Of a stretch of 64,000 nt of DNA, positions 1 to 64,000 are shown piece after piece. The stretch spans positions 2,048,001 through 2,112,000 of the forward strand of contig CAWCYI010000004.1 in assembly GCA_963799845.1 (NCBI GenBank). The letters run 5' to 3'. The first letter of the stretch is position 1. Each line of letters opens with the position of its first letter. This stretch comes from an uncultured Nitrososphaerota archaeon (GTDB taxonomy: Archaea; Thermoproteota; Nitrososphaeria; Nitrososphaerales; CADDZS01). The position numbers were made by a program, and so were the translations under genes. The notes beneath the pieces are model-generated. The model was given only the letters and a program-made list of their open reading frames with translations. It made no database searches and had not been told where the DNA came from.

Positions 1-348
1 ATAATTCCCAAGTGGACAGGTGAGCCAGCTCGCGAAGTACTCGCGAGGATTTACGTTGATTATGAATATGGCGGTGTTTCTGATGAAAAAGGCAACAGCA
101 TCGCCGTTTTCAATTTTGGAGAACATGGTAAGAAACGGATCAACCTGACTTATTTCGGGCTTGTCGATGGGGTTCCCAGAAGAGCTGGGATCGGTAAGAG
201 GGCCTTTGAGAATCTTGAGGACCACTTCCACGATCAGGGATTCACGAGAATCACTCTGCAAAATGTGATCGCGTCGGCCGAACCGTTCTGGAAGTACATG
301 GGTTTCAGTCCAACACAGAAACCGCACGAATGGGCGAAGGAAATCTAA
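1..348 (+). CDS. GNAT-family acetyltransferase (5'-partial)
   Basis: Frame 1 is open from the window start to TAA at 346-348 (not in the ORF track). It contains motif A 'PRRAGIGKRAF' and the C-terminal 'AEPFWKYMGF'. Confidence 0.75.
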   Translation: MIPKWTGEPAREVLARIYVDYEYGGVSDEKGNSIAVFNFGEHGKKRINLTYFGLVDGVPRRAGIGKRAFENLEDHFHDQGFTRITLQNVIASAEPFWKYMGFSPTQKPHEWAKEI

Positions 349-597
349 TTGCCACCACATCATTATCCCAAAAAACGAGGCGGCCAGATCCCGAGACGGA
401 ATGGATTCCCACGGAAGGAGAACGACGGGGAGGGAATGGCTGGTTTTGCTGCACAAAGAATGATCAAAGGGTACATGGAAAGACGGGACTATTCGGTACT
501 ATCCGACAGTCCACTTTTGGTCCGCAGGCAATTCCACGATATTGACGTGGAAGCTTCATTCGATCCAATAAAGAACGAATTGGTAGTAACAGCCTAG
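349..597 (+). CDS. Hypothetical protein with HY tag (MPPHHYPKKR)
   Basis: TTG start directly after the upstream stop; tag present. Confidence 0.7.
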   Translation: MPPHHYPKKRGGQIPRRNGFPRKENDGEGMAGFAAQRMIKGYMERRDYSVLSDSPLLVRRQFHDIDVEASFDPIKNELVVTA

Positions 598-713
598 AAA
601 GGCGCAGATGATCAAAAGCCATTCCTAAACGTGCGCGTGGGAAAATTACATTCAATCGATAGCGTTTCAAAAGCCGTGGAATTTGTCGAGACGATTAAGG
701 CGGACTAAAGTAA

Positions 714-1106
714 ATGTCTCACCAGTACACTAACCGCCGCAGCACTCGGTATCGTCCTGGAGTACGGAAGATTCTCAAAGAGATCGAGGCTCGCGCGGCT
801 CGCGAGGCTATCTCGCGCCACAAAGCTGAGAAAGCCAAACTAGCTGAAAAACTATCTGAGACGGCCTTTAGGCAAAAAGTAGCTGCGCTGAAAACGCTCA
901 TCGCGAAAGATGCGAAGTTCCGAGAACCACTAACGAATACTGCGGGATTCGAGACTCCTGAATTTTTCGCTGCTTTAAACACGCGAGCTATCGTCAGAAA
1001 GCGGGTCTACACATTGATCCACGAGCTGCAAGAGTCCGCGCCAGAATTTGACTGGACCGCCATTCAGCGGGCTTTTCTGATCATAGATCGCGAACAAAGA
1101 AAGTAG
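714..1106 (+). CDS. Basic helical protein with tag variant (MSHQYTNRR)
   Basis: 130-aa ORF with tag variant. Confidence 0.7.
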   Translation: MSHQYTNRRSTRYRPGVRKILKEIEARAAREAISRHKAEKAKLAEKLSETAFRQKVAALKTLIAKDAKFREPLTNTAGFETPEFFAALNTRAIVRKRVYTLIHELQESAPEFDWTAIQRAFLIIDREQRK

Positions 1107-1126
1107 CTCGGGTAGTGCTTCTGCAT
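1064..1126 (-). pseudogene. Tag-only minigene or remnant MQKHYPSYFLCSRSMIRKAR
   Basis: ATG at 1126 preceded by AATTTCCTTTTTCTCTTA; 20 codons overlapping the end of the convergent 714-1106 gene. Confidence 0.45.
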
Positions 1127-1144
1127 TAAGAGAAAAAGGAAATT

Positions 1145-1657
1145 CTACATCGTCGGGCTAGTGTTCACGGGTTTGGGCGGGAAAATAGTGGCAGAGAGAC
1201 GCGGCCAAAATTTCTCGTGATCTTCATATTTTGCATCATTCCAGCCTGGGTACTCTTTCTTGAGCGCGTCGAGGACGCTGTTCCAAGCCTCGGGTGTAAA
1301 GTGATGAGATCCGTGGACATACCGCCAGTTATCTCGCTTGTATTTTGGTAGCAGAGCTTCTACTGATTCCGAGGAAGGTCCATCGACCCATCTCACGTCG
1401 ATACTCTCGCCGCCAGAGTATTGATCAATGCGTACTGAGGACGACGCATCGGGAAACATTTCTTTCAACTCTACTCTCAGGACTTTTGCAGCATCCTGGA
1501 CAGGCATCTCTTTGAGATCCTTTTCGGAGTACCTAGAGGGAATTATTTTTGGTACTTTCTTCCGTTCATTCCTCTCGATACGGGGCGCACCGCCAGTCGA
1601 TCTTCTGTAATTTAGTACCCGATCATGGGGCTGCCGTCTCGGATAATGCTGCGCCAT
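1145..1657 (-). CDS. LPD29-like (polyvalent-protein-associated) domain protein with HY tag
   Basis: Starts MAQHYPRRQP. 'AAKVLRVELKEMFP...SVRIDQYSGGESIDVRWVDGPS' resembles the LPD29 signature. Confidence 0.65.
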   Translation of the reverse strand: MAQHYPRRQPHDRVLNYRRSTGGAPRIERNERKKVPKIIPSRYSEKDLKEMPVQDAAKVLRVELKEMFPDASSSVRIDQYSGGESIDVRWVDGPSSESVEALLPKYKRDNWRYVHGSHHFTPEAWNSVLDALKKEYPGWNDAKYEDHEKFWPRLSATIFPPKPVNTSPTM

Positions 1658-1836
1658 TATTGGAAAAAGGAGATTTTCTGGATCGATTGCTACGTGATGA
1701 GAAATTCATCCGTGATGACGACCAGCCTAACAATGGTTAATCTGATCGAGAGATGCGAGATTCTTTTCGGTCTGCCTCGGCCCTTAGCGCGAGCAACAGG
1801 TTATCCGTCAGCTGTACGGTCTTATTCTGTGCCAAC

Positions 1837-1992
1837 TCAAGACCTGATATGTTTCAGGATTTTCTCGCAGCTCTCAAGCATCGATCGTACATCCTCTTTG
1901 CTGAGAGTCCTTTCCGTGAACACTGCGGTGCTACCGAGTCGCCTCTTGATATTGCTGACCTCGCTCTCGACGAGAACAGGCTGCATCGTCAT
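1837..1992 (-). CDS. Small hypothetical protein (51 aa, MTMQPVLVESEV...)
   Basis: Below the ORF-track cutoff; ATG preceded by the AATCTTCCTTTTT element. Confidence 0.45.
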   Translation of the reverse strand: MTMQPVLVESEVSNIKRRLGSTAVFTERTLSKEDVRSMLESCEKILKHIRS

Positions 1993-2012
1993 TACAGGTA
2001 AAAAGGAAGATT

Positions 2013-2387
2013 CTAACAGGAAAGGTTAATCGGGGCCGACGCGCTCAAGACGCTCAAAGTAAAGTTGCTGGTCTTACACGTACTCTGGATGATGTTGCCG
2101 TAAGTGATGATCGCGTAGTACGAATGGCTATTGTCCAGACCCGCCGTGTAATTGACAGTGTTCGCGGGGTTTCCAACTAATTGCGAATTGAAAACAACTT
2201 GCTGTCCATGCTCGTAAGTGATCAATTGGATCTGCTGGACAGGATTTCCATTATTCGCCGTTGCCGTTCCGCTGACGCTGACGCTCGGATAAACAATGCT
2301 TGGATTCTGCGAGACGTAGAGAAACCCGCCGATGATGATGACTATTAGGACGACGATGATAACCGCCGCTACTGCCTTTGCACTCAT
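2013..2387 (-). CDS. Membrane-anchored protein (N-terminal TM, beta-rich ectodomain)
   Basis: Hydrophobic N-terminus; AATTACGCTTTTT upstream. Confidence 0.75.
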   Translation of the reverse strand: MSAKAVAAVIIVVLIVIIIGGFLYVSQNPSIVYPSVSVSGTATANNGNPVQQIQLITYEHGQQVVFNSQLVGNPANTVNYTAGLDNSHSYYAIITYGNIIQSTCKTSNFTLSVLSASAPINLSC

Positions 2388-2412
2388 AGACGAAAAAGCG
2401 TAATTCCGAAAG

Positions 2413-3138
2413 TTAGGCTCTTTCTTCTTCGCCGCGTGTTTCTGTCTCAGCTAATTCCTCGGTGGACCGCTGTTGAGAAAGGTGTGGCTGCGCGGGCGGT
2501 CTTGCTACGAAGGCATTGGACGAGAGACGTTGCGCCCAATTCTGCCAGCTTGCGGGATCCACGTCCTTCGGGTTGATCCTAGCATTGACGTACACGATTT
2601 TATTGCCCTGTTCATCCTCGGAAGCTAAAGGCAACGAATCGCCGCCAGGAACAGAGGCTGCTGGAAACATGGCTCTAAAGTAGACCATTCCATCGTCGCT
2701 GCCGATTCTCATCTGATCGGTGTACTGGTATCCGACAGTGATCCCACTCGATTCAGGAAAAAACCATTGGCCATCAGGAGCTTGGATCGCGTACAGGAAT
2801 CGCTTGTCGTTTGGCGAGCCATCCTCGTTGGTAACTTTTGGACTCAAAAGAAACGAAGATCTGAGATCGCCTAACGACTCAAACATGCTTTCGAGAACCA
2901 CGGCGGCCCTAACCTTTTCCACGTCCATCTCGGGATTCTTTTGCAGCTCTTCGTCAAGATGCCCCATATTCGACTCCATCTTTTGCTGAAACACTCCGAG
3001 AGTAGAATTTGAGTTAGAAGCTGGCGGCAACGGTCTTTCGTTATCCGCAAAGTCTTGGGGTGGCAGCAGAGGCATACGGGGCCCTGGTGCGGTCTTTGGT
3101 TTCTTCTGGGAATAGTGGTGGGTGGGCGTTTCGCTCAT
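2413..3138 (-). CDS. Hypothetical protein with HY tag (MSETPTHHYSQKKPK)
   Basis: About 241-aa ORF coupled to the upstream gene; tag present. Confidence 0.75.
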   Translation of the reverse strand: MSETPTHHYSQKKPKTAPGPRMPLLPPQDFADNERPLPPASNSNSTLGVFQQKMESNMGHLDEELQKNPEMDVEKVRAAVVLESMFESLGDLRSSFLLSPKVTNEDGSPNDKRFLYAIQAPDGQWFFPESSGITVGYQYTDQMRIGSDDGMVYFRAMFPAASVPGGDSLPLASEDEQGNKIVYVNARINPKDVDPASWQNWAQRLSSNAFVARPPAQPHLSQQRSTEELAETETRGEEERA

Positions 3139-3359
3139 CAACGTCGCCGATCTGGTGGACTCTTGGCTATGTGTTCCATTGCCTCGGCTTTATCTTTCAG
3201 CGTTCCGCCGTTCCTGATAATATCTCGCTCGGTTCCGAACACGTAAGCTCCCGCCCTTTTCTTTCCAATCGTTTTTGTGGCACTCGCGAGAGCTCTATTT
3301 CGGATCTGGCGATACTTCGTCATATTCAATCGCCCGCCGTAGTGGTGGCCACTTGGCAT
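3138..3359 (-). CDS. Small basic protein with HY tag (MPSGHHYGGR)
   Basis: Start re-assigned to ATG 3359, which follows TTTTCCTTTTTCCTCT. Confidence 0.65.
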   Translation of the reverse strand: MPSGHHYGGRLNMTKYRQIRNRALASATKTIGKKRAGAYVFGTERDIIRNGGTLKDKAEAMEHIAKSPPDRRR

Positions 3360-3475
3360 AGAGGAAAAAGGAAAATACATGCTTTTTCTTATGTTTAGGA
3401 TGCCGGTGCGCTACAAATTTCTCGCTGTCTCACTGTCGCTAATAATTCTGATTAGTCTGGCGGGCCTCGGCGGTT

Positions 3476-3958
3476 TTGGGTTGCGTTCATCCGCTTCAAC
3501 TGAGACGCGCGCGCGCGCCTCTGGCACTTCCTCTGGATTCCATTCCATTGCAGACTACTGTGAGTACTGCCGAAGCCTTTGCAGACGTAATTTACGTTGA
3601 TCGGACAAAGGGCATTTTACGGCACACTCACACCGAAGATTGCAAGCTCCGTGAAAAATGTCGTGGGGTAGGTCGATGGAAAACGATCTACATGCAAACT
3701 CGGACGGGTCCGCAAATCGGCCCCGTTTTCATTGATTGCTGCGATGAGTGCGGTGGGAAGGGCTGTCTAGTCCGAAAGCGCAAACGGAGAAAAGATGCCA
3801 GAGCTGGACACCAATGGCTCGAAGATGTTGCACCCCAATCAGCGATTGAGTTGATGTGGTCGACACCACTCTATCGCTTCCTGATAGTGGACGGTTCACG
3901 TTTCAGAAAATTGTTTGAAACTGTGGTCGAGATCAACATGCTCGAAGGCGTTGCATGA
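3476..3958 (+). CDS. Hypothetical Cys-rich (CxxCxGxG-like) protein; start uncertain
   Basis: 'EKCRGVG' and 'CDECGGKG' are DnaJ-like Zn-finger repeats. Confidence 0.45.
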   Translation: MGCVHPLQLRRARAPLALPLDSIPLQTTVSTAEAFADVIYVDRTKGILRHTHTEDCKLREKCRGVGRWKTIYMQTRTGPQIGPVFIDCCDECGGKGCLVRKRKRRKDARAGHQWLEDVAPQSAIELMWSTPLYRFLIVDGSRFRKLFETVVEINMLEGVA

Positions 3959-4243
3959 ATCTAAATAGACAGCGCGAGAGCGCGTTCTAACTGTCGTAGA
4001 TAATCCAAAGCCTTCTCATCCTCGGTATGCGAGCGAAAAGTCTTGAGATGAGTTTCGCAGATCACATCGTCACCAGCGAGCCAGTTCAGGAATCTGGATA
4101 ACAGACTTTCCATGAGAGTAAAAGGGAATTTACTCGATCTTCTTGAAATTCCCGTACTTCGCCATCTGCTCGTTGATGTACTTCACTAGATAATCCCGAA
4201 CCTTCTGGTGAATATAACTCGGCCCACTTATGAACAAGCAAGT

Positions 4244-5104
4244 TCAGGGAGCCATAAATGCGTTGATATTTTCTCTCGCCCACATTTCAAATGTGCGACC
4301 GTGGTGTCCCGTGAGTCTCTCCACGGTATCAGAAACATATCCAAATTTGCTGCTGCGAATAGCACCAAGCGACTCAACTAGTCCGGCTACGACTTGTGGC
4401 CCAAGACCCATTCTCGCCATCGGTTCTGCCGCGGCGGATTCCGGTACTTCTACGTAGCGGATAGATCTGCCCGTTGCTTTGGACAAAACATTGACCATGT
4501 CGGCGATTGTTAGAGACTCGGGGCCGGTGACATCGTAAGCGTGCCCTAGGTGTCCCGGTTCCGTCAGCACTATCTTTGCAACAGCTGCTATATCGTGTGG
4601 ATCCACCGGGGAAACTCGTCCCTTCCCGCCTGGAAAGAACACGGTATTCTGTTTCTGTATGTTTCTCGCCCACCACTGTATTGTGTTCGACATCATCATG
4701 TTGGGTCGGAGATGTGTCCAGGCGAGACCACTCGCCTCGATGCTCTTTTCATCTTCTCTGTGCCACTTCCCCGGGCCTATCGGCGGGACAGCCCCGGCTT
4801 CAATCGTCGACTGCCTTACGACGTGTTCTACGCCAGCTTCCTTTGCGGCTGCAATCAGGTTTGGTAGCTGGACTGAGCCAAATGTGATGGCGTATACTCC
4901 ACTCACACCATCCATGATTCCGCTTAGTGTTTCTGCTTTCTCCAGGTCGCAAACTCTTACATCAGCACGTCTGTCAATTAATTCTCTCCTAACTGAATCT
5001 CGCGTCAGCGCCCTAACATTCACACCCGAATCTAAGAGTTGGGGCACAAGTTCCTTCCCAACGTTTCCTGTCGAACCAGTCACAAGAATTACTTTCTTTG
5101 CCAC
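4244..5104 (-). CDS. NmrA-like / atypical SDR NAD(P)H-binding oxidoreductase
   Basis: N-terminal 'ILVTGSTGNVG' Rossmann motif, 'WTHLRPN', 'YDVTGPESLT'. Confidence 0.9.
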   Translation of the reverse strand: MAKKVILVTGSTGNVGKELVPQLLDSGVNVRALTRDSVRRELIDRRADVRVCDLEKAETLSGIMDGVSGVYAITFGSVQLPNLIAAAKEAGVEHVVRQSTIEAGAVPPIGPGKWHREDEKSIEASGLAWTHLRPNMMMSNTIQWWARNIQKQNTVFFPGGKGRVSPVDPHDIAAVAKIVLTEPGHLGHAYDVTGPESLTIADMVNVLSKATGRSIRYVEVPESAAAEPMARMGLGPQVVAGLVESLGAIRSSKFGYVSDTVERLTGHHGRTFEMWARENINAFMAP

Positions 5105-5452
5105 TGAAAACTTCCCATCAATACTGTAACTATAGAAACGTTAAAGCTTTATTGCTTATGCTTTATCCGTGTCTATTACCATTAACTATGCCTGACGATA
5201 CTGAATGGGATAGATTGGTTATTCGTTTGTACCCGATGAAGCGTTGGCAAGCATTTCTTTTCCTCGGACAAGTTGCAAGACTAAAATTACCGTAGTTGTT
5301 CCACGAGATGAAGGGTCGAACAATATCCTGATTGGCAATGATTATATGAAAAAGACTGGAATGGTGGTCGGCTTTACTCGTCCAAGGATTTTCTCCTGCT
5401 CCCTTCCCTCTAAGAAGGAGGATCAAATCGAAGTTTTTGAACATGATTAGAA

Positions 5453-5746
5453 CTAAAAACTTCTAAAGAGTAGCTTCGTGTTTATTTGTTCCTTGATGAA
5501 TGATGGGCTTAATTTCGTGTAATACTGCAAAATTGTCGCAGGCTTGTCTCCTGCGTTCTCGATTACAATGCTGATTGGGATGTTACTCTCAAAACTAAGC
5601 GTGATGTAGGTGTGCCTTACGCAATGCCAAGACTTTAGTTTGCTCAGAATCCGGCCAGTCCACTTCTGAATCGTTCGTTCCACAGTCTTTGAGGACATAT
5701 CAAAGAACTTTGGACTTCTCTTGTCCACTCTCTCATTTCTCGGCAT
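5453..5746 (-). pseudogene. C-terminal fragment of a tyrosine recombinase/integrase
   Basis: 'WHCVRHTY' (H-x-x-R) and 'AGD...TILQYY' catalytic Tyr region; N-terminal part absent. Confidence 0.7.
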
Positions 5747-6431
5747 CTTGCAACCTTTGATCCGCCCCTGATAGTCGTTCTGTCGCTTTCACAGTTCTTA
5801 GGTACGAATAGATCTCATAAGAAACTATAGCAATCCAAAGTATGATTGATCCGATCAGAAAACGCTCGAATAATCCGCTATAGCTGTTCGAGAAATGACG
5901 GAAGAACGGTCGTACTCCCCAGTAGAATACCATGAACAAAACTCCGATTACCGAAATGGCGAGTGCTAACTTTTTCGTAGGCTCAGGAAGTTTCACGCTT
6001 TTCAGTTGTAGAGATATCGAGAGCTCGCCGAGTGGTGCTGCGATGAATGCGATTATTCCGATCACCGTATGAATCGCCAAAGTCTTGCCTGTGGCCGGAA
6101 AAGCAGCTAACAAGAGAGCTCCGACGCCCCAGATTCCAATTGCATACAGTCCTAATCTGAACCTTCTCGAAATGGCCCCGAGCTCGGGAAGGATCTTGCC
6201 AAATGCATAAACGAAAAGAAGGGAAAAGACACCGCGATTCACGAAGTTGATCGTCATAATATACCCGTAGGGTCCTACTGCAAGCAGACTTTCGGTTTGG
6301 GATATTGGACTATAGTGAGGCGGGAGCAACTGAGCTATGGCGACGAGCGCCACGTAGAGAACGATAAGGAAGTCAATTAAAAGAAATATCCTTAGATCAA
6401 TTGTCTTGTTACCATGATCTTTAGCGGCCAT
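5733..6431 (-). CDS. DUF998-like multi-pass membrane protein
   Basis: 'YSPISQTESLLAVGPYG', 'HTVIG', 'GLFERF' and about 6 TM helices. Confidence 0.75.
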   Translation of the reverse strand: MAAKDHGNKTIDLRIFLLIDFLIVLYVALVAIAQLLPPHYSPISQTESLLAVGPYGYIMTINFVNRGVFSLLFVYAFGKILPELGAISRRFRLGLYAIGIWGVGALLLAAFPATGKTLAIHTVIGIIAFIAAPLGELSISLQLKSVKLPEPTKKLALAISVIGVLFMVFYWGVRPFFRHFSNSYSGLFERFLIGSIILWIAIVSYEIYSYLRTVKATERLSGADQRLQDAEK

Positions 6432-6495
6432 TCTTGTCGGTCCTCCGTGGTGTGTCTTACACAATGCCAAGATTATGCGGATTTCAAAGTTCTTG

Positions 6496-7077
6496 TTAAA
6501 TCCGTTTACATTCTTTTAGTGCTTTGCATAATAATCGGCGACTGCCCTGAATGACTCCTTCGGTTCCCAAGGCATGTCGGGGTAAGTCTGTGATGATGTA
6601 GTATCCGTGATCCTCAAGCCCAGGGATCTTGAAGGGTTGAGAGTAGATCGCTTTCCCCTCGGGTATGAGCGCCTCTTGTTTCAGCTGATCGAAGGATTTC
6701 GATTTCTTCTCTTGAAGTGGCGGCGTGGGGATAATTGGTGGGATCTGTTTCGTTGTCTCGGGATTGAGACTGTTGATCCGATTATAGAAGGCTAGGGCCG
6801 CTGCATCTTCGTTGGGCTGCGATGGTTCCGCCTTTAGGACAGTCCTTTTCTGATCTGCTTTGAGGCCATAGACAAAATCAGTCTGCCCGTTTCGCAGATT
6901 GTCTGGATATTTCTCTACGTTCTCGGCGTAGATTTCCTTCGCGAGTTTGATCAATCTGTCCAGCGGAGTGCTTCGAGAAACTTTCTTCGGTCGTTTCGGT
7001 CGTTGCGAGTTTTTCTGCCGATGTTTATTCGGGACTAGAAAGAAGCGAGGCTTTCGATTCGGATAGTGCTTATTCAT
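6496..7077 (-). CDS. Hypothetical protein with HY and FFL tag (MNKHYPNRKPRFFLVP)
   Basis: Tag; basic N-terminus. Confidence 0.75.
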   Translation of the reverse strand: MNKHYPNRKPRFFLVPNKHRQKNSQRPKRPKKVSRSTPLDRLIKLAKEIYAENVEKYPDNLRNGQTDFVYGLKADQKRTVLKAEPSQPNEDAAALAFYNRINSLNPETTKQIPPIIPTPPLQEKKSKSFDQLKQEALIPEGKAIYSQPFKIPGLEDHGYYIITDLPRHALGTEGVIQGSRRLLCKALKECKRI

Positions 7078-7309
7078 CGGGCAGTATCACGCCTTCCCAA
7101 TATTCGCCGTTCTTCGTCAGGGTAACGTGGTATCCTTTCAGATGATCGATCGCACCACTTGGGCGTTCTTTGATCTTGTCGAGGCAGAGCATCACTTTGT
7201 CTGGACCGCCAACGTTGTAACCCGTATTATTCCAGAGGCCGCCGATGTAGCGTTCAGCAAAAGGATCCGCCTGTCTTGATCCGAATCTTCTTTCCTTTTC
7301 TTGGGCCAT
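7070..7309 (-). CDS. Small hypothetical protein
   Basis: Overlaps the downstream gene start; operon-like arrangement. Confidence 0.5.
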   Translation of the reverse strand: MAQEKERRFGSRQADPFAERYIGGLWNNTGYNVGGPDKVMLCLDKIKERPSGAIDHLKGYHVTLTKNGEYWEGVILPDE

Positions 7310-7393
7310 TCGATCTGAGCTCTTCCCTCGTATATCCTAAGAACTGGCTCGACCGAATTGTGCGAGTGCGATGCTTGCGCCGTGGATAGTGCT

Positions 7394-8110
7394 TCAATCA
7401 TCCTCAGCGTAGACGAGTTTTCCGAGTTTGCGATCTAGGACATAATACGTTCCGTTGCCAGTAAGGTGATACTCGCGATTGAAGTTCACGAAACGATCTT
7501 GCAGCTTGTCGGTCCTCAGCTCAAGCTCAATATCTTTGTGCCGTCCGCCGCCGCTGAATGGTTTAGTTTCTTCCTGCACCGATAAGTAAAATCGGTCTGG
7601 CGGATCCGCATCCCAGTGTACTGCACCATACTCGATTTGTAGAGCGTTGGGTGGGCTGCCGATCATCTTCGTTCCCAATCTGTAATATTCATTGTTGCCC
7701 TTTGGATCATCTCCGCGTACGACGTGGCGCAAATCAGTGTGAATGTTGTGCGGCTCGAATCCAGCTTCCAGCAAGACGTGTGGTTTGATGCTGTTCTCAA
7801 TGAATTCTTTGAAGGTCCTGCCGCGAGAAATGTGATAGAGCATTACCAGGCTCTCGAATTCTTTCCATGCTGGTAATTCTAGTGATGTTAGCTTTCTATT
7901 GATGTTAGGCTTCGCACCAAAATCGTTGTCGATAAGATCTTGGAAAGCAACCTCGTTAATGTCTAGGCCCTGTTTTTCGAGATAACCCTGATTTGCTTCG
8001 GCATATTCCCTTTTCGGTTCCTTCTTGGGTCTAACGCCGAGAAAGAAATTATTCGTGGCTTTTCGCGGTGAAGCTTTCGCAGGATAGTGCTTGCGGCCTT
8101 TCGATGCCAA
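7394..8110 (-). CDS. Hypothetical protein with HY and FFL tag (MASKGRKHYPAK...NNFFLGV)
   Basis: Start re-assigned to TTG 8110, downstream of the shared A/T element at 8130-8142. Confidence 0.7.
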   Translation of the reverse strand: MASKGRKHYPAKASPRKATNNFFLGVRPKKEPKREYAEANQGYLEKQGLDINEVAFQDLIDNDFGAKPNINRKLTSLELPAWKEFESLVMLYHISRGRTFKEFIENSIKPHVLLEAGFEPHNIHTDLRHVVRGDDPKGNNEYYRLGTKMIGSPPNALQIEYGAVHWDADPPDRFYLSVQEETKPFSGGGRHKDIELELRTDKLQDRFVNFNREYHLTGNGTYYVLDRKLGKLVYAEDD

Positions 8111-8129
8111 CTTGATTCCACTAGCTAGT

Positions 8130-8142
8130 AAAATCACTTTTT
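8130..8142. promoter_or_regulatory. Bidirectional AAAA-TCAC-TTTTT element
   Basis: Lies between divergent tagged starts at 8110(-) and 8149(+). Confidence 0.6.
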
Positions 8143-8148
8143 CTGTAC

Positions 8149-8475
8149 ATGGCTCGAAAGAAATCCTCTCACCACTACGGCAGCCGTCCACCGCGAGCGA
8201 GGAAGGGCGACCTATCGAGCTTCGTTCCGAAGGATAGAACGCCGCCAGCGGGTCTGCGGGCTTTCGATGCTGAACCACGGAGATTGAAGCGGGAAGGCGC
8301 AGAAGATCACCGTCTCGATTCGACACTTGGGATTTACCTGGACAATCAGGGAAGGGTCGATGATCCCGTGCTAACTCTGGACTTCGAGGAAGATGCCCAG
8401 AAGCTCAGCGATTTCCTTAGGGTTTGTCTCGGTGCTTTCTTCCGTAGTAGTGGTGAGCCATCTACGAGAGCCTAG
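8149..8475 (+). CDS. Hypothetical protein with HY tag (MARKKSSHHYGSRPP)
   Basis: Tag and upstream element. Confidence 0.6.
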   Translation: MARKKSSHHYGSRPPRARKGDLSSFVPKDRTPPAGLRAFDAEPRRLKREGAEDHRLDSTLGIYLDNQGRVDDPVLTLDFEEDAQKLSDFLRVCLGAFFRSSGEPSTRA

Positions 8476-8996
8476 CGATAATTGTAACTTCTCAAACGCT
8501 TCGCGTCCTCGACGCTGCCAGCTCGCTGCAACGCCATATCGTATTCGGTGTCCTCGCTTACTAGGCCCGATTTCTTGGCTGCCTTCACCAATTCCATTAG
8601 GGCTGCAAGACCATTTTCAGCTGCCTCGCTGTTTGATTGCATACCGCCAGAGTGCATTTCGCCTTCCAAATTTTCCAGATACTCTTTCGCTGCCGAATAT
8701 TTGTCGTAAGAAATCGCTGGACGCGAAACAGAAGAAACGCCCATCTCTACGATCCGGTAGTGCAGATTTTCTTTCGCCCATTTCTGCTCTGCTTTATTCA
8801 GACCTGAATCCCTCAGCATATCTTCCCAGCTGTACATGCCGCTAAACTGAGAATCCATTGCATCATTGACCTTTCCAATCACATACTCTTTGTTAATCGG
8901 CTCGGGAGATCGTCTATCGGAACCTCTGCTCTTTCTCATTCTGTCCCGTCCGTGATGGGAATTCGATTTGCGGTTAGGGTACTGATGGCTCGGCAT
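8472..8996 (-). CDS. Hypothetical protein with tag variant (MPSHQYPNRK)
   Basis: Tag; GAAAACGTGTTTTTAGATC-ATG upstream. Confidence 0.75.
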   Translation of the reverse strand: MPSHQYPNRKSNSHHGRDRMRKSRGSDRRSPEPINKEYVIGKVNDAMDSQFSGMYSWEDMLRDSGLNKAEQKWAKENLHYRIVEMGVSSVSRPAISYDKYSAAKEYLENLEGEMHSGGMQSNSEAAENGLAALMELVKAAKKSGLVSEDTEYDMALQRAGSVEDAKRLRSYNYR

Positions 8997-9014
8997 GATC
9001 TAAAAACACGTTTT

Positions 9015-9376
9015 CTAATCCGTTTCTTCTCTGTGCCGCATCATCTCGGCTTTCTCAAGCATCGCCACTCGCCTCTGGCCCTTTGTACTTGCAAAGTACT
9101 CTATCCTCGTGGGCTTTTCCTGTCCAAACTCCCAAGTCATGTTTGATTGCAGCAAATTCAAGTCCGACAAGTGATGTACCAGCTCTCTATCTTCCTCGGT
9201 CCTCGGAATGAAGGTCTTATTCTTCACAATGTACGCCAGCATTGCATCTTCTCTCTCTGTCGGCCCAGGTTCATCCACAAATCGCACCACTGGCGAAGAG
9301 CTCAGATTCGTAATCCTAGTGGCGCGCGCGCGCGGTTCACCGCTTTGCGATTAGGATAGTGCTGGCGGTTTCCCAC
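9015..9376 (-). CDS. Hypothetical protein with HY tag (MGNRQHYPNRK), frameshifted in a (CG)n tract
   Basis: GTG at 9376. Adding one CG unit at 9322-9334 joins it to ORF 9015-9290. Confidence 0.6.
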
Positions 9377-9381
9377 GATCT

Positions 9382-9396
9382 AAAAATGCGGTTTTT
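9382..9396. promoter_or_regulatory. Bidirectional AAAAA-TGCGG-TTTTT element
   Basis: Lies between divergent tagged starts at 9376(-) and 9402(+). Confidence 0.65.
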
Positions 9397-9401
9397 CTCT
9401 C

Positions 9402-10544
9402 GTGCCTCGCGGGAAATCTTCACGCCATCACTACGGAAAGCGGAGAAGATCCACGCCCGAATACACAGGGCCGTATATTCGCAGAGAACCACAGGGCGAT
9501 TATGGCAGGTATCTGGGTCGCTCGACTTCCTCACGCCGATTGAATCAGCTCCAATGGATGCGCCGAAACAAAGAAACGCTTTCCAAAATTGATGAAGAAC
9601 AGCTTGAGTATGGAGAGAAGCATATCCTAAACGATGAGGTAGAGTACGCAGTAGCGAAATTTCTCACGAGTCCACCAGGATTTGTCGCCGCTTTGAAAGC
9701 AGCAAAGGCAGAGGGGAACATGGACGAGTACTGGCGAAAACTACGGAACCAAAATTACAATTCTCGCTGGTACGATCAGGATCCCTTCAACTACACTAAC
9801 CGCAAATTACAGATTGAGGCCGATGGAAAGGGTCTGCACGTCTTTGTGAAGGGCGGTCCGAAACGGTTCATCAGCTACGAGGATATTTCCTGGAATTACG
9901 TCGATGTGGTATTTCCAGCGGACTATTACAGGAACATCTCCCAGAACATCGCGACAGGTCTGGGAGAGGCGCGGGTCAAGATTCTGGACGACCGTACAGC
10001 TGCCATCATCTCTGACGCAGAAGAATTAGACAGGATTGCGGGCGGCTATGATCAGGCTACCAAGCTGCGCCTAACTCCGAAGGGACAGCCGACCGTCGCC
10101 GACATTCTCCAACCTGGCGATACCATCGAGAGTATATTTGGAGATACCAAAACGGATCGGAAAGCCAACAGATCCGTGTACAAAGTCGTTCAGGTCAATC
10201 AGTTCAATGAATACGGTGGAATCCCAACTTGGAGTCTCGTCCTCGTGGATCCGAAACTCCCCCCGTTGAAAAACGGCGGTTACAGAGAGAACAATTACAG
10301 TGACATCAACGATCTTGTCGCTCAGGACGGAAAGATCCGCGCTCTATTCTACGCCAACGATGAGACACTGAACGTACTTAAGAAAGGGAAGCCAGCACCC
10401 GTGAAAAAATCCGAAGAACCTGCCATGTTCGCAAAGACGGTTCCAGCTCGACCGCCAAAGAAGGTCGACAAAGACCTAGAAGAGATCAAAGAATTCAACG
10501 AGTCCCATCAGGAATCCCTAGATCACTATTTCGATAGAAAGTGA
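9402..10544 (+). CDS. Hypothetical protein with HY tag (MPRGKSSRHHYGKRR)
   Basis: 380-aa ORF; tag present. Confidence 0.8.
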   Translation: MPRGKSSRHHYGKRRRSTPEYTGPYIRREPQGDYGRYLGRSTSSRRLNQLQWMRRNKETLSKIDEEQLEYGEKHILNDEVEYAVAKFLTSPPGFVAALKAAKAEGNMDEYWRKLRNQNYNSRWYDQDPFNYTNRKLQIEADGKGLHVFVKGGPKRFISYEDISWNYVDVVFPADYYRNISQNIATGLGEARVKILDDRTAAIISDAEELDRIAGGYDQATKLRLTPKGQPTVADILQPGDTIESIFGDTKTDRKANRSVYKVVQVNQFNEYGGIPTWSLVLVDPKLPPLKNGGYRENNYSDINDLVAQDGKIRALFYANDETLNVLKKGKPAPVKKSEEPAMFAKTVPARPPKKVDKDLEEIKEFNESHQESLDHYFDRK

Positions 10545-10603
10545 TGTACTGGAAGAATGTTACCTCAGCTGCTCTATAACAGCCATTCAAATTTCGCTGC
10601 GAC

Positions 10604-10834
10604 ATGCGATCATTGGAAGTTGCGAAGCTGGTCGTTAAGCTCCGCGACAGAGAGCGAATATTCGGACAGCCCCTTATCGCTGACACTATCGCTTATCAGC
10701 CGTGTACTACTTGTGAGCGACACTCAAATTATCCAAACGTTCTTCCAGTTACAGAACATCGGAACGGGATATGCGTCATCTGTCAAGCTTCGCTAGAATT
10801 TTTCGCGCAGTATCAATTCGGCGGGCCGAGCTAG
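10604..10834 (+). CDS. Small CxxC...CxxC zinc-binding protein
   Basis: 'CTTC' and 'CVIC' pairs. Confidence 0.45.
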   Translation: MRSLEVAKLVVKLRDRERIFGQPLIADTIAYQPCTTCERHSNYPNVLPVTEHRNGICVICQASLEFFAQYQFGGPS

Positions 10835-11793
10835 CCCGTGAACAGGGATAGATCGACGTTGGGGTGTTCGTCGGTGTAGCGTTTCATATCTTGAGCTCGG
10901 TAGAACCTGACTTTCTGAGCAGCAGCAGGATTTCGCCTGTTTTCGAGGCCGATCTTCGCAGCTTCTTCTTTCATGTACCAATCCGCCTGTCGCGGTCCGT
11001 CCTCTGACCACGGGAATTCTGCAATTTTCTCTGGCTTACCGTTCCCGACCTTTCGATAGACTGTGTACGGGATCTTGAAAATGTCCTGTTCGCCAAAGGG
11101 CGCGTGATATGCCCTGAGCTAACATGCGGAATTGTGAGTCGTGCCTAGTAACAAGAAGGTGAATTCCCTCATGGATCAGGACTCCTTTCTGCTGCTCGTC
11201 GGTCAGGGTGAAGAACGAAGGATGGACCTGTAAGATCGTGTACATCGCGCGTTTGCCGTCGACCTCTCTTGAAGTGCGGATTACTCTCGCGATTGCCCGC
11301 TGCTCGGGGATTATCTGGGCCGTAAGATCTCACTGCCAGTCCTCTTGAACAGAATCGCCAGGACAACTTCCCATTTCGCGGAGAGGCCATTGATGAGAGT
11401 GTTTTCGGCATCTGTGTTTGGTTCGTACTTGAAAGCAGTATCGATTTGCTTTTCCAGATCAACAACTTTGTCTCCCAGTTTCTCGCGCTGAATGGCTTTC
11501 TTGGCGATAACTTCCTCGGCAACCTTTTGCGTTCCCTTATCGGAAATGTCTTGTAGCAGCTTGTCGAGTTTCTTCGGATCCTTTAGAGCCTTATGGACGT
11601 ACTCTTGCGCGTCCTTTCCAATTTGTTCACGCTCTTTCTCCAAGTATTGCTTATCCAGAGTCTCTTTGATCTTCGTCCCGTGTTTTTTAGGCGGTTTCCG
11701 AGAGAACGATTCCAGCGGTTTCTCGGAAGCAAGAAAGTATCCGTGTCTGGGCCGTAATTTTCGTCGCTTCACTGGATAGTGCCGCTTGGACAT
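10831..11793 (-). CDS. Tagged zincin (HExxH) metallopeptidase-like protein with several frameshifts
   Basis: Starts MSKRHYPVKR...GYFLAS. Downstream frames carry 'GVLIHEGIHLLVTRHDSQF' and end 'VDLSLFTG*' at 10831. Confidence 0.55.
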
Positions 11794-11797
11794 TTCC

Positions 11798-12502
11798 CTA
11801 TGCCTTTAGCGATGAGAGAAACTTTCTGAGAGATTCAGTCGGCAGCTCCTTTTGGCTTACGTATGGGGCAATGGTAACAAAGCCATCTGGGCCCGAGACA
11901 ATCAGTACTTTGTGATCCGCGCCCCAATCCTTCTTACTCAAATATGAAAATGAAATCTGCGTTGGTTTTTCACTCCCTCGGTTAAGAGTTTGAATCGCTC
12001 TCAAGATGTATTCAGCCCTGATGTTAGCCCCATCGATCTCGAAGAAGGAATTCTTTTTCGCTCTCTCCCTTAGATCGCGTTTCAACGTCTCGGTGATGAG
12101 GATATTTTTCGCGACGGGTGTTTGGTCCTTTGTACCTTTGAATTTTGAAATCTCATCGGTGAATCCGATTGTCGCCTCAGTATTCGTGATCAGACCGCCG
12201 CTAAGGTAAGCAGCACCCTTCATTTGCCTTTCCAAAAGTTTCTCCGCAGTGTTGAGCTCCGCAGTGTTGAGCTTCTTGGTAACATCACCATTTGCCGCGT
12301 AGAACCTGGGTACTGCTGAATTATATTCGAGTGGTAGCGGCTTTTCGCGAAAGTGATGTTCTTCCTCTGCAACTTTGGGAACAGGTCTGGGTACTTCTCG
12401 CTTCGTCTTTGCAGCAACAGCAGCTCGGGGAAGCGATCTGTTCTTAGCTGGCTGCCGCTGCGGATAGTGCTTCGGACGAGAGCCAACGAGGAAGTACTTC
12501 AT
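11798..12502 (-). CDS. Hypothetical protein with reversed-order tag (MKYFLVGSRPKHYPQR)
   Basis: Tag; TTTCCTTTTTCTAGC-ATG upstream. Confidence 0.75.
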   Translation of the reverse strand: MKYFLVGSRPKHYPQRQPAKNRSLPRAAVAAKTKREVPRPVPKVAEEEHHFREKPLPLEYNSAVPRFYAANGDVTKKLNTAELNTAEKLLERQMKGAAYLSGGLITNTEATIGFTDEISKFKGTKDQTPVAKNILITETLKRDLRERAKKNSFFEIDGANIRAEYILRAIQTLNRGSEKPTQISFSYLSKKDWGADHKVLIVSGPDGFVTIAPYVSQKELPTESLRKFLSSLKA

Positions 12503-12517
12503 GCTAGAAAAAGGAAA

Positions 12518-13662
12518 CTAGAGTAGTCCAGCACGGTGAACTGTGTCGAAGATTTCGAGATCCGTTGCGGTTCTCCCTCGGTCATGCCGCTGGATGGCCT
12601 CAATGTAAATCCGCCGTTGCTGCTCTTTTGTCAGGGGTTTGCCCTTCCGTTTCACCAGCGCGGTACCAGCTTTATTCCAGTGATAGATCCCGCCAGAAAG
12701 ATCGGTTTCCGCTTTCAGCATCGCGACCTGTTTCAAATCCTCAAAATTCAGCACGTTCAATTCCTCGCGAGTGTACTTCTTGAAATACATCTTGAGATCC
12801 TGCTGGACCTCTGGGAGAAAGGCTTTCGCGATTTCCCTCTTACCCCAACGCGCCTTAACATTGTTGTCCGGATCATACAGCGATTTTCTCGGTATCTCGA
12901 TCTCTTCCTCTTGCTTCGAGAGAATTTCGAGGATTCGAGAAAAGGGATAACCCTGATAGGAATAGAGTGGGGTCTGCTCTCCCTCGATCAGTTTGTAAAA
13001 TGCAAAGATGTACTGACCTGGTTTCACTTTGAAAATCGTCGGTTCAATGTGCGAATCGATTCGCAGCACTTGGCTGAGCCACTTTGCATTGACGCCCTCA
13101 TCGGGAATCTTCGGATATTTTCCAATGGAAGCCAGAGCTGCTTTCTTATCTTCCTCGTATTCCGCAGTTTCCCTCTCGACCAACTTTTCTTCCTGCTTTT
13201 CTGCCGCTATCTTTTGCTGGATTTCCCTCGCGGTCATGGCCTCGACGTAGATGTTAGCCCGAGACAGTTCGGAATCGAGATCGTGCCAGGAGTCCGAGGC
13301 AATCGCAAAATCAACCTGATCCAATTTGTCATCGAACACGACTGAATCCCCGCCGTGAGCTTGGAAGGCTGCTTTCCTGAATTCATACCATTTCTGTAAC
13401 GCCCCAATAGGCAGAAGCTTCCTTTTCCTTCCAAATTGGAGATCTGAACGGTACTTGCGGAACCAAACATCATAGAGTCTCTTTACTGTGGGAGATATTC
13501 TGTAATGGTACTTGCGAGATTTTCGCAGTTTGATTTTCTTAGTCTCTTGAGGAACAGGAGCTGGCTTGGGCCGGGGATCGGTCGCTTGATCTTCGGTGCT
13601 AAACGTGGCGAAGGATTCCTGCGATATTCGTTAGGTTTTATGAGAAAATAGTGCTGCGCCAC
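12518..13662 (-). CDS. Hypothetical protein with tag (MAQHYFLIKP), two homopolymer frameshifts
   Basis: GTG at 13662. Single-base fixes near 13575 and 13350 join it to ORF 12518-13339. Confidence 0.65.
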
Positions 13663-13670
13663 CGCGAGAG

Positions 13671-13684
13671 AAAAACTACTTTTT
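13671..13684. promoter_or_regulatory. Bidirectional AAAAA-CTAC-TTTTT element
   Basis: Lies between divergent tagged starts at 13662(-) and 13691(+). Confidence 0.65.
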
Positions 13685-13690
13685 CAACTA

Positions 13691-14515
13691 ATGCCGACTC
13701 GCAAGCATTACCCTGCGAAACCATCTCCAAACACAAATTACCTTGGCACAATGGATGCGTTCCTGGGAACCGCCAGTGGATCGGCAGCCCAAAAAACACC
13801 TGAAAAACGCGAGAGGATCGCGCCTCGAAGTGAAAAAAATGTGGGGCGCGGTTCTGTCTCGCAGAAAGGGAAGAAATCGAAAGCTCCACTCGACGCTGAA
13901 AAGATGACACCGGCGGAAGTGCTTGCGGAGATCCAGAATCTAACGCCTGTGAAGAAAGAGAAGGGTGGACCGCCTAACGTTACCCTGAACCCCGAGAAAC
14001 ACTTTGAGATTTTCACGTTTCATTACGGCGACCTAGTTATCCAGTCGGAGAAACCAATCGTCATTCAGTTCTTGCAGCGAGCTCGCGATCAGCTGGTCGA
14101 GATGGCTGATGACTCTGAAAACCTAGGCCCCACTCTTGCGGATCTGGAAGCCCAAGCCAAGAAGCTGCATAATCAATCACAGTTTTCCAAAGCTGAGGTC
14201 GAGCAAGTCGATAAAGGTCTGGAATATCTCGTGAAAAGACTGAGCGAGATTAGCGGCGTTCCAAGCAAAAGCGAGGAAGTCATGTCATTAGAGCAGCAGA
14301 TCACAACACTGGAAAAACGCGGAGAGGTAGACCCGTACGCTATCAGCGCGGAACGTCTCGCAAAGGATCACCCTTTGACCAAAGCGGCGATTGAAGTGAA
14401 GAAGGTCGAGTTGAAGAATTTGCAGGAAGGATACCGATCCAAGAAAGAGTACGAGGCAGCCCTGGACTCAGCGACGAAGAAATACGCTGAGGAAAGAGCG
14501 AATTTGAGACGCTAA
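13691..14515 (+). CDS. Coiled-coil protein with HY tag (MPTRKHYPAKP)
   Basis: Tag; E/K-rich helical C-terminus. Confidence 0.8.
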   Translation: MPTRKHYPAKPSPNTNYLGTMDAFLGTASGSAAQKTPEKRERIAPRSEKNVGRGSVSQKGKKSKAPLDAEKMTPAEVLAEIQNLTPVKKEKGGPPNVTLNPEKHFEIFTFHYGDLVIQSEKPIVIQFLQRARDQLVEMADDSENLGPTLADLEAQAKKLHNQSQFSKAEVEQVDKGLEYLVKRLSEISGVPSKSEEVMSLEQQITTLEKRGEVDPYAISAERLAKDHPLTKAAIEVKKVELKNLQEGYRSKKEYEAALDSATKKYAEERANLRR

Positions 14516-14535
14516 AAAAAGTGGGACGGGCGGAC

Positions 14536-14790
14536 TCAACGCCGTCTTTTATCGTACATGAGTCTGCCCTTTGAGACGTGCGTTCTTCCGCGAACAGGCT
14601 GCACACCACCATCGGATCGTACTCTGATCGCGCCGACTTTACGAGCGTGAGCCACCTCGTAATCTTCCCTCAAGTCGATTGATTTGTTCTCCCCTTTCGA
14701 GTGTCGTATGTGAGGATTATCGCCTGGTCTGCGTCCGCCTCTGCGTGGCTTCTTATTTCCGAAGTGATGGCCGCCTTTCTTCTTAGCCAT
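14536..14790 (-). CDS. Very basic, protamine-like protein with tag (MAKKKGGHHFGNKKPRR)
   Basis: R/K/G/H-rich, 84 aa; start re-assigned to ATG 14790. Confidence 0.65.
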   Translation of the reverse strand: MAKKKGGHHFGNKKPRRGGRRPGDNPHIRHSKGENKSIDLREDYEVAHARKVGAIRVRSDGGVQPVRGRTHVSKGRLMYDKRRR

Positions 14791-15083
14791 TGTGATCATA
14801 AAAGGCAAATTATTTTGTTGTACGACGCTACCATTTCGCTATCATGACACTTCGGCGCAAGACGCACTCTTTGTGTTCCCCGACACTCAATCGCCAACAT
14901 GCACAGTGGCAGACCCCGTGCTTCGCTCTGACGTGGACCCCATGAGGACACTCTTTCTCTAGGCCCCCGTGCAGCCGCTTCCAGCAGGGCGAGCAGACAG
15001 GGATCTGACGTTCCATCAGGCCCCACTAGAAGGCGAATTTGGTATTTGAGGTTACGTTAATTCGCTTTTTCTCCTAGTCTCGC

Positions 15084-16213
15084 ATGACCAAGAAGGGTAG
15101 CCACCATTTCTTCCTCGCCAGTCCGAAACCAAAGCGATCCCTTCTGTTCCAGCGAAGAAATCCAAGAGACATGGACGACGATCTTCGGATTACTCGAACT
15201 ATTCTCCCAACAGCAAATCTTCGGGACGGAAGCCACGAGCAGCAACCCCTCAGATCTCAGAGTCGAAACCGACCCCTGCGAAATTGAGTCAGGCTACAAA
15301 GAAACGCGAGGTAACTAATCTCGGGCAACCGATGTTGCTCTATCTGGACAAAGAAACTCCACGGCCGATCCCCACACCAGAGAAGGTGAAGTACCATTAC
15401 ACAGATTATTCAGAACGCGGAAAAATTGTGGAAGGATTCACCGAGGTTCCAGTGGTCTATCAGGCGTTCAATCAGATCGTCGTGCGGGTTCCTGATGATA
15501 TTCTGATGAAGGAAGATTACAAACGTGACGAGCCTTACTCCGTTGGAGATGCAACCGAGGACGCAGGCAAAGTTATCTTCTCTCCGTACATGCCTAAATC
15601 TTTCAAGACGTTAGAGGACGCTGCGCTCTACGCGAATACCGAGGCAAAGAAGGATATTGACCGCTGGACTCGGGATCGCAAGATCGACAACACCAGGTCA
15701 GAATATCTCGGACTAAAGTACGTCGGAAAGAATCGGACCGATGAAATTCCAAAAGACCAGGCGGAGAAATATTTTGGGAAAATCCCGATTGAGATCGCTG
15801 GAAAAGGAACGCGAGCTCAGACCTTCAACGAAGGCTTTCTCGGGCAGGGAACTGTCTACTCAATAACTGATTATGGTGATTACAAGCGGTTCTCAAAGCA
15901 AGACTTGATCGACAAGATGAGGGCGCGGCTGATGCAGAAAGGCGATGATGTTGGCCATGTGCAGTACGTAGATGTTGTCGATTCAAAGACGGGCGATATT
16001 GCAAACAAGCTTCTGATTACCACGTCGCGCAGCGGCTATTCAGTCGTTCCAGTGTTCGGAGAAACGACCGCAAAGAAACCTGACGTGTTCGCGAGCTTTA
16101 TGGAAGAACGTGCAATGAAAGAGGGAGCTGCGGGAACGGGTAGCCAAACTGACATGCGTACTCGGTTCACCGAAGCTAGGCGCAACGGCGGGCATCCTGA
16201 CTGGGCCCAGTAA
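15084..16213 (+). CDS. Hypothetical protein with tag (MTKKGSHHFFLASPKPK), one homopolymer frameshift
   Basis: Adding one C near 15140 joins the 15084 start to the open frame of 15284-16213. Confidence 0.7.
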
Positions 16214-16830
16214 TGCCACACCATTATTTTCTTGCTAAACCGAGCAAGAAAACTCCCAGGAAGCCTCGACCCAAGAAAGTTTCAGCGGAACACTCGAGAA
16301 TCAGCCCGAAAATCACTCGAAGTACCGGAATCCCAATCACTATAGCGGGCACGACCTATGGATATGCAGGCGGCGGTTACAGCGGGGCGACGAAGGAATT
16401 GGACGAGACCGTTGTCCGCGAGTCTGAATTCATGGCGAAGGAATTCAAGAAACCCGTCGAGATCAGGTTCAACAGCGACAAGCAATCTGGCGGTGCATGG
16501 ATCAGAAATCAAAGCGGCAGCTCTCAGGTCGGCCTCTCCGCTGGACTCTATCCCACATTTCCGAAAGGAATGGATTGGGATTCTTACATCACGTCAAAAG
16601 GGCTGCAACAGACTTCTATTCAAAGGCAGATCGATGAGATCGATGAGCTTCCAAAGCATGTCGGTTACAATACGGTGGTCGATAAAGATGCTCTAAAAGC
16701 AGAGGCGTTGAACCGTTTCAACGGCCCCGACAACGAGAGCAGCAAGCACATTTTCCTGAATCACCCTTCCCTCAAAGCCGCAGCGGACTGGATTGCAAAG
16801 TACGTGGACAGATCCAAAATCATATCTTAG
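16213..16830 (+). CDS. Hypothetical protein with tag (MPHHYFLAKPSKK)
   Basis: TAATG coupling to the upstream gene; tag present. Confidence 0.8.
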   Translation: MPHHYFLAKPSKKTPRKPRPKKVSAEHSRISPKITRSTGIPITIAGTTYGYAGGGYSGATKELDETVVRESEFMAKEFKKPVEIRFNSDKQSGGAWIRNQSGSSQVGLSAGLYPTFPKGMDWDSYITSKGLQQTSIQRQIDEIDELPKHVGYNTVVDKDALKAEALNRFNGPDNESSKHIFLNHPSLKAAADWIAKYVDRSKIIS

Positions 16831-16932
16831 ATGCCCCATCACTATTTCGGGGATATAGTCAGGACTCTAGAAATTGCCGCAGGATACTGTAACACAGTTG
16901 GGGGCAAGAGCTCGCGTGCTACTTTCGTGTAA
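16831..16932 (+). pseudogene. Truncated tagged gene MPHHYFGDIV... at the island edge
   Basis: ATG directly after the upstream stop; 33 codons, then island sequence. Confidence 0.55.
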
Positions 16933-17046
16933 CTTGAATAGTTGAAGAGAAAGACGATTTGTGAGCGTTCTACTTTCGCGAACACTCTGTCATTTCAATA
17001 GAGAGAAATATCTCTGGTCCGCAACAATCATCAGGCCAACAAGACA

Positions 17047-18030
17047 TTGCTCATCAAAGCCGCAATTGGACGGGTAGGACTCGTTTTTGTCCTTGCGATC
17101 ATCATAGTCATTGCAGGTGTGGGTGTCTATGCTTACACAGACACCTCCCAAATGACCACGGCCAAGACGACATCAGCGACAACGGCTTCTACCTTTTACT
17201 ATGCGACTACGTACACAACTCCGTTCATCATCACAAACACCACGATGTCAAACAACACGAAAACAGAAACCGTAGTTAGCAACAATACTGTGACGACGTC
17301 AACCGTCCCTTCTTCAGAGATTAATTCTACTTCTTTAGTCTCAGTGGTGGAGAGTTCTCAAACTCCTTGCATTCCTACCACTGGGTACATGGTGACAACG
17401 ACATTATCCGACCAGTCTACTACAACAGCGGTACAGATGGGATTCGATGGTACGACGTGTGATTTCGGAGATGCCCTCGATGCCCCTTCAGCGATCCTAA
17501 TTCCTGCAAATACTCTGACGTGGACAAACTTTCAATTGCAGAAGAATGGCAGCTACTTTGTTGGTGCTTCAATTGGTTTCTTAGCTGTGCCCGAAGCTAT
17601 AGGCGCTAATGTAACAGTCGCCTTTTACTTGAATGGTCATCATAACTCAAGCACAATATCACAAGTAAGTCAATCGCCGAATGAGGTGACCAACTTTTCA
17701 TTGATCCCCTCTTCTAACTCTTCTTCAAATTCGATCTTCGCCCTAAAGGGATTTACTCCAACTCTGGGAGTAGGCGGGCAAACAGGATGGGCGGTAAGTC
17801 TCAACGGAACCACTATAGCTATTGCTTTCGTAAGTGATAAGCCTCTGTGGCTTTTAGGTTGGACTCCAGAAGATATGTCAAAGGGCACAGGTCCTCAGTT
17901 TGGACAATCAGGCGGCCAGCTCAATGGCACGTACGAATGGCCTGACCCAGAATTATCTCTTCCTAATTCGTTACCGCAACCAACGACTACGTTAACATTT
18001 GAGCTTCGGATTTCAGGTGATTACTTCTAA
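17047..18030 (+). CDS. Membrane-anchored Thr/Ser-rich surface protein
   Basis: 'KAAIGR' plus TM helix (class III-like signal peptide) and Thr-rich linker. Confidence 0.8.
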   Translation: MLIKAAIGRVGLVFVLAIIIVIAGVGVYAYTDTSQMTTAKTTSATTASTFYYATTYTTPFIITNTTMSNNTKTETVVSNNTVTTSTVPSSEINSTSLVSVVESSQTPCIPTTGYMVTTTLSDQSTTTAVQMGFDGTTCDFGDALDAPSAILIPANTLTWTNFQLQKNGSYFVGASIGFLAVPEAIGANVTVAFYLNGHHNSSTISQVSQSPNEVTNFSLIPSSNSSSNSIFALKGFTPTLGVGGQTGWAVSLNGTTIAIAFVSDKPLWLLGWTPEDMSKGTGPQFGQSGGQLNGTYEWPDPELSLPNSLPQPTTTLTFELRISGDYF

Positions 18031-18112
18031 TGAGGCTGCTATCACGAGACGCAGAACGCGAGATAAATATCGTAGCACTGGTAGTCACACAGACCAAGAA
18101 GGAATGAAATCC

Positions 18113-19406
18113 ATGAAATCGAGTTTGTCTGCCATTGGGCGAACAGCGCTGGTGGCCGTTGTAGTCATATTAATCGTTCTAGCAGCAGGGGCAGGATATT
18201 TGGTGAGCAGTTCGCGGACTGTCACTTCAACCGTAACTGCGACCCTACCGCCTGTTACGTCCATCTCAACCTCGGTAATAACAACCGAGATAACGACGGT
18301 TGTTTCTCCCCTGATTACAACCACGACGACGACTCAGCCAATGAATCAATTTCCATCCTATTCCATGACCGAGACAAACGACTCAACTGTCAACTCGACG
18401 CTCGGACTTTCACTTCAGACTCTACACACCCTCGTCGTGTGATTCTCTTGCATGTCTTGGTCGTCTCGACATCATAGCTTTGGTCGTCAACGTTCGCAAC
18501 GTCTCAAACAACGTAACCGATGAAAGTGATTGGCAGTATCCACCGAGCTCACTAAATCCCTACAGCCCTTGTGGTGCAGGACAAGTCGGTTTCGGGATAT
18601 TCCAAGGATACTATGACGAGAATAATTTCAGCAAAGCAATCTCTCTCACTCTTTACAACCAGAGCATTATGTACTCTTGCACAACAATGACTATCGTAAA
18701 TTCAACAGAGGTCTTTTCATTCGAGCCACAAAGCGACCTAGTCCAAGTAACCAATTCTAGCGGGGCGCCATTTTTCAACTCAAGCATTTCCGTTTCCGAA
18801 CTCATCGGCGGCTATTGGGTGGGGCAAATTGGAAGTAATGCGTACCAAACATTTCCTTCAGGAACTTACACGATTATCGCAGCTGACGAGTGGGGACAGG
18901 TGGACTTTCTGCACTTTTCTGTAGTGGCCGCCGCATCAACTACGAGCTCGATATTTACTACGACGTGTTCGGCAGGTTACGTCAACGGAACTTGCGGACC
19001 GATAACTACGACCACCACAACTTTGTTCGATGGTGCTTCCTACTGTTTAGGTTCTAACGAATGCAGCACTCTGTATCCTCCAGTGGTCGCAAATCCCAAC
19101 ATCGAAAATTCGTCTGGCGGTAATCTTACGTTCAGATTTTCATCAAGTAATGTAAAGCTACAAGTTGTTCAAACGCAGGGCTGTGTAAGTTCCATCCCCT
19201 CTTGTACGCACAACAATCTCGCCGTTCTACTTCAAACTACTCCTCAATGCTCGGGATCTGGGAATACAACGTTATGCACATTTGTGACTGATGGGATCTC
19301 CTTACCATCGGTCTCAGCAACTGGCAATTATGTAGAAATTAATCTAAATTATGGGCTCTCGGCTAACCAGACCTTGGGTTCGGAAACTTACTACTTCAGC
19401 TGTTAA
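18113..19406 (+). CDS. Surface protein with 'ADEWG' domain (frameshifted near 18430-18480)
   Basis: 'SAIGR' plus TM helix; 'YTIIAADEWGQVDFLHF'. Confidence 0.7.
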
Positions 19407-19475
19407 GTGATTCACAACGGAGATAGTCGGGAAGAGCAACTCCACATCTTGAAACACCTTATTCTCAAAGTCACA

Positions 19476-20258
19476 ATGTCAAAATCATCTGCGATCGGAC
19501 GGAATGTATCAGCTGTGATAATAATCGTTGTAACAGTAATTGTTTTGGGTGGTGTCATTGTTTTCGCAAAGAATGGAATCTCGACCAATCCAGACAATGT
19601 GGAATCAGAAACCGTCTGCGTCTATCAATCAACGACGTCTACCATGACATACCACGTCGGAACTATGCCCCTTTGTCCTACGACCTCGACTAGCGCTCCC
19701 AATACGGGTCTCCAACTTGTTATTTCGTTTAATTCAACCGAGATAAGACCAGATAATTCTGTGAACTTGACTGTCTCTGCTCGCAACATTCTTTCCACCC
19801 CAAATAACAAGTCGTCAGCATCTGACTGGGCGCTCCAAACTCTTGGTCAGGGCTTTGGGCCATGCACACCCTTGAACAATTCGCCATTCAGGATTGCAGC
19901 CTTTATGGGATATTACACAATGTCGAACATTTCACAGGCGAGCCCGCTTACTGTGGCCAATCCGATTGGAGGTTACTCGTGCACCGCGATTTCGCAATTC
20001 ATCTACGTAGTTTTTCAGCCCGATAGCAATAATGTAGATGTCTACGGATGCATGGGAAGCAGCTGTCAAACCACGGGCCTTTTTCCGTTCTTTGAGTCCT
20101 ACTTCCAAGTTGCTGGATACTACACTAGCAGCTCATCCGAAATCGGGACAACGACCGAGTCGTATTCATACCATCCTTTGGAAGTCGGGGACTACACGGT
20201 GGCTGTTGGCGACGAGTGGGGCGACCTAACCCTGTTGCATTTCACAGTGACCAATTAG
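19476..20258 (+). CDS. Surface protein with GDEWG domain
   Basis: MSKSSAIGR plus TM helix; 'YTVAVGDEWGDLTLLHF'. Confidence 0.8.
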   Translation: MSKSSAIGRNVSAVIIIVVTVIVLGGVIVFAKNGISTNPDNVESETVCVYQSTTSTMTYHVGTMPLCPTTSTSAPNTGLQLVISFNSTEIRPDNSVNLTVSARNILSTPNNKSSASDWALQTLGQGFGPCTPLNNSPFRIAAFMGYYTMSNISQASPLTVANPIGGYSCTAISQFIYVVFQPDSNNVDVYGCMGSSCQTTGLFPFFESYFQVAGYYTSSSSEIGTTTESYSYHPLEVGDYTVAVGDEWGDLTLLHFTVTN

Positions 20259-20259
20259 G

Positions 20260-21408
20260 ATGCAGACGAGACAGGCGGTTGCGCTCGTTGTTATAGTTGC
20301 AATCGGTGCTCTCGCTTTAGGAACGATGATGGGGAATAGTATATCCATTGGGAAGACAACAACATCTACAGTAACTCAGACACAAATCATTACGACCTAT
20401 GCTAATTTGTCCAACTCTACACAAACCGAAACGACGAACACCACATTTGGGCTGGAGTTGCTACTTACTTTGAATTCAACGATCATTCAAGATGGAGGCG
20501 CTATTAACGTTACAGTTACGATCTCCAATACTTTACCCCACGCAAACAATGTGTCAGGCGAAAATAAGTGGGCGATCCCTAGTCTGACTAGTTCCGCATC
20601 TTTTCCCTGTCAGAACTACGTTTACTACCAAGTCTTTCAAGGGATCTACTCCGAGTCGAACATTTCTTCAGCTGCGAATCCACTCCAAGTTTCTCCAGTT
20701 TATCAAAGCCTATCTTGCATCATCTTGCAACGACCCTACTATGTTTTCCAACCGCTGAGTGATCAAGCCTCTATTCCTGTTGGTCAGTACACTTCGAATT
20801 CAAGTACGTTTTATCAAACAACTTTCATGAGAATCTCCGAGCCTCTTATAGGAAACTACAGCTCGGTCTACAACGCTTCAGTTTTTACTCAGGCGGGAAC
20901 TTTGCCACCGCCCCCTTTTCATCCTGGAAACTACACCATAATCGCGGGTGACGAGTGGGGACAGCTCGTTCTGCTGCATTTCACCGTGACAAACAATTCT
21001 GTACAAGTATCCAGTTCGAATACCATTAGTGCGAACACATTCTTCTCGACTAGTTGTTCGATTTCTGGAGTCGGCGGCTTTGAATTTCGTCTAGTCTCCG
21101 ATTCAACGGGGCAACCCATTAACGCAAGTAGCATTAGTGCAGTTGACAAGCTTGGTTGCAATCAGGAGAATCAGGCCGTTTACCTGAATCAGTTTTCCTA
21201 CCTTGGAGACGGTTGGTTTGTTCCAATGTTTCCAAGTCAAGCCACTGTGGGAGGTGGTCTCAATGTCACAGTTACTTACCAAGGGGAGACGTACAATTTC
21301 GCAGGGTACTATCCCCCTGTTGGAACAGATTGTGTAACGTTACATGTTCCTTCGGGTAACGTAACCTCGTCAACAGCAATGAACGGAAGTGGTTCGTATT
21401 GTTCGTAG
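20260..21408 (+). CDS. Surface protein: MQTRQ leader, GDEWG domain and 'VPSGNV' domain
   Basis: Domains shared with neighbouring genes. Confidence 0.85.
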   Translation: MQTRQAVALVVIVAIGALALGTMMGNSISIGKTTTSTVTQTQIITTYANLSNSTQTETTNTTFGLELLLTLNSTIIQDGGAINVTVTISNTLPHANNVSGENKWAIPSLTSSASFPCQNYVYYQVFQGIYSESNISSAANPLQVSPVYQSLSCIILQRPYYVFQPLSDQASIPVGQYTSNSSTFYQTTFMRISEPLIGNYSSVYNASVFTQAGTLPPPPFHPGNYTIIAGDEWGQLVLLHFTVTNNSVQVSSSNTISANTFFSTSCSISGVGGFEFRLVSDSTGQPINASSISAVDKLGCNQENQAVYLNQFSYLGDGWFVPMFPSQATVGGGLNVTVTYQGETYNFAGYYPPVGTDCVTLHVPSGNVTSSTAMNGSGSYCS

Positions 21409-21417
21409 TGAAATTAA

Positions 21418-21675
21418 TTGAATGCGACTAAGAGAGTTGTGACAGTAAGCATAGCAACGGTTGCACTACTGGTCGTAGCCTTATTGATTGTTTACTATTC
21501 GGACATTAATTATTCGAAACTAACTGAGGATGCATACGTCAATCTTTCCAATTGGTTGATTCTCACATTCGGGCTTTTCATCGTCTTTCTAGTGTTGGAC
21601 ATCGCTCTAATAATAGGGATGCTTATGGAACGAAAATGGCCGAAGGAATCATTTGTGGAGCCAGAGGAAGGTTAA
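21418..21675 (+). CDS. Small 2-TM membrane protein
   Basis: Two hydrophobic helices. Confidence 0.65.
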   Translation: MNATKRVVTVSIATVALLVVALLIVYYSDINYSKLTEDAYVNLSNWLILTFGLFIVFLVLDIALIIGMLMERKWPKESFVEPEEG

Positions 21676-21748
21676 GGTTGAAGCACCCTTACTATATTCA
21701 GACGTTGTTGGGATTACGAATTCGAGCTCCTCCCTGAGATGAGTTAAG

Positions 21749-22645
21749 ATGCAAACAAGACAGGTCATTGCACTAATAATCGTGGCTGCGATTATTGCTC
21801 TCGCTTTCGGCACGACGTTAGGATACAGTGTTTCTTCAGGAAGGACTTCGACGATAACGAAAACAGGAGCGACCTCGACTATGACTCAGATCGAAGCAAC
21901 CACCGTTACCACGAGTTTCTTTCTTGGAACTTCAATAACAAGTAATTCGTCTTCCAAGAATTTTCTTTTCAATGAAACCTTTGATGTCTATGTAAATTAT
22001 AGTGGTGCATGGGGGCTGTCGTATCAAACACATCTGGGCTTCCCTACACCATCAGACACTCTAGTTGAATCAGGTAATTTCTTCGGGCATAGTCCAGCGA
22101 ATGAGTCAGTCACTGTAACCGAGAACTATACGCTGTTTGATATCGGTTACTTGACTTGCTTCCAAGCTCAGAAACTCGACAACTCAAGTTCACTCTTGAC
22201 CTTGGGATTCACTTCTTCCAACTCTGAAAATAAAACGTCTCTTGCCTTTGGCACCGCAAGTCTCTGTGTAGGAGTGTTCACGGATGGAACAATAACCACC
22301 TCCACCATCTCAAGCGGATTGAATAAGATTGTCTTCCAAGAATCAGGTGCTTGTGATCCTCCTGCATATGTTGCTCCATGGTCTGTAACGCTTGGGGAAC
22401 AGACCTTGGCTCAACCGCCTAACGCAACACTGCCCATTCCAAACGACTCTTTTTCCGCAGCGCCGAATAACAGCATATACTCACAGATGGTTTTCTACGT
22501 TCCTAATGGCACTTATCACTACTCCATCAGTCCAAGTTCAATGTTGGCTGGTTTCCCATCGGCTGGAACCATTTCGATTAATTCTTCCGAAGTAATAAGC
22601 ATCGGCGCACCCCCGATCAGTTGCACGGTTAGTACCAGTACGTAG
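21749..22645 (+). CDS. Surface protein: MQTRQ leader, 'NYxGxW' domain and 'YVAPWSVTLG' domain
   Basis: Shared modules; the last resembles thermopsin-associated repeats. Confidence 0.85.
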   Translation: MQTRQVIALIIVAAIIALAFGTTLGYSVSSGRTSTITKTGATSTMTQIEATTVTTSFFLGTSITSNSSSKNFLFNETFDVYVNYSGAWGLSYQTHLGFPTPSDTLVESGNFFGHSPANESVTVTENYTLFDIGYLTCFQAQKLDNSSSLLTLGFTSSNSENKTSLAFGTASLCVGVFTDGTITTSTISSGLNKIVFQESGACDPPAYVAPWSVTLGEQTLAQPPNATLPIPNDSFSAAPNNSIYSQMVFYVPNGTYHYSISPSSMLAGFPSAGTISINSSEVISIGAPPISCTVSTST

Positions 22646-22672
22646 ACACAAATTGCTTGAGCGGAGAGTTAG

Positions 22673-23671
22673 ATGCAAACAAGACAAGTCGTTGCAATCG
22701 TAGTAGTGATTGCAGTTCTTGCTCTAGCTCTCGGAGTCGCCATAGGATATGGCCTTTCTTCAATTAGGACAACAACGTACACTGCTACTGGTTCCAACTC
22801 GTATCAAGTCGAATTCATTCAACAAGCAGCCACATGCCCGCCCTCTATTCCTGAGTATGTCGCTCCATGGTCAGTAACTTTGGGGAATCAAAGCAAAACC
22901 GAACCGAGCAACGGAACTGGCTACGGTGCTGGCTGGGCCTCGTTTTTCGGTGTGTACTCGAAGATCTCATTTCTCGTACCAAACGGAGTTTACAACTACA
23001 ACGCGACTCCAGACGATAATGGCTACACTCCGTTCGAAGTTTCGTCACCTGCTAATCCTAATGGTGCTTATGACTCTGTAATAGGAACAGTTACCGTGAT
23101 CGGTTCAAACGTAACTGTAAATATTGGCCCAGCTGAAGTTTACTGCTCTGCTGCCCCAACCACTCAAACAACATCATACTCCACGAAGAACAATATTACT
23201 ACAGGGGAAACATTTCACATTCCCACAAATGGAACTCTGACCGCGTTTGCGAGATACTACTACTTCAATTCCACCGCTGCGAGCACTTTCGACTTTACGA
23301 ATGTCACCGAGATTCATCTCGAAGGATTCGATGGACACTCGACATTTGACGCTTCGTCCAACTTTACCGTGGAATCGAACGTAAGCTCGATCCGAATAGG
23401 GGGTCCTCAAAACCAAAGTGAGGGTGTCACGGTGAAGTACGTTATCGGTCTAAAGCCAGGACTGAACGGCACATACACTTTGAACTTTGGGCTATTGTAT
23501 CCATCGCTTTCTGCATGCGCCGTGGATTTCCATCTTGTCGTCGGTAATGGACTGCCTAACTATGATTGGACTGGAAGTTGTACTGCACCCCTCTCAAATG
23601 AGTATCCTGTCAACAGTCAGGGTTTCGTGCCAGGATATTTGTTTGCAGACGTCGCAAGCCTTTCTTCATAA
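22673..23671 (+). CDS. Surface protein: MQTRQ leader, 'YVAPWSVTLG' domain and 'ARYYYF' domain
   Basis: Shared modules. Confidence 0.85.
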   Translation: MQTRQVVAIVVVIAVLALALGVAIGYGLSSIRTTTYTATGSNSYQVEFIQQAATCPPSIPEYVAPWSVTLGNQSKTEPSNGTGYGAGWASFFGVYSKISFLVPNGVYNYNATPDDNGYTPFEVSSPANPNGAYDSVIGTVTVIGSNVTVNIGPAEVYCSAAPTTQTTSYSTKNNITTGETFHIPTNGTLTAFARYYYFNSTAASTFDFTNVTEIHLEGFDGHSTFDASSNFTVESNVSSIRIGGPQNQSEGVTVKYVIGLKPGLNGTYTLNFGLLYPSLSACAVDFHLVVGNGLPNYDWTGSCTAPLSNEYPVNSQGFVPGYLFADVASLSS

Positions 23672-23729
23672 ATTATTGGGAAACGCTCAATCGATTGATA
23701 ACGAAAAACACAAGAGAAATGGAAAGGGA

Positions 23730-24485
23730 ATGAAATCAGGAGAAATTGTTGCTTTCATAATCATAGTTGGAGTGATAGCGCTTGCTCTCGGCACCACGAT
23801 CGGATACAGTCTCTCTTCTGGAAGGACTTTCACTGTAACACAGAGCGGAAAGACTTCAACGATGACAACCACAAATGGCACCTTATTTCCACAGTCCACT
23901 ACCTACACTACAGTTAGTCAAACCACACTATCATTTGGAGGTTCTACTTACGCAACGACAACTGGAGAATATTCGGGTTGTATTCCGCCAGTTCAATGCT
24001 ACCTTACCACGGTTACTACTGTAAATTATCTAAGCACCTCTCCTCCAAATTCAACATCCACAACGTCTGAGAGTTCTCTGTCTTCTTCTAATTCAATATC
24101 AATATCGTCCGTGGGTTCCGAAACTTTCGTAACTTTCGAAACCACTATCGGCATCAATACTACTGTCGGAGGCGCAACCTTCGTCTATCCAATCTCCATC
24201 AATTATAACGGAGGTCCGTGGCTTCTTCATTACTGGGTTCAAAATTATTCTGGAACGCAAAACAGCATTAGTGGAAACCTGATTGGTTCTGTAAACTCCT
24301 CAATATGGATAACGTTCTATGTGTCGGGTTATGTCGAGTATACCCTCTGCGCGAGCGCAACAAAAATGCCTAATGATTCCCCACGACAGTTTGATCTTCC
24401 ATTGACACTGGCTGTATTCAATCAAAACGAGACCGCAATTGGCTCTAATTCAACGGTAGAAGTTTGCGGCACCATGGGAGTGTGA
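23730..24485 (+). CDS. Surface protein with 'YPISINYNG' domain
   Basis: Leader related to the MQTRQ family; C-terminal domain shared with 25471-25989 (both end CGxMGV). Confidence 0.8.
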   Translation: MKSGEIVAFIIIVGVIALALGTTIGYSLSSGRTFTVTQSGKTSTMTTTNGTLFPQSTTYTTVSQTTLSFGGSTYATTTGEYSGCIPPVQCYLTTVTTVNYLSTSPPNSTSTTSESSLSSSNSISISSVGSETFVTFETTIGINTTVGGATFVYPISINYNGGPWLLHYWVQNYSGTQNSISGNLIGSVNSSIWITFYVSGYVEYTLCASATKMPNDSPRQFDLPLTLAVFNQNETAIGSNSTVEVCGTMGV

Positions 24486-24604
24486 TGTTACATTCCATTG
24501 TCCATGGAAAGAATCAATGGCGTGACGCATTCCTACCTGTCTTTGTATCCCAACTGTTCTAAAGACTAGAACCTTATAGGATGACTTCGAGTGAAAACAA
24601 GTAG

Positions 24605-25225
24605 ATGAAAAGTTCAACCATCCTGTCACTCGTCGGAATCGCGATTATCATGCTTGTTATTGGGTTGGCGGCAGGTTCAGTCCTATTTCCCCTAACGAAA
24701 ACAGAAACAACCACGCAGAAAATTACTAGCAACAATGTTGAGACGCAATCCATCACTATTCCGAGCACAATCATAGTAACTGCGAGTGTTACCCAAACTC
24801 AAATGGAATCATCCAGCAGCCTATTTCCGACTTCAGTTACTACATCTAGCAGTGTGGTATGCTCAGTCAGCGCTGCAGGAACTGGACTATATGTGACCGT
24901 GGAATCGGATGGTAGTCAACCTATATCAGGAATTCAAGTGTCGGGAACAGGAGTCATTGAGTTTTCAAATGGAGAAGGTTGTCAACAAGACAATGGCTCG
25001 CTTACCACGAACTCGACAGGAAGCGTCGTTTTCGGAGCAGACACGGGAAGTTACTATCTTCTTTCCATACTCTATCAAGGCGAGAACTACACTGCAACTG
25101 CCCCTGTCTACATTATGCAAAGCACGTATCTGACTCTCAGAGTTCCCTCGGGCAATATTAGCGTGACAGAAATCCCATTCGGTGGATGTATTAGAAATTC
25201 TACGGAAACTCAATGTCCAGGTTAG
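24605..25225 (+). CDS. Surface protein: MKxSTILSLVG leader and 'VPSGNI' domain
   Basis: Leader shared with 33609 and 37139. Confidence 0.85.
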   Translation: MKSSTILSLVGIAIIMLVIGLAAGSVLFPLTKTETTTQKITSNNVETQSITIPSTIIVTASVTQTQMESSSSLFPTSVTTSSSVVCSVSAAGTGLYVTVESDGSQPISGIQVSGTGVIEFSNGEGCQQDNGSLTTNSTGSVVFGADTGSYYLLSILYQGENYTATAPVYIMQSTYLTLRVPSGNISVTEIPFGGCIRNSTETQCPG

Positions 25226-25232
25226 GATACGA

Positions 25233-25433
25233 ATGAGACGCAGAACGATTCTTGCGGTAGTAATTGTGATTGGTCTCTTTATCTTCTTTCTACCGATCCT
25301 GCCCGCTAGAACGCCTGCTGGTTGTCTTGAGTGTAATGTTTCGTACTTGAGATCTCCGAGTTGCGTATTAGGTATTGGAATAGGGTTATGGGACAATCAA
25401 TTGACGGATTGTCGAGGTCCATCGATCCCGTGA
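25233..25433 (+). CDS. Small Cys-rich membrane protein
   Basis: MRRRT plus TM helix and CxxC. Confidence 0.55.
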   Translation: MRRRTILAVVIVIGLFIFFLPILPARTPAGCLECNVSYLRSPSCVLGIGIGLWDNQLTDCRGPSIP

Positions 25434-25470
25434 TTGGGTTCGTCTAGCAAGACAATGCGGTAAACAAGCT

Positions 25471-25989
25471 TTGTCAGAATCCAGATCGCGTAAAGTCAGA
25501 AGAAATGTGCTCATCGCCCTAATCATAATCTTGGTGCTCGCATTTTCCGTCACCTACTACGCGAAAATAGGCATGTCTCGAAGTACGACTACGTCTGAGA
25601 GTTCTCAGACTTCTACCCGTTTAACATCTACAACGTCTGTGGGTTCTCAAACTTCGTTCGGCACCATTTTCACCATTTGCTGTGATACTACCGATACTGC
25701 GCAGCTCTTCTACCCCATCACTATCAATTACAATGGCTCATGGAATCTTCAGTATTGGATCGAAGATTCTAGGCATAACATCGTTCTGGGAAATCTGAAT
25801 GGTTCAGGAAATTTTGGGACAACAATAACATTCTATATAGTAGGTTCTGCCGCAGAGACACTGTGTGCAAATGCAACAGAACTGAATCCGCAGAATAATC
25901 TTACATTGTCCTTGAGTGTATTGGGTCAAATCAACAGCACCACTGCTTCCAATCCAACGACGGAGGCTTGTGGTAGCATGGGCGTGTAA
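25471..25989 (+). CDS. Surface protein with 'YPITINYNGSW' domain
   Basis: TM helix; domain paralogous to 23730. Confidence 0.8.
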   Translation: MSESRSRKVRRNVLIALIIILVLAFSVTYYAKIGMSRSTTTSESSQTSTRLTSTTSVGSQTSFGTIFTICCDTTDTAQLFYPITINYNGSWNLQYWIEDSRHNIVLGNLNGSGNFGTTITFYIVGSAAETLCANATELNPQNNLTLSLSVLGQINSTTASNPTTEACGSMGV

Positions 25990-26109
25990 GAAGTCATAAT
26001 TATTTGACGCATCTTGCAAAGTGCTAGGGACCGAAAGTGAAATACTCATTTGCCCTAATGGGTGTAATTATGTTAACAGTTGTCTTGTTGTTAAATCTGG
26101 ATAATTTCG

Positions 26110-26655
26110 TCATGCGGTCGAAGTATTCTTGGGCCTTGGAATTATGAATCTCAACGTGAGACTTCTGCGGCCAAGATTCTGATTCATAGCTTCTGAACGT
26201 CTCTTTGCCTCGTCATCGTTGACGTAACTATAGTCGAAGATTACTCGGCAACGATAATCTTTCCTTACATTTGATATGTATCTGATTGATGGGATGAATA
26301 TCGCGGTTTTACCAGGTGTTTTGTCTTGAGCGGTCAAACCAAGCTGCCCGTTTAGCTTGTTACATTCCTCTTCAGCATTTTCTAAACTGTACCTGCCGAG
26401 CGCTTCTATCTGAGCGCAATAATGAAAGTCCTCAGAATCTTTGCTGAGAAAAATATCCTCCATACTTTTATCCGAACCAACCATGACAAAGTTTCCACCT
26501 TTGCTAAAGTCGAACGCGTTTGCGTCAGTGACACCGTGTTTCGATTTCATATGCTCTTTCAGGTCTGACCAAGATCGATTCATACTCATTCCTACAAACG
26601 TGTACGTGTAGCATGTATTGTAAAGACAAAAGTGGCACGTGTAGTATGAAATCAA
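26110..26655 (-). CDS. Hypothetical protein with C2H2-like zinc finger
   Basis: 'CHFC...LKEHMKSKH'. Confidence 0.55.
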   Translation of the reverse strand: MISYYTCHFCLYNTCYTYTFVGMSMNRSWSDLKEHMKSKHGVTDANAFDFSKGGNFVMVGSDKSMEDIFLSKDSEDFHYCAQIEALGRYSLENAEEECNKLNGQLGLTAQDKTPGKTAIFIPSIRYISNVRKDYRCRVIFDYSYVNDDEAKRRSEAMNQNLGRRSLTLRFIIPRPKNTSTA

Positions 26656-27302
26656 ATTTCAATCTAGATTTTGAGTAGATCATGGAATTTAAGCATTTGA
26701 AGATCCGTTCCATTCATTTTCACTTCAGGCTTTTTGATCTTGATTAGAAATTCATAACCGAATCATAATATCTTCAAACTGTAATATGAAAAATGGGATC
26801 AAGTCCGTCATGATTGACTGGAACGGATGGATTAACGGTAATGACCAAAAAAATTCAGATGAGAGATTTCTCAGGTAATATATCCAGTGCAAAGGAGAAT
26901 CGCTCGTTACCTTTTGTACTTGAGGGCTACTTATCGCGAAACTCAGAAAATATCTGAATAAGCCTGCCGCGATAATTAGCAAAACCACAACTACACTGAC
27001 AGCTTTAGTGATTCCAGACCTAGTTGACTTCAAGCTTGGAACTGATCGGGTGCTATTGCGTATTTTAGACTAATCAGTAGTTTGCCTTCGCTTGACAGTT
27101 GTAAGGTCCGAGACGCTCCCATTTCTCTACAGATGATGTGTAGAGAAATGAGGGGGAGTCGGAGGAATAACAATAATGACACGGCTACTGAGCTCATAAT
27201 GACAGTCAAGATGAAAGCGTCATTCGTAAAAAGGATCCGAAATGAATAGCGAAGATCTCGATTACTAGTTTTCTTGTGCAATCCCATCACGACTTTGTAA
27301 AG

Positions 27303-27956
27303 CTAAGATTCGCTACTATTCGTTGAGGCCCAAACTATTTGATTTGCAAGAGTACCAATAGCTTCGGAATTACTGATGTAGAGACAGGGAAATCCTGCAG
27401 GAACAGCAGTGGCATTTCCCACTGCAAGTTCCATCACGTCTTGGCACTGAATCATTTCGGGATAAGAGAACCCTTGCGGCTGAATAAAATAAAGATGAGA
27501 CTTGGCTTCACTGGTTGGTGTTATCGTGAAGAAAACGTAATCTCCTAGCGGGGATATGATGCCCACATTTGGACTTAAACCAAGCAGAGTCGTAAGAGTT
27601 GAAACATACGTTTCAGTAGCCGTGATTGCAAAGTCGGAAGTTGCAAGTACGAGATGAGTAGCATTAGTTCCTGGAACGTTGTGGTACGTTAAGATTGTTA
27701 TAGCGTCTTTGGGAACGAAGACGGATAATTTTGGCGAGTCATAATAGAAAAATTTGGCACAGATATTGAGGGTCTCTCCTTGGTTAAGTTGGACTGATGT
27801 GACATTGCTAATCGCCCCAGAACTCGACGAACACTTACCAGCAGCGTAATTTGCAGAGCTCGCAAGAATTGATGTTGTGAGAATTGATGTTGCCGACAAA
27901 ACTATGATTGTGGAAAGGAATGCTACTCCAGATTTTGTTCTTAGTTGAGATTGCAA
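27303..27956 (-). CDS. Secreted or membrane-anchored protein, paralog of 50501-51169
   Basis: Clear similarity over the full length ('LNICAKFFYY', 'MIQCQDVMELAVGNAT'). Confidence 0.8.
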   Translation of the reverse strand: MQSQLRTKSGVAFLSTIIVLSATSILTTSILASSANYAAGKCSSSSGAISNVTSVQLNQGETLNICAKFFYYDSPKLSVFVPKDAITILTYHNVPGTNATHLVLATSDFAITATETYVSTLTTLLGLSPNVGIISPLGDYVFFTITPTSEAKSHLYFIQPQGFSYPEMIQCQDVMELAVGNATAVPAGFPCLYISNSEAIGTLANQIVWASTNSSES

Positions 27957-27988
27957 TAGAAACTTGACCCAAACTTGGATGTTGGAAA

Positions 27989-28627
27989 ATGAGACTAATA
28001 GTTATGTCAGAACGATCGGGTAAAAGTATATACCAGTTTAACGGAGTATCCTGGGAAAATAGACTAAAAGCGGACGACATTTTGCTTCAAAGAAGAGTAC
28101 TCAAAATCATAGCTCTGACTCTTCTAATCGTCGCATCTATCGTGACTGCACTCTTGTTACTAACTTTGTCTTACCACTCACAAGGTTTGAGCTCTTACGG
28201 TAGTCCACCACAGAATTCTACTATTGCTAAGATTGCATTTGACTATCGATACGACCTCTGCATTTCCACGGTTGTCGTTTGGTTATTAGTTGCGGCGTTC
28301 GGCTCGTGGGTCTGGAAGGGGAGAACTAGGATTGCTTGGAAAGAAACTGGTTTTGACAAGGATGTCTTTGATCTTTTAATGAAGATGAAAGGCGGGAATA
28401 GCCGATTGAAGGTCATGCATGCCCTAGTTTCTAAGTCCAAAGATAGATTGCAGCTTTCAAACGAACTCCAAATGGATTGGAAGACAATAGACCGTCACAT
28501 CAAGATCCACAATGAATATGGTCTAGTCAAAGAACAGACGAGCTATGGAAATAATGTGAAATTCTACATGCTGACTGAAAAGGGGAGCAGTATTTCCGAG
28601 CTCGTAGAAAAATTATCAGAGAACTAA
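27989..28627 (+). CDS. Membrane-tethered winged-helix (ArsR-like) transcription regulator
   Basis: Two TM helices, then 'MKGGNSRLKVM...QLSNELQMDWKTIDRHIKI...YGLV...YMLTEKG'. Confidence 0.8.
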   Translation: MRLIVMSERSGKSIYQFNGVSWENRLKADDILLQRRVLKIIALTLLIVASIVTALLLLTLSYHSQGLSSYGSPPQNSTIAKIAFDYRYDLCISTVVVWLLVAAFGSWVWKGRTRIAWKETGFDKDVFDLLMKMKGGNSRLKVMHALVSKSKDRLQLSNELQMDWKTIDRHIKIHNEYGLVKEQTSYGNNVKFYMLTEKGSSISELVEKLSEN

Positions 28628-28881
28628 CTAACAACCCAGTCTAGGAAGAGTAGGAGATTGCGAACAGCAGGCTACCAAGATTTCTTGAAATCCTGTTCTT
28701 CTGCAAGTAATCTCTACCCCAAACTTTGGGTCGGCTCTATGTCTGAGGCGGCCAACCATTTACTTTTGGCATAAACGGTGTTCTATGAACTAGAGCCTTA
28801 TAGGACTCATCCGCGAGAAAATGAAGGTAGATGAATGGAGTCTAAGTTTGTTTCCAGTGCGACTGTCGGAGCATAATTCAA

Positions 28882-29941
28882 ATGAGAATCAGATCAGCTA
28901 TCAGTCGAATCGCATCCTTACCAATAGTAGTAGTGGTGATTATTCTTGTATCCACTGGGGTTTTTGGAATTTATCTTAGCCAAATTGTTCCAGAGAGTAA
29001 TACTGGCAGTACCTCATATTCAGTGACCGTTCTAACGACCGAGCTCCCTAGTCCTTCGATTTCTCAAACTGTAAACACTTTACTGACCACAAGTAGTAGC
29101 ACGTGTTATTCTTTGGCTTTGCCTAGGAATGAGACTGTCACTACGAAAACCAATTCAATGCAGACAATGATATTCAATGTAACAGATTATTTCGACGCTG
29201 GAAATTGGGTTAGCTTTCTTGGTAGCCCCATACATTTTTCTTCGTATACTTTCGTAGCATACTCTCCGAATTCAACAACCGTGGGAGGGACAGACTATTT
29301 TTCAGACAGAGCCGCAGTTCTTCGTTAACGTTTCGGAAAGCGGAAGCTCAAGCGCGGTAAGCAATATTCAAACGGGAGCCTGGACAGGATTTCCTACTCT
29401 AGTCGGAATCGGAAGCCAATGGCCGCCAGTTCTGTCGCCCTCCAACGCACAAATTCTCTTCGACGGTAATGTGACCATGCAATTTCTATTTCCTTGCAAC
29501 ACTCGAAGCGTAATGTTCGAGATAGATGTGGCCACAAACAAGAGTCAAACTGTAACGACAACCACGACTCTGAATTCCCACACGACATCTCCTTCCGTCA
29601 TTTGCACCTTCCCTGGGCAGTCTATGGGTCTCGACATGAGTATACTTTCCGATTCTTCATCAACTCCTGTTGTTGGGGCGAATGTTACTGCTATCTACGA
29701 GTTCAATGGAAGTTGTAGCGGCGGATTTCAGCAGAGACAGACGACTCGAACTTTTACAACAAACGATACTGAATGGTACTACCTGGATGGCCTCAATGAT
29801 GGGAATTACACATTTTCGATCAATTATTCCGATCACAATTACAATTTCACCGCCGAACTCAGGCCTTCAGTTTATACATGTGCAATATTGTTTCTTCCCT
29901 CTGGAAAGACAAACGTCACTTTTACTCCAGTATCATGCTGA
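28882..29941 (+). CDS. Surface protein (frameshifted) with C-terminal 'LPSGKT' domain
   Basis: 'RSAISR' plus TM helix; continues into ORF 29471-29941, whose domain is shared with 20260 and 24605. Confidence 0.65.
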
Positions 29942-29966
29942 TCATTTTGGGAGTGAAGCGAGCGTT

Positions 29967-30635
29967 TTGATTCGTAAGCAAAATTCATCTCGGCTAGTGT
30001 TGTTGTTTCCTGTGCTCCTAGTATTGATATTCGGGATATTCGTTGCGCACGTTACGTCGTCATCGACGATTGCAGACTCAGTTTTTCAGGTCGCCAGAAT
30101 CAATCCATTAGCTCCTGGACTAAAACTGTCTCTTTCAATTTCCAATCCTGTGATATTCAGCGGAGATAGCATTGGAATCACGATCAGCGAGTCTAACACC
30201 CAGACGACTCCAGTCAACATGAACTTTTCCAGCAATTGGCCCGTGGAAGGTCTGAGCCTATCAATATGCGGAAGGTTGGGATCTCCATTTGCGTTCGGCG
30301 TCGCGCAGGGTTACTACACCATATCTAACATTTCCTCAGCCGAAATGCTGGACATATTCGCACCCACAAGCTTCCCAATGACAGATTGTGCGCCGTCTCT
30401 CTTCAATGCCAGTTCGTACATATTTCAATCGCAGAGCAACATTGTCTCGATAGTGTATCCCTTGCTGGAATCTCAACCCCAGATATACAACGAATCGGAC
30501 GAAGCTTCTGTCTCGGCGAATGGATATTTGCCGAACGTGGGAAACTGGACAGAGTTCCAAATGGGTACTTACACGGTCGTGGGGGGTGATGAGTGGGGAA
30601 ATGTCGTGATACTTCACTTTGCCGTTACTCCTTAA
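29967..30635 (+). CDS. Surface protein with GDEWG domain
   Basis: TM helix; 'YTVVGGDEWGNVVILHF'. Confidence 0.8.
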   Translation: MIRKQNSSRLVLLFPVLLVLIFGIFVAHVTSSSTIADSVFQVARINPLAPGLKLSLSISNPVIFSGDSIGITISESNTQTTPVNMNFSSNWPVEGLSLSICGRLGSPFAFGVAQGYYTISNISSAEMLDIFAPTSFPMTDCAPSLFNASSYIFQSQSNIVSIVYPLLESQPQIYNESDEASVSANGYLPNVGNWTEFQMGTYTVVGGDEWGNVVILHFAVTP

Positions 30636-30688
30636 GATTATTGAAAAATGAACATCTGCTTACTTCTGAAAGAAAAAGAACCTAGATA

Positions 30689-31392
30689 GTGACAGCGTTA
30701 GAAATGGGAATCTCAAATACTCCGACACGCCGAAGCTTGAATGCAAGCGGAATTTCGAAAATCTCGCTCGCGGTGGTTGTATTGATCACCATATCCCTGG
30801 TTGTAGCGGCCAGCTACATATTTTCTTTCTATGAGACCAGCCCAGGAAGCCAATATCTGGCACAGTGCGACCCGAACTATAATCCATTCACCACTTTTAC
30901 AAATACCTCGCAACTTGAGACTTTCAGTGCGATACGATGAAACCTGATGACGTTGGAAAATTCTGCGCGAGTTACGGTATGTCTTCAGACAGTTCGTTCC
31001 AGTTGAATCTTGCAAACAAGTGGTCTGTTTTCTACGCAAACAATAAGTCGGCGGTTCCCACCTCTCTCCTGCGCATATCCGCAGAACCGAACTCCGTAAC
31101 CGTTCCAGCATTCTCCGACCAGAGTGGACCGAATACTGTGACATACGCTTTATTCACCATATCCACTTCAAACTCCTCTAAGGGATTCTACGCCATTTTC
31201 CTTCCAGGTTTCTGCTCATTCATGGGGCTGGAGGTGGGCTACACTCAAGTGAATTTTTCTGATTTTGAGTATTGGTATCAAACGCCAGTTTCAGGATGTA
31301 CTTACGATGGTGGCGGGATCATATCAACCAGCGACAATGTTGGCGTGGCGTTCACGTCAATTCCGCTAAACGAGCAAAAATATTCTAGTTAA
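30689..31392 (+). CDS. Surface protein split by a frameshift near 30935
   Basis: 'SGISK' plus TM helix in 30689-30940; ectodomain in 30937-31392. Confidence 0.6.
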
Positions 31393-32277
31393 TTTCAAAA
31401 GTTGACGACGATTGAGTGTTAGAAGATCGCGGGGTCAGGAAGTTCGTTGGTTCTAGGCAGTAGAAAACAAAATCTTATCCCCGAGTGCCGAGTTGATTAA
31501 AGACAAGTCTAGTATTTGGTCATCATCTTACTATCTTTAAGACAAGTTACACTTTTTGAAATAGTTCCAGACCAGTCTCAAATAGAGAATCAAAACTAAA
31601 CCTTGTTGCTAAAATTTAACAGAAAGTTGTGATCTTGACTAGACTGACGCGAACCTATTGAAATGGGCTTTTCAACCAAGAAAGCGTCTCTTTCAGAGAA
31701 GCAGCTTTTCGCTCGATGAGAATTAACTTCTCAAATGTAGTTTTTTCTGTAGCAAGACCTCGTTCAGAGATTATCGTCACTACGAAGCCTTAGTCGCGAA
31801 ATATTGCTAGATTCTGAGATAATCTCGTTTAGGAGACGAATGATCGACTTTACGCCGTATTCATCAAGCTCCGAACGATCGTTGTACCGCTCGAATATTT
31901 TTTCTGGTCTCCTCGATTTTTGCGAAAAGAGGAGCCAAATCGGATTCGGGATGAACTCTATCGCTGGTTATAGCTTCTTCTGCCAAAATTTCGATTTCAG
32001 GGAGAAACTTTCTAACCGCTTCTTTCTTCATCTGTCCAGACATATGAAGCAGTTCTCCTCAGCATTTTGAATAAGATCCATCCATTTAATCTCTCCTCAA
32101 CTTTGTTCTCTGATGGGATTGTTGTAGATCTACAGGCGACCAATGGGACGAGCGCGACATCCTTCATTTTTCGGTTGTTTAGTTCGGCAGAGACTGCAAC
32201 TCCTACCTGATTGCTGATCAAGTGATCGAACAAATGAACAATATCAGAATTTTATATCTTTTTTCAAAGGGATAAAA

Positions 32278-32871
32278 TCACTGTGCGGTTACTGAACCAG
32301 AGTCAGACTGTCCGTTTGAGAAAATGATAACATAATTGAAGGCTCGACCAGCTATGACCCGTTGTTGGTTGACTGACTCTGGATAATAGGTGAAGGAAGT
32401 CCTTGTGCTGCCCATCACCGCGACGTTGCTATTTGGGTGAGTTGAACCAAAAAAGACAATCTGGTTCTTGGCTGAAGAAGGTTGGGTTGTATTATCCCAG
32501 TTGGTGAATGACACGTTATTTCCGCTTTACGAGAGAGTCAGAGCGGTGGTGTACGTGGGCGAACCAGGGTTGTTCAGAGTAAATTGGAGGCGTGATGTTG
32601 CCGCCAACGATGCGGTTGCCGACTCACCTGCGTGAAGAGTTAGGGTGGAAAGCGACATAGTCTCAACACTGTGACTTCCAATGCAATCGGAAAAGGGAGC
32701 CGAGCATCCGTATTGCTGCTGAAGATAGGATTCATACGCGGTATGAGTCGAACATCCTAAATTATCGCACTCTTGCCAGGTGCTGAAAGCGACCACTGGT
32801 ACATTTAGTCCGATGAAAAGAATCAGAAAGAAAAGTAAGATTGAAAGTGTAATCTTGATCCTTATTCTCAT
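32278..32871 (-). CDS. Membrane-anchored protein with pilin-like C-terminal domain (frameshifted)
   Basis: 'FTLNNPG' and 'FSNGQSDSGSVTAQ'; paralog of 32982 and 39003. Confidence 0.65.
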
Positions 32872-32981
32872 GTCATTGTAGTGAATTCGTTTGTCTCGAA
32901 TAATCCGTTTTCGATTTCATGATTCAGATTTGTGCTCCTAAAGACCAAAACATCAGTGGGCGACAAAAATACTTCAAAGGC

Positions 32982-33528
32982 ATGAGGGACCAAACAAAAA
33001 CTTCACTGATCTTCAGTCTGGGTCTGATTATGATAGCGAGTTCTGCAAGCTTCGTGTATTTTACGCAACCATGCTCTTTTCCTAACATTTGCAGCGGCCA
33101 CGTCAACACCGTGACACTTGCGTCAGCCACGCTTTACGCTGGATCTACGAGCTTCCAATCGAATCGAGGGAAGGCAAGACTTCATGTTCACGCTCAATAA
33201 CCCAGGTGCCGAAACTTACATTTCATCCCTATCTATGTGGCAGGATAATCAGACGATTTATTATGGAAATTCTACTAGCGTGATAGCAACAATTACTCCC
33301 GAAAATAGCATCCAGATATCTGCTTGGAAACTCCGTGGAAATCAAACTAACGAAGTTAATTTCTCGATTCATTCACTAGTGAATTCAATCTCTTCAGGAA
33401 TGGTGACTTCATTCAGCTTCTATCCCGATACCTCAACTCCAATGAATTTCACAAAAGACGAGGTTTGGAATTATTCGATTCAATGCACCAACGGGCAGTC
33501 AGTTTCAGGATCACTCATTGCTCAGTAA
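32982..33528 (+). CDS. Membrane-anchored protein with pilin-like C-terminal domain (frameshifted)
   Basis: 'FTLNNPG' and 'NGQSVSGSLIAQ'. Confidence 0.65.
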
Positions 33529-33608
33529 GCTGTAGGCTAGCTGAATTGAGTATGCAGCTGTTCTGATGACTAGAAACCATATAGGATGAATTTTTCGACA
33601 TAACATAG

Positions 33609-34208
33609 ATGAAAGGTACAACAGTTCTTTCATTAGTAGGAGTCGCAGTCGTCATGCTTGTTATAGGAACAGCTCTGGGATCAGTCGCTTTCCCAGTGAC
33701 CAAGACTGAGACAACTACACGACTGTCCTCTGTAACACTAACTCAAACTGAAACATTGACTCAATCATCGAACACAACAATTTCTTCAACACCCTCCAAT
33801 ACCAAGACCTTATCATCCTCCTCTGGCACCGAGACGATCAACACGTGTGGCTCACAGATCGCGCTGAACGGTACTCAATACTGTTCTTTAGACGTAACAA
33901 ACATTACGAGCATAGGCGTCCCAGGTTGGGCGACCATGAATCGATCTGTGGACTTCATGGGAGTGAATTTCAAGACTGTCTGTCAGGACAACGCAGGGAA
34001 CTGTGGTTCCCAAAACGAAACCATGTTCATAGGCTTGGTTGTCTTTAACCTATCATTCAGTGATGGCTCCAACGAAAATGTCACTGCCTCGGCGACGTGC
34101 GCTGGAAGTCACTACTTTTTGTCGAAACATCAAAATCCCATCGCAGGCTTTCGCTTAGTCTGCTTCCAAGCGACCAGCCAGGTGTATCTGCTGGTTCAAG
34201 GTACGTAA
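33609..34208 (+). CDS. Surface protein with MKGTTVLSLVG leader
   Basis: Leader family; Cys-rich ectodomain. Confidence 0.8.
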   Translation: MKGTTVLSLVGVAVVMLVIGTALGSVAFPVTKTETTTRLSSVTLTQTETLTQSSNTTISSTPSNTKTLSSSSGTETINTCGSQIALNGTQYCSLDVTNITSIGVPGWATMNRSVDFMGVNFKTVCQDNAGNCGSQNETMFIGLVVFNLSFSDGSNENVTASATCAGSHYFLSKHQNPIAGFRLVCFQATSQVYLLVQGT

Positions 34209-34237
34209 TCGTTGACAAGAAAATGATCTAGATTAGT

Positions 34238-34543
34238 TTGAGAAAAAGCAAAGTACTGTACGGGGTTTATCTTTTGGCGTTCTTTGTCTTGTTTGTGCCA
34301 ATCGTGCCAATAGTGCCTATGAGCGTTCCTAACTTCTTAGTATATGGAATTAGAGCTGAGTGCGCAGGGGGTCTTAATGCAGTAGCTACCAGCTGGATTG
34401 TCGGATCGATCTCTTATCGTTTAACTTACCGCCCTGGCATGAGTGGGGTTTCTCATTCTTGGGGAATGATCTACGTTCCCATGTGGTCATCGTTCTATTT
34501 TCTCCCTTACGAGTATTCAACAAAGAGTATAACTTGTCATTGA
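34238..34543 (+). CDS. Small membrane protein
   Basis: N-terminal TM helix. Confidence 0.55.
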   Translation: MRKSKVLYGVYLLAFFVLFVPIVPIVPMSVPNFLVYGIRAECAGGLNAVATSWIVGSISYRLTYRPGMSGVSHSWGMIYVPMWSSFYFLPYEYSTKSITCH

Positions 34544-34600
34544 ATTACATCGAGTAGTCGGAACCTTTTAGGATTTTCAAGTGCATTTCACTGTTGACTG

Positions 34601-34649
34601 AGTTTTATCAGTAAGAAATTTCGTTTTCAAATTGCCAAAGACTTGACAG
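34601..34649 (+). repeat. About 45-bp intergenic repeat, copy 1
   Basis: AAGAAATTTCGTTTTCAAATTGCCAAAGACTTGACAG; other copies at about 36431-36478 and 37027-37070. Confidence 0.7.
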
Positions 34650-34902
34650 ACCTCGAAATAAGACCGAGAAGGGAGTTGAGGCGAGCTTAGTTAACCTTGC
34701 GCAGCAAAACTGGTCTCATGGTGGGAACTATCTAGCTCTCTCTGGGAATTCTAGCTGTTATTGCAACAGTTTCTCTTCCCTCTTTGTGATCGACTAAGAA
34801 TCTAGAGCCACTAGGTGGTTATTGTCTGTTCTGACTAGTAGAACATCCCTACGAAAGTCTAGTTTCAAATAATCTCTGCCTAAATCACTATCGGAAATTT
34901 TT

Positions 34903-36378
34903 GTGATCGTGGGGCGTACCGTAAGGAAACTGCACTCTTACTTACATTCATTTCCAAATTATCTTGGGCCAATCATTTTCGTCTCAACGCTTTCAATCTA
35001 TCTTGCCACTCTAAACGGCGTGTGGGCGACAGACCATTCTACAGCGATAGTAGAGTTCCAGTATTCGCTTTGGGCAAACCATTCCTTCATTCTTGGGAAG
35101 GTCGGTTCCTTTAACCCAGCGAGTGTGGACGTTTTCCAGTATAAGGGAAACTACTACATGGCGAACGCCCCTGGAGTTGCTTTCTTCACTCTGCCGTTTG
35201 CTATCTTGGCATTCATTTTGAACGGACACTTTACAGTCTATGGAAATGTCCTGCTGCTAACCGAAGTTCCTATCGCGCTTGCAAATTCCGTGGCAGCTTA
35301 CTTGGTCTTCAGAATAAGCAATTTCTATTTCAAGAAAGACGTTTCTGCCTTTCTCGCATTTTGTTACGCATTCTCCACCATAAGCTGGCCGTTTGCAACG
35401 TATCTGTTCCAGAGCGACGTTTCTGCCCTATTCGATCTTGTCGCGATGTACCTTTCGATCAAGATTAATCGCTCTAGCAATCGTCCAGAAGAAAATGGTG
35501 TTAACTATGTCTCGCACAATTTCGTTTTGCCGTTTCTCTGCGGACTTGCGATCGCCTGCGGTACTGTTGTCGACTATGTCAACGCAATCTTGATACCAAT
35601 AGTCGGGTTGTATCTATTAGGCGTCTTGAGGAAGAAAAAGCGGATCGCTGTTTTGAAATCTTTCTTGGGATTTCTCTCAGGCTCAGTATTGGTTACTTTC
35701 TCGCTGCTTGGGCTGTTCAACTATCTGAGTTTTGGGAAAGTACTGACAAGTTCCGAGCAGCTCTTTTTACATAGTTCAACAATTTTTGGAAATTTCAGTT
35801 TCCCAGTCGATATGGGCATTATCTTGAACCTATTTACTCCAATGCGCGGGCTATTCTTCTATTCACCGATACTTATCCTCGGAGTCTGGGGGATGTGGAA
35901 AATGTTGAGGAATCCAGAACTTGACAGTGAAGCTTTCCTTTTTCTCGCGATCTTCCTGGGAATCTTGGGACTCTATTCAGCCTGGTACGACCCCACTGGA
36001 GGACTCTCGTTCGGCCCTCGGCTGATAATTTCCTCGATCCCATTCCTTCTCATTCCGTCTGGATTCGTGATTTCAGGAGCGAAAGGAAAATACTCGTACA
36101 CTTTTGTATATCTTCTATACGCAATCGGAATTGTAACGAGCGGAGTCGCGGCCTTTGTAGGAGTACTAGTTCCGCCAAGCAACGATTGGCTCACCTCGCC
36201 CTTCTTAACGACGACAATTCCGAGCTTTGTCTCCGATAATCTCGATACGTGGTGGAAATATTGTGTCGGCGATCTCTGGATGATAGTTGCAGCGTTCATC
36301 TTGGGATCTGCGCTCTTTCTCCCAATGATCGTAGGCTACCTACTAGACAACGTTAGTACTTCAACGGAAAAAGTCTAA
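34903..36378 (+). CDS. Multi-pass membrane glycosyltransferase (GT-C fold-like)
   Basis: About 11 TM helices, 'YYMANAPG', 'RGLFFYSP', 'GGLSFGPRLI'. Confidence 0.7.
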   Translation: MIVGRTVRKLHSYLHSFPNYLGPIIFVSTLSIYLATLNGVWATDHSTAIVEFQYSLWANHSFILGKVGSFNPASVDVFQYKGNYYMANAPGVAFFTLPFAILAFILNGHFTVYGNVLLLTEVPIALANSVAAYLVFRISNFYFKKDVSAFLAFCYAFSTISWPFATYLFQSDVSALFDLVAMYLSIKINRSSNRPEENGVNYVSHNFVLPFLCGLAIACGTVVDYVNAILIPIVGLYLLGVLRKKKRIAVLKSFLGFLSGSVLVTFSLLGLFNYLSFGKVLTSSEQLFLHSSTIFGNFSFPVDMGIILNLFTPMRGLFFYSPILILGVWGMWKMLRNPELDSEAFLFLAIFLGILGLYSAWYDPTGGLSFGPRLIISSIPFLLIPSGFVISGAKGKYSYTFVYLLYAIGIVTSGVAAFVGVLVPPSNDWLTSPFLTTTIPSFVSDNLDTWWKYCVGDLWMIVAAFILGSALFLPMIVGYLLDNVSTSTEKV

Positions 36379-36430
36379 CGGAACGGACATCAGTGGTCAC
36401 GCAACGTGTCACAAGAGTTGGCGATCACCT

Positions 36431-36478
36431 GCTTTTGCAGGCAAGAATTTCCGTTTCAAATTACCGAAGACTTGACAG
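36431..36478 (+). repeat. About 45-bp intergenic repeat, copy 2
   Basis: AAGAATTTCCGTTTCAAATTACCGAAGACTTGACAG. Confidence 0.7.
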
Positions 36479-36551
36479 CATCCTAATTCTAGTCCTAGTT
36501 TGATACGATACAAATGTTTTCGGCCAATTAACTAGACGGACGCGAAACAAT

Positions 36552-36845
36552 TTACTCTGAAGTTTGATACCGAGATTCGATCTTGTCGAACCAAGGAATT
36601 ATCGCTTCCATTGCATGAATGAAGGCGTAAAGACCGCCAGAAATTCCGACAGCCAAGAGGATCATGTAAGCCCAAGAAAGAATAGGAGTGAAGAAAGTTG
36701 CAGGATAGAAGCAGGCAAAACATCCGTTGCTACTTGTTAATGCAAAGCCAAAACCACTGAGGCCTGATGCAACCCAACCAAATAGTCCAAAAAATAAAGC
36801 CCAAAACAAAATTAGAGCTATGGATATTTTATTGCGGTACTTCAT
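36552..36845 (-). CDS. Small 2-TM protein with CxxC loop
   Basis: Two TM helices flanking 'CFAC'. Confidence 0.6.
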   Translation of the reverse strand: MKYRNKISIALILFWALFFGLFGWVASGLSGFGFALTSSNGCFACFYPATFFTPILSWAYMILLAVGISGGLYAFIHAMEAIIPWFDKIESRYQTSE

Positions 36846-37026
36846 GTTAGTGGATATATTTCAACATGGCATGATTTAGGCTTTCTCCACTGAAGCGTTC
36901 TGGATTAGTATGATCAACTTGTTTGAACCCTCAACGATTATTCCCATAGCTCCAGTCAGGCTTGACTCTCTATCCTACGTGTTAAAGGATGGTATTGTGA
37001 CGAAATCTGTGAAAGATTCAACACCG

Positions 37027-37070
37027 ACTTTTCACAGCAAAAGAAATTTCGTTTCAAATTACCGATGACC
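37027..37070 (+). repeat. About 45-bp intergenic repeat, copy 3
   Basis: AAGAAATTTCGTTTCAAATTACCGATGAC. Confidence 0.65.
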
Positions 37071-37138
37071 TTCGGGGTGTAACGCTGTTCTGAAGACTAG
37101 AACCTTATAGGACGCCTTCGGGTAAAAATCAAGATTAG

Positions 37139-37744
37139 ATGAAAGACTCCACGATTCTGTCATTAGTTGGAGTGGCAGTCATCATGCTTGTCATAGGAAC
37201 GGGTCTGGGTTCAGTCGCTTTCCCAACGACCAGAACTGAAACTAGTACGGAAACAATCACCAGCCCGATAACTCTAATTTCGTCTGTAACACTAAACGAA
37301 ATCCAGACAGTAACTCAAAATTTATCCAGCCAATCTCACACCGCTACCACCGTTACAAGTACAATGATGGCGGTTGGAACATGCACAGTTGCAACTGCAT
37401 TTGAAGGGACTCGAAACCAAAGCTCGAGCAGCTACTATGTCCAAGTCAATTACGCTGGACAGTGGAACTCAGCGATCCAGGGCTTCTCTTCATTCAACGA
37501 AAGTCTTGATACTCTCACAGTGAATCAGTGCTTACCTAGTGGTGGAAACGTTACATTCGCCATTCAGAACTGGAATCCAGGCGGAGAATCATACCTATGC
37601 GCTTGGGCGGACAAATTCGACTCCAGCAACGGAACTCTGACGGTCTCGGTCAGCTATGGAGCTGCAACATATTCATACAGCACTAGTGAGCCTTATGGCA
37701 GCGTGACAACCTGTCTTGGCGTCACACCTACAATCTCCGCGTGA
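37139..37744 (+). CDS. Surface protein: MKDSTILSLVG leader and 'VNYAGQW' domain
   Basis: Leader family; domain related to 21749. Confidence 0.8.
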   Translation: MKDSTILSLVGVAVIMLVIGTGLGSVAFPTTRTETSTETITSPITLISSVTLNEIQTVTQNLSSQSHTATTVTSTMMAVGTCTVATAFEGTRNQSSSSYYVQVNYAGQWNSAIQGFSSFNESLDTLTVNQCLPSGGNVTFAIQNWNPGGESYLCAWADKFDSSNGTLTVSVSYGAATYSYSTSEPYGSVTTCLGVTPTISA

Positions 37745-37910
37745 AAAATCTTCCAATTACGTGAAGTTAAAAACTGCCTTTCAATGTGTTCTGGGAATCG
37801 GTTCAACAACTTCGTCGGAATTCCTCCCCGATTACTTCCATCGGATCTCAATGTTTGGTTTTGATTTCTCGGTTAGGATACCGCCTTAACTCATATTCTG
37901 ATGGTTAGAA

Positions 37911-38417
37911 CTAGGCGGAAGGCAGTTCCTCCGTTTGCGGGAGCATCTTGCTTTCCTTTCCCGAGTACAAGATTAGTAGAGTCAAACCTACAATGACGAG
38001 CGAGAGGCCATAGAATATATCCAACCAAACATCATTGAAATAAAAAATGGATGGACATCCATACATTACAGAACACGCGTAAATTGGTTGAAACCAGAGC
38101 AGCGCAATGGAGCCGAATATGCTAACTACGACACCCGAGATAACAAGTGATTTCCCCGAAATTTTCTTGTTCCAAAGTGAGTGGTCGTCGTCCTCACGAG
38201 AATTACTCTTCGCGATGGGATAAGCTAGGAAAACAAAGACGCTCCCAAATAACAACCAGCAAAAGCTGAAGAATGATGTGCTGCAGGAAAAAAGATCGCC
38301 GTAACAGAACTCACCACTATTGAGAATGGGATATTGAATAGCTCCGATGAAAATTAGCGAAGATCCAGATACGAAAGCGAGAGCTGCCAAGAAATATACA
38401 AGAAAATTCGGATGCAA
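37911..38417 (-). CDS. 4-TM protein with internal TM-Cys-loop-TM duplication
   Basis: Two similar hairpin halves. Confidence 0.65.
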   Translation of the reverse strand: MHPNFLVYFLAALAFVSGSSLIFIGAIQYPILNSGEFCYGDLFSCSTSFFSFCWLLFGSVFVFLAYPIAKSNSREDDDHSLWNKKISGKSLVISGVVVSIFGSIALLWFQPIYACSVMYGCPSIFYFNDVWLDIFYGLSLVIVGLTLLILYSGKESKMLPQTEELPSA

Positions 38418-39002
38418 ACTGGGGCTCTGGTGGAACTAGAAAAAGGAGCTATTTTAGAATGTTGAAGTCTGGAAATGGAATCAGACATTCAACCTGATTT
38501 AGCTACACATAACATGATCTCTTCTTGGCGTCATTACAGATCCGCAGGACGCTCCGATTGCCTATGAGAAAGTAGACATCGTTAGGCTTCCTGTATATTC
38601 AGACGTTCAAAATATTTCGAACTATGACTTGGGCTGCGGGTACGAAGGAGCTGAATTCGTTCTATTACTGTATCGCTGCATAGGAGCTACGAGAGTTGTT
38701 GACTTGTAATATGTTGAGCGAAGTTTCACCATTTTCGGGATTAAATTTGGAAGCTAATGGGAATGCTGGCCTCTGTCGGTATAATTCTGAAAATACTGAG
38801 AGAGGCCAAAGTCTTTCCTAAAAATAACTCTCCAATCCAGACCTACACGTCGCAGATAGGTGAGAACGCGACGGCCAGCAAACGAAAGATCATCGCACTT
38901 CCGTTCGACACGTGGAATGATCGCGAATATCCTTGAGATTGCGGGCCGCGCCCTGGACGAGATTAAACGAAGAAGCTCGGCGGAAAGGGAAAAAAACTTG
39001 CG

Positions 39003-39578
39003 CTAAATTGCTATGAGACTTCCAGAGACGGATTGACCATTCGCAAAATTTGCGACGTAGTTGTAAACTTCTCCTGATATGATGGACTGCGTTGATCCTG
39101 ATAGATTCGCGGGGTAGAAGGTAACTGCTGTCACATTTGCTGCGGATAGAAGATTGTTGGTGGGGCGACCCGAGCTGAAGTCTATCAAGTTTCTGTACGA
39201 CGAAGGATTCGAGCTATTGTCCCAGGCCGTTATAGATGATGAAAGAGACGAGCCTGTTAGAGTCAGGGAATTTACGTACGTATTTTCCGTGCATGAAGGG
39301 TTATTGAATGCTATTTCGAATCGGGACGTCGAAGACGAAGAATTTGTGGCAATATGGCCAGCATACAGATACGCTGACGAGAGAGTGACCGTCTTTACGT
39401 TGGACCCGAAAGAACAAAAAGTGTAAGGGAATCCACACGGAAATTGATAGGTCATGTAAGACTGGTATTCTGTGTGACAATAGGCATCTGTGTAAGGAAT
39501 GATCGGGACGTTCACAATGATTACGACCAAAATGAATGTTAGAATAAGTGACAGACCAATTTTACTTTTCTTGCGCAT
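39003..39578 (-). CDS. Membrane-anchored protein with pilin-like C-terminal domain
   Basis: 'YNYVANFANGQSVSGSLIAI'. Confidence 0.75.
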   Translation of the reverse strand: MRKKSKIGLSLILTFILVVIIVNVPIIPYTDAYCHTEYQSYMTYQFPCGFPYTFCSFGSNVKTVTLSSAYLYAGHIATNSSSSTSRFEIAFNNPSCTENTYVNSLTLTGSSLSSSITAWDNSSNPSSYRNLIDFSSGRPTNNLLSAANVTAVTFYPANLSGSTQSIISGEVYNYVANFANGQSVSGSLIAI

Positions 39579-39868
39579 TTCACTTGTAAGATCTCAGAAC
39601 CCAACTTTTCGAGTTTTAGGATTCGATGTACGGATCAGTCACACCATCAAAAGCGATCGCAACTCAGTGATCTGTAAATCGGACTCGACAAGTTGCGAAT
39701 ACTAGATCCAAATTTCGCCGTTCCTGAATAAGAGACTGGCACGTTCGTCCCCGATGACCCAAGATCAATTGTTAGGAGCACCTCTGGCCTTGGAAAGGGG
39801 AAAGCCCATAGGCTTCAGCCAAGGGTAATTTACGTTTTAGTACTAGTTCCACGTATTATAGGGGTTCA

Positions 39869-40294
39869 ATGCCGCAGCCCCGACACCACTACACCGAGCG
39901 CGGTCCCGAGAGCGATGATTCGGGGATGATGCTACGAGGCTCTTATCCCAGAAGGAATGGTGCGGCTTTGGAGAGGGCCAAGCCAAGAATCAACGCCTTC
40001 ACCGATCAGCAGAGGCAAAGGCATCTTCTCGACCCTGACGAGCTGAACGAGATGGACGAGATCCAGCCAGCCAGATATTCTCAGTTCAGCACCGACAACG
40101 ATTTCATTTGGGTTAGAGAGACACCGCACTACTTTGTCTACTCGGAACGCTGGATCGAGAACCGCTTGCTGGACGACCGAATCATCCAGGTCGCGATGCC
40201 GCTGCGTATGAAAGTCATAGGCGAGGCTCTGGGCCTAGCCCTTCAAGACTTTCACTATGAGAACGGGATCATGTGGGCGATTTTCAAGAAATGA
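39869..40294 (+). CDS. Hypothetical protein with HY tag (MPQPRHHYTER)
   Basis: First backbone gene after the island; tag present. Confidence 0.75.
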   Translation: MPQPRHHYTERGPESDDSGMMLRGSYPRRNGAALERAKPRINAFTDQQRQRHLLDPDELNEMDEIQPARYSQFSTDNDFIWVRETPHYFVYSERWIENRLLDDRIIQVAMPLRMKVIGEALGLALQDFHYENGIMWAIFKK

Positions 40295-40295
40295 T

Positions 40296-40880
40296 CTAAA
40301 CTAGGTGGACTGAGAGACTGATGAGAACAATTCCCGCGAGGACCGCCAGCGCGTTGACGACCTGATTATCGTACTTGTATTGCGCCCAATGGTAGCGGGC
40401 ATTGTGCAGCCCTGATTTTCCTCGAATAGTCCTCACGATGTAGATACCGCCTTCTGTCAGTATGTCCAAGAAAAGGTGGGAATAAGCGAGGCAGATTCCG
40501 AAAAGGATACTGAAATAGACCAGGTGGTTCTCTGGGGAGAAAAACGTGATTATGTACGTCGCGATCACGGCGAAGCCGATGCCCCAAAGCGGCGCAGTGT
40601 AGATCGAGTGGGTCCGAGCCATGCGAATAGGGATCGCCCCTTTGTACGGCGGCCTGTGTCCAACGAGATCTATGACCTGATTTATCGCCCAGGCGAGAAA
40701 ACCAGCCCATAGGACGAGCCCCTCAATAGAATTGCCGTCGATTGTGTACTCCCATTTGAGCTGCGTGAAGGAAAGATAGTGGGCGAGGATCGGACTGAGG
40801 TAAGGAATTCCGTAAGGGAAATGCGAGACTAGAAAGAACGCAACTCCCAGAGTGAAAACTGTGTGCGGTGCTAGGTTCAT
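40296..40880 (-). CDS. Membrane-bound metal-dependent hydrolase (YdjM/DUF1286-like)
   Basis: 'HTVF', 'DLVGH', 'RTHS', 'SHLFLDILTEGG' motifs in a multi-TM protein. Confidence 0.75.
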   Translation of the reverse strand: MNLAPHTVFTLGVAFFLVSHFPYGIPYLSPILAHYLSFTQLKWEYTIDGNSIEGLVLWAGFLAWAINQVIDLVGHRPPYKGAIPIRMARTHSIYTAPLWGIGFAVIATYIITFFSPENHLVYFSILFGICLAYSHLFLDILTEGGIYIVRTIRGKSGLHNARYHWAQYKYDNQVVNALAVLAGIVLISLSVHLV

Positions 40881-40902
40881 CTTGCAAGACAAAGCAAGAG
40901 AT

Positions 40903-42529
40903 TTACTTTCTGACCCGGTACGCCGTAATCGACATGGAAACTACGATGAAAATTATCACGAGGGCCCAGAGCCAGAGGGGAACGCCAAAAAACTCTAGGA
41001 TGGATCCCGAATCGATTCTGACCGTGAAAGGACTCTGCACGTAAGCGTACGTCTGTCCGTTGAATTTCAGGAATTCCGCAGTTCCCTGAATTACGTAGCT
41101 TCCCGTCTTTAATCCAGGAATGTTGATCGTGAAACTGGAAGGCAGATCCGCTTTGCTGTTGGCTGCAATGTTCAGAGGAAAATCGCTCGGCGGGATCGAA
41201 AGAGACGTGCCAGAAGGGGCAGCACTCAAACTAACAGAAAGGAGCTGCGCCTGGTTTCCTGAACCCGTGTTATCTGCAATGAGATTGAAACTTTCGGAAA
41301 AGTTTGTACTGGGCGGTACGTTGAGAACCGCGTCATCGATAAAGGGATACTGCCTCGTGAAAGTCGTAGTGGTGTTAGTCGTCTCGGTAGCAAACGAATT
41401 TGTCGCGGTTATGGTTCCGCTGGAAAGAAAATTGCTCGATGAGTAGTACGTGGTGTAGTCGGTTGGATATGACACGACGCAGCAATCGCCAGCGGCAGAG
41501 GTCGAGCTTGAGCCGTACACGGCGTAGAACATGATTCCAGCATTGCAACTATCGGTTCCATAATGCAGCGATTTATCGCAGAGGCCCGCCAAAGATGGAT
41601 CTGGGGATGCAGTACCATTTCCATAGGTACCTGTGAACAATCCACCCGTCGATCCGCCTGCATAGTCGGTGTCGTACTGGTCAGCCATGAAGCAATACTG
41701 ATTTCCTTCGTGATCGCCCACCCAGTTACAAGTGATGGCGTTTCCCATGCCATTTCCCGCCGAGGCTGCTTGTGAAAGCGTGAATGGATTACCAACGCCG
41801 ATGGTCATTCCAACGGCACTGGGACACGTAGCCGTGTAAGGCTCGCAAGCGTTGTTGTCGAATAGCGGACCGAAATTAATTCCGAAAGAAACGTCCCACA
41901 TGAAGCTATTCAGCTGGCAGTGTAACGTTGGATCCTTCTGCGGTGTAGCCATTTGAGACAAAATTAGAATAGGAGAAAACGGTTTCATTGCACGGCTGCA
42001 AAGCGCAACCCGTGAATCCGCTGAAAACATCTCCCATCAATTCGCCCGCGACCAGCGCGTCATTAGGCGAACAGTAGAGATAGGGATTGGTACTTACAAA
42101 AGTGATTACATCAGTTCCAGAGGCATTGGGAACAAAGGCATACTCGTTATTCTGGATCAGACCACACTCAGTACCAACGTTAGTGCTGCCTAAAACCTCG
42201 GCATTGCCACAAAAGTAGCCGCCGCACCAGCCAAGCTGGTTCGGTCCGCCAGAAATCCAATTTCCGTCAGAGTCGGAGAGATTCCAGGGGTTAAAGTGCT
42301 GGTATCCACCGACCGCGATCAAAAGAAGATCGCCTGCCTTAACAGAACAGTCCATCGTCGTCGAGACTGTTGGAACGTTGTCGGAAACATTCGCTTCGAT
42401 TGCATAGCAGTTGCTTGCAAAGGTCAGCCCAGAGAACGCACTTGTAGAATGAAGTACGGGTCTGCCGACAGCGGGCAACGCGCTGATCGCAGCCAGCACA
42501 AAGATTAGACCAATAAGCATTGGTTTCAT
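40903..42529 (-). CDS. Secreted Cys/Gly-rich protein with C-terminal TM anchor (frameshift near 41950-42030)
   Basis: Signal peptide in 41906-42529 and TM plus RK tail in 40903-42030; A/T element upstream. Confidence 0.65.
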
Positions 42530-42552
42530 AAAAGGAAAAGCGAATTTCAGAT

Positions 42553-42828
42553 CTAGTGCTTGCGATTTACTGGCGGGCGCGTCCTCGTTGCCAGATAGAA
42601 TTTCGTCGTCTTGGGTTTTGGTTTTGTGGCTTTCTTTGGAGCTGATCTGGGAAGGACTTTACCTAACTGTTTTTCAGCGTTCTTAGCTCCCGTGTCCAAA
42701 GTCTTGAGGGCGTTTTCCGCACCCTTCTGGATCGCCTTTCCAGCTGTACTACCAACGGCCTTCCCGCTGCTGGCCGCCGCCTCTGCAACTACTTCCGCAC
42801 CGCGCACTATTGCCGACATTAGCTTCAC
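42553..42828 (-). CDS. Ala/Lys-rich protein with C-terminal tag-like end (TKFYLATRTRPPVNRKH)
   Basis: Composition; FYLA motif. Confidence 0.65.
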   Translation of the reverse strand: MKLMSAIVRGAEVVAEAAASSGKAVGSTAGKAIQKGAENALKTLDTGAKNAEKQLGKVLPRSAPKKATKPKPKTTKFYLATRTRPPVNRKH

Positions 42829-42839
42829 TGATCAAAAGT

Positions 42840-43247
42840 TTATTTCAGAATGTCCTTTGCGTACATCCATCCAGCCAGGACTACGAAAAACACGAAAAGT
42901 ATTCCAGTTACCCACAACTGTGGAGAGGCTAGGTCGCCCTGACCATTCAGCTCGTATGTGTCGAAGGCAAACTCGATCAGGAGATTGAACACTACCCAAC
43001 CAAAGAACGCTTTCAGAAAGTACATCCGACCCTTTCCAATCGTCAGATAGAGTAGCCCGATGCCTAACGCACCCAAAAGTGCAGACAACAAGAGAAAGCT
43101 GATCTCAATCATTAGACCAACCCAGCTCCCAGGAACGCGCAGCGCGAGATAGCCCGTTGGCGCGAAAAAGAGGACCAGCAGCGCGGTAATGAAAACGAGG
43201 CCGCCAGCGATCCGGTACACTGTCTTGTTTGCGACCTTTCGAGGCAC
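42840..43247 (-). CDS. 4-TM membrane protein
   Basis: Hydrophobic; GGAAAAATTTGGTTTTTCTTAC-GTG upstream. Confidence 0.75.
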   Translation of the reverse strand: MPRKVANKTVYRIAGGLVFITALLVLFFAPTGYLALRVPGSWVGLMIEISFLLLSALLGALGIGLLYLTIGKGRMYFLKAFFGWVVFNLLIEFAFDTYELNGQGDLASPQLWVTGILFVFFVVLAGWMYAKDILK

Positions 43248-43380
43248 GTAAGAAAAACCAAATTTTTCCAGCGAGTAGATAAATTCCTATGAAAACCGAC
43301 CAGATCAGCTCGTCGTAAAATAGAATTTCCTGAACTGCGGACGTGCAGGCCGCCTAAGTGGATATTGGTGTCGTGCCAAT

Positions 43381-44421
43381 TTACTTTCTCATCATTTCCC
43401 GTCCAGCTTCCCTAGCCTGAAAACGAGCAAGATTGTCCACAGCCTTTCTAATATCATAGTCGCCCTGTAACTCTGCGTCGCGGGTCATCTTCAAGAGATC
43501 TTCATCGGAAGCTTTGATCTTTTCGGCCTGCGCGATTTCTTTCAGTCTGGTCGCCATGTCCTTCTCCGTGGGCGATTTGAATTCAAACATACGCATACGG
43601 CTCTGTACACCACGGAGAGAAAGGTCGTTGGGATCCAGCCACTCGCTAGGCGGCTCGTTGGACGTGAAAATCGTGATAGTATTGTTTCCGTGCTTTTCGA
43701 GATCCTGACGGAACCGCAGGATAGATTCTCTGCTCGATCTGTCAGCTTCGTCCACCACCAAGACACGCTTCACGTTCTCTGACGGCGGAAGATAGCTCAT
43801 AAAATTGTCCACAATGCCGCCTCGGTCCATATCCTCGACCTTCATTGGGCGATCCAGAAACAATACTGGATCGAAAACACCCTGAACCTGTTTGCCTTCT
43901 TTGTCGAACACGCCGTTGGCGATCATATAGTCCCGCGAGAAGGCTTTCGCCTCGGAAGTTTTCCCAACGCCTGGCGGACCGAAGAATATCATCGCGTAAG
44001 GGATTTCTCCGAGGGTGATCGCCCCAATTAATTCTTCCGCGATTTCTCTGTTACCGACCGAATCCGAGACGTGGAAGGGCCGGTACTTTTCCGCGAGAGG
44101 TGCGCGATCTCCGACACCAGGATAGGTCGTTGCAGCTCGGGGGGCTTCAATCTTGTTCAGTACTGTCTCACGTTCTGCAACTGTAACTTTGGAAATCCGC
44201 TTGACCCGTCGAGGCGGTGGGGCCTCGAATTTCTTCTGGGTAAATTTCTGCTTGGTCTTGCGAGGCTGTGATTTCCTTTTCTCGACAACTTTTTCCACCA
44301 CTTTCTCTCGGGGTTTAGGAAGCTCCCGTTTGGGCGGAGCTGGCGTCGCTTTCTGCTGTGGTTTTGGTCTGGCTTTTCCGCGCGCAGATCCACCCGAGGC
44401 AAGAAAGTAGTGGTGCGCCAT
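43381..44421 (-). CDS. RFC small-subunit-like clamp-loader AAA+ ATPase with tag (MAHHYFLAS)
   Basis: 'PLAEKYRP', Walker A 'GPPGVGKT', Walker B 'VVDEAD', 'IFTSN', 'QSRM', 'DIRKAV'. Start re-assigned to ATG 44421. Confidence 0.85.
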   Translation of the reverse strand: MAHHYFLASGGSARGKARPKPQQKATPAPPKRELPKPREKVVEKVVEKRKSQPRKTKQKFTQKKFEAPPPRRVKRISKVTVAERETVLNKIEAPRAATTYPGVGDRAPLAEKYRPFHVSDSVGNREIAEELIGAITLGEIPYAMIFFGPPGVGKTSEAKAFSRDYMIANGVFDKEGKQVQGVFDPVLFLDRPMKVEDMDRGGIVDNFMSYLPPSENVKRVLVVDEADRSSRESILRFRQDLEKHGNNTITIFTSNEPPSEWLDPNDLSLRGVQSRMRMFEFKSPTEKDMATRLKEIAQAEKIKASDEDLLKMTRDAELQGDYDIRKAVDNLARFQAREAGREMMRK

Positions 44422-44427
44422 TGAGAG

Positions 44428-44441
44428 AAAAACTGCTTTTT
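44428..44441. promoter_or_regulatory. Bidirectional AAAAA-CTGC-TTTTT element
   Basis: Centre of the 36-bp gap between the divergent RFC-like and ligase genes. Confidence 0.65.
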
Positions 44442-44457
44442 CAGTTGCAGTTCCCTC

Positions 44458-45810
44458 TTGGCTAAGAAACCGACCGTTGCTCATCACAATCCAAATCGGC
44501 AGCCTGCCTCGGGGAGAAACTATGGCCCTATGCCAAAGAAATTCGGATCGGAGAGGACAGACAAAAGACCCGAGCCACCTGTAACTGAAATGGACCTCTA
44601 TAAGTCCAGCATACCACATGAAGAACCGCAGACCGCAAAAGGCTACGCGAGGGTTTCGATCAGCAAGCCATCTTCGGAAGCCACTGGGCCCAAGATACTC
44701 ACACAAGAACAGGTGCAGCACAAGAAAATCGACGGCCACATTGACAATCGTACCGTGATCGCCAATTATGCGAGGACTACCGAGTTCCGACCCGAGTTTT
44801 TCAAGAAGTATCAGGGAGAGGGCGAATTCTTTGTCGAGATCAAGAAGGACGGCGAGAGGAATTTCCTGCAAGTGGACGATGAAATTGTCCTAGCAAACAA
44901 GCACAAGTCCGTCTACATTACGCCTGACTCGAAATTAACAGGAAACGATTTCCCGCCAAACACTGATGTTTTTAGATCTATACCGCTGGAACTGGCTAAA
45001 CAAATTAGGGCGGCAATAGGCAAACACAAAGTCATTCTCGATATAGAATACGTAACCTCTGAGGACGATGTGTATGACTTCCTTTCCGAAAGAGTGAACC
45101 CCAACTCGGAAAGGATGCAGGTTTCTGCCTTCGATATTATCTCCATTGACGGGAAGGACGTGCGAAATCTCAGCTACTCGGAACGCAGCAAGTTGCTGGA
45201 AAAGACCCTGAAAGACACGGAGAGGGTTCAGGTCGATAAGAAGATCATTGCACACTCGGCAGAGGAAGCGATGGCCGCTGGTGATCGGATGATCGATTTA
45301 GGCTACGAGGGCGCGGTAATCAAGCCTGGTTCCCACATCTACGACAATTCCGAGTGGATGTTAAAGTGGAAGGCGATCAGGGAAATTGATAGCCCGGTAC
45401 TCGCGATTGAAAAGACTAAGGAATGGGTGAACAATGAGATTCCCAAGTCCTTCATGTTAGGGCTGTATGATAAGGACGCGCAGGGCTTCAAGCTCATCGG
45501 CCAGGCTGGCACGGGCCTCTCTGACAAGCGACGGAAGGAATTGGTCAGCGAGATCAAAGCGAATACCATCCCGCCAGATGAAGCTCGAAAGATCTATGGA
45601 CCGTCCTATGACCCCAATTTCATCTACGTCTATCCAACGATTGTTTTCAAGATCCGGTACACGAAATTAACTCCTGGACGGATCGACAACAAGACGGGAA
45701 ACCGCAGACCGCCGAAACTTAGGGAACCTCGTATCGAAGATATTCGCGCTGATAAATCGCCAGAGGAATGTAGCTACTCGCAGATCGATGTGAAGAAAGC
45801 GAAACTCTGA
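44458..45810 (+). CDS. lig: ATP-dependent DNA ligase with N-terminal tag-like extension
   Basis: Motif I 'KKDGER', III 'LDIEY', IIIa 'FDII', IV 'EGAVIK', V 'MLKWK', VI 'LREPRIEDIRADK'. Confidence 0.9.
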   Translation: MAKKPTVAHHNPNRQPASGRNYGPMPKKFGSERTDKRPEPPVTEMDLYKSSIPHEEPQTAKGYARVSISKPSSEATGPKILTQEQVQHKKIDGHIDNRTVIANYARTTEFRPEFFKKYQGEGEFFVEIKKDGERNFLQVDDEIVLANKHKSVYITPDSKLTGNDFPPNTDVFRSIPLELAKQIRAAIGKHKVILDIEYVTSEDDVYDFLSERVNPNSERMQVSAFDIISIDGKDVRNLSYSERSKLLEKTLKDTERVQVDKKIIAHSAEEAMAAGDRMIDLGYEGAVIKPGSHIYDNSEWMLKWKAIREIDSPVLAIEKTKEWVNNEIPKSFMLGLYDKDAQGFKLIGQAGTGLSDKRRKELVSEIKANTIPPDEARKIYGPSYDPNFIYVYPTIVFKIRYTKLTPGRIDNKTGNRRPPKLREPRIEDIRADKSPEECSYSQIDVKKAKL

Positions 45811-45854
45811 TGCCTAATCCCAATCCGCGTAAGAAAAGCTAGTTTTTCTGATAG

Positions 45855-46286
45855 TTGCCGTCTCACCATTTCCCGAGCCGTCATCCTCGCTTTCTGCCAA
45901 AATCTGAGCAGTACGTCTTGGTCAAGAAAGGCGAACAGGAGAGAAAGGTTCGCGCCTTTTCCCCAGGACACGGCCACGAATGGGAGAAGCGCGAGATCAG
46001 TCGGCAACGCGCCCTGAGAGGAAACAAGTGTGAAGTACCGGGATGCAACAGCAGACGGAACCTAGACTTTTCCCACATCAAACACACTCCGATCCTCGAC
46101 AAACCGTGGGTCAAAGAGAACAGGTTCAATCCCTCTGCCAATCGTGGAATGAAAAATCGAGTGCTGGACATTCGCAAATATCCTGACCGCTACAAGTTGA
46201 TGGACAGGTCGCACAACAGACTTTTCGACAACTGGCGAAAGCAGAACCCTGGAAAGACGTGGGATGACTGGATCAAGACGCTCTAG
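45855..46286 (+). CDS. HNH-like endonuclease-domain protein with tag (MPSHHFPSR)
   Basis: 'CEVPGC...NLDFSH...KLMDRSHNRLFD'. Confidence 0.55.
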   Translation: MPSHHFPSRHPRFLPKSEQYVLVKKGEQERKVRAFSPGHGHEWEKREISRQRALRGNKCEVPGCNSRRNLDFSHIKHTPILDKPWVKENRFNPSANRGMKNRVLDIRKYPDRYKLMDRSHNRLFDNWRKQNPGKTWDDWIKTL

Positions 46287-46321
46287 GCCGTCCTACAAAA
46301 TTTTCTTTTTCCTTTGGACTC

Positions 46322-46840
46322 TTGAGCTATCGCCACTATCCGAACCGTCAGCCGAGGCAAAAGATCACTAGGGAACATACTCATCCCGCGATCTACGTTC
46401 AGGACAAATGTTGCGACGGCTGCGGACGCTCTTTCAAAGGTATGACTCTAGGCGAGGTCAGAGAACACAAAGGCCAGCACCGCGCCCGCCAGTCGCTCGG
46501 TGGGAGAGAGCCTGATGTGATACAAATTCACAACGAGGTTACAGGTTTCCACAACGGCCAGATGGACGGCCATTACAGGGTCGCCGTGAACGGGATCGTC
46601 AGGGGCTACCTGGACTATTCGGAATATCCTCATCCCAACGGGGATCCTTACATAAACATGATCGAGGTTACGCCGCGCTTTCAGCATCAGGGTCTTGCTA
46701 GGAAAATGGTGGAAGAGCTGGCGAAGGAATTCGGCGGGTACCAGAAGATTCGTTGGGGCATGTTGACCGATGACGGCCTGAAATTCAAAGAACAGTTGGA
46801 CAGAGAGTTCGAGGCGAAGTCTCAAAGATATGAGAGTTAG
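46322..46840 (+). CDS. GNAT acetyltransferase with Zn finger and tag (MSYRHYPNRQP)
   Basis: 'IEVTPRFQHQGLARKMV', 'LTDDG', 'CDGC...H...H'. Confidence 0.75.
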   Translation: MSYRHYPNRQPRQKITREHTHPAIYVQDKCCDGCGRSFKGMTLGEVREHKGQHRARQSLGGREPDVIQIHNEVTGFHNGQMDGHYRVAVNGIVRGYLDYSEYPHPNGDPYINMIEVTPRFQHQGLARKMVEELAKEFGGYQKIRWGMLTDDGLKFKEQLDREFEAKSQRYES

Positions 46841-46977
46841 AATGGCCGCCCTAGTGATCATCGCGGCGATTGCGGTCCTCGCCGCGTTCAGCATGATTTC
46901 AGATCCTTACACGGATTTCCACTTTGCGCTCATGTGCTTGCTCGGAAGTTAAATACGAAAGCGCAATTCGGTCAGAC

Positions 46978-47511
46978 GTGCCTAGCAAGAATCAGCTGAT
47001 CTTTCTTGGAGTCCTGATCCTTCTACTCTCGCTAATTTCAGTATCAATTTACATCGGCAGCAGCAACAGCACGTCTCAGGATACCGCGATAATCGTCAGA
47101 ACTAGCACAACATCGACGAATTCTCTCGGTTACAACATCGTGGCCGGATGGGCCCAGGTCGGAACTGAAAACATCAACGTCATCCCTGCTTTCGGCGTGG
47201 GAAGAACCAATCTAAGCTCCGTACTGATCGTATTCTTTTTCGGGCCAAACGTGATGGACACGAATCCGAGTGGAGTTTCCCAAGCTCTCTATCAATGCAA
47301 CCCATCAGGGAGCTGCGACCAAATTCCGCTGACAGTTTCCCAGTACAACTCAACGTCCTATCAGCTTCTCACTGCAACACCCGTGAACGTGAACGACACT
47401 CTGCTCGTCTATCGCCTCTCCATCTTCGGCTACGGTCAGATCTCGCCCGCAGCAAGTTACACTGTTGGAATGATCAGCTGGAACGCCACCAATACGGGCA
47501 GCCAAGTTTAG
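46978..47511 (+). CDS. Membrane-anchored protein
   Basis: TM helix; ectodomain similar to the next gene ('INVI', 'QALYQC', 'YNST'). Confidence 0.7.
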   Translation: MPSKNQLIFLGVLILLLSLISVSIYIGSSNSTSQDTAIIVRTSTTSTNSLGYNIVAGWAQVGTENINVIPAFGVGRTNLSSVLIVFFFGPNVMDTNPSGVSQALYQCNPSGSCDQIPLTVSQYNSTSYQLLTATPVNVNDTLLVYRLSIFGYGQISPAASYTVGMISWNATNTGSQV

Positions 47512-47522
47512 CTTTTACTTGT

Positions 47523-48053
47523 ATGGGCAAAAGTTTCGAGAAGAAAGGGAAGGCACTTCTTTTCTCAGTCATCGCCGTCTGTGTGGTGATCCTGATCACG
47601 GTTTTTGCGATCTTTGGGGCTGCCTTCGTCTATCATCGTGCGACCACTACAACATATCACGGGAGTAACCCCTTCGAGTACTACACCTTCACCGCCTTCT
47701 GGACCAAGTCAGGTTCGGGTAGAATCAACGTGATAGGTCCGACGAGCTCCATCGCCAGTACGGATGGCAACGCATCAATCGATCTCGTGTACTATTTCCA
47801 GACCGCCGCTTTTCCGATCAATTACTACGGAGCTCAGGCTAATCTTTTCCAGTGTCCTAGTCAGAACGGCACGGTCGGCTGCGAAGGGGTCCAGGCCACC
47901 GTTACCAAATACAACACGACAACGCTGGTAATCCAAAGTCATGCCGTTCAACTGAGCCATTCGCCTCAATGGTTCGATCTGAATATCTACAACTATGCTG
48001 ATGGACTGAACGCGAGTGCAGTAGCATCAATCAATGTCGCGGTTTCCGAGTAA
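47523..48053 (+). CDS. Membrane-anchored protein, paralog of 46978-47511
   Basis: TM helix; 'RINVI', 'QANLFQC', 'YNTT'. Confidence 0.7.
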   Translation: MGKSFEKKGKALLFSVIAVCVVILITVFAIFGAAFVYHRATTTTYHGSNPFEYYTFTAFWTKSGSGRINVIGPTSSIASTDGNASIDLVYYFQTAAFPINYYGAQANLFQCPSQNGTVGCEGVQATVTKYNTTTLVIQSHAVQLSHSPQWFDLNIYNYADGLNASAVASINVAVSE

Positions 48054-48056
48054 TAG

Positions 48057-48239
48057 CCTCACCACTATCCGCATCGTGGTCGCGCGCGCGCTACGTGTGA
48101 TGGCTGCCAAAGCTGCTGGACAGAAAGAGATGTACGCGTGGGTCTTTTACAAGCGCATGCTGACAATTCTTCGATCTTCAACAGCAACAGCGACCACGGG
48201 CATACGTCCGTGTATGAATTGGATTTTTACAATAGATGA
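48057..48239 (+). CDS. Hidden tagged ORF (M)PHHYPHRGRARATCDGCQSC...
   Basis: Start looks like TAATG broken by one extra base (TAATAG); stop overlaps the next start as ATGA. Confidence 0.5.
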   Translation, partial: PHHYPHRGRARATCDGCQSCWTERDVRVGLLQAHADNSSIFNSNSDHGHTSVYELDFYNR

Positions 48240-48685
48240 CGAAGCACTATCCCGAGAGATCGCCACGCAAGAGACTCAAGAAAAATATTCCTCTGAAAGA
48301 GGGTCGAGTGGACCGAGGCACGGATCTGGGAGTTATCAACGCCAGGGATGAACTGTCAGGGGAGAACGTCTCAATTCCGTGGCGCGTTAGAGATGAGCAG
48401 CACATACGACCGCTAGAATCTCTTACACCTCTGGAACAGACACGTTATCTAGCATTGCCGATTGAAAGGTTCTCCGTGGACGCACCGCAGAGAACTCTCT
48501 TTGAATCCGTGCAAAATCCCGAGAACTGGAAATATCCGACGAGGCCCGCGAAGGTCGCGAGCTTGCCCGAGGCTGAGGCCCTTTCGAGAGCCATTTCATA
48601 TTTCGCTGGCGGATCGGAAATAACCGATCTTAGTAGTGGGTACGTCGTGAGCTCGAAGGGATACTATCACTACGTTGGAAGTTAG
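48236..48685 (+). CDS. Hypothetical protein with HY tag (MTKHYPERSPRK)
   Basis: Tag; AATTGGATTTTT upstream. Confidence 0.75.
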   Translation: MTKHYPERSPRKRLKKNIPLKEGRVDRGTDLGVINARDELSGENVSIPWRVRDEQHIRPLESLTPLEQTRYLALPIERFSVDAPQRTLFESVQNPENWKYPTRPAKVASLPEAEALSRAISYFAGGSEITDLSSGYVVSSKGYYHYVGS

Positions 48686-49136
48686 GAAGTTAGGAAGTTT
48701 GCGTAACTCAGAAGCAGAGAAAGCGTGGCTCGCCTGCGCGATTGATTCGGAAGGACTGATCTACTTCCGATTAACCCGAAAGGGAAAGGTCGTCATCAAT
48801 CTGAAAGTTTCAAACACGGTTAGAGAATTCAGCCGAATGGCTCAGATAATAGCGGAAACGGGTTACTTAGTCTTGAACGAGCAAAAAAACATGAGTCACA
48901 AAACGGGGAAGAAATATAGGACAGTCTTTATTTGGCTCGTTGAGAACCAAAAAGATATTCTTGAAATCCTTCAAGCGATAGAACCTTATCTGATCGTTAA
49001 GAAGGAGAAAGCTAGGGCAGTTATTAATCACATTCTAATACGCCGAGAATTTTCCCCACAGCTTTTGCCAAGCACCGATATTTTCAATCTCTGTCTCGCG
49101 GCGTTAAAAGTTCCTCATGGAAAGAAAGGATCTTGA
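48675..49136 (+). CDS. Single-motif LAGLIDADG homing endonuclease
   Basis: 'AWLACAIDSEGLI', 'VSNT', 'IEPYLIVKKEKA'. Confidence 0.85.
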   Translation: MEVRKLGSLRNSEAEKAWLACAIDSEGLIYFRLTRKGKVVINLKVSNTVREFSRMAQIIAETGYLVLNEQKNMSHKTGKKYRTVFIWLVENQKDILEILQAIEPYLIVKKEKARAVINHILIRREFSPQLLPSTDIFNLCLAALKVPHGKKGS

Positions 49137-49168
49137 TCGGGGCGCACTACTACGTCGGGGCATAGTAA

Positions 49169-49759
49169 ATGACAAACCATTATCCTCGGAGAAAGCCGCG
49201 CAGAAAGAAGGCTGGACTCGGACCGACGCCCGGATCAGATTCTCAGAAAAAAGCTACTGAGGATTTGATCCGAGAATTTTCAAACCTGACCGCAGAACAG
49301 AAAGAACTGATTCGCAAGATGGGATTCACCGCAGCTAATCTCGGTGAGCGAAATGAGGAAATACGTTCAGCAGCCGAGGAAACCATTCTGAAACTGCGTG
49401 AGGAAATGGCAGCCCAGATCACCAGGTCTGATCTTAGTTGGGGCAGTAAATCGAGTGTCTGGGATGCTTTCGACAGCCCAGAAGCTCAGCAGCTCAGGCC
49501 GCAGATCAACAGGATTGTCCTCGACATTTTGGATCGCGCCCTCAACTCGATGGAACTATGGATCGACAACACTGATTGGAACAAGTACGGAATCTCTGAA
49601 TTGCGAAAGGGGATGCAGTTGGAGATCGAGAATAGCGAAGATCTTCTCAAAAGTAATCTGCAACTAGAACCCGTGGTGCAGCAGAAATCGGATATGTCGC
49701 CCAAAGCCCAAGAATTCCTGAATGAGTTTGAAAATACTCGGGTCAATCCAGAGACTTGA
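49169..49759 (+). CDS. Helical protein with HY tag (MTNHYPRRKPRRKK)
   Basis: Tag present. Confidence 0.8.
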   Translation: MTNHYPRRKPRRKKAGLGPTPGSDSQKKATEDLIREFSNLTAEQKELIRKMGFTAANLGERNEEIRSAAEETILKLREEMAAQITRSDLSWGSKSSVWDAFDSPEAQQLRPQINRIVLDILDRALNSMELWIDNTDWNKYGISELRKGMQLEIENSEDLLKSNLQLEPVVQQKSDMSPKAQEFLNEFENTRVNPET

Positions 49760-49813
49760 TGGCCGCGATTCCCGAGGCAAAAAGAAAACAGCGCGCGCGC
49801 TTAATATCATGAT

Positions 49814-49999
49814 TCAGCCGTGCTTTCGTCTCTTTTCTTTTCGTTTGATTTCTTGAATTAGAGCATTTTCAACAAAACTTGATAGCGTTAGATTTCTTTC
49901 CCACTCTGATTTCTGCTTGTTCTCTTTGTTGACTATTTGACGAATTCTATTACCTAATCTTTTTCGGATTGTAACAACCATCCATCCTTTTTGGGGCAT
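49814..49999 (-). CDS. Small RHH-like DNA-binding protein, paralog of 58603-58818
   Basis: 'MPQKGWMVVTIRK...LTLSSFVENALIQEI'. Confidence 0.65.
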   Translation of the reverse strand: MPQKGWMVVTIRKRLGNRIRQIVNKENKQKSEWERNLTLSSFVENALIQEIKRKEKRRKHG

Positions 50000-50045
50000 A
50001 ATCGTAATTGTCGTGGATGCCGATTTTTCATAAATGACGTGAGTG

Positions 50046-50400
50046 TCAACCCTTGCGAAGTTTGACGCCGAGATCTTTAGCTCTTTTGATAACGCTTGGA
50101 TCGGATAGAACGAAACCCACGTGGTCACAGTCTCCCGTTTGATCCAACATGCAGTATAGTTTCCCTTGCTTGATCAAGACCTCAGCATCTTTCAACTTGA
50201 AATAATCTCTCACGGTTACTTTGTTTTCTATTCGGTCCTTTATCTCGAAACGTCCCTCAAGAACATCCTGCTCGATTGCCCTCTCCAGGAGTTTTTGAGC
50301 GTAGGCTGTATAGCTCTTAATGTCCTCCATGATCAGGTCTCGTTTCTTTCTCTCGTAAGCATCCATCAGCTTAACGAAGAGCTTGGTCTTGAGAGTGAGT
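50046..50400 (-). pseudogene. 5'-truncated copy of the 58849-59244 gene
   Basis: Lacks the codons for MPTKGYQ; homology ends at 50400. Confidence 0.65.
50216..50400 (+). repeat. 185-bp perfect direct repeat, copy 1
   Basis: Identical to 59037-59221 by direct reading. Confidence 0.9.
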
Positions 50401-50500
50401 TACATGATAAGCATGCATTAATGCGCTATACCAACTGCTTCTTGCTTAAATTTTGAGGATCTTTGGAACTGCAGGAAAAAGTGGTTCTCTTGCTTCTGAA

Positions 50501-51169
50501 CTACGATTGGTTATTGCTCGAGACCCAAACTATCTGATTTGCCAACATTCCATTTGCCTCCGTATTGCTAATTGCTAGACATGAGAACCCTGCTGAGGGA
50601 TAAGCAGTTGCGTTCCCCACTGCTATTTCCATCACCTCTTGACATTGAATCATTCCTGGGAACGAGAACCCTTGGAGCTGGAGAAAGTAAATGCCGGGTT
50701 TGGTCGAATTAGTTGGAGATATTGAGTAAAGAACATAATTTCCAAGCGTAGTCACGATGCCAAAATCTGAAACTAGACCAAGCAGCGATGTGAAAGTTGA
50801 AACGCCAATCTCATCCGATGAGACTGAAAAATTAGAGCTTGCTTTGATAAGTCGACTTCCATTTGTTCCGGGAACATTGTAGTAAGTTAGAATAGTGAGA
50901 GCTCCCTTAGGGTCAAAAGTGGAAAATTTCGGATAACCGTAGTAAAAGAATCTGGCACATATGTTAAGCGAAGTCCCTTCGTAAATGTGTTCTGTTGGGA
51001 CAGCACTAAGAGAGTTTTGAGTATCGGGCGAACATTTCGAGGGAACGTAATTGGCTGAAACCACCATAATTGAAGCTCCCGATAAGACTAGGACTAAAGT
51101 GAGTACGGCAAGTCCTGACCGAGTTTGTATACGAGGCTTCAATTTGAATCGTTTGACCGTTTTTATCAC
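50501..51169 (-). CDS. Secreted or membrane-anchored protein, paralog of 27303-27956
   Basis: Full-length similarity. Confidence 0.8.
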   Translation of the reverse strand: MIKTVKRFKLKPRIQTRSGLAVLTLVLVLSGASIMVVSANYVPSKCSPDTQNSLSAVPTEHIYEGTSLNICARFFYYGYPKFSTFDPKGALTILTYYNVPGTNGSRLIKASSNFSVSSDEIGVSTFTSLLGLVSDFGIVTTLGNYVLYSISPTNSTKPGIYFLQLQGFSFPGMIQCQEVMEIAVGNATAYPSAGFSCLAISNTEANGMLANQIVWVSSNNQS

Positions 51170-51511
51170 AATCGTACTATCATTCAGTTATTTAAGCGAT
51201 GTATTCTGAAAGCGCTACAAACGATCCCAGCAGATTTCTGAGAAGGCAAAATAAAAATGGTATTGGGAATCACTAGTCAGTAGGATTCGTCATGCTCGAT
51301 ATGAACTTCGATGCAGCATCGTTAATTTCATCTGGTCAAACATACACTATAGCGGGTAACTGGTCGAGCGGATTCTCTCGGGCTCCTGGAGATAGCCTTA
51401 GGCGTGAAGCGCTCTCCTCAGAGAATGGGAGTCATGGATGAACTCGCCCTCGAACATCGAGTATCCAGCCTTGTCAAGAAGTAGACAACGATTAGTTTGG
51501 AAGGATGGTAG

Positions 51512-51739
51512 TTATTGGCTCTCTTCTTTGGATGCGTGAAAGACTTTGATAAGTTCCGACACAGTCTCGGAGAAGCTTACGTTCCGACGCCTTTCAGTTA
51601 TCAATAGTCCCTTTATTCCAATCAGTTCACGATATGCTTCCATTTCCAACCTTACAGGGATCACATAGTTCGTTCCTGAATTTTCGGTGGCATCTTTTGT
51701 TGATCGTGCCTGGGCAGGCGCATTTGTCTTTTTTGGCAT
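51512..51739 (-). CDS. RHH/antitoxin-like small DNA-binding protein
   Basis: 'IPVRLEMEAYREL...NVSFSETVSELI'. Confidence 0.6.
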   Translation of the reverse strand: MPKKTNAPAQARSTKDATENSGTNYVIPVRLEMEAYRELIGIKGLLITERRRNVSFSETVSELIKVFHASKEESQ

Positions 51740-52486
51740 TAAAGTAACTTACATGCGCCCTTGAAGCAAACGCTCATTTAATAATTATTAGATATGTTAG
51801 GAAAATGATATGCAAAAGTTGCGAATTTTGCCAAATTAGGGCAAAATTATCGCTAATGCCTTTTCAAAAATCACTTTTTCAACTCATTGTTCGCTGGCTG
51901 GGTTGATACTTGTGTAAGAGTCGTAGACGTGGTCAGCACTTGAGTTACAGTTTTTGAAGCGGAGTGTTCGTAACCTGTGGAAATTCCGAGAGCCAGCCCG
52001 ATAATTGCGATTGCAGCGATGAATGCAATAACCTGTCTTGTCTGAACCAAGAACTATCATCCAGAATGCAAGAGGATCTCATCAAGTTGTATTTGTTCCA
52101 TTCGGGACGAAGCAGCAAGCGTATCCTAATCACGACTGGGACCGAATTCGACCACGCGCTTGGATATTTTCTAAAGGGCGATTATCAGGAGAAAAAGGGC
52201 ATAGACTGCCTCTGCCACGACGGCGACGCTGATGATCTTCCCGTTCTTCCCAGTGGTTTGCTCATGCGAATTTTCTTAAGCCAGATATAAAGTCAGAGTT
52301 TTTCGCCAAAAAGTAAGTCTAATGATTAATGCTATCGCTTGGCTTTGCAGTACCAGCCTTTGTCGATAATGAGGGTTAGGTATATGAAGAAAAATCAGCT
52401 CCCAATGGACTGCGCAATGAATACAATCACGATTACTGCGGCAGCTAGGATGGATACGAAAACAATGTCCCGCAATATCGTTTTCC

Positions 52487-52705
52487 TCATTTCTCTAATT
52501 CCCTGTTCCACTCACGGAACATTTCGATGGGGACGCTCCTCGACATTTCCAGAATCACTTCATCGCTGAGTTTGCCCACGAGCCTGCCGCAATATACGCA
52601 GCGGTTCTTGTTTTCTCCGATCTCCTCTGTGGTGAGAGGGGTTCTGCAGTAAGGGCAGTGGAGAGCGCCATGAATCAGCACGGGACTTTCTTGCTCTGTT
52701 GTCAC
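52487..52705 (-). CDS. Small zinc-ribbon protein
   Basis: 'CPYC' and 'CVYC'; coupled to the upstream gene. Confidence 0.6.
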   Translation of the reverse strand: MTTEQESPVLIHGALHCPYCRTPLTTEEIGENKNRCVYCGRLVGKLSDEVILEMSRSVPIEMFREWNRELEK

Positions 52706-53444
52706 ACTGCATCGCCGTCGTCAGTTTTACTTGCCGCCCGTAAAGCCTGCTCTTTGTAAGAGTCCAACAATGCTGTGAGATTGAGTTCTTTCGCTCGCTG
52801 CTGCAAATACGGCCAGTCGAGAGAAGAGTAATTGTGGAACATCACCATGAACATATCTTGATAGTCCAGAGAGTCTCGTCTCGCCGTGAGTTTCATCAGG
52901 ATGAAATCTTCGGGGGAAACGATTGAAGTCATAGTGTGATAGGTGTCGCCCAAATCCATCTTCTTTGCTCTCGTAAAAGCGCTCCTTTGCAACCCATAGA
53001 CCTGATTTTCGCTCACGAGCAATATGTCAACTGTGACCCCCGTTTCTCTATCCTTCAACTTGACGAGATTGATCTTATCAAGATCCGACGGCGATTCGAG
53101 TAATGGGTCGCCTTTGTCCACCTGCCGATCTGGATAGGTTATGGAATACCGGGGGTCTTTGATGATTGAATATAGGGCATCTTTGCTTTTCTCGCCTGTC
53201 AGTGCAACGGCAAAGTCCACGTCATTTGAATATCCCCCCTGCCAAAGAATGCGTTGGCGACCGCACCAACTACCATGAAGTCGATCTTTTCGGGTAAAAC
53301 GCGATGGACGAGCTCGTTCTGAAAATGACGCAATGAGGTCTTTACAGGTTCAGAAATAATATCCGAGTTTCTCGATGGCGAGGGCGAATCGGAACTCGAA
53401 AAGCTGTGACCCTCATTCTCTCGACCTGACTCCATTTCTCTCAA
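52702..53444 (-). CDS. Nucleotidyltransferase (pol-beta superfamily, DUF6036-like), frameshifted near 53235
   Basis: 'MVVGAVANAFFG', 'DVDFAV', 'VDIL', 'SPEDFILMKLTARR...DYQD'. Confidence 0.7.
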
Positions 53445-53692
53445 CCCTTCGCTATATTCTCTGTCGGCTGCTTTTCTGTCGATGATGTTGGTTTCATTCG
53501 CAGTGAAATCAGAGCTATGGCAGCACCAACTATGAGCAAGAAGATTCCCAAGTATAACTTTTCATAAATTGCGGTGTAAGAGCAACCGTTGATAAGACTG
53601 CCAGGGCATATTGGGCTATACAATGCATCCAATACCAAAATTACTCCGACAACGGTAGGAGCAGTGCCTGCCAATGCTAAATTCCTTCGCAA
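53441..53692 (-). CDS. Small 2-TM protein with Cys loop
   Basis: TM-CxxxxxxxC-TM layout. Confidence 0.6.
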   Translation of the reverse strand: MRRNLALAGTAPTVVGVILVLDALYSPICPGSLINGCSYTAIYEKLYLGIFLLIVGAAIALISLRMKPTSSTEKQPTENIAKG

Positions 53693-54093
53693 AAGACGTC
53701 TCCCCTTTTATCTCTCCTTACTGCTACTGCCCATACACGATCATTTGTACCATGATTTCTTTTCTTCTTCGTAGGATTTCATTAGAACTTTCTGAGCGAC
53801 ATATTTAGGATGCTCATAAACAAACACTCGTGGCGCCACATGGTTGTTCTCTCTTTCGGCGATGAACTCTAAGTAACCCAACGCATCGCCACCGAGCCCA
53901 GAACCGATTCTGAAATCTCTGACGTTACCGAGATTCGCCTCAACGATCGGTCGAATCTCGATCTCGAAAATCTTGAGGATCTCAGAATCAGAAAGATGAA
54001 GGAAGGCGAATAATGAAATAACTAACAAAAAGAATCTGAGTATCTTAACAAAAGACAAAGAATATATCATGGCTTGAGTACCACCCCCGCGCT

Positions 54094-55481
54094 ATGAAAT
54101 CCAGAATAAACTCGATGATTATACTCACTTTGTTGGTTTTCAGCTCGCTCGTAGTCGTTGTAGTTCCATTCAACATTGCTCAGATTTCAGCCGAGGGCAA
54201 CATTTCCAACCAACTACCGGGCGCTCCTATCATCTCTGATGCCACCAACTATCAGAATGCAGCCCATCCTGCTACTGATGTCGAGTTTTACATCAACGGT
54301 TTACCAAACGTTGGAACCGTGCAAGTCAGCCTTCCGCCAGGCGAGCATTCATACTTTGAAGTCACTGCTGTATTGTTAACGTCCGTAGAGATGTCAACGC
54401 AGATAAATGTCTCATTTTCATTTTTCCCGTTTCCTCTTTCCGCTTCACTACCCAATTGGCTTGTGCTTCCTTCAACTTTGCCATCAATTTATCTCAGTGC
54501 CTCCTCAAATGCTAATTCTAGTGCGAAGATTCCTATTGAAGTTTCGAACTCGACAACTAATGGTGAAAGTACTCTGCTTGCTCTAGATTCTACGTACCTA
54601 GATCCATCGACTCAACGCTCAATAACTGATGTGTCAATTTTGCAGATTGTTGCCAACTCATCCTCATCTAGTGTTCCACAATTCTCAGGAACTGACCTTA
54701 GCAGCCCTTTGACTGCACCTCCCCCTTCTAGTTCGTGGGCACTAGGAACCGGATTATGTGACATGACACTTCAAAGACGAGTCCTTGTAGCGGTTATGGG
54801 ATTTCGTGGAGCAGTGTAACTGCTATCAAAACTTCATTCACTTTGCCGACCATTAGGACCTCCGCTGACACCTATATCGACCTCACTGGTTTCATAGGTA
54901 GCGGTTATACTCTTCAGCTTGTTTATCATGAATACAACCTCAATATCCTGTGGTATCTGGAACTGTGGGTGCTAACACCTACTGGAGGAAGCTGTCATTA
55001 TAGCCCCTATAGTCTAAGAGGGGGTTCGCCTGATACATTGGAGATTTTTTACAATGCTGTTCAGAAGGTTTGGTACGCTTACGATGGCGACACAGGTAGA
55101 AACTACGCCTATAGTAGTTATTGTAGCAGTGTCCCCACTTCATCAGGTTTTACGAGCGAGAATCAGGAGCCCTTTGCGTTTGAATCGTACGATTCAACTG
55201 CCTCAGATTTCAGCAGCGTTTACATGAATGTGAATCCTGCTTGGTCTTACGCTACTACTGGCTCATTTCAGACGCCTGCACATGATTGGGCAATAAACTC
55301 AGCGTCCGCAGGTAGTTGGGGCTACTTTGTCGGTGGTGGGGGCGCTGTACCCAGTGGTTTTGTAATAGCAGGGAATGCGATTTGCTCCTCACTAAGCGTC
55401 GGCCAGATATATATCGGATCGAATACTCAAGGAATATTGAAGAGCTGTGGTACGCAAACGTATGATGTAAAACTATGGTGA
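54094..55481 (+). CDS. Secreted protein split by a frameshift near 54780-54840
   Basis: Signal peptide in 54094-54819; aromatic beta-rich domain in 54843-55481. Confidence 0.6.
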
Positions 55482-55564
55482 GAATTCAGAAAACAATCGA
55501 ATTTCCCTCGGGATCGAATTCATAAAGTAAATAACTTCGGCTATGCTAACTGTACCGATTCAAA

Positions 55565-55948
55565 ATGACTGTTGCACCTATATACTTGGTTACAACCAGC
55601 TGTGCTTTGGTTGCAGTTGTGGTGATAGCCATTTTCTTTACTAATCCTTACCTACTTGGTCTGAGCTCAAACACTCAGACCGTTGAATCTTTTCAAGTCA
55701 TTGCGACGAACGTTGATCTTTACGGGCACACGGCGTCCATTCCATCATGCGCCATGCGAGTTCCTTGTGTAACATACACGAATATTCCAACCGTTGCCGA
55801 ATTGTTGAGATATAACGGTACTTACTATTACGAGTCGAAGTATAACCTATCTACACAGGGTTCAACCGCAACTTACACAATTTGGTATAACAACTCAACT
55901 TATTTTTGCATAAGCCCAAAGGTTTCTTGGGCAATGACTTGCCCCTAG
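55565..55948 (+). CDS. Membrane-anchored Cys-containing protein
   Basis: N-terminal TM helix. Confidence 0.65.
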   Translation: MTVAPIYLVTTSCALVAVVVIAIFFTNPYLLGLSSNTQTVESFQVIATNVDLYGHTASIPSCAMRVPCVTYTNIPTVAELLRYNGTYYYESKYNLSTQGSTATYTIWYNNSTYFCISPKVSWAMTCP

Positions 55949-56028
55949 TTTGAACTGGGGCAACTTCTAATTTTCTCAAGTGGAAACGGCCTTATTTTCT
56001 GCTTTAACATTTCACCCCCTACCCAATA

Positions 56029-56421
56029 ATGCGTGCCGTGCTCCTTCCACCAGCTCTCGGCTTCTTCGGCAGAGTGGCACCGTCGGATGTGCATGGTCTC
56101 CTTCGTCGCTGCGTCTACCAGGAACATCTTTTGGTTTTGCAGGAGTCCCTCACCTCCGAAGAAAAGACGAAACTGGCAGCTGAGGGCTACTACAAAGACG
56201 TAAGCGAACAGCCTAGTATTATTTCAATGACAACAATGACGGCCAGTATGGCAGTGAACAAACTTCTGAACCTCTTGGGCGTATTCGGCCCTGATTACGC
56301 CTCAAGGACTCAGATCGAGCTCAAAGATGGCTTTATGATTGAAGACAATCAGCAACTTAGAGCTGATTGCGTGTGCCTAAAACGCCGAGGTATTGCGGGG
56401 CAAAGGAAAATCTATAATTGA
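56029..56421 (+). pseudogene. C-terminal fragment resembling a ThiF/E1-family protein
   Basis: 'EGYY...PSIISMTTMTASMAV...LL...DCVC' resembles the ThiF tail; no nucleotide-binding N-terminus. Confidence 0.45.
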
Positions 56422-56562
56422 TTTGGGCGGTACCGTCCTCTAGTTTTTTGTCGTAGTTTTTGTACAGGTTACACGATTTAGTGCCTGATCACGAAGCGAT
56501 CGCTGATGACTCCGATGGAAGGCAGGAAGCTTAACAAGTCTGCATGGAGTTTTTGATTCAAA

Positions 56563-56844
56563 ATGAGACGTGGTATTCTTCTTTCTGGATTGCTCATCGT
56601 GGCTGGGTTTGTAATTATCATCGCTTCCGCCTACAATTCGTGTCCAACAACTTCCCCGCAATGTAGCGGTCCAGTCCCGAGCAATCCATTCTTTAATTCG
56701 GCTTGCGCTGGCTGTCTCTCATTCTACGAACCATATTTTCTAATTGCGATTTTGATTGTCATTTTTGGAATAATCATAGGCATTATCGGACTTTGGAAAA
56801 GAAACGACGATTCCACAATCATTGCAAAAAAAGGGAAGCTTTAG
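56563..56844 (+). CDS. Small 2-TM protein with Cys loop
   Basis: TM-Cys-rich loop-TM layout. Confidence 0.65.
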   Translation: MRRGILLSGLLIVAGFVIIIASAYNSCPTTSPQCSGPVPSNPFFNSACAGCLSFYEPYFLIAILIVIFGIIIGIIGLWKRNDDSTIIAKKGKL

Positions 56845-57426
56845 TCACGCGTTTGAATGCACTGACATTCCTCCTCATCTTGAGGCCGATTAACTTCAGC
56901 TTTTCAACCAAAAACAACAGAGGGGCAAATGTTTGTTGTAGCCGAAGTTTGCGTGTTTGTTCAAACTTGTAATTACAGGTGACCCATTTGGAGTGGCCGT
57001 GACTCTTGTAACTGGTTTGTCGGACAAATTCAAATGTTGTCACAGCGATGATAAAATCCTATGTGAGTTTCGGTCCCCCTAATAGTTAATCCCGTTCAAT
57101 AAGTGCAGTTCGCCTTCACATAAATTGTGTACTTAGTAATCACATCAGACATAATGATCTGGCTGAATATCTGAACAGGCTCATTATCTCTCGAAATATG
57201 AATATATGCAGTAGTTGTGGTCGAAACTGAGAGCCGCGATAAGGCGTCGCCGTCGATAACGAAAGCCCCCCGATCTAAAAACTCACCACACTAACTGCGA
57301 ATAACAGCGGTACAATTGAAATAACCACAAACGTTCTTGCCATGTTTTATCACTTTAATTTGCCAAGTCAAACGGGCTATGGAATACAGACTAGGTTGAG
57401 CCTGTCCTTTCGGACAGTTTAGGGTC

Positions 57427-58080
57427 TCAAGGTTGCTCTGTATTCATGACGAATTCTCCCTGAATACCGGTAACACTGTAACTTGCACTTGCAGAGAAGT
57501 CATTTATACTGAACCCATTCGACGCAACAAAATTATTATTGCTTGAAATTAGAGCAGAGAAAGTTTGACCTGGTTTCATAACGAAAGATTGCGTCGAAGC
57601 TAAATTCCCACAATCGATCGTCGCTGTCGTTGAAATGAAAGTTGTTACTCCATTTGACACTTGGGTAATAGTATCTGGTTGAGTGGTATTCGTTGTGCAA
57701 CCTACGACGTACGAAGCAAATACTGTGTTAGGATTAGTATCGTTCTGCCCCCAGATATTCAGCTGGGAGAGTGCCACTTCTTGACTTCCTATGTTAGTGA
57801 CTTTTACCAATATCACCAAAGTCCCATTCGGAAACGCGTCCCGATACAAGGCCAAAGAGAAATGGTTCGAGTCATAAACCGAAGCCGCGTTACTAGATGA
57901 ACTAGGAGGCGTTGGACTCAAACCTATTCCCTTCGTGACACTGGCGATCAGTTTCAGAGACGTATTCACTGCGATAGGAAAGCTTTGCGACTCGAGCACG
58001 GATGCCATCGGATTTAGAGAGCCCTGAGGACCCCCTGTAAAAAAATCTCGTGTCCCTATCGGTGTGGTCGGATGGTACAT
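57427..58080 (-). CDS. Ser/Thr-rich surface-protein domain (start uncertain)
   Basis: Composition similar to the island proteins. Confidence 0.5.
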   Translation of the reverse strand: MYHPTTPIGTRDFFTGGPQGSLNPMASVLESQSFPIAVNTSLKLIASVTKGIGLSPTPPSSSSNAASVYDSNHFSLALYRDAFPNGTLVILVKVTNIGSQEVALSQLNIWGQNDTNPNTVFASYVVGCTTNTTQPDTITQVSNGVTTFISTTATIDCGNLASTQSFVMKPGQTFSALISSNNNFVASNGFSINDFSASASYSVTGIQGEFVMNTEQP

Positions 58081-58414
58081 TCCGACCGATGCACTAGCAC
58101 GAGCAAGTCACGTTCCAACAGAAGCGCTTGAGAAAGCTGGTTCGAGGGACGGTTATCATGTGTTGGGAGATTATGTATTCGACGATAACACTCTAATCTG
58201 GATAAAGAATCGCATCAATCACATGCATCCGAAGCCACTGAAACTCTACGACATCGCAGAAAATATTTGTTATGATCCCCGAACAACTTTTGAGATTTTG
58301 GAACAACTGGATGGGATTATGATTGGAGAGTTTCCGAATGCGTCTCTAGTTCGTTTCTTGACTCTCGCCGAGAGAAAAAAAGGAAAAACTAGAGCTCGAA
58401 AGAAAAGCCCCTAG
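58064..58414 (+). CDS. Hypothetical protein
   Basis: 116-aa ORF with a basic tail. Confidence 0.45.
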   Translation: MVGWYIPTDALARASHVPTEALEKAGSRDGYHVLGDYVFDDNTLIWIKNRINHMHPKPLKLYDIAENICYDPRTTFEILEQLDGIMIGEFPNASLVRFLTLAERKKGKTRARKKSP

Positions 58415-58602
58415 CCTAGACAATGGAAATAGTTGAAAGTACAAAATATTTTATGAACTGAACCAGATACAGGTCTCTCAACACCTGGCATAGGCGTTGA
58501 GAATAGACAAATTTGCACCAATTCAGCCTCTTTCACAAATTTGAAACATTAAGGGTTATTTTCAGATTACCGGGATTTCCGAGAAACTTTTAGGATCCCT
58601 GT

Positions 58603-58818
58603 CTACTTAATGCGAGAATCCCTGCGATAATTCCTTCGACGTTTTCCGCTTTTCTCTTTTCGCTCGATTTCTTGAATCAAAGCACTTTCAACAAAGCGTG
58701 ATAGCGTGAGATTTCTTTCCCACTCTGTTTTATGTTTGTTCGTCTTATTGACGATTCGACGAATTCTTTTTCCGATTCTCTTTCGGATTGTGACGACCAT
58801 CCATCCTTCTCGTGGCAT
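58603..58818 (-). CDS. Small RHH-like DNA-binding protein
   Basis: Paralog of 49814-49999. Confidence 0.65.
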   Translation of the reverse strand: MPREGWMVVTIRKRIGKRIRRIVNKTNKHKTEWERNLTLSRFVESALIQEIERKEKSGKRRRNYRRDSRIK

Positions 58819-58848
58819 GATCAGAATCTTCGTAGCACTTGTCTTCCG

Positions 58849-59244
58849 TTAAACTATGGAGAAATTTAGCCCCTGCGAAGTTTCACGCCGAGCTCTTTCA
58901 GCTCTCTTCACAACACTCGGATCGGACAAGACAAAGCCGATGTGATCACAATCTCCGGCTTGGTCTAGCATGCAGAAGAGCTTCCCATGCTTGATCAACA
59001 CCTCGGCATCTTTGAGTTTGTAATAGTCTTTCACTATTACTTTGTTTTCTATTCGGTCCTTTATCTCGAAACGTCCCTCAAGAACATCCTGCTCGATTGC
59101 CCTCTCCAGGAGTTTTTGAGCGTAGGCTGTATAGCTCTTAATGTCCTCCATGATCAGGTCTCGTTTCTTTCTCTCGTAAGCATCCATCAGCTTAACGAAG
59201 AGCTTGGTCTTGAGAGTGAGTGTCTGGTATCCTTTGGTTGGCAA
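58849..59244 (-). CDS. RHH-like protein with C-terminal Cys/His cluster (family recalled from Thaumarchaeota)
   Basis: 'MPTKGYQTLTL...SYTAYAQKLLE...LFCMLDQAGDCDHIGF'. Confidence 0.7.
   Translation of the reverse strand: MPTKGYQTLTLKTKLFVKLMDAYERKKRDLIMEDIKSYTAYAQKLLERAIEQDVLEGRFEIKDRIENKVIVKDYYKLKDAEVLIKHGKLFCMLDQAGDCDHIGFVLSDPSVVKRAERARRETSQGLNFSIV
59037..59221 (+). repeat. 185-bp perfect direct repeat, copy 2
   Basis: Identical to 50216-50400. Confidence 0.9.
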
Positions 59245-59308
59245 CTCTTTTGTTCTCCTTTTATCCGTGAATGGTTCTTAATGAAATTCCAAAGCTATAT
59301 ATCTGATT

Positions 59309-59327
59309 TACGGTATAATTTACCGTA
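59309..59327. promoter_or_regulatory. Inverted repeat TACGGTA-TAATT-TACCGTA, putative operator
   Basis: Between divergent RHH-like and AbrB-like genes, next to a TATATA box near 59296. Confidence 0.5.
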
Positions 59328-59345
59328 GATACGAGAGACTGACCG

Positions 59346-59588
59346 TTGGCAGAGGGACAAAAGGAGCTCAAGCTCAAGATACATCGTGTCTTGGGCGCTG
59401 CGTCGGTTTTCAGACAGGGAGGCTCGCTTCGATTGATTTTGCCGAAGAAGGCTTTTGGATTTTTGAACATGCCGCGAGATCCAGAAGACTCTGAATTTTC
59501 TACCGTTATTCTCATAGCCACAAATAGAGGGATTCTCATTCGGCCACTCTCTGATTTTTTGCAAGATGACGAAATGAAGAGTCTCTGA
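59346..59588 (+). CDS. AbrB/SpoVT-like DNA-binding protein
   Basis: 'SVFRQGGSLRLILPKK...GILIRPL'. Confidence 0.7.
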   Translation: MAEGQKELKLKIHRVLGAASVFRQGGSLRLILPKKAFGFLNMPRDPEDSEFSTVILIATNRGILIRPLSDFLQDDEMKSL

Positions 59589-59842
59589 AACAGACCACTG
59601 CTAAACTGCTCATCGCAAAGAGGTATAGATTTCCCGAATATTTTTGTCATATTCTCTGCAAGATATTCTACCTTCCGAAAATTCTTGCGCAATTAACTTT
59701 GCGACTCTTCTCTTGTCAGAATTCCAAGCCAGAGCTGGTCCAACCATTCTTGAATTTTCGTTTGTACCGATAGTCCAATTTTCAATCTTCCCTTCGTTGA
59801 ATCTGACCTGCAAATGAACGAGAAGAGGAGAGTGATTTCAGC

Positions 59843-59922
59843 CTAATCTAACTTGGATTCTAAGTATCTGAGGAACTAAGGAACCTTGGAAACCAAGTAT
59901 CCAAGTACACTGGTTAGATTAG
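59843..59922. repeat. Array of 8-9-bp degenerate units inside a 10-bp inverted repeat
   Basis: CTAATCTAAC ... GTTAGATTAG enclose TAAGTATC, TGAGGAAC, TAAGGAAC, CAAGTATC and CAAGTAC. Confidence 0.55.
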
Positions 59923-60228
59923 CCCCAAATAGTAACTAAATGTCCTCACACAGTTAAGGTAAATGAAAATCGAAGAAAAAGTTCAATCTTCAAAAAATAG
60001 GAAGAAGGAAACGAAATCGTCAGTCGAAAATCGAATCGATGGTAGCGAAGGGCAAACCGCCTTCTCAGCTGGATTCAACTTAATCGTTCAAGGGTGAATT
60101 TTCAGATGAAAATCAAAATCATCTGTGCGGCAGTGTCGGTGCTCTTTTGTGTTGCGGTGTGTTCGATTAGAGAAAAAAGGAATTACGTGTAGACGTAAGG
60201 ACAATAAAAGCGAGCGCGCTAACGGCTG

Positions 60229-60897
60229 ATGAAACTGTCCGAGGCCCTCGTGTTGGCAAATGAAGTGAAAGCCATGCTGGGGCCTCACACTGCTCGGCTC
60301 GAAATTGGCGGCGGAATTCGACGGCAGAAGGCCGAACCACACGACATTGAGATAATCTGTATTCCGAAGTTCGGCAAATTTGAGAAGGAAACGTTGATGG
60401 GAACGGAGTACGAGGACTACAACGAGCTGGACGAATTTATTAGGGCAAAAATGCTGGACAACACTTTCGAGAAAGGCGATCCTGATTCCGTTGGCAGACG
60501 AGCACCTTTCAGCGTAAGATACTATCGCATCAAATACAAAAGAGAGCAGCTCGACATTTTCGGCGTTCTCCCGCCCGCGCAGTGGGGCGTGGAATTTATC
60601 CTTAGAACTGGTTCTGCCGATTTCAACAAGTGGCTTGTAGTCTATGGAAATCCTGACGGGATCTATTTCCGAGACGGGCATCTTGAGAGGATCACTTTCA
60701 AAAGCGACAACGGCATCAAAGTGATCGATACTCGGCTCACGGTCAGGACCGATGAGGAAGCCGATGTTTTTCGTGTAATGGGATTGGATTGGATTGAACC
60801 GAAAAACCGCAACGAAGCCTATCTCAAAAAATTATTCGCGTCGAATCCAAAGATCAAAGACCAGACTGATAGCGGGTTCAGGAATCTTGGAACGTGA
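60229..60897 (+). CDS. polX: Minimal family X (pol-beta-like) DNA polymerase
   Basis: 'IGGGIRRQKAEPHDIEI', 'QLDIF', 'LRTGSADFN', 'EEADVFRVMGLDWIEPKNR'. Confidence 0.85.
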   Translation: MKLSEALVLANEVKAMLGPHTARLEIGGGIRRQKAEPHDIEIICIPKFGKFEKETLMGTEYEDYNELDEFIRAKMLDNTFEKGDPDSVGRRAPFSVRYYRIKYKREQLDIFGVLPPAQWGVEFILRTGSADFNKWLVVYGNPDGIYFRDGHLERITFKSDNGIKVIDTRLTVRTDEEADVFRVMGLDWIEPKNRNEAYLKKLFASNPKIKDQTDSGFRNLGT

Positions 60898-61042
60898 ATT
60901 CAGAGAAATTCGTAGTCTGCACTTTCGACAACTGGCGAAGGATTCCTGAAAGCAGAGCGTATCACTCAAGAGACGGTCCAGTTTGCCGCAGATGTGTGCG
61001 GATGATCAAATCGATGTTTGGTGAAAGGGAGTTGTTTCTGAT

Positions 61043-61354
61043 TTGAGAGCTGGACAGTTCGCCACCTTAGACTACGACAACGGAACCCACGGCTACCAGA
61101 TCAAATTCAGCGACGACGAGTGGGAATGGCTGGATGAATTTGTGTCGACCAAAGACGCTCGCTATTCCTTTGTGAAAATCCTTCGCCGCAGTATCCTGCG
61201 AAAACCGTGGTTCACATTTTCCGAAAAGGATCTGCTCGTCTTACATGCGGCTCTACTATTGACCGATGGCCACTACACTTCCGTAGCAATCGTGAGTAAG
61301 CGGATCCGGCCCGCTGCCATGCGCGTCTTGAGAGGGAAGCGAAAGAGAAAGTAA
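61043..61354 (+). CDS. Hypothetical protein
   Basis: Part of a tightly packed + strand operon. Confidence 0.55.
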   Translation: MRAGQFATLDYDNGTHGYQIKFSDDEWEWLDEFVSTKDARYSFVKILRRSILRKPWFTFSEKDLLVLHAALLLTDGHYTSVAIVSKRIRPAAMRVLRGKRKRK

Positions 61355-61355
61355 A

Positions 61356-61637
61356 ATGCCAGGAATCCATCCACCGCCAGCCCACGGCGCAAGCCGTGAA
61401 GATTTGCACGAGTACTCGCAGTGGTACGCTTGTCTGCCTTCCGAGGAACAGGAGAAGGAAAAGAAGAAACGCTTTCCTCACATGCCTGATCCCGACAAGC
61501 AGCACATTATCGACGTGCCAAAGTTGCATCCTGATATTCAGGCAGCAATTGATCCCGAGACGAATCGGCTGGTAGAAAGGTACCGGACGAAACCGAGGAA
61601 GAAGAAAAATGCGAGAGACGATAGGGAGTCAGGCTAA
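61356..61637 (+). CDS. Hypothetical protein
   Basis: Operon context. Confidence 0.55.
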   Translation: MPGIHPPPAHGASREDLHEYSQWYACLPSEEQEKEKKKRFPHMPDPDKQHIIDVPKLHPDIQAAIDPETNRLVERYRTKPRKKKNARDDRESG

Positions 61638-61833
61638 ACGACTCGGAATCTCACCTGAACGCCTGTTCTTGCTGAGATACATCGATCCCGAAGCCTATCG
61701 TTGTATGAAGTGCAACTTTGAAACCACTTCCAGTACTTCGCGGTGTCCTAACTGTGGAAAAGAATATAGCTCTACGCCTCTTTGGGGAAAGAAGATTTCC
61801 GAGCTGCGAGCTAAGGTGAAGAAGATTGAGTGA
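61609..61833 (+). CDS. Small zinc-ribbon protein
   Basis: 'CMKC...CPNCG'. Confidence 0.65.
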   Translation: MRETIGSQAKRLGISPERLFLLRYIDPEAYRCMKCNFETTSSTSRCPNCGKEYSSTPLWGKKISELRAKVKKIE

Positions 61834-62158
61834 ACCCGTCTGCCCCGTCCATCCAAAGGTGAAACTCGATCTTCTAATGAAAGGCGAGGGTAGCTGTTTC
61901 AAATGCCATCTCCGGTACGACCTGAAAGAAGCTCGACAAATCCTAGAATTCTGTCAGCGGAACGGATTCAAAGCGAAACAGAAACTCGTCAGAGATACTG
62001 GGCCTCTGAGCTTCATCACTTGGGGATTGCCACCGGGCGGACTCAAGAGAAAGGAGATGGTGATCGTGCATCAGGACGGCAGCGAATTAACAGATAAGGA
62101 AATCCAATTCTTCTCGCGTCCGAAGGCTAGGGCAAATTTCCCGAAGCTTGCACATTGA
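61826..62158 (+). CDS. Hypothetical Zn-binding protein
   Basis: 'CPVH...CFKC'. Confidence 0.6.
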   Translation: MSEPVCPVHPKVKLDLLMKGEGSCFKCHLRYDLKEARQILEFCQRNGFKAKQKLVRDTGPLSFITWGLPPGGLKRKEMVIVHQDGSELTDKEIQFFSRPKARANFPKLAH

Positions 62159-63225
62159 CGGACAGTAGGATCTCACTCTTGTACCCCGAAAGGTTAGGCA
62201 TCAGGACGGCGGACCTCGAAAGATGCCGAGCATTACTAGAATTAATTCTAAAGAAAGCTGAAACAGAAGATCGGACGTGGTCTTACCCCGCTGAACTCGG
62301 GCGCGAGGGTTTGCCACACCTAGAAGATTATAGAACGATTGAAAAATACGCCGAGAAACTTTCACAGTGGTTGCCTGATGGGATCAGCTATGAACCCCAC
62401 AGTCCTGGGGCAGATAACGCGAATCTGATCCGCGTCCTAAACAGGGCAACGTGTCAAACCTGGTTAAAGCAATCCCAGATAAAGACGGCCAAAGAAATCC
62501 TCGAAGTTCAAGCTTATCTGGGACCTGGCTGGTTCTACGAAGATTGCATCAGGAATCAGAAAATAGAAGATTGGATCGCATCCGTGACCGACTTTGGCGG
62601 GAATTTTTCAGCGGGCGGGACTCCCAGGAGAAAGCTCGCCATTGATTGGATCAACAATCGGCTTTTGCATGCTGGATCCACTATTCCGATGAAGCTCCTG
62701 AAAATTGCACAGGCATACGGCCAAACGTTGTGGGCTGTCTCCTCTATGATGCTTCGCGCCAGCGGAACAGACGAGGCCATCTTCATCTACATTCTTTACG
62801 AGTTTCGCGAGGCGGTCTGGATTCGCGTTATAGAATATTTGTCAGAGCAGCGCAGAGAGCTGCCACTTCCGAAGTGGATCAACCTCGCCAACCACTTTCA
62901 AAACCGTCTAGCGAAAATGGAGTCTTACGCAATGAGCTTTGACGACTGGTTAGCGAAGGACGTAGTGGCGGTTTTCCTCTCCCGCCCCGACACGGAAGAG
63001 CTGGCAAAAGAGTACGTTTCGCTGCTCTGTGAGACTGGAAAATGGTTTGCGATCCAGCTCGTCATCGACAGCAAATTCGTGTCAGAAGAGTACCACTCCC
63101 GATACAATGGCTTTCAGGCTAAACGGGAGAGCCTGATACGGGAAGCGAGGAAGAAACCGCGCCTGGATGAGATCCGCGCCAGAGAAAAAGGAAAGAGGAT
63201 CCGTGTACGTTGGAAGAAAAACTGA
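62155..63225 (+). CDS. Hypothetical protein
   Basis: 356-aa ORF overlapping the upstream stop. Confidence 0.75.
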   Translation: MTDSRISLLYPERLGIRTADLERCRALLELILKKAETEDRTWSYPAELGREGLPHLEDYRTIEKYAEKLSQWLPDGISYEPHSPGADNANLIRVLNRATCQTWLKQSQIKTAKEILEVQAYLGPGWFYEDCIRNQKIEDWIASVTDFGGNFSAGGTPRRKLAIDWINNRLLHAGSTIPMKLLKIAQAYGQTLWAVSSMMLRASGTDEAIFIYILYEFREAVWIRVIEYLSEQRRELPLPKWINLANHFQNRLAKMESYAMSFDDWLAKDVVAVFLSRPDTEELAKEYVSLLCETGKWFAIQLVIDSKFVSEEYHSRYNGFQAKRESLIREARKKPRLDEIRAREKGKRIRVRWKKN

Positions 63226-63282
63226 TTCTGCAAGCGGCAAAGGTCGCGAGGAAGATCGCCGACAAAGAGTTACCGAAAGCAG

Positions 63283-63612
63283 TTGAGGACAAGCTCATTG
63301 AAAAACTCGATTAAGCTCGTGATCGTTGCTGCGCTGTTGATCGGTCTAGCATATTTTGGAGTAGAGGCGCAAGAACATCTCAGCATCGGTACCTGCTGCG
63401 ATCAATTTGTTGTTTATTGGATCGATTGTCGTCCGCTACCTAGCGGGGCAGAGTGCATATCTCCATTCTCTTTCTTTTCAGAGTACATGGGAGATTGGAC
63501 CCTCTGCGATAGCGGGAACCTCGGTAACTTCTATGGCTACCAAAACTGTACGGGTCTGAAAGTCGTGGAAGGCTGCTACGATCTATTTCTGACGTGGAAT
63601 TTCTGCTACTAG
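63283..63612 (+). CDS. Membrane-anchored Cys-rich protein
   Basis: TM helix and multiple Cys residues. Confidence 0.6.
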   Translation: MRTSSLKNSIKLVIVAALLIGLAYFGVEAQEHLSIGTCCDQFVVYWIDCRPLPSGAECISPFSFFSEYMGDWTLCDSGNLGNFYGYQNCTGLKVVEGCYDLFLTWNFCY

Positions 63613-63639
63613 CGCGCGCAGGAATTGATTTTTTCCAGT

Positions 63640-63828
63640 ATGTCGCACCACTATCCGAATCGCAAGAACGGCTCTCCGCCCCACTCTGGATCTCCCCACG
63701 GCGGTAGCAACGAGAAGGAACCCGAGCGAGAGAAGCCGGTTGTTTCAGACGTACCAACAGTAGTCAGGATGGGCGACAAGATTTTCAAAATTGGTGAAGG
63801 CGGGTCGCCTCTGGCAATCGAAAGATGA
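63640..63828 (+). CDS. Protein with HY tag (MSHHYPNRK); may continue past the window via a frameshift
   Basis: GGAATTGATTTTTTCCAGT-ATG upstream; tag present. Confidence 0.65.
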   Translation: MSHHYPNRKNGSPPHSGSPHGGSNEKEPEREKPVVSDVPTVVRMGDKIFKIGEGGSPLAIER

Positions 63829-64000
63829 GAACGCCATCGGTGTAACTTTCGAGGGCTGGATGGACTTTATGACGGGGAAAAAATACAAAGACAAGCCTGA
63901 GCTCGACAGCGAATATTTTTGGTATGCTCTGCTCGCGGTCCCGAAGGGAGATAGAGACAGAGAGCCGTCGATCAACAAGTATTCGCCTTTGGTAATTAGG

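Follow-up and report, generated by a model that had tools for sequence, protein, structure and literature searches.

Tagged genes of the window

We analysed a 64,000-nt stretch of contig C4 (the window) from the genome of an uncultured soil/peat archaeon, numbering positions along the window and giving its flanks as negative values or values above 64,000. In one accessory, mobile-looking region almost every soluble protein carries a shared tag, which sits 2 to 15 residues past the start codon, and the membrane and secreted proteins of the region are without it. We named this short linear motif, [KRHQ]-H-[YF]-[P/G]-x-[RK]-x-P, the HY-box; judged by its sequence, it is translated and lineage-specific. 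Including the flanks there are ~40 instances, all inside ~85 kb of contig C4, and the carriers comprise a DNA ligase, an RFC-like AAA+ protein, a GNAT protein, an LPD29 protein, a DUF6876 protein, a zincin and many ORFans. A second motif, the FL-box ([YF]-F-L-[AVG]), is found on about one third of the tags. The tagged genes of the window, with one spacer between them, are as follows.

349..597 (+): tagged ORF, 82 aa (LPPHHYPKKR); missing in one metagenome variant (35-674 skipped)
714..1106 (+): tagged ORF, 130 aa (MSHQYTNRR, a weak variant); missing in one variant (606-1119 skipped)
1064..1126 (-): solo tag (MQKHYPSYFL...), a remnant with a T-tract 5'
1145..1657 (-): tagged ORF, 170 aa (MAQHYPRR), LPD29 domain at residues 53-111
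2413..3138 (-): tagged ORF, 241 aa (THHYSQKKPK), paralogue of the gene at 78001
3138..3359 (-): small tagged ORF (SGHHYGGR)
6496..7077 (-): tagged ORF, 193 aa (MNKHYPNRKPRFFLVP), HY-box and FL-box
7254..7397 (-): tag on a 47-aa ORF (LKHYPRRKHR); 7132-7395 missing in one variant
7394..8110 (-): tagged ORF, 238 aa from TTG 8110 (GRKHYPAK)
8149..8475 (+): tagged ORF, 108 aa (SSHHYGSRPPR), divergent from 8110(-)
8417..8461 (-): solo tag (MAHHYYGRKHR), 14 codons
8472..8996 (-): tagged ORF, 174 aa (MPSHQYPNRK)
9302..9376 (-): solo tag (NRQHYPNRK), a junction remnant followed by a (GC)n tract and a stop
9402..10544 (+): tagged ORF, 380 aa (SRHHYGKRRR), no family found
10831..11793 (-): tagged gene (MSKRHYPVKRRK...GYFLAS) with an HExxH zincin piece after indel repair
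11798..12502 (-): tagged ORF, 234 aa (MKYFLVGSRPKHYPQRQP), FL-box before HY-box
12518..13662 (-): tagged gene (VAQHYFLIKP), split here into 59 aa and 273 aa
13663..13690: 28-bp spacer between divergent tagged genes, palindrome GAAAAA-N4-TTTTTC; similar spacers at 44422-44457 and 9377-9401
13691..14515 (+): tagged ORF, 274 aa (TRKHYPAKPSP)
14536..14790 (-): small tagged protein, 84 aa (GGHHFGNKKPRR), intact orthologue P0010
15084..16213 (+): tagged gene (GSHHFFLASPKPK), split here into 67 aa and 309 aa
16213..16830 (+): tagged ORF, 205 aa (MPHHYFLAKPSKK)
16831..16932 (+): solo tag (MPHHYFGD), at the edge of a membrane-protein island
39869..40294 (+): tagged ORF, 141 aa (PRHHYTERGP), tag kept in orthologue P0007
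43381..44421 (-): RFC-small-subunit-like AAA+ protein, tagged (MAHHYFLASGG)
44458..45810 (+): ATP-dependent DNA ligase, tagged (VAHHNPNRQP)
45855..46286 (+): tagged ORF, 143 aa (PSHHFPSRHPR)
46322..46840 (+): GNAT acetyltransferase, tagged (LSYRHYPNRQPR); orthologue in genome G002, LSSHHYPNRR
48057..48239 (+): startless tag (TAG-P-HHYPHR), a remnant followed by a (GC)n tract
48236..48685 (+): tagged ORF, 149 aa (MTKHYPERSPRKR)
49169..49759 (+): tagged ORF, 196 aa (MTNHYPRRKPRR); G002 orthologue, SSHHFPRRSPKKK
63640..63828 (+): small tagged ORF (MSHHYPNRK)

A preliminary description had listed 29 tag positions in the window, and all 29 yield the quoted peptide, each on one strand. Its entry at 48057 lacks a start codon and has a TAG two codons 5', those at 1126(-), 9376(-) and 16831(+) have open frames of only 20, 24 and 33 codons, those at 8110(-) and 44421(-) are internal starts within longer first-start ORFs, and that at 44458 reads HHN. 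The list lacked two tags of the window, at 7391(-) on the 47-aa ORF and at 8452(-) in the 14-codon solo tag; further tags lie beyond the window at -6385, -5612, -1200, -1030, -722, -654, -77, 75629 and 78016. The blocks that it had named as tag-free are so, with no tag at 16840-39887 or 49178-63649.

Three pairs of a short tagged ORF and an untagged ORF are in fact single tagged genes broken by 1-nt indels in this assembly. The gene at 10831..11793(-) encodes 160 aa as assembled and ~320 aa once corrected for two 1-nt indels that other runs show, its HExxH zincin piece giving a weak WLM/SprT match; 12518..13662(-) encodes 381 aa after +G following 13572, and 15084..16213(+) encodes 376 aa after +C following 15138, which is present in 4/4 runs. 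Tagged genes also form gene-sized presence/absence variants between metagenome runs, with GC-repeat fillers at the joints; this is the behaviour of an effector array, and we count it in favour of the role preferred below.

In the ~45 residues behind the tag, Lys, Arg and Pro are abundant and hydrophobic residues scarce. Fractions of K+R, P and hydrophobic residues were 0.255, 0.107 and 0.161 in the first 45 residues of tagged proteins, compared to 0.146, 0.051 and 0.265 in their remainder and 0.118, 0.041 and 0.343 in host N-termini. The protein bodies are unrelated, as had been claimed, with a single reciprocal BLASTP pair among 28 bodies (the other six of the 34 proteins, of at most 70 aa, were left out), and the extension is missing in homologues elsewhere, with RFC homology beginning at residue 107 and the catalytic domain of the ligase at residue 114.

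Translation of the tag and selection on the peptide

In an unbiased CAYTAY scan the long frame was frame 0 in the strong instances, which have an in-frame start 2-11 codons 5' of the motif (in the weaker HHF variant, as many as 15); the motif and the long ORF always share a frame, uninterrupted by a stop. Mean information at codon positions 1, 2 and 3 was 0.94, 0.95 and 0.40 bits, while the third positions of Pro and Arg codons carried 0.02 bits and Arg was written as both CGN and AGR. In three G002 orthologues the codons of H-[YF]-P-x-R have changed synonymously and the peptide is preserved, while flanking residues and linker differ, and paralogues at 32% identity preserve H, Y and the +5 Pro despite linker indels of 20-30 residues, which we read as purifying selection. 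Raw identity between orthologues was not clearly higher in the 8-residue tag than in the body; the residues that stand out are H, Y/F, P and R alone. The three-periodicity, the free wobble of Pro and Arg codons and the synonymous changes in orthologues indicate that selection acts on the peptide and not on the DNA, which bears out the preliminary description on both frame and target of selection. The tag is very probably translated, selected and element-specific.

We considered a purely DNA- or RNA-level signal (a promoter, initiator or 5' leader), with a coincidental peptide reading and true starts downstream, to be hardly credible. A conserved T-tract does stand 10-12 nt ahead of the annotated starts, CACTAT is recurrent, and the gene caller of another data set picked a different N-terminus for orthologue P0002; however, the constant frame and the three-periodic conservation speak against such a signal, the T-tract keeps its spacing to the start codon (10-18 nt, mostly 10-12) and not to the motif (20-41 nt), and in the RFC-like gene the tag's ATG is the sole in-frame ATG 5' of the conserved EKYRP box.

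It is also improbable that the tag is an evolutionary by-product, in which a cassette of promoter, start and first codons spreads by recombination and captures genes, the peptide itself being inert. Such a cassette would account for the bodiless solo tags at 1126(-), 8461(-), 9376(-), 16831(+) and 48063(+), two of which abut (GC)n tracts, for the gene-sized gains and losses and for the upstream motif found with many tags. Yet H-Y-P-x-R is kept while its third codon positions, and the choice between Arg codon families, are random, which is not expected of a neutral peptide, and it is kept in ~60%-identity orthologues that have no conserved upstream DNA motif.

Distribution and surroundings of the tag

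To count the tag we searched six frames for the strict motif [KRHQN]-H-[YF]-[PG]-x-[RK], scoring a match as N-terminal when it lay at most 15 codons from the first start of an ORF open for at least 50 codons. The 86-kb region gave 30 matches, 21 of them N-terminal on long ORFs; the other 4.52 Mb of the genome gave 72 and 0, respectively, which makes the tag more frequent than chance. Across 13 family genomes a tag profile (A2) matched only C4:2,041,612-2,126,141 in the archaeon's own genome, plus contig C144 of G002; across the order it matched 2/401 genomes. Outside the element family it had no match in the 401 genomes or in 1.84 billion protein representatives: the 1,835,955,588 representatives gave two profile matches at E<=0.001, both to proteins of this element, and a word-indexed search gave seven, every one an orthologue of an element protein. 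The tagged region is rare and looks mobile.

No capsid, portal, terminase or conjugation family was found among 72 ORFs searched with Pfam or 10 searched with PHROGs, and the same ORFs, from ~110 kb around the tags, gave no receptor, scaffold, prohead protease or conjugation ATPase. PF05065 and PF03237 had no match anywhere in the genome, and DUF87 ATPases are present elsewhere in the genome, not around the tags. Neither the window nor its three flanking loci yielded a tRNA gene, the sole tyrosine recombinase near the tags lies inside a secondary island, and a ParB_N domain is encoded nearby. Upstream of tagged genes we found an A-rich (-20..-17) and a T-rich (-10..-6) tract, which are not found upstream of 1097 host ORFs.

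The preliminary description had read the tag as an address label that routes cargo to a virion, a conjugative channel or a replication compartment. What stands of this is a translated, selected, element-specific peptide, absent from the host and borne by unrelated carriers; of routing there is no sign in the ORFs searched, which gave no capsid, portal, terminase or conjugation family. The address label is our best analogy for the tag, not a result.

Candidate roles of the tag

With modest confidence, we regard the tag as a handle, particular to this lineage, by which the element's soluble proteins are recognised at their N-termini. One partner, common to all carriers, would dock on the HY-box, and the basic arm would serve as a linker that is flexible and probably binds nucleic acids; most likely, the purpose would be to bring the element's diverse proteins together at one place. 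In the version that we prefer, tagged proteins would associate with the element's DNA or transfer particle, and establishment and anti-defence proteins would thereby travel along with it. We propose this co-delivery or co-localisation role only tentatively, by analogy.

DNA association could be explained by the basic N-terminal arms alone, without a receptor. As a nucleic-acid tether, the P-x-[RK]-x-P core and the arm would bind DNA, perhaps the adjacent A5/T5 tracts, and act like an AT-hook or histone tail, so that element proteins coat or remain on DNA. The core occurs in 13/34 tags, the tails are strongly basic and proline-rich, the A-rich and T-rich tracts lie upstream of tagged genes and not of host ORFs, and many tagged proteins act on DNA; like AT-hooks, the tags have a proline-flanked basic core amid basic low-complexity sequence. 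However, neither the AT-hook core RGR[PK] nor the tripeptide GRP occurs in any of the 34 tags, the invariant His-Tyr has no AT-hook counterpart, and charge alone leaves the His-aromatic pair and the strict N-terminal position unexplained. We think a tether unlikely.

Known PCNA clients combine a terminal motif, a basic disordered linker and an enzyme, a layout that tagged proteins resemble. The tag, and the FL-box especially, might recruit the proteins to a sliding clamp or another DNA-bound platform, as PIP-box and APIM motifs do on unrelated DNA-metabolism proteins. The ligase, the RFC-like clamp-loader subunit and the SprT/WLM-like zincin are all tagged, the FL-box is enriched in element ORFs (10/450 vs 42/21843 elsewhere), and the host has two PCNA paralogues. 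This reading is nonetheless improbable: canonical PIP and strict APIM patterns each occur in 0/34 tags, H-Y-P would be unlikely to form the short PIP-box helix, why the GNAT protein and many small ORFans should bind a clamp is not obvious, and the element encodes no recognisable clamp. PEXEL and RxLR motifs of eukaryotic pathogens are likewise short and N-proximal, on hundreds of unrelated, presence/absence-polymorphic effector genes, but they serve secretion and are preceded by a hydrophobic signal peptide, whereas a TM-like hydrophobic run was found in 0/34 tags.

We give little credence to a regulatory N-terminal module, a degron or a processing or modification site read by a protease or transferase, that would set, for all element proteins together, when they accumulate or become active. 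Its candidate readers would be the element's own tagged zincin or GNAT protein, the tag is strictly N-terminal, and zincin peptidases have been proposed, in passages of PMC5512222, to free delivered domains in polyvalent proteins. Against it, the distance from the first Met to the tag varies, which argues against a site read from the N-terminus, and a conserved cleavage-type residue was not found after the tag.

For the shared handle, the closest analogue would be the capsid-targeting sequence (CTS) of phage T4 internal proteins, which, as outlined in parts of PMC3012670, are diverse defence proteins with only the conserved CTS in common. Like the HY-box, it is a short N-terminal peptide that is the sole common part of a diverse, fast-changing protein set, and it brings its carriers to one assembly (PMC3012670). 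Unlike in T4, capsid, scaffold and prohead protease genes were not found in the tagged region; the motif sequence is also different, carriers are far more numerous (~40) and include replication enzymes, and the host is archaeal. Packaging need not be required for the ligase and the RFC-like protein, which are replication proteins.

The handle might alternatively be a non-covalent counterpart of the polyvalent proteins of phages and conjugative elements, for which Iyer 2017 (PMC5512222) describes, in part of the text, a similar logic, with an invading element deploying many disparate activities together. There the domains are fused in one giant polypeptide, whereas here separate small genes each carry the same tag. 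The LPD29 domain, the weakly matched SprT/WLM zincin and the nearby ParB_N overlap with that repertoire of proteins delivered with invading DNA.

Occurrence of an N-terminal tag on contig C4

The preliminary description had listed 29 N-termini in the window that begin with a shared peptide, and the quoted peptides were reproduced at all 29 coordinates. This peptide, hereafter the HY-box or tag, has the consensus [KRHQ]-H-[YF]-[P>G,F]-x-[RK]-x-P-[RK]. Among first-start ORFs of the whole genome, an N-terminus with [KRHQN]-H-[YF] and then P, G or FL was confined to positions ~2,042,000-2,126,000 of contig C4, so that the feature reaches ~6 kb to the left and ~14 kb to the right of the window, and the curated tag set comprises 40 instances. 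The frequency of the tag in host proteins, proposed earlier as a check, was assessed with the strict form of the pattern, [KRHQN]H[YF][PG].[RK], counted over all six frames, with matches at most 15 codons from the first start of an ORF of at least 50 codons taken as N-terminal. The 86-kb region held 30 matches, 21 of them N-terminal on ORFs open for at least 50 codons, whereas none of the 72 matches in the other 4.52 Mb was. The tag is confirmed, and it extends beyond the set first listed.

The assembly consists of 4.6 Mb in 9 contigs at ~47% GC, with the window at C4:2048001-2112000, and a 16S fragment on contig C1 scores higher as archaeal than as bacterial per position matched. A sample of 41 genomes of the order and family contained the archaeal amoA gene in 8 cases; the gene was found neither in any of the 12 genomes from the host's own family nor in the host genome itself. 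The host is thereby placed only approximately, in an order with ammonia oxidisers but in a family in which amoA was not found. The NCBI record of one orthologue carries the label Candidatus Bathyarchaeia archaeon, and the metagenome runs containing the stretch come from soil, peat and wetland. The 20 kb to the left of the window lack counterparts in five genomes of the same genus, two short pieces excepted. Two paralogues of PCNA, ~43-46% identical, are encoded in the genome (C6:307124-307912 and C8:24740-25522), and both types recur in same-genus genomes.

Conservation of the tag and its upstream DNA

The tag had been described as standing in frame with its ORF at a variable distance from the start, and as being selected as peptide rather than as DNA; both statements held. 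In an unbiased scan for CAYTAY over ~110 kb, the strong instances were preceded by an in-frame start at a distance of 2-11 codons (15 at most for the weaker HHF variant), and the tag lay in the frame that stays open for long (100-370 codons), the remaining two closing fast. On average, positions 1, 2 and 3 of the codons carried 0.94, 0.95 and 0.40 bits of information, a three-periodic conservation, with 0.02 bits at the third position of the tag Pro and Arg codons and the Arg written in six ways (CGC, CGT, CGA, CGG, AGA and AGG). A T-tract precedes the start codon at a fixed spacing of 10-18 nt, in most cases 10-12, and is 20-41 nt away from the motif. From the long in-frame ORF, the three-periodicity and the fixing of the T-tract to the start codon it follows that the motif belongs to the coding sequence and that selection acts on it as a peptide. 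The same three observations speak against a promoter-like signal residing in the DNA only, which the recurrence of CACTAT and the T-tract before many starts might suggest and which we regard as highly improbable. Separately, a recent DNA duplication of 5' ends was ruled out, as most third positions of the tag codons are not alike, and a different genetic code was not needed, as table 11 already gives open frames.

A second motif, the FL-box ([YF]-F-L-[AVG]), sits just before, within or after the HY-box; it occurs in 10 of 450 ORFs of the element versus 42 of 21843 elsewhere, and its third positions wobble too. At the C-terminal rather than the N-terminal end, a 91-aa ORF at 42553-42828(-) carries the FL-box-like KFYLATRTRPPVNRKH. 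The 45 residues from the tag on are rich in K+R (0.255) and P (0.107) and poor in hydrophobic residues (0.161), as compared to 0.146, 0.051 and 0.265 in the later parts of the tagged proteins and 0.118, 0.041 and 0.343 at host N-termini.

Start codons of the tagged ORFs (n=39) are ATG in 26 cases, TTG in 9 and GTG in 4. The DNA before the tagged genes is A-rich at -20 to -17 (up to 0.41-0.46) and T-rich at -10 to -6 (up to 0.41-0.56), whereas 1097 host ORFs show an even profile. This difference shows only in the position-specific profile of the tagged genes, and over the region as a whole T5-N3-7-start, taken as a simple pattern, shows no enrichment (0.47 vs 0.42 per kb). Between divergent tagged genes, the upstream motif reads as a palindrome, GAAAAA-N4-TTTTTC or similar, in spacers of 26-39 bp, which are too short for two conventional archaeal promoters.

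Spacers between divergent tagged genes
8111-8148, spacer
9377-9401, spacer
13663-13690, spacer
44422-44457, spacer

Carriers, non-carriers and gene turnover

In agreement with the preliminary description, the bodies of the tagged proteins are unrelated, as a single reciprocal BLASTP pair was found among 28 of them. The tagged proteins are 46-442 aa long, none with more than one recognisable domain, and those outside the families listed here mostly lack a Pfam or PHROG match (PHROGs, 0 of 10 ORFs matched).

Tagged families and untagged arrays
ATP-dependent DNA ligase, tagged, domain begins at residue 114
RFC-small-subunit-like AAA+ protein, tagged, homology begins at residue 107
GNAT protein, tagged
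LPD29 protein, tagged, E 9.5e-13
DUF6876 and DUF5771 proteins, tagged
17047-39578, paralogous membrane/secreted protein array, untagged, GC 0.41-0.46
50501-57000, paralogous membrane/secreted protein array, untagged, GC 0.41-0.46

The untagged core genes either encode membrane or secreted proteins or are located in lower-GC islands and the PolX block; the tag had been reported missing from membrane proteins, island genes and the polX block. The low-GC islands look like secondary insertions into a tagged backbone.

Several untagged ORFs deserve mention in their own right. The two arrays have near-identical N-terminal anchors (MQTRQ..., MK.STILSLVG...). A 252-aa ORF at 47295 gave no match in a PDB sequence search, and a hidden clamp or receptor at 47295, 40296-43247 or 46924-48053 was dropped as a candidate, since these ORFs look membrane or secreted. 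An untagged 153-aa ORF at 48675-49136(+), without a Pfam family, contains LACAIDSEGLIYF, which by eye resembles the LAGLIDADG homing-endonuclease motif. Two small ORFs in low-GC inserts, at 5453-5746(-) and 67510-67809(-) (L005 3510-3809, in the locus flanking the window on the right), are alike in both carrying KSP.FFD.SSKTVER.IQ.WT, and a tyrosine recombinase match lies at 67564-68022. To the right of the last tag, untagged GmrSD_N, HNH, NUDIX and weak DNA-methylase ORFs (L005 12370-13233 and 14981-15445, and 659-1926 of L006, also on the right flank) may be a defence or backbone part of the tagged region.

We compared contigs of four metagenome runs with the assembly over positions 1-17000. 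Among the indels listed, beside which there are 32 further ones, consistent 1-nt differences lie at 10566, 11116, 11316, 13572 and 15138; these five fall in short homopolymers, interrupt at least three genes of the assembly, as judged against contigs of up to four independent runs, and are probably consensus errors or strain-specific frameshifts. When the indels were applied by script, three pairs of a short tagged ORF and an untagged ORF became single tagged genes of ~320, 381 and 376 aa, so the tag is still more widespread among the soluble proteins than the uncorrected ORF list would imply. The ~320-aa gene takes in a HExxH zincin piece with a weak, sub-threshold WLM/SprT match (E 1e-3).

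The segments 35-674, 606-1119, 3229-3900 and 7132-7395 were missing from some metagenome contigs and 4208-6586 was replaced in one, with GC-repeat fillers at two joints of these gene-sized variants. Solo tags without bodies occur at 1126(-), 8461(-), 9376(-), 16831(+) and 48063(+), and two of them adjoin long (GC)n tracts. The gene-sized variants together with the solo tags indicate that tagged genes behave as cassettes gained and lost singly. That the tag is itself a functionless capture cassette appears improbable to us.

Borders of genes or cassettes with long alternating (GC)n tracts
3506, (GC)n tract
9322, (GC)n tract
48081, (GC)n tract
49791, (GC)n tract
63612, (GC)n tract

Tracts of at least 10 nt number 4 in 86 kb versus 35 in the other 4.5 Mb, and tracts of at least 6 nt are not enriched in the tagged region; the long ones may be recombination scars or target sites.

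Possible roles of the tag and its relatives

Cells and viruses sort cargo by short terminal signals common to unrelated proteins, and the present feature is a narrowly distributed case of such a signal in an uncultured archaeon. Its strict N-terminal position, the invariant His-aromatic pair and the flexible basic arm, taken with the exclusion of membrane proteins and the cassette turnover, suggest that the HY-box would act as a recognition handle for one shared partner.

Receptor-free tethering to DNA is an unlikely account of the tag, as the AT-hook core R-G-R-P was found in 0 of 34 tags. The PIP-box has the consensus Q-x-x-[LIVM]-x-x-[FYW]-[FYW] and APIM the consensus [KR]-[FYW]-[LIVA]-[LIVA]-[KR]; each was found in 0 of 34 tags, which argues against a clamp or hub motif, a function to which we give little credence, and the FL-box in its form K-[YF]-F-L-[AV]-[KG] is longer than APIM by one residue. 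We likewise put little weight on a degron or processing site. No run of at least 15 hydrophobic residues, as in a Sec/Tat h-region, was present in the first 60 aa of any of 34 tagged proteins.

The closest precedents for a handle read by a shared partner are T4 internal proteins and polyvalent proteins. Internal proteins of T4 have only a capsid-targeting sequence in common, according to PMC3012670, and here too a short N-terminal peptide is common to unrelated proteins of one element. The address label proposed in the preliminary description is a reasonable analogy. Unlike in T4, however, capsid, scaffold and prohead-protease genes were not found in the element: virion or transfer families were absent from 72 ORFs searched with Pfam and 10 with PHROGs, searches that divergent archaeal capsids could escape, and PF05065 and PF03237 had no match genome-wide. 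Polyvalent proteins, described in PMC5512222 as delivered with invading DNA, may overlap with the tagged region in domain repertoire (LPD29, E 9.5e-13; the zincin with its sub-threshold WLM/SprT match, E 1e-3; and ParB_N in an untagged neighbour), but fuse two to fifteen effector domains per polypeptide, which the tagged proteins do not. A shared terminal signal on archaeal mobile elements was not found described in full-text searches of the literature or in the passages of PMC6563490 consulted.

By analogy with these precedents, we tentatively consider that the tagged proteins may be co-localised or co-delivered via the tag. A bolder and doubtful proposal is that nearly all soluble proteins of the element bear an N-terminal signal dedicated to sorting, by which a putative receptor would load them into a transfer particle, vesicle or replication compartment; if true, this would be a protein-targeting system without a described counterpart in archaea. 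The signal is unusually clean, with ~40 carriers, no host protein among them, and a sequence conserved as peptide. It singles out proteins that would have to have a partner or a location in common, which can be tested, and the partner, once found, would reveal how an element of an uncultured soil archaeon organises or transfers its proteins.

The tag is also a simple sequence marker for tracing this family of elements in metagenomes. A profile built from 33 tags, only 42 residues long and so weak that distant variants could escape it, matched only this element and contig C144 of a same-genus genome, both among 13 genomes of the family and across 401 genomes of the order. The same profile found only orthologues of element proteins in a word-indexed search of 5.8 billion proteins, and a search of 1.84 billion representatives gave only two matches, both to proteins of the element itself. 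Relatives of the ligase were not found in genome_contigs, nor those of the protein at 78001, a tagged paralogue to the right of the window of the gene at 2413..3138(-), in viral_contigs, and a metagenome scan returned only two short contigs.

The 9-kb contig C144 carries four genes of the element, namely the ligase, the GNAT and homologues of the 49169 and 78001 genes, and all of these except the ligase are tagged. Their tags keep H-[YF]-P-x-R via synonymous changes, while the flanks and upstream DNA diverge, and between paralogues of 32% identity the H, the Y and the +5 Pro are kept across large linker indels. On the same contig, an untagged 1123-aa SNF2-helicase/NOV_C protein (L017 2107-5478(-)) adjoins the tagged genes; its weak tblastx matches in the host genome lie on contig C5 and in other parts of C4, none in the tagged region, and contig C5 also has a DUF87 ATPase.

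Follow-up and report, generated by a model that had tools for sequence, protein, structure and literature searches.

An uncultured soil archaeon of the Nitrososphaerota has an integrated mobile element of ~110 kb that encodes two intein-bearing ATPases, an integrase and ParB; within it we find an A/T-rich, partly palindromic gene-start element of 15-16 nt, GAAWW-N3-5-TTTTTC, that precedes 24 start codons in the window, the 64-kb stretch of DNA analysed here. This start-proximal motif is real and not a product of chance, and we tentatively favour the explanation that it is a compact core promoter for leaderless mRNAs.

To set a baseline for enrichment, 100 dinucleotide shuffles of the window were used. 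The looser form AAWW-N3-5-TTTTT, counted on both strands, occurs 40 times, against 16.4 ± 5.2 in the shuffles (maximum 29). GAAWW-N3-5-TTTTTC occurs 9 times (1.7 ± 1.3 shuffled; maximum 6), and the strict palindrome A5-N3-5-T5 10 times (1.8 ± 2.6), a less clear excess as one shuffle reached 12. The 40 loose matches divide into 31 in the 29.5 kb of backbone (GC 0.50) and 9 in the 34.5 kb of islands, which have a lower GC. All fourteen sites listed by the initial annotation, and its four sites ahead of genes thought to have been missed, were recovered at the start positions it gave (Table 1). As for those four genes, the tagged 59-aa frame at 13662 and the 51-aa frame at 1992 (both on the minus strand) are plausible small genes; of the other two minus-strand frames, 9376 (24 aa) is a duplicated, cut-off 5' end and 1126 (20 aa) looks like a similar remnant.

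Table 1. Copies of the motif in the window and the starts that they adjoin.
Feature	Coordinates	Strand	Distance before start (nt)	Start codon and product	Context
Element tagaatttccTTTTTC	1132..1147	-	6	ATG 1126; 20-aa ORF (MQKHYPS...), probably a remnant tagged start	TAG stop of upstream gene 1145-1657 falls within the element
Element gaaaatctccTTTTTC	1663..1678	-	6	ATG 1657; 170 aa, tag MAQHYPRRQP, LPD29 domain	
Element agaatcttccTTTTT	2000..2014	-	7	ATG 1992; 51-aa ORF, no tag	20 nt past stop of gene 2013-2387
Element ggaattacgcTTTTTC	2392..2407	-	5	ATG 2387; 124 aa, hydrophobic N-terminal anchor MSAKAVAAVIIVVLIV	
Two overlapping units	3364..3388				Divergent starts on either side
Unit tgtattttccTTTTTC	in 3364..3388	-	5	ATG 3359; 73 aa, MPSGHHYG	
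Unit aaatacatgcTTTTTC	in 3364..3388	+	3	ATG 3391; 69 aa, membrane-like	
Weaker copy gtaaattcccTTTT, T4 only	4120..4133	-	6	ATG 4113; 50-aa ORF	
Element gtaaaatcacTTTTTC	8128..8143	+	6	ATG 8149; 108 aa, MARKKSSHHYG	
Element agaaaacgtgTTTTT	9002..9016	-	5	ATG 8996; 174 aa, MPSHQYPNRK	Starts 18 nt past stop of gene 9015-9290
Palindrome AAAAAtgcggTTTTTC	9382..9397				Between GTG 9402 (+) and GTG 9376 (-), 25 nt apart
Gene		+		GTG 9402; 380 aa, VPRGKSSRHHYG	
ORF		-		GTG 9376; 24-aa remnant	Duplicated tagged 5' end
Element tctagtttccTTTTTC	12507..12522	-	5	ATG 12502; 234 aa, MKYFLVGSRPKHYPQRQP	15 nt past stop of gene 12518-13339
Palindrome GAAAAActacTTTTTC	13670..13685				Sole signal in the 28 nt between ATG 13691 and GTG 13662
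Gene		+		ATG 13691; 274 aa, MPTRKHYP	
ORF		-		GTG 13662; 59 aa, VAQHYFLIKP	
Element gttaattcgcTTTTTC	15056..15071	+	13	ATG 15084; 67 aa, MTKKGSHHFF	Atypically long spacing
Element tgaaattcgcTTTTC	42535..42549	-	6	ATG 42529; 207 aa, signal-peptide-like MKPMLIGLIFVLAAISALPAVG	
Weaker copy tgaaataaacTTTT	42834..42847	-	5	GTG 42828; 91 aa	11 nt past stop of gene 42840-43247
Palindromic element AAAAAtttggTTTTTC	43252..43267	-	5	GTG 43247; 135 aa, membrane protein	No gene start on the other side
Palindrome GAAAAActgcTTTTTC	44427..44442				Between ATG 44421 (-) and TTG 44458 (+)
Gene		-	6	ATG 44421; 346 aa, tag MAHHYFLA, clamp-loader-like AAA ATPase	
Gene		+	16	TTG 44458; 450 aa, AHHNPNRQP, ATP-dependent DNA ligase	
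Element gaaaagctagTTTTTC	45833..45848	+	7	TTG 45855; 143 aa, LPSHHFPSRHP	
Element caaaattttcTTTTTC	46296..46311	+	11	TTG 46322; 172 aa, LSYRHYPNRQP, GNAT acetyltransferase	
Element atgaattggaTTTTT	48214..48228	+	7	ATG 48236; 149 aa, MTKHYPERSP	
Orphan palindrome AAAAAtcacTTTTT	51866..51879				Second island; no qualifying start codon after it on either strand
Element caggaattgaTTTTTTC	63619..63635	+	5	ATG 63640; 62 aa, MSHHYPNRK	

Of the 24 sites, 19 have a T-run that ends 5-7 nt upstream of the start codon (overall range 3-16); the earlier estimate of 4-11 nt, up to 19, was therefore too loose, while the closeness to the start that it described holds. With gene starts taken from our own ORF calls (greedy longest ORFs), runs of at least five T that have a start 4-8 nt downstream opening at least 50 aa make up 16/78 in the backbone and 3/90 in the islands; in the rest of the genome they are 545/13,824, and the distances there are flat. 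The start codons themselves are supported by signal-peptide and membrane-anchor N-termini that begin exactly there, and in a 75%-identical relative the gene caller's product begins at the same GTG.

The motif is tied to gene starts and not to gene ends, as had been claimed, which bears on whether the T-runs could be intrinsic archaeal terminators or insulators that lie near start codons through tight packing, with T5 on both strands of a palindrome blocking read-through and antisense transcription. At nine tandem sites a sense-strand T5-6 does follow the upstream stop as in oligo-T terminators, beginning 7-20 nt past it and often with the stop inside the element, and the palindromes place a T-run on both strands. 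However, the spacing is constant relative to the downstream start and variable relative to the upstream stop (gaps of 11-355 nt), roughly half of the sites are flanked by divergent genes, a setting in which no terminator is called for, and T5 occurs within 60 nt past the gene's own stop in only 4/29 motif genes, each time as the start element of the next gene. In the host, T5 falls within 40 nt past the stop in 8.2% of genes, flat and with no positional peak. We consider a terminator or insulator role very improbable.

The motif is specific to the mobile element, where it groups N-terminally tagged genes and small membrane genes, both as first described. Among ORFs of at least 120 aa, the strict motif stands upstream of 12/108 in the element versus 6/3708 in the host, or 9/3708 host ORFs when any start within the first 40 codons is allowed. 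The host has TBP and TFB, and its genes carry A/T-rich boxes at about -30 (starting at -34..-29) and SD-like sites at about -14. With its centre at about -13, the motif is too near the start for an ordinary TATA box, as the initial annotation had held.

At the motif genes, no promoter-like or Shine-Dalgarno (SD)-like signal other than the motif is present. A and T make up 0.79 of positions -20..-16 and 0.82 of -10..-6, against 0.41-0.59 from -100 to -21; no A/T signal was found from -100 to -26, and an all-A/T hexamer in -90..-25 occurs at 7/29 motif sites versus a fraction of 0.32 for random backbone windows. SD-like words in -20..-4 precede 0/28 motif-bearing starts, in line with the reported lack of a Shine-Dalgarno, a count that is partly so by construction because the motif occupies this stretch. 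For the other ATG-start ORFs of the element the figures are 22/44 by a loose definition and 10/44 by a strict one. The assembly lacks the 16S rRNA 3' end.

The motif resembles an archaeal BRE plus TATA box: a GAA(A/T)-type block is followed after a few bases by a T-rich block, it is the sole A/T-rich signal upstream of apparently leaderless genes, and it can face two directions when symmetric. In the haloarchaeal core promoter, the available text of PMC4983044 gives a 'CGAAA' BRE, a 'TTWT' TATA and a 'WW' at -10. Unlike these, the motif has T5 followed by C with no mixed TTTAWA-type box, a spacer that contains G and C, and a T-run ending 5-7 nt before the start codon. If it were bound in the usual way, standard TBP/TFB geometry would put the transcription start ~18-20 nt inside the reading frames. 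We know of no archaeal core promoter at -6..-20. Archaeal promoter boxes lie ~26 nt from leaderless starts in the available text of PMC6028130, a rule that the host's own genes obey. The same text describes, as 'group C' of GeneMarkS-2, bacterial leaderless genes whose Pribnow box lies ~10 nt from the start codon; the motif is like these in that first genes have an A/T block ~6-10 nt ahead of their start codon and no SD site, and unlike them in having no TATAAT-like consensus and an archaeal host with TBP and TFB. The stretch between the T-run and the start codon is rich in pyrimidines, so that many sites offer no purine before the start codon, which would favour initiation at that codon. To our knowledge, a sigma factor would not be expected in an archaeon.

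Some observations sit less easily with a promoter. Nine tandem sites have the motif at the position of a ribosome-binding site, 11-35 nt past the previous stop, and the genes with a TTG start show spacings of 7, 11 and 16 nt, longer in two of the three, a poor fit to leaderless initiation. It is conceivable, if unlikely, that the motif is instead a translation signal in a 5'-UTR, a pyrimidine/U-rich non-SD ribosome-binding or unstructured landing site on longer, partly polycistronic mRNAs. The T-run sits exactly at the position that the spacer of an SD site would take, at starts with no SD-like word, and the motif occurs both before first genes and before genes 11-35 nt behind another; a short fixed distance at first and internal genes alike is the argument made for bacterial non-SD sites in the available text of PMC6028130. 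Against this, no promoter-like A/T in -100..-26 is available for making leadered mRNAs, and at divergent pairs (24-28 nt) the promoter of each gene would have to be sought within its neighbour, in sequence that is often GC-rich. Archaeal transcription is terminated by oligo-T tracts, and the polymerase would tend to halt at a T5 on the sense strand immediately ahead of the gene. This reading would give no role to the upstream GAAWW half or to the palindromic form of several sites that have a gene on one side only, and other internal genes of the same element manage with no motif. Among them, operon-internal tagged genes (714+, 7077-, 11793-, 49169+) have G-rich words in place of the motif. This usage matches the pattern given for archaea with leaderless mRNAs in the available text of PMC6028130, where a promoter adjoins the first gene, and a ribosome-binding site serves the internal ones.

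The layout is compatible with a core promoter. Tandem arrays have the motif in intergenic gaps of 11-35 nt, and at divergent pairs a single A5-N3-5-T5 palindrome occupies the 24-28 nt between two start codons, so no separate promoter fits. The divergent gvp PA/PD promoters, 'separated by only 35 nt' according to the available text of PMC2241852, similarly serve opposed transcription units from a very short common control region with overlapping elements; there, however, the 35 nt lie between promoters that each have their own BRE and TATA, while here only 24-28 nt lie between the start codons.

The two halves of each unit, GAAWW ... WWTTC, repeat one another in inverted orientation, though imperfectly, and their centres are spaced by roughly one turn of the helix; several good palindromes have a gene on one side only (1663-1678, 9002-9016, 43252-43267, 45833-45848), features that would suit an operator. 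A dimeric element-encoded regulator bound over each unit's transcription start would then switch the gene set jointly, the promoter proper being weak or cryptic; were the bound protein an activator, the operator and promoter readings could both hold. In the relative L039 (73% protein identity), the corresponding sequence is CAT-gatct-AAAAAccatgTTTTTT-ctttc-GTG, in which both arms and the flanks of the window's motif are kept and the spacer is changed, and small candidate DNA binders (108 and 219 aa) adjoin ParB. We nevertheless consider an operator doubtful. The internal spacer has no fixed length (3-5 nt), a variation that a rigid dimer would not easily accommodate; the T4-6 run is always complete on the gene-side arm, and the far arm, where no gene adjoins, is loosened to GAATT, GAAAT or TAGTT, which suggests a one-directional unit. 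A promoter would still be required and none is visible.

Outside the window, a congeneric genome has GAAAAAgcctagTTTTCtcaa-ATG ahead of a tagged ORF (MHWHNHYGQP); five further genomes from the order have ParB-like genes, and the 10 loci examined in them showed no association of the motif with starts. Where relatives differ in structure, the differences stop at copies of the motif: the window has an insertion of ~380 nt relative to L039, flanked by two CAT/CAC-gatct-AAAAA... copies; a contig from run X8 leaves the window sequence inside 12507-12522 and continues with a second unit and GTG; and a contig from run X3 lacks 605-1120, adjoining the 1126 start. Motif, start and tag might accordingly serve as homology for swapping cassettes between related elements, any expression role being secondary. 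This we regard as hardly credible: breakpoints at transcription-unit borders are expected for any modular element, the junctions seen number only three, and any action of the element's integrase on these sites would be conjectural. The fixed 5-7 nt spacing would be left unexplained, and so would the lack of the motif in the islands, seemingly the most recently acquired parts.

The initial annotation had suggested a search of the element for its own RNA polymerase, TBP or TFB. No T7-like RNA polymerase turned up there, and neither did TBP or a TFIIB cyclin domain; the search yielded one weak candidate resembling the TFIIB ribbon. The sole candidate factor, a 219-aa zinc-ribbon protein directly upstream of ParB, has weak similarity to the TFB ribbon (hhalign probability 45% over 28 columns); its best protein-atlas score, 0.89, is under the tool's own threshold, Pfam returned nothing for it, and its single-sequence structure model (pLDDT 35) is unusable. 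The 108-aa protein beside ParB has a winged-helix look by eye. The element is like the integrative-conjugative elements of Thaumarchaeota in its integrase, ParB-like gene, two large FtsK/HerA-type ATPases and many small membrane proteins, and the zinc-ribbon protein occupies the spot where the available text of PMC6563490 puts a TFIIB homologue. It differs from them in that TFIIB cyclin domains are not detectable and in the start-proximal motif, which that text does not describe.

Taking the motif as a core promoter, we infer that it would act on DNA as the cis-acting gene-start signal of the mobile element, one unit per gene. RNA polymerase would initiate on the start codon that lies 5-7 nt downstream, or no more than a few bases away from it, so that the mRNAs would be leaderless or nearly so. 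In a divergent pair both genes would be served by a palindrome made of two back-to-back units, and the genes of a tandem array would be transcribed singly, as short units. The motif may be recognised by a factor that the element encodes, for which the 219-aa TFIIB-ribbon-like protein is a possible candidate, in concert with the host RNA polymerase. Lying far too close to the genes for a normal archaeal promoter, the motif suggests an unusual, element-specific way of switching genes on.

Every site that the initial annotation had listed was found in the sequence, and the motif proved to be more frequent than in shuffled sequence. In 100 dinucleotide shuffles of the window, AAWW-N3-5-TTTTT occurred 16.4 ± 5.2 times (maximum 29) against 40 observed, while for the fuller form GAAWW-N3-5-TTTTTC the same shuffles gave 1.7 ± 1.3 (maximum 6) against nine observed; the strict palindrome A5-N3-5-T5 is less secure (10 versus 1.8 ± 2.6), one shuffle having contained 12. 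The 29.5 kb of GC-0.50 backbone hold 31 of the 40 AAWW-N3-5-TTTTT matches and the 34.5 kb of islands only nine, although the lower GC of the islands should make A/T-rich words commoner there by chance. When the source genome (4.6 Mb in nine contigs, 87% complete, with the 3' end of the 16S rRNA absent) was divided into 50-kb bins, the two that bear the window contained 25 and 35 matches, most others 2-22 and three 23-29. The host is very probably one of the soil-dwelling Nitrososphaerales; an amoA search of its genome was blank, as it was in the control genomes, and carries no weight. In total, about 25-30 genes of the integrated element carry the motif.

Read towards the gene, the motif consists of GAAWW (at times TAAAW or TAGTT), 3-5 nt, a run of four to six T, a mostly pyrimidine spacer and then ATG, GTG or TTG; a C directly follows the T-run in 18 of the 24 window sites. 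Roughly half of the sites separate divergent genes, with no more than 24-28 nt between the two start codons, and this gap is taken up by one palindrome, GAAAAA-N3-5-TTTTTC, that provides a T-run for either gene. The other half are found in tandem arrays with gaps of 11-35 nt, where the preceding gene frequently has its TAG or TGA inside the GAAWW block. If the far side bears no gene, the arm there is in many cases loosened to GAATT or GAAAT, though several sites with a gene on one side only remain good palindromes. The motif might be an operator for a dimeric regulator, which would be compatible with the other readings and which we hold to be unlikely. A hairpin promoter or structured RNA was considered and rejected: six sites folded as RNA at 0 to -2.9 kcal/mol, two of the six giving no fold, and the GAATT-type sites are unable to pair with T5.

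Coordinates of the features discussed (plain numbers are window positions; C4 is the contig of the source genome that holds the window)
Feature	Position	Remark
Backbone	1-16.2, 40.3-49.8 and 60.2-64 kb	
Islands	16200-40300, 49800-60200	
Divergent pair	13662/13691	24-28 nt class; one palindrome between starts
Divergent pair	9376/9402	24-28 nt class; one palindrome between starts
Divergent pair left of the window	C4:2,002,752/2,002,777 (window -45248/-45223)	starts 24 nt apart
Divergent pair	44421/44458	starts 36 nt apart
Tagged ORFs (examples), starts	714+, 1657-, 7077-, 8149+, 8996-, 9402+, 11793-, 12502-, 13691+, 44421-, 44458+, 45855+, 46322+, 48236+, 49169+, 63640+	
Tagged genes without the motif, starts	714+, 7077-, 11793-, 49169+	operon-internal
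Span of motif-bearing starts	C4:2,002,759 to 2,111,640	
Step in GC	~2,002,000 of C4	from ~0.44-0.47 up to 0.49-0.52
Tyrosine-recombinase domain (integrase)	C4:2,115,564-2,116,022	PF00589
FtsK/HerA-type ATPase, 1094 aa	C4:2,022,261-2,025,545 (L005:14261-17545, -)	intein-bearing
FtsK/HerA-type ATPase, 1062 aa	C4:2,026,199-2,029,387 (L040:1199-4387, -)	intein-bearing
Upstream modules of island paralogues	24555-24604, 33559-33608, 37089-37138	starts 24605, 33609, 37139
Region replaced in a contig of run X3	4207-6587	NmrA-like and DUF998 genes
Region skipped in a second X3 contig	605-1120	tagged gene 714-1106
Insertion relative to metagenome contig L039	9015-9400 (L039:640-680)	91-aa ORF 9015-9290
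TFIIB-domain ORF, TF zinc ribbon and TBP ORF	C4:1,927,717-1,929,158	left of element
505-aa ORF	C4:1,981,842-1,983,044	left of element; weak ribbon and TFIIB match

Gene starts were taken from ORF calls made in this analysis, without a gene finder. Alignment of the 24 window sites at their T-run ends places the start codon 5-7 nt further on in 19 of them and 3, 8, 11, 13 or 16 nt further on in the others. The same relation is seen when sites are not hand-picked: 16 of 78 backbone runs of at least five T have, 4-8 nt downstream, a start opening at least 50 codons, versus 3 of 90 island runs and 545 of 13,824 elsewhere in the genome, the distribution of distances among the latter being flat. Likewise, the strict motif stands 2-8 nt before 12 of the 108 element ORFs that reach 120 aa, versus 6 of 3708 host ORFs, or 9 of 3708 if any start in the first 40 codons is accepted. 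This spacing bears on the refuting case named in the initial annotation, in which the T-runs would be terminators of neighbouring transcripts. A T5 within 60 nt after the gene's own stop occurs in four of 29 motif genes and is each time the start element of the next gene; the spacing is fixed to the downstream start and not to the upstream stop, host genes have no T5 peak after stop codons, and the many sites between divergent starts also argue against termination. We therefore regard terminators as very unlikely, although the T-runs may have a side role in stopping read-through.

For comparison with the motif genes, the signals of the host were taken from 957 of its ORFs whose ATG start is unambiguous. 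In these, all-A/T hexamers are most frequent at -31 to -29 (49-60 per position against a background of ~25-30), words resembling a Shine-Dalgarno (SD) sequence peak at -19 to -11 (21-34 at eight of the nine positions and 14 at -18, against ~7), and T5 runs starting at -12 to -6 are rare (0-3 per position). This profile fits the available part of PMC6028130, which places each of its 11 Thaumarchaeota in the group that has leaderless transcription, the promoter box lying ~26 nt from the start. The boxes of the host itself are all-A/T 8-mers of mixed composition, and the A-rich flank upstream of them is only faint. At 29 motif starts, by comparison, the A/T fraction reaches 0.79 at -20 to -16 and 0.82 at -10 to -6 and is otherwise 0.41-0.59 from -100 to -21; an all-A/T hexamer in -90 to -25 is present at only seven of the 29, versus a fraction of 0.32 of random backbone windows. 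With nothing at -35 to -21, the motif would, as the initial annotation noted, be too close to the start for an ordinary archaeal TATA box, which is centred 26-27 nt upstream of the transcription start (about -26 from the start codon in leaderless genes). Its statement that no SD sequence is present also stood, SD-like words being absent from -20 to -4 at all 28 motif starts scored, an absence in part built in, as the motif itself occupies those positions; they precede 22 (loose definition) or 10 (strict) of the 44 other ATG-start ORFs of the element. As a separate observation, three paralogous island genes of ~200 aa share an upstream module, gactagaacCTTATAGGa, with cTTATAGGa ~30 nt before the ATG, which from its sequence is an ordinary archaeal promoter layout.

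Taking into consideration these positions, a compact core promoter acting at the DNA level is the reading we put forward tentatively, at somewhat less than an even chance. In favour of it, the motif is the sole upstream signal, and divergent starts 24-28 nt apart leave no room for anything else; a longer mRNA would need to begin within the adjacent gene, where A/T boxes are lacking. A T5 on the sense strand directly upstream would hinder read-through. The lack of the motif before closely coupled internal genes would also count for a DNA-level promoter. Against a promoter, we know of no core promoter at -6 to -20 described in archaea, and the usual binding of TBP and TFB to a BRE/TATA-like motif would put the transcription start 18-20 nt inside the reading frames, where the N-termini are conserved and, for membrane proteins, needed. 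The motif also occupies the position of a ribosome-binding site in nine tandem gaps, and a translation signal in the 5'-UTR is the alternative here, one to which we assign a low probability. A non-SD ribosome-binding motif, as in 'group B' of GeneMarkS-2, would stand shortly before first and internal genes alike, and here the picture is mixed: the motif was found before nine closely following tandem genes and was absent before the four tagged, overlapping or closely coupled genes without it (table), which have G-rich words in its place. Eleven DNA runs, from soil and peat, contain all or part of window 40300-49800, and no RNA run is among those listed, so that the choice between transcription and translation has to be inferred.

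The motif genes belong to a mobile element that holds a ParB_N protein and PKD-domain proteins besides the integrase and the two neighbouring ATPases, which have weak DUF87, terminase and phrog_7035 matches; the 1094-aa ATPase additionally has a LAGLIDADG domain. No flanking direct repeats of at least 16 nt were found around the element, no tRNA genes in the window or the five flanking loci (L004-L008), and no Rfam families in the window. The islands are almost wholly unannotatable: none of ten island proteins had a Pfam match, and four more gave nothing. Differences from the window were seen in contigs of run X3, of which one has 422 other letters in place of the NmrA-like and DUF998 genes and a second one skips a tagged gene, showing that gene content varies between close relatives. 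In its integrase, ParB and two FtsK/HerA-type ATPases the element resembles the Thaumarchaeal integrative-conjugative elements of PMC6563490, whose marks are an integrase, VirB4/VirD4-type ATPases and ParB, and all of which, in the available part of that paper, have a TFIIB homologue directly upstream of ParB; in that place the element has a 219-aa zinc-ribbon protein whose similarity to the TFB ribbon is only weak.

A search of the element for its own transcription machinery, as the initial annotation had proposed, gave no TBP, TFIIB cyclin domain or T7-like RNA polymerase. The Pfam TBP and TFIIB models had no match inside it, and for a T7-like RNA polymerase the best PF00940 match (E = 0.85) lies outside it, a weak blank, the control genomes being equally blank. 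TBP domains occur at three loci of the source genome, TFIIB domains at about eight. Extra transcription-factor genes are found to the left of the element in two places: one combines a single-repeat TBP ORF (122 aa) with a TF zinc ribbon and a short ORF that has a TFIIB domain, the other has a longer ORF (table). An HMM of the host's eight TFB paralogues, run against all element ORFs, reached at best E = 0.0036, with a 73-aa ORF that matches PF08271 at 20 bits, below the cut-off. The zinc ribbon of the 219-aa protein aligned with the host TFB ribbon over 28 columns (hhalign probability 45%), and its nearest protein-atlas clusters include viral TFIIB-like, VLTF3-like and Zn_Ribbon_TF proteins, with scores of 0.86-0.89 that stay below the level at which the tool counts a match as more than a lead. 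This protein had no Pfam match and nothing relevant among PDB sequences; its single-sequence AlphaFold2 model is unusable (pLDDT 35), and its homologues, three close ones and four in the representative library, are too few for a deep alignment. As a TFIIB-type factor it is a candidate, no more. It is conceivable, if improbable, that a short factor of the TFIIB-ribbon type, the 219-aa protein or another unannotated one, binds the motif independently of TBP and recruits the host RNA polymerase, so that transcription would begin at the start codon, ~6 nt beyond the T-run. If so, the promoter geometry would be new to archaea, bidirectional at the A5-N-T5 palindromes, and would drive the set of genes tagged HHYP/KYFL.

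The tag is found in the proteins that follow about 17 of the 24 window sites. It reads H-[HY]-[YF]-[PG], often x-R-x-P and sometimes KYFL, is followed by a basic, proline-rich stretch, and lies within the first 3-12 codons of about 21 window ORFs. The tagged proteins, which include a DNA ligase, a clamp-loader-like AAA ATPase, a GNAT acetyltransferase and an LPD29-domain protein, are otherwise unrelated; most untagged motif genes encode small proteins, either membrane or secreted, with a hydrophobic N-terminus directly at the predicted start. We rejected the tag as a DNA initiator at a fixed distance, since the spacing from T-run to tag ranges from 11 to 40 nt and tagged genes exist without the motif. 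Ligase homologues from other samples, at 35-38% identity, also begin with tags of the HHY/KYFL type. The tag is thus a peptide and not part of the DNA signal, and it may be how the element marks proteins for sorting, packaging or transfer.

Conservation of the motif could be followed in a few relatives. Among 5.8 billion proteins, the 380-aa protein (gene 9402+) has a single cluster of homologues (75% identity), whose called product keeps the tag and the same GTG start. In JGI metagenomes the 380-aa protein gave no match as sole query, and a two-sequence alignment found one contig of 1076 nt (L039, 73% identity), which has CAT-gatct-AAAAAccatgTTTTTT-ctttc-GTG between homologues of genes 8996- and 9402+. 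Arms and flanks are retained on both sides, with ccatg as spacer versus tgcgg and cacg in the window's two copies. Relative to the single copy of L039, the window has an insertion of ~380 nt between two copies of motif and tagged start; because of this flanked duplication, gene 9376-, which the initial annotation had predicted as missed, turned out to be a cut-off duplicate of 24 aa. Between contigs of four DNA runs and window 1-16200 there are 858 differences, of which the 40 inspected yielded a few junctions and one loose end. One of these contigs, from run X8, departs from the window inside the 12507-12522 motif and continues as ...TTCTAGTTTTTCATTCGTG, a second, opposite unit that shares the central GAATTC and has a GTG 4 nt after. 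That the motifs are recombination borders is nevertheless a reading we consider extremely improbable. A congeneric contig (L063) has GAAAAAgcctagTTTTCtcaa-ATG before an ORF starting MHWHNHYGQP.

Beyond these, relatives of the element are rare. In ten loci from five further genomes of the order, all of them with ParB-like genes, no association of motif and start was seen: five of 69 motif-like sites had a nearby start, four of these in a single locus (L053), which is one of two GC-0.34 loci holding 56 of the 69 sites. IMG/VR searches with the ATPase, the 380-aa protein and the ligase alignment gave no matches; a DNA pattern of motif and tag gave one, a contig of GC 0.38 from a giant-virus bin without motif or tag pattern, which was rejected as chance (about one random match was estimated). 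Over 401 genomes of the order, the motif-and-tag pattern had five matches in the source genome and 24 in 19 other genomes, with 14 in a reversed control; those outside the source genome are treated as chance because nearly all open ORFs of 1-40 aa. As a possible exception, two loci in genomes of one genus (family f15) have gAAAAAggcTTTTT and gAAAAAggaTTTTT, followed after 4 nt by an ATG and a 10-aa ORF MANHYPLVR[TR]; from their sequence these A5-N3-T5 sites look like a truncated motif-and-tag start and could be chance. Setting aside the window and a single congeneric fragment, all matches of the ligase alignment in the same 401 genomes were ligase domains within unrelated proteins of 280-1000 aa.

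Among known signals, the layout of GAAWW 3-5 nt upstream of TTTTT(C) resembles the haloarchaeal CGAAA/TTWT arrangement of BRE and TATA box (PMC4983044, available part), and the start-proximal geometry is similar to that of bacterial promoters of leaderless genes (PMC6028130, likewise). A bacterial-type -10 promoter (a sigma-read, TATAAT-like hexamer 7-12 nt or so before the start) would fit the position and was rejected, the block being TTTTTC and the organism having TBP and TFB; so was an SD site (a purine-rich GGAGG-type word 5-10 nt before the start), matched at none of the 28 motif starts. No description of a start-proximal signal of this kind was found in the papers searched, including the available parts of the main texts of PMC6563490, PMC6028130 and PMC4983044.

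On the accepted view, archaeal TBP and TFB bind a TATA box and transcription begins a fixed ~26 nt downstream of it. We class the motif as an element-specific gene-start or promoter signal, with a smaller chance of a truly new initiation geometry. Since its genes carry a common N-terminal tag, the motif defines a regulon, the function of which is possibly to provide proteins that travel with the element. It would also offer a simple sequence rule for locating gene starts and small genes in poorly annotated elements. The motif genes would have either a promoter geometry new to archaea or a new, SD-free start of translation, and either answer would add to the knowledge of gene expression in archaeal mobile elements.
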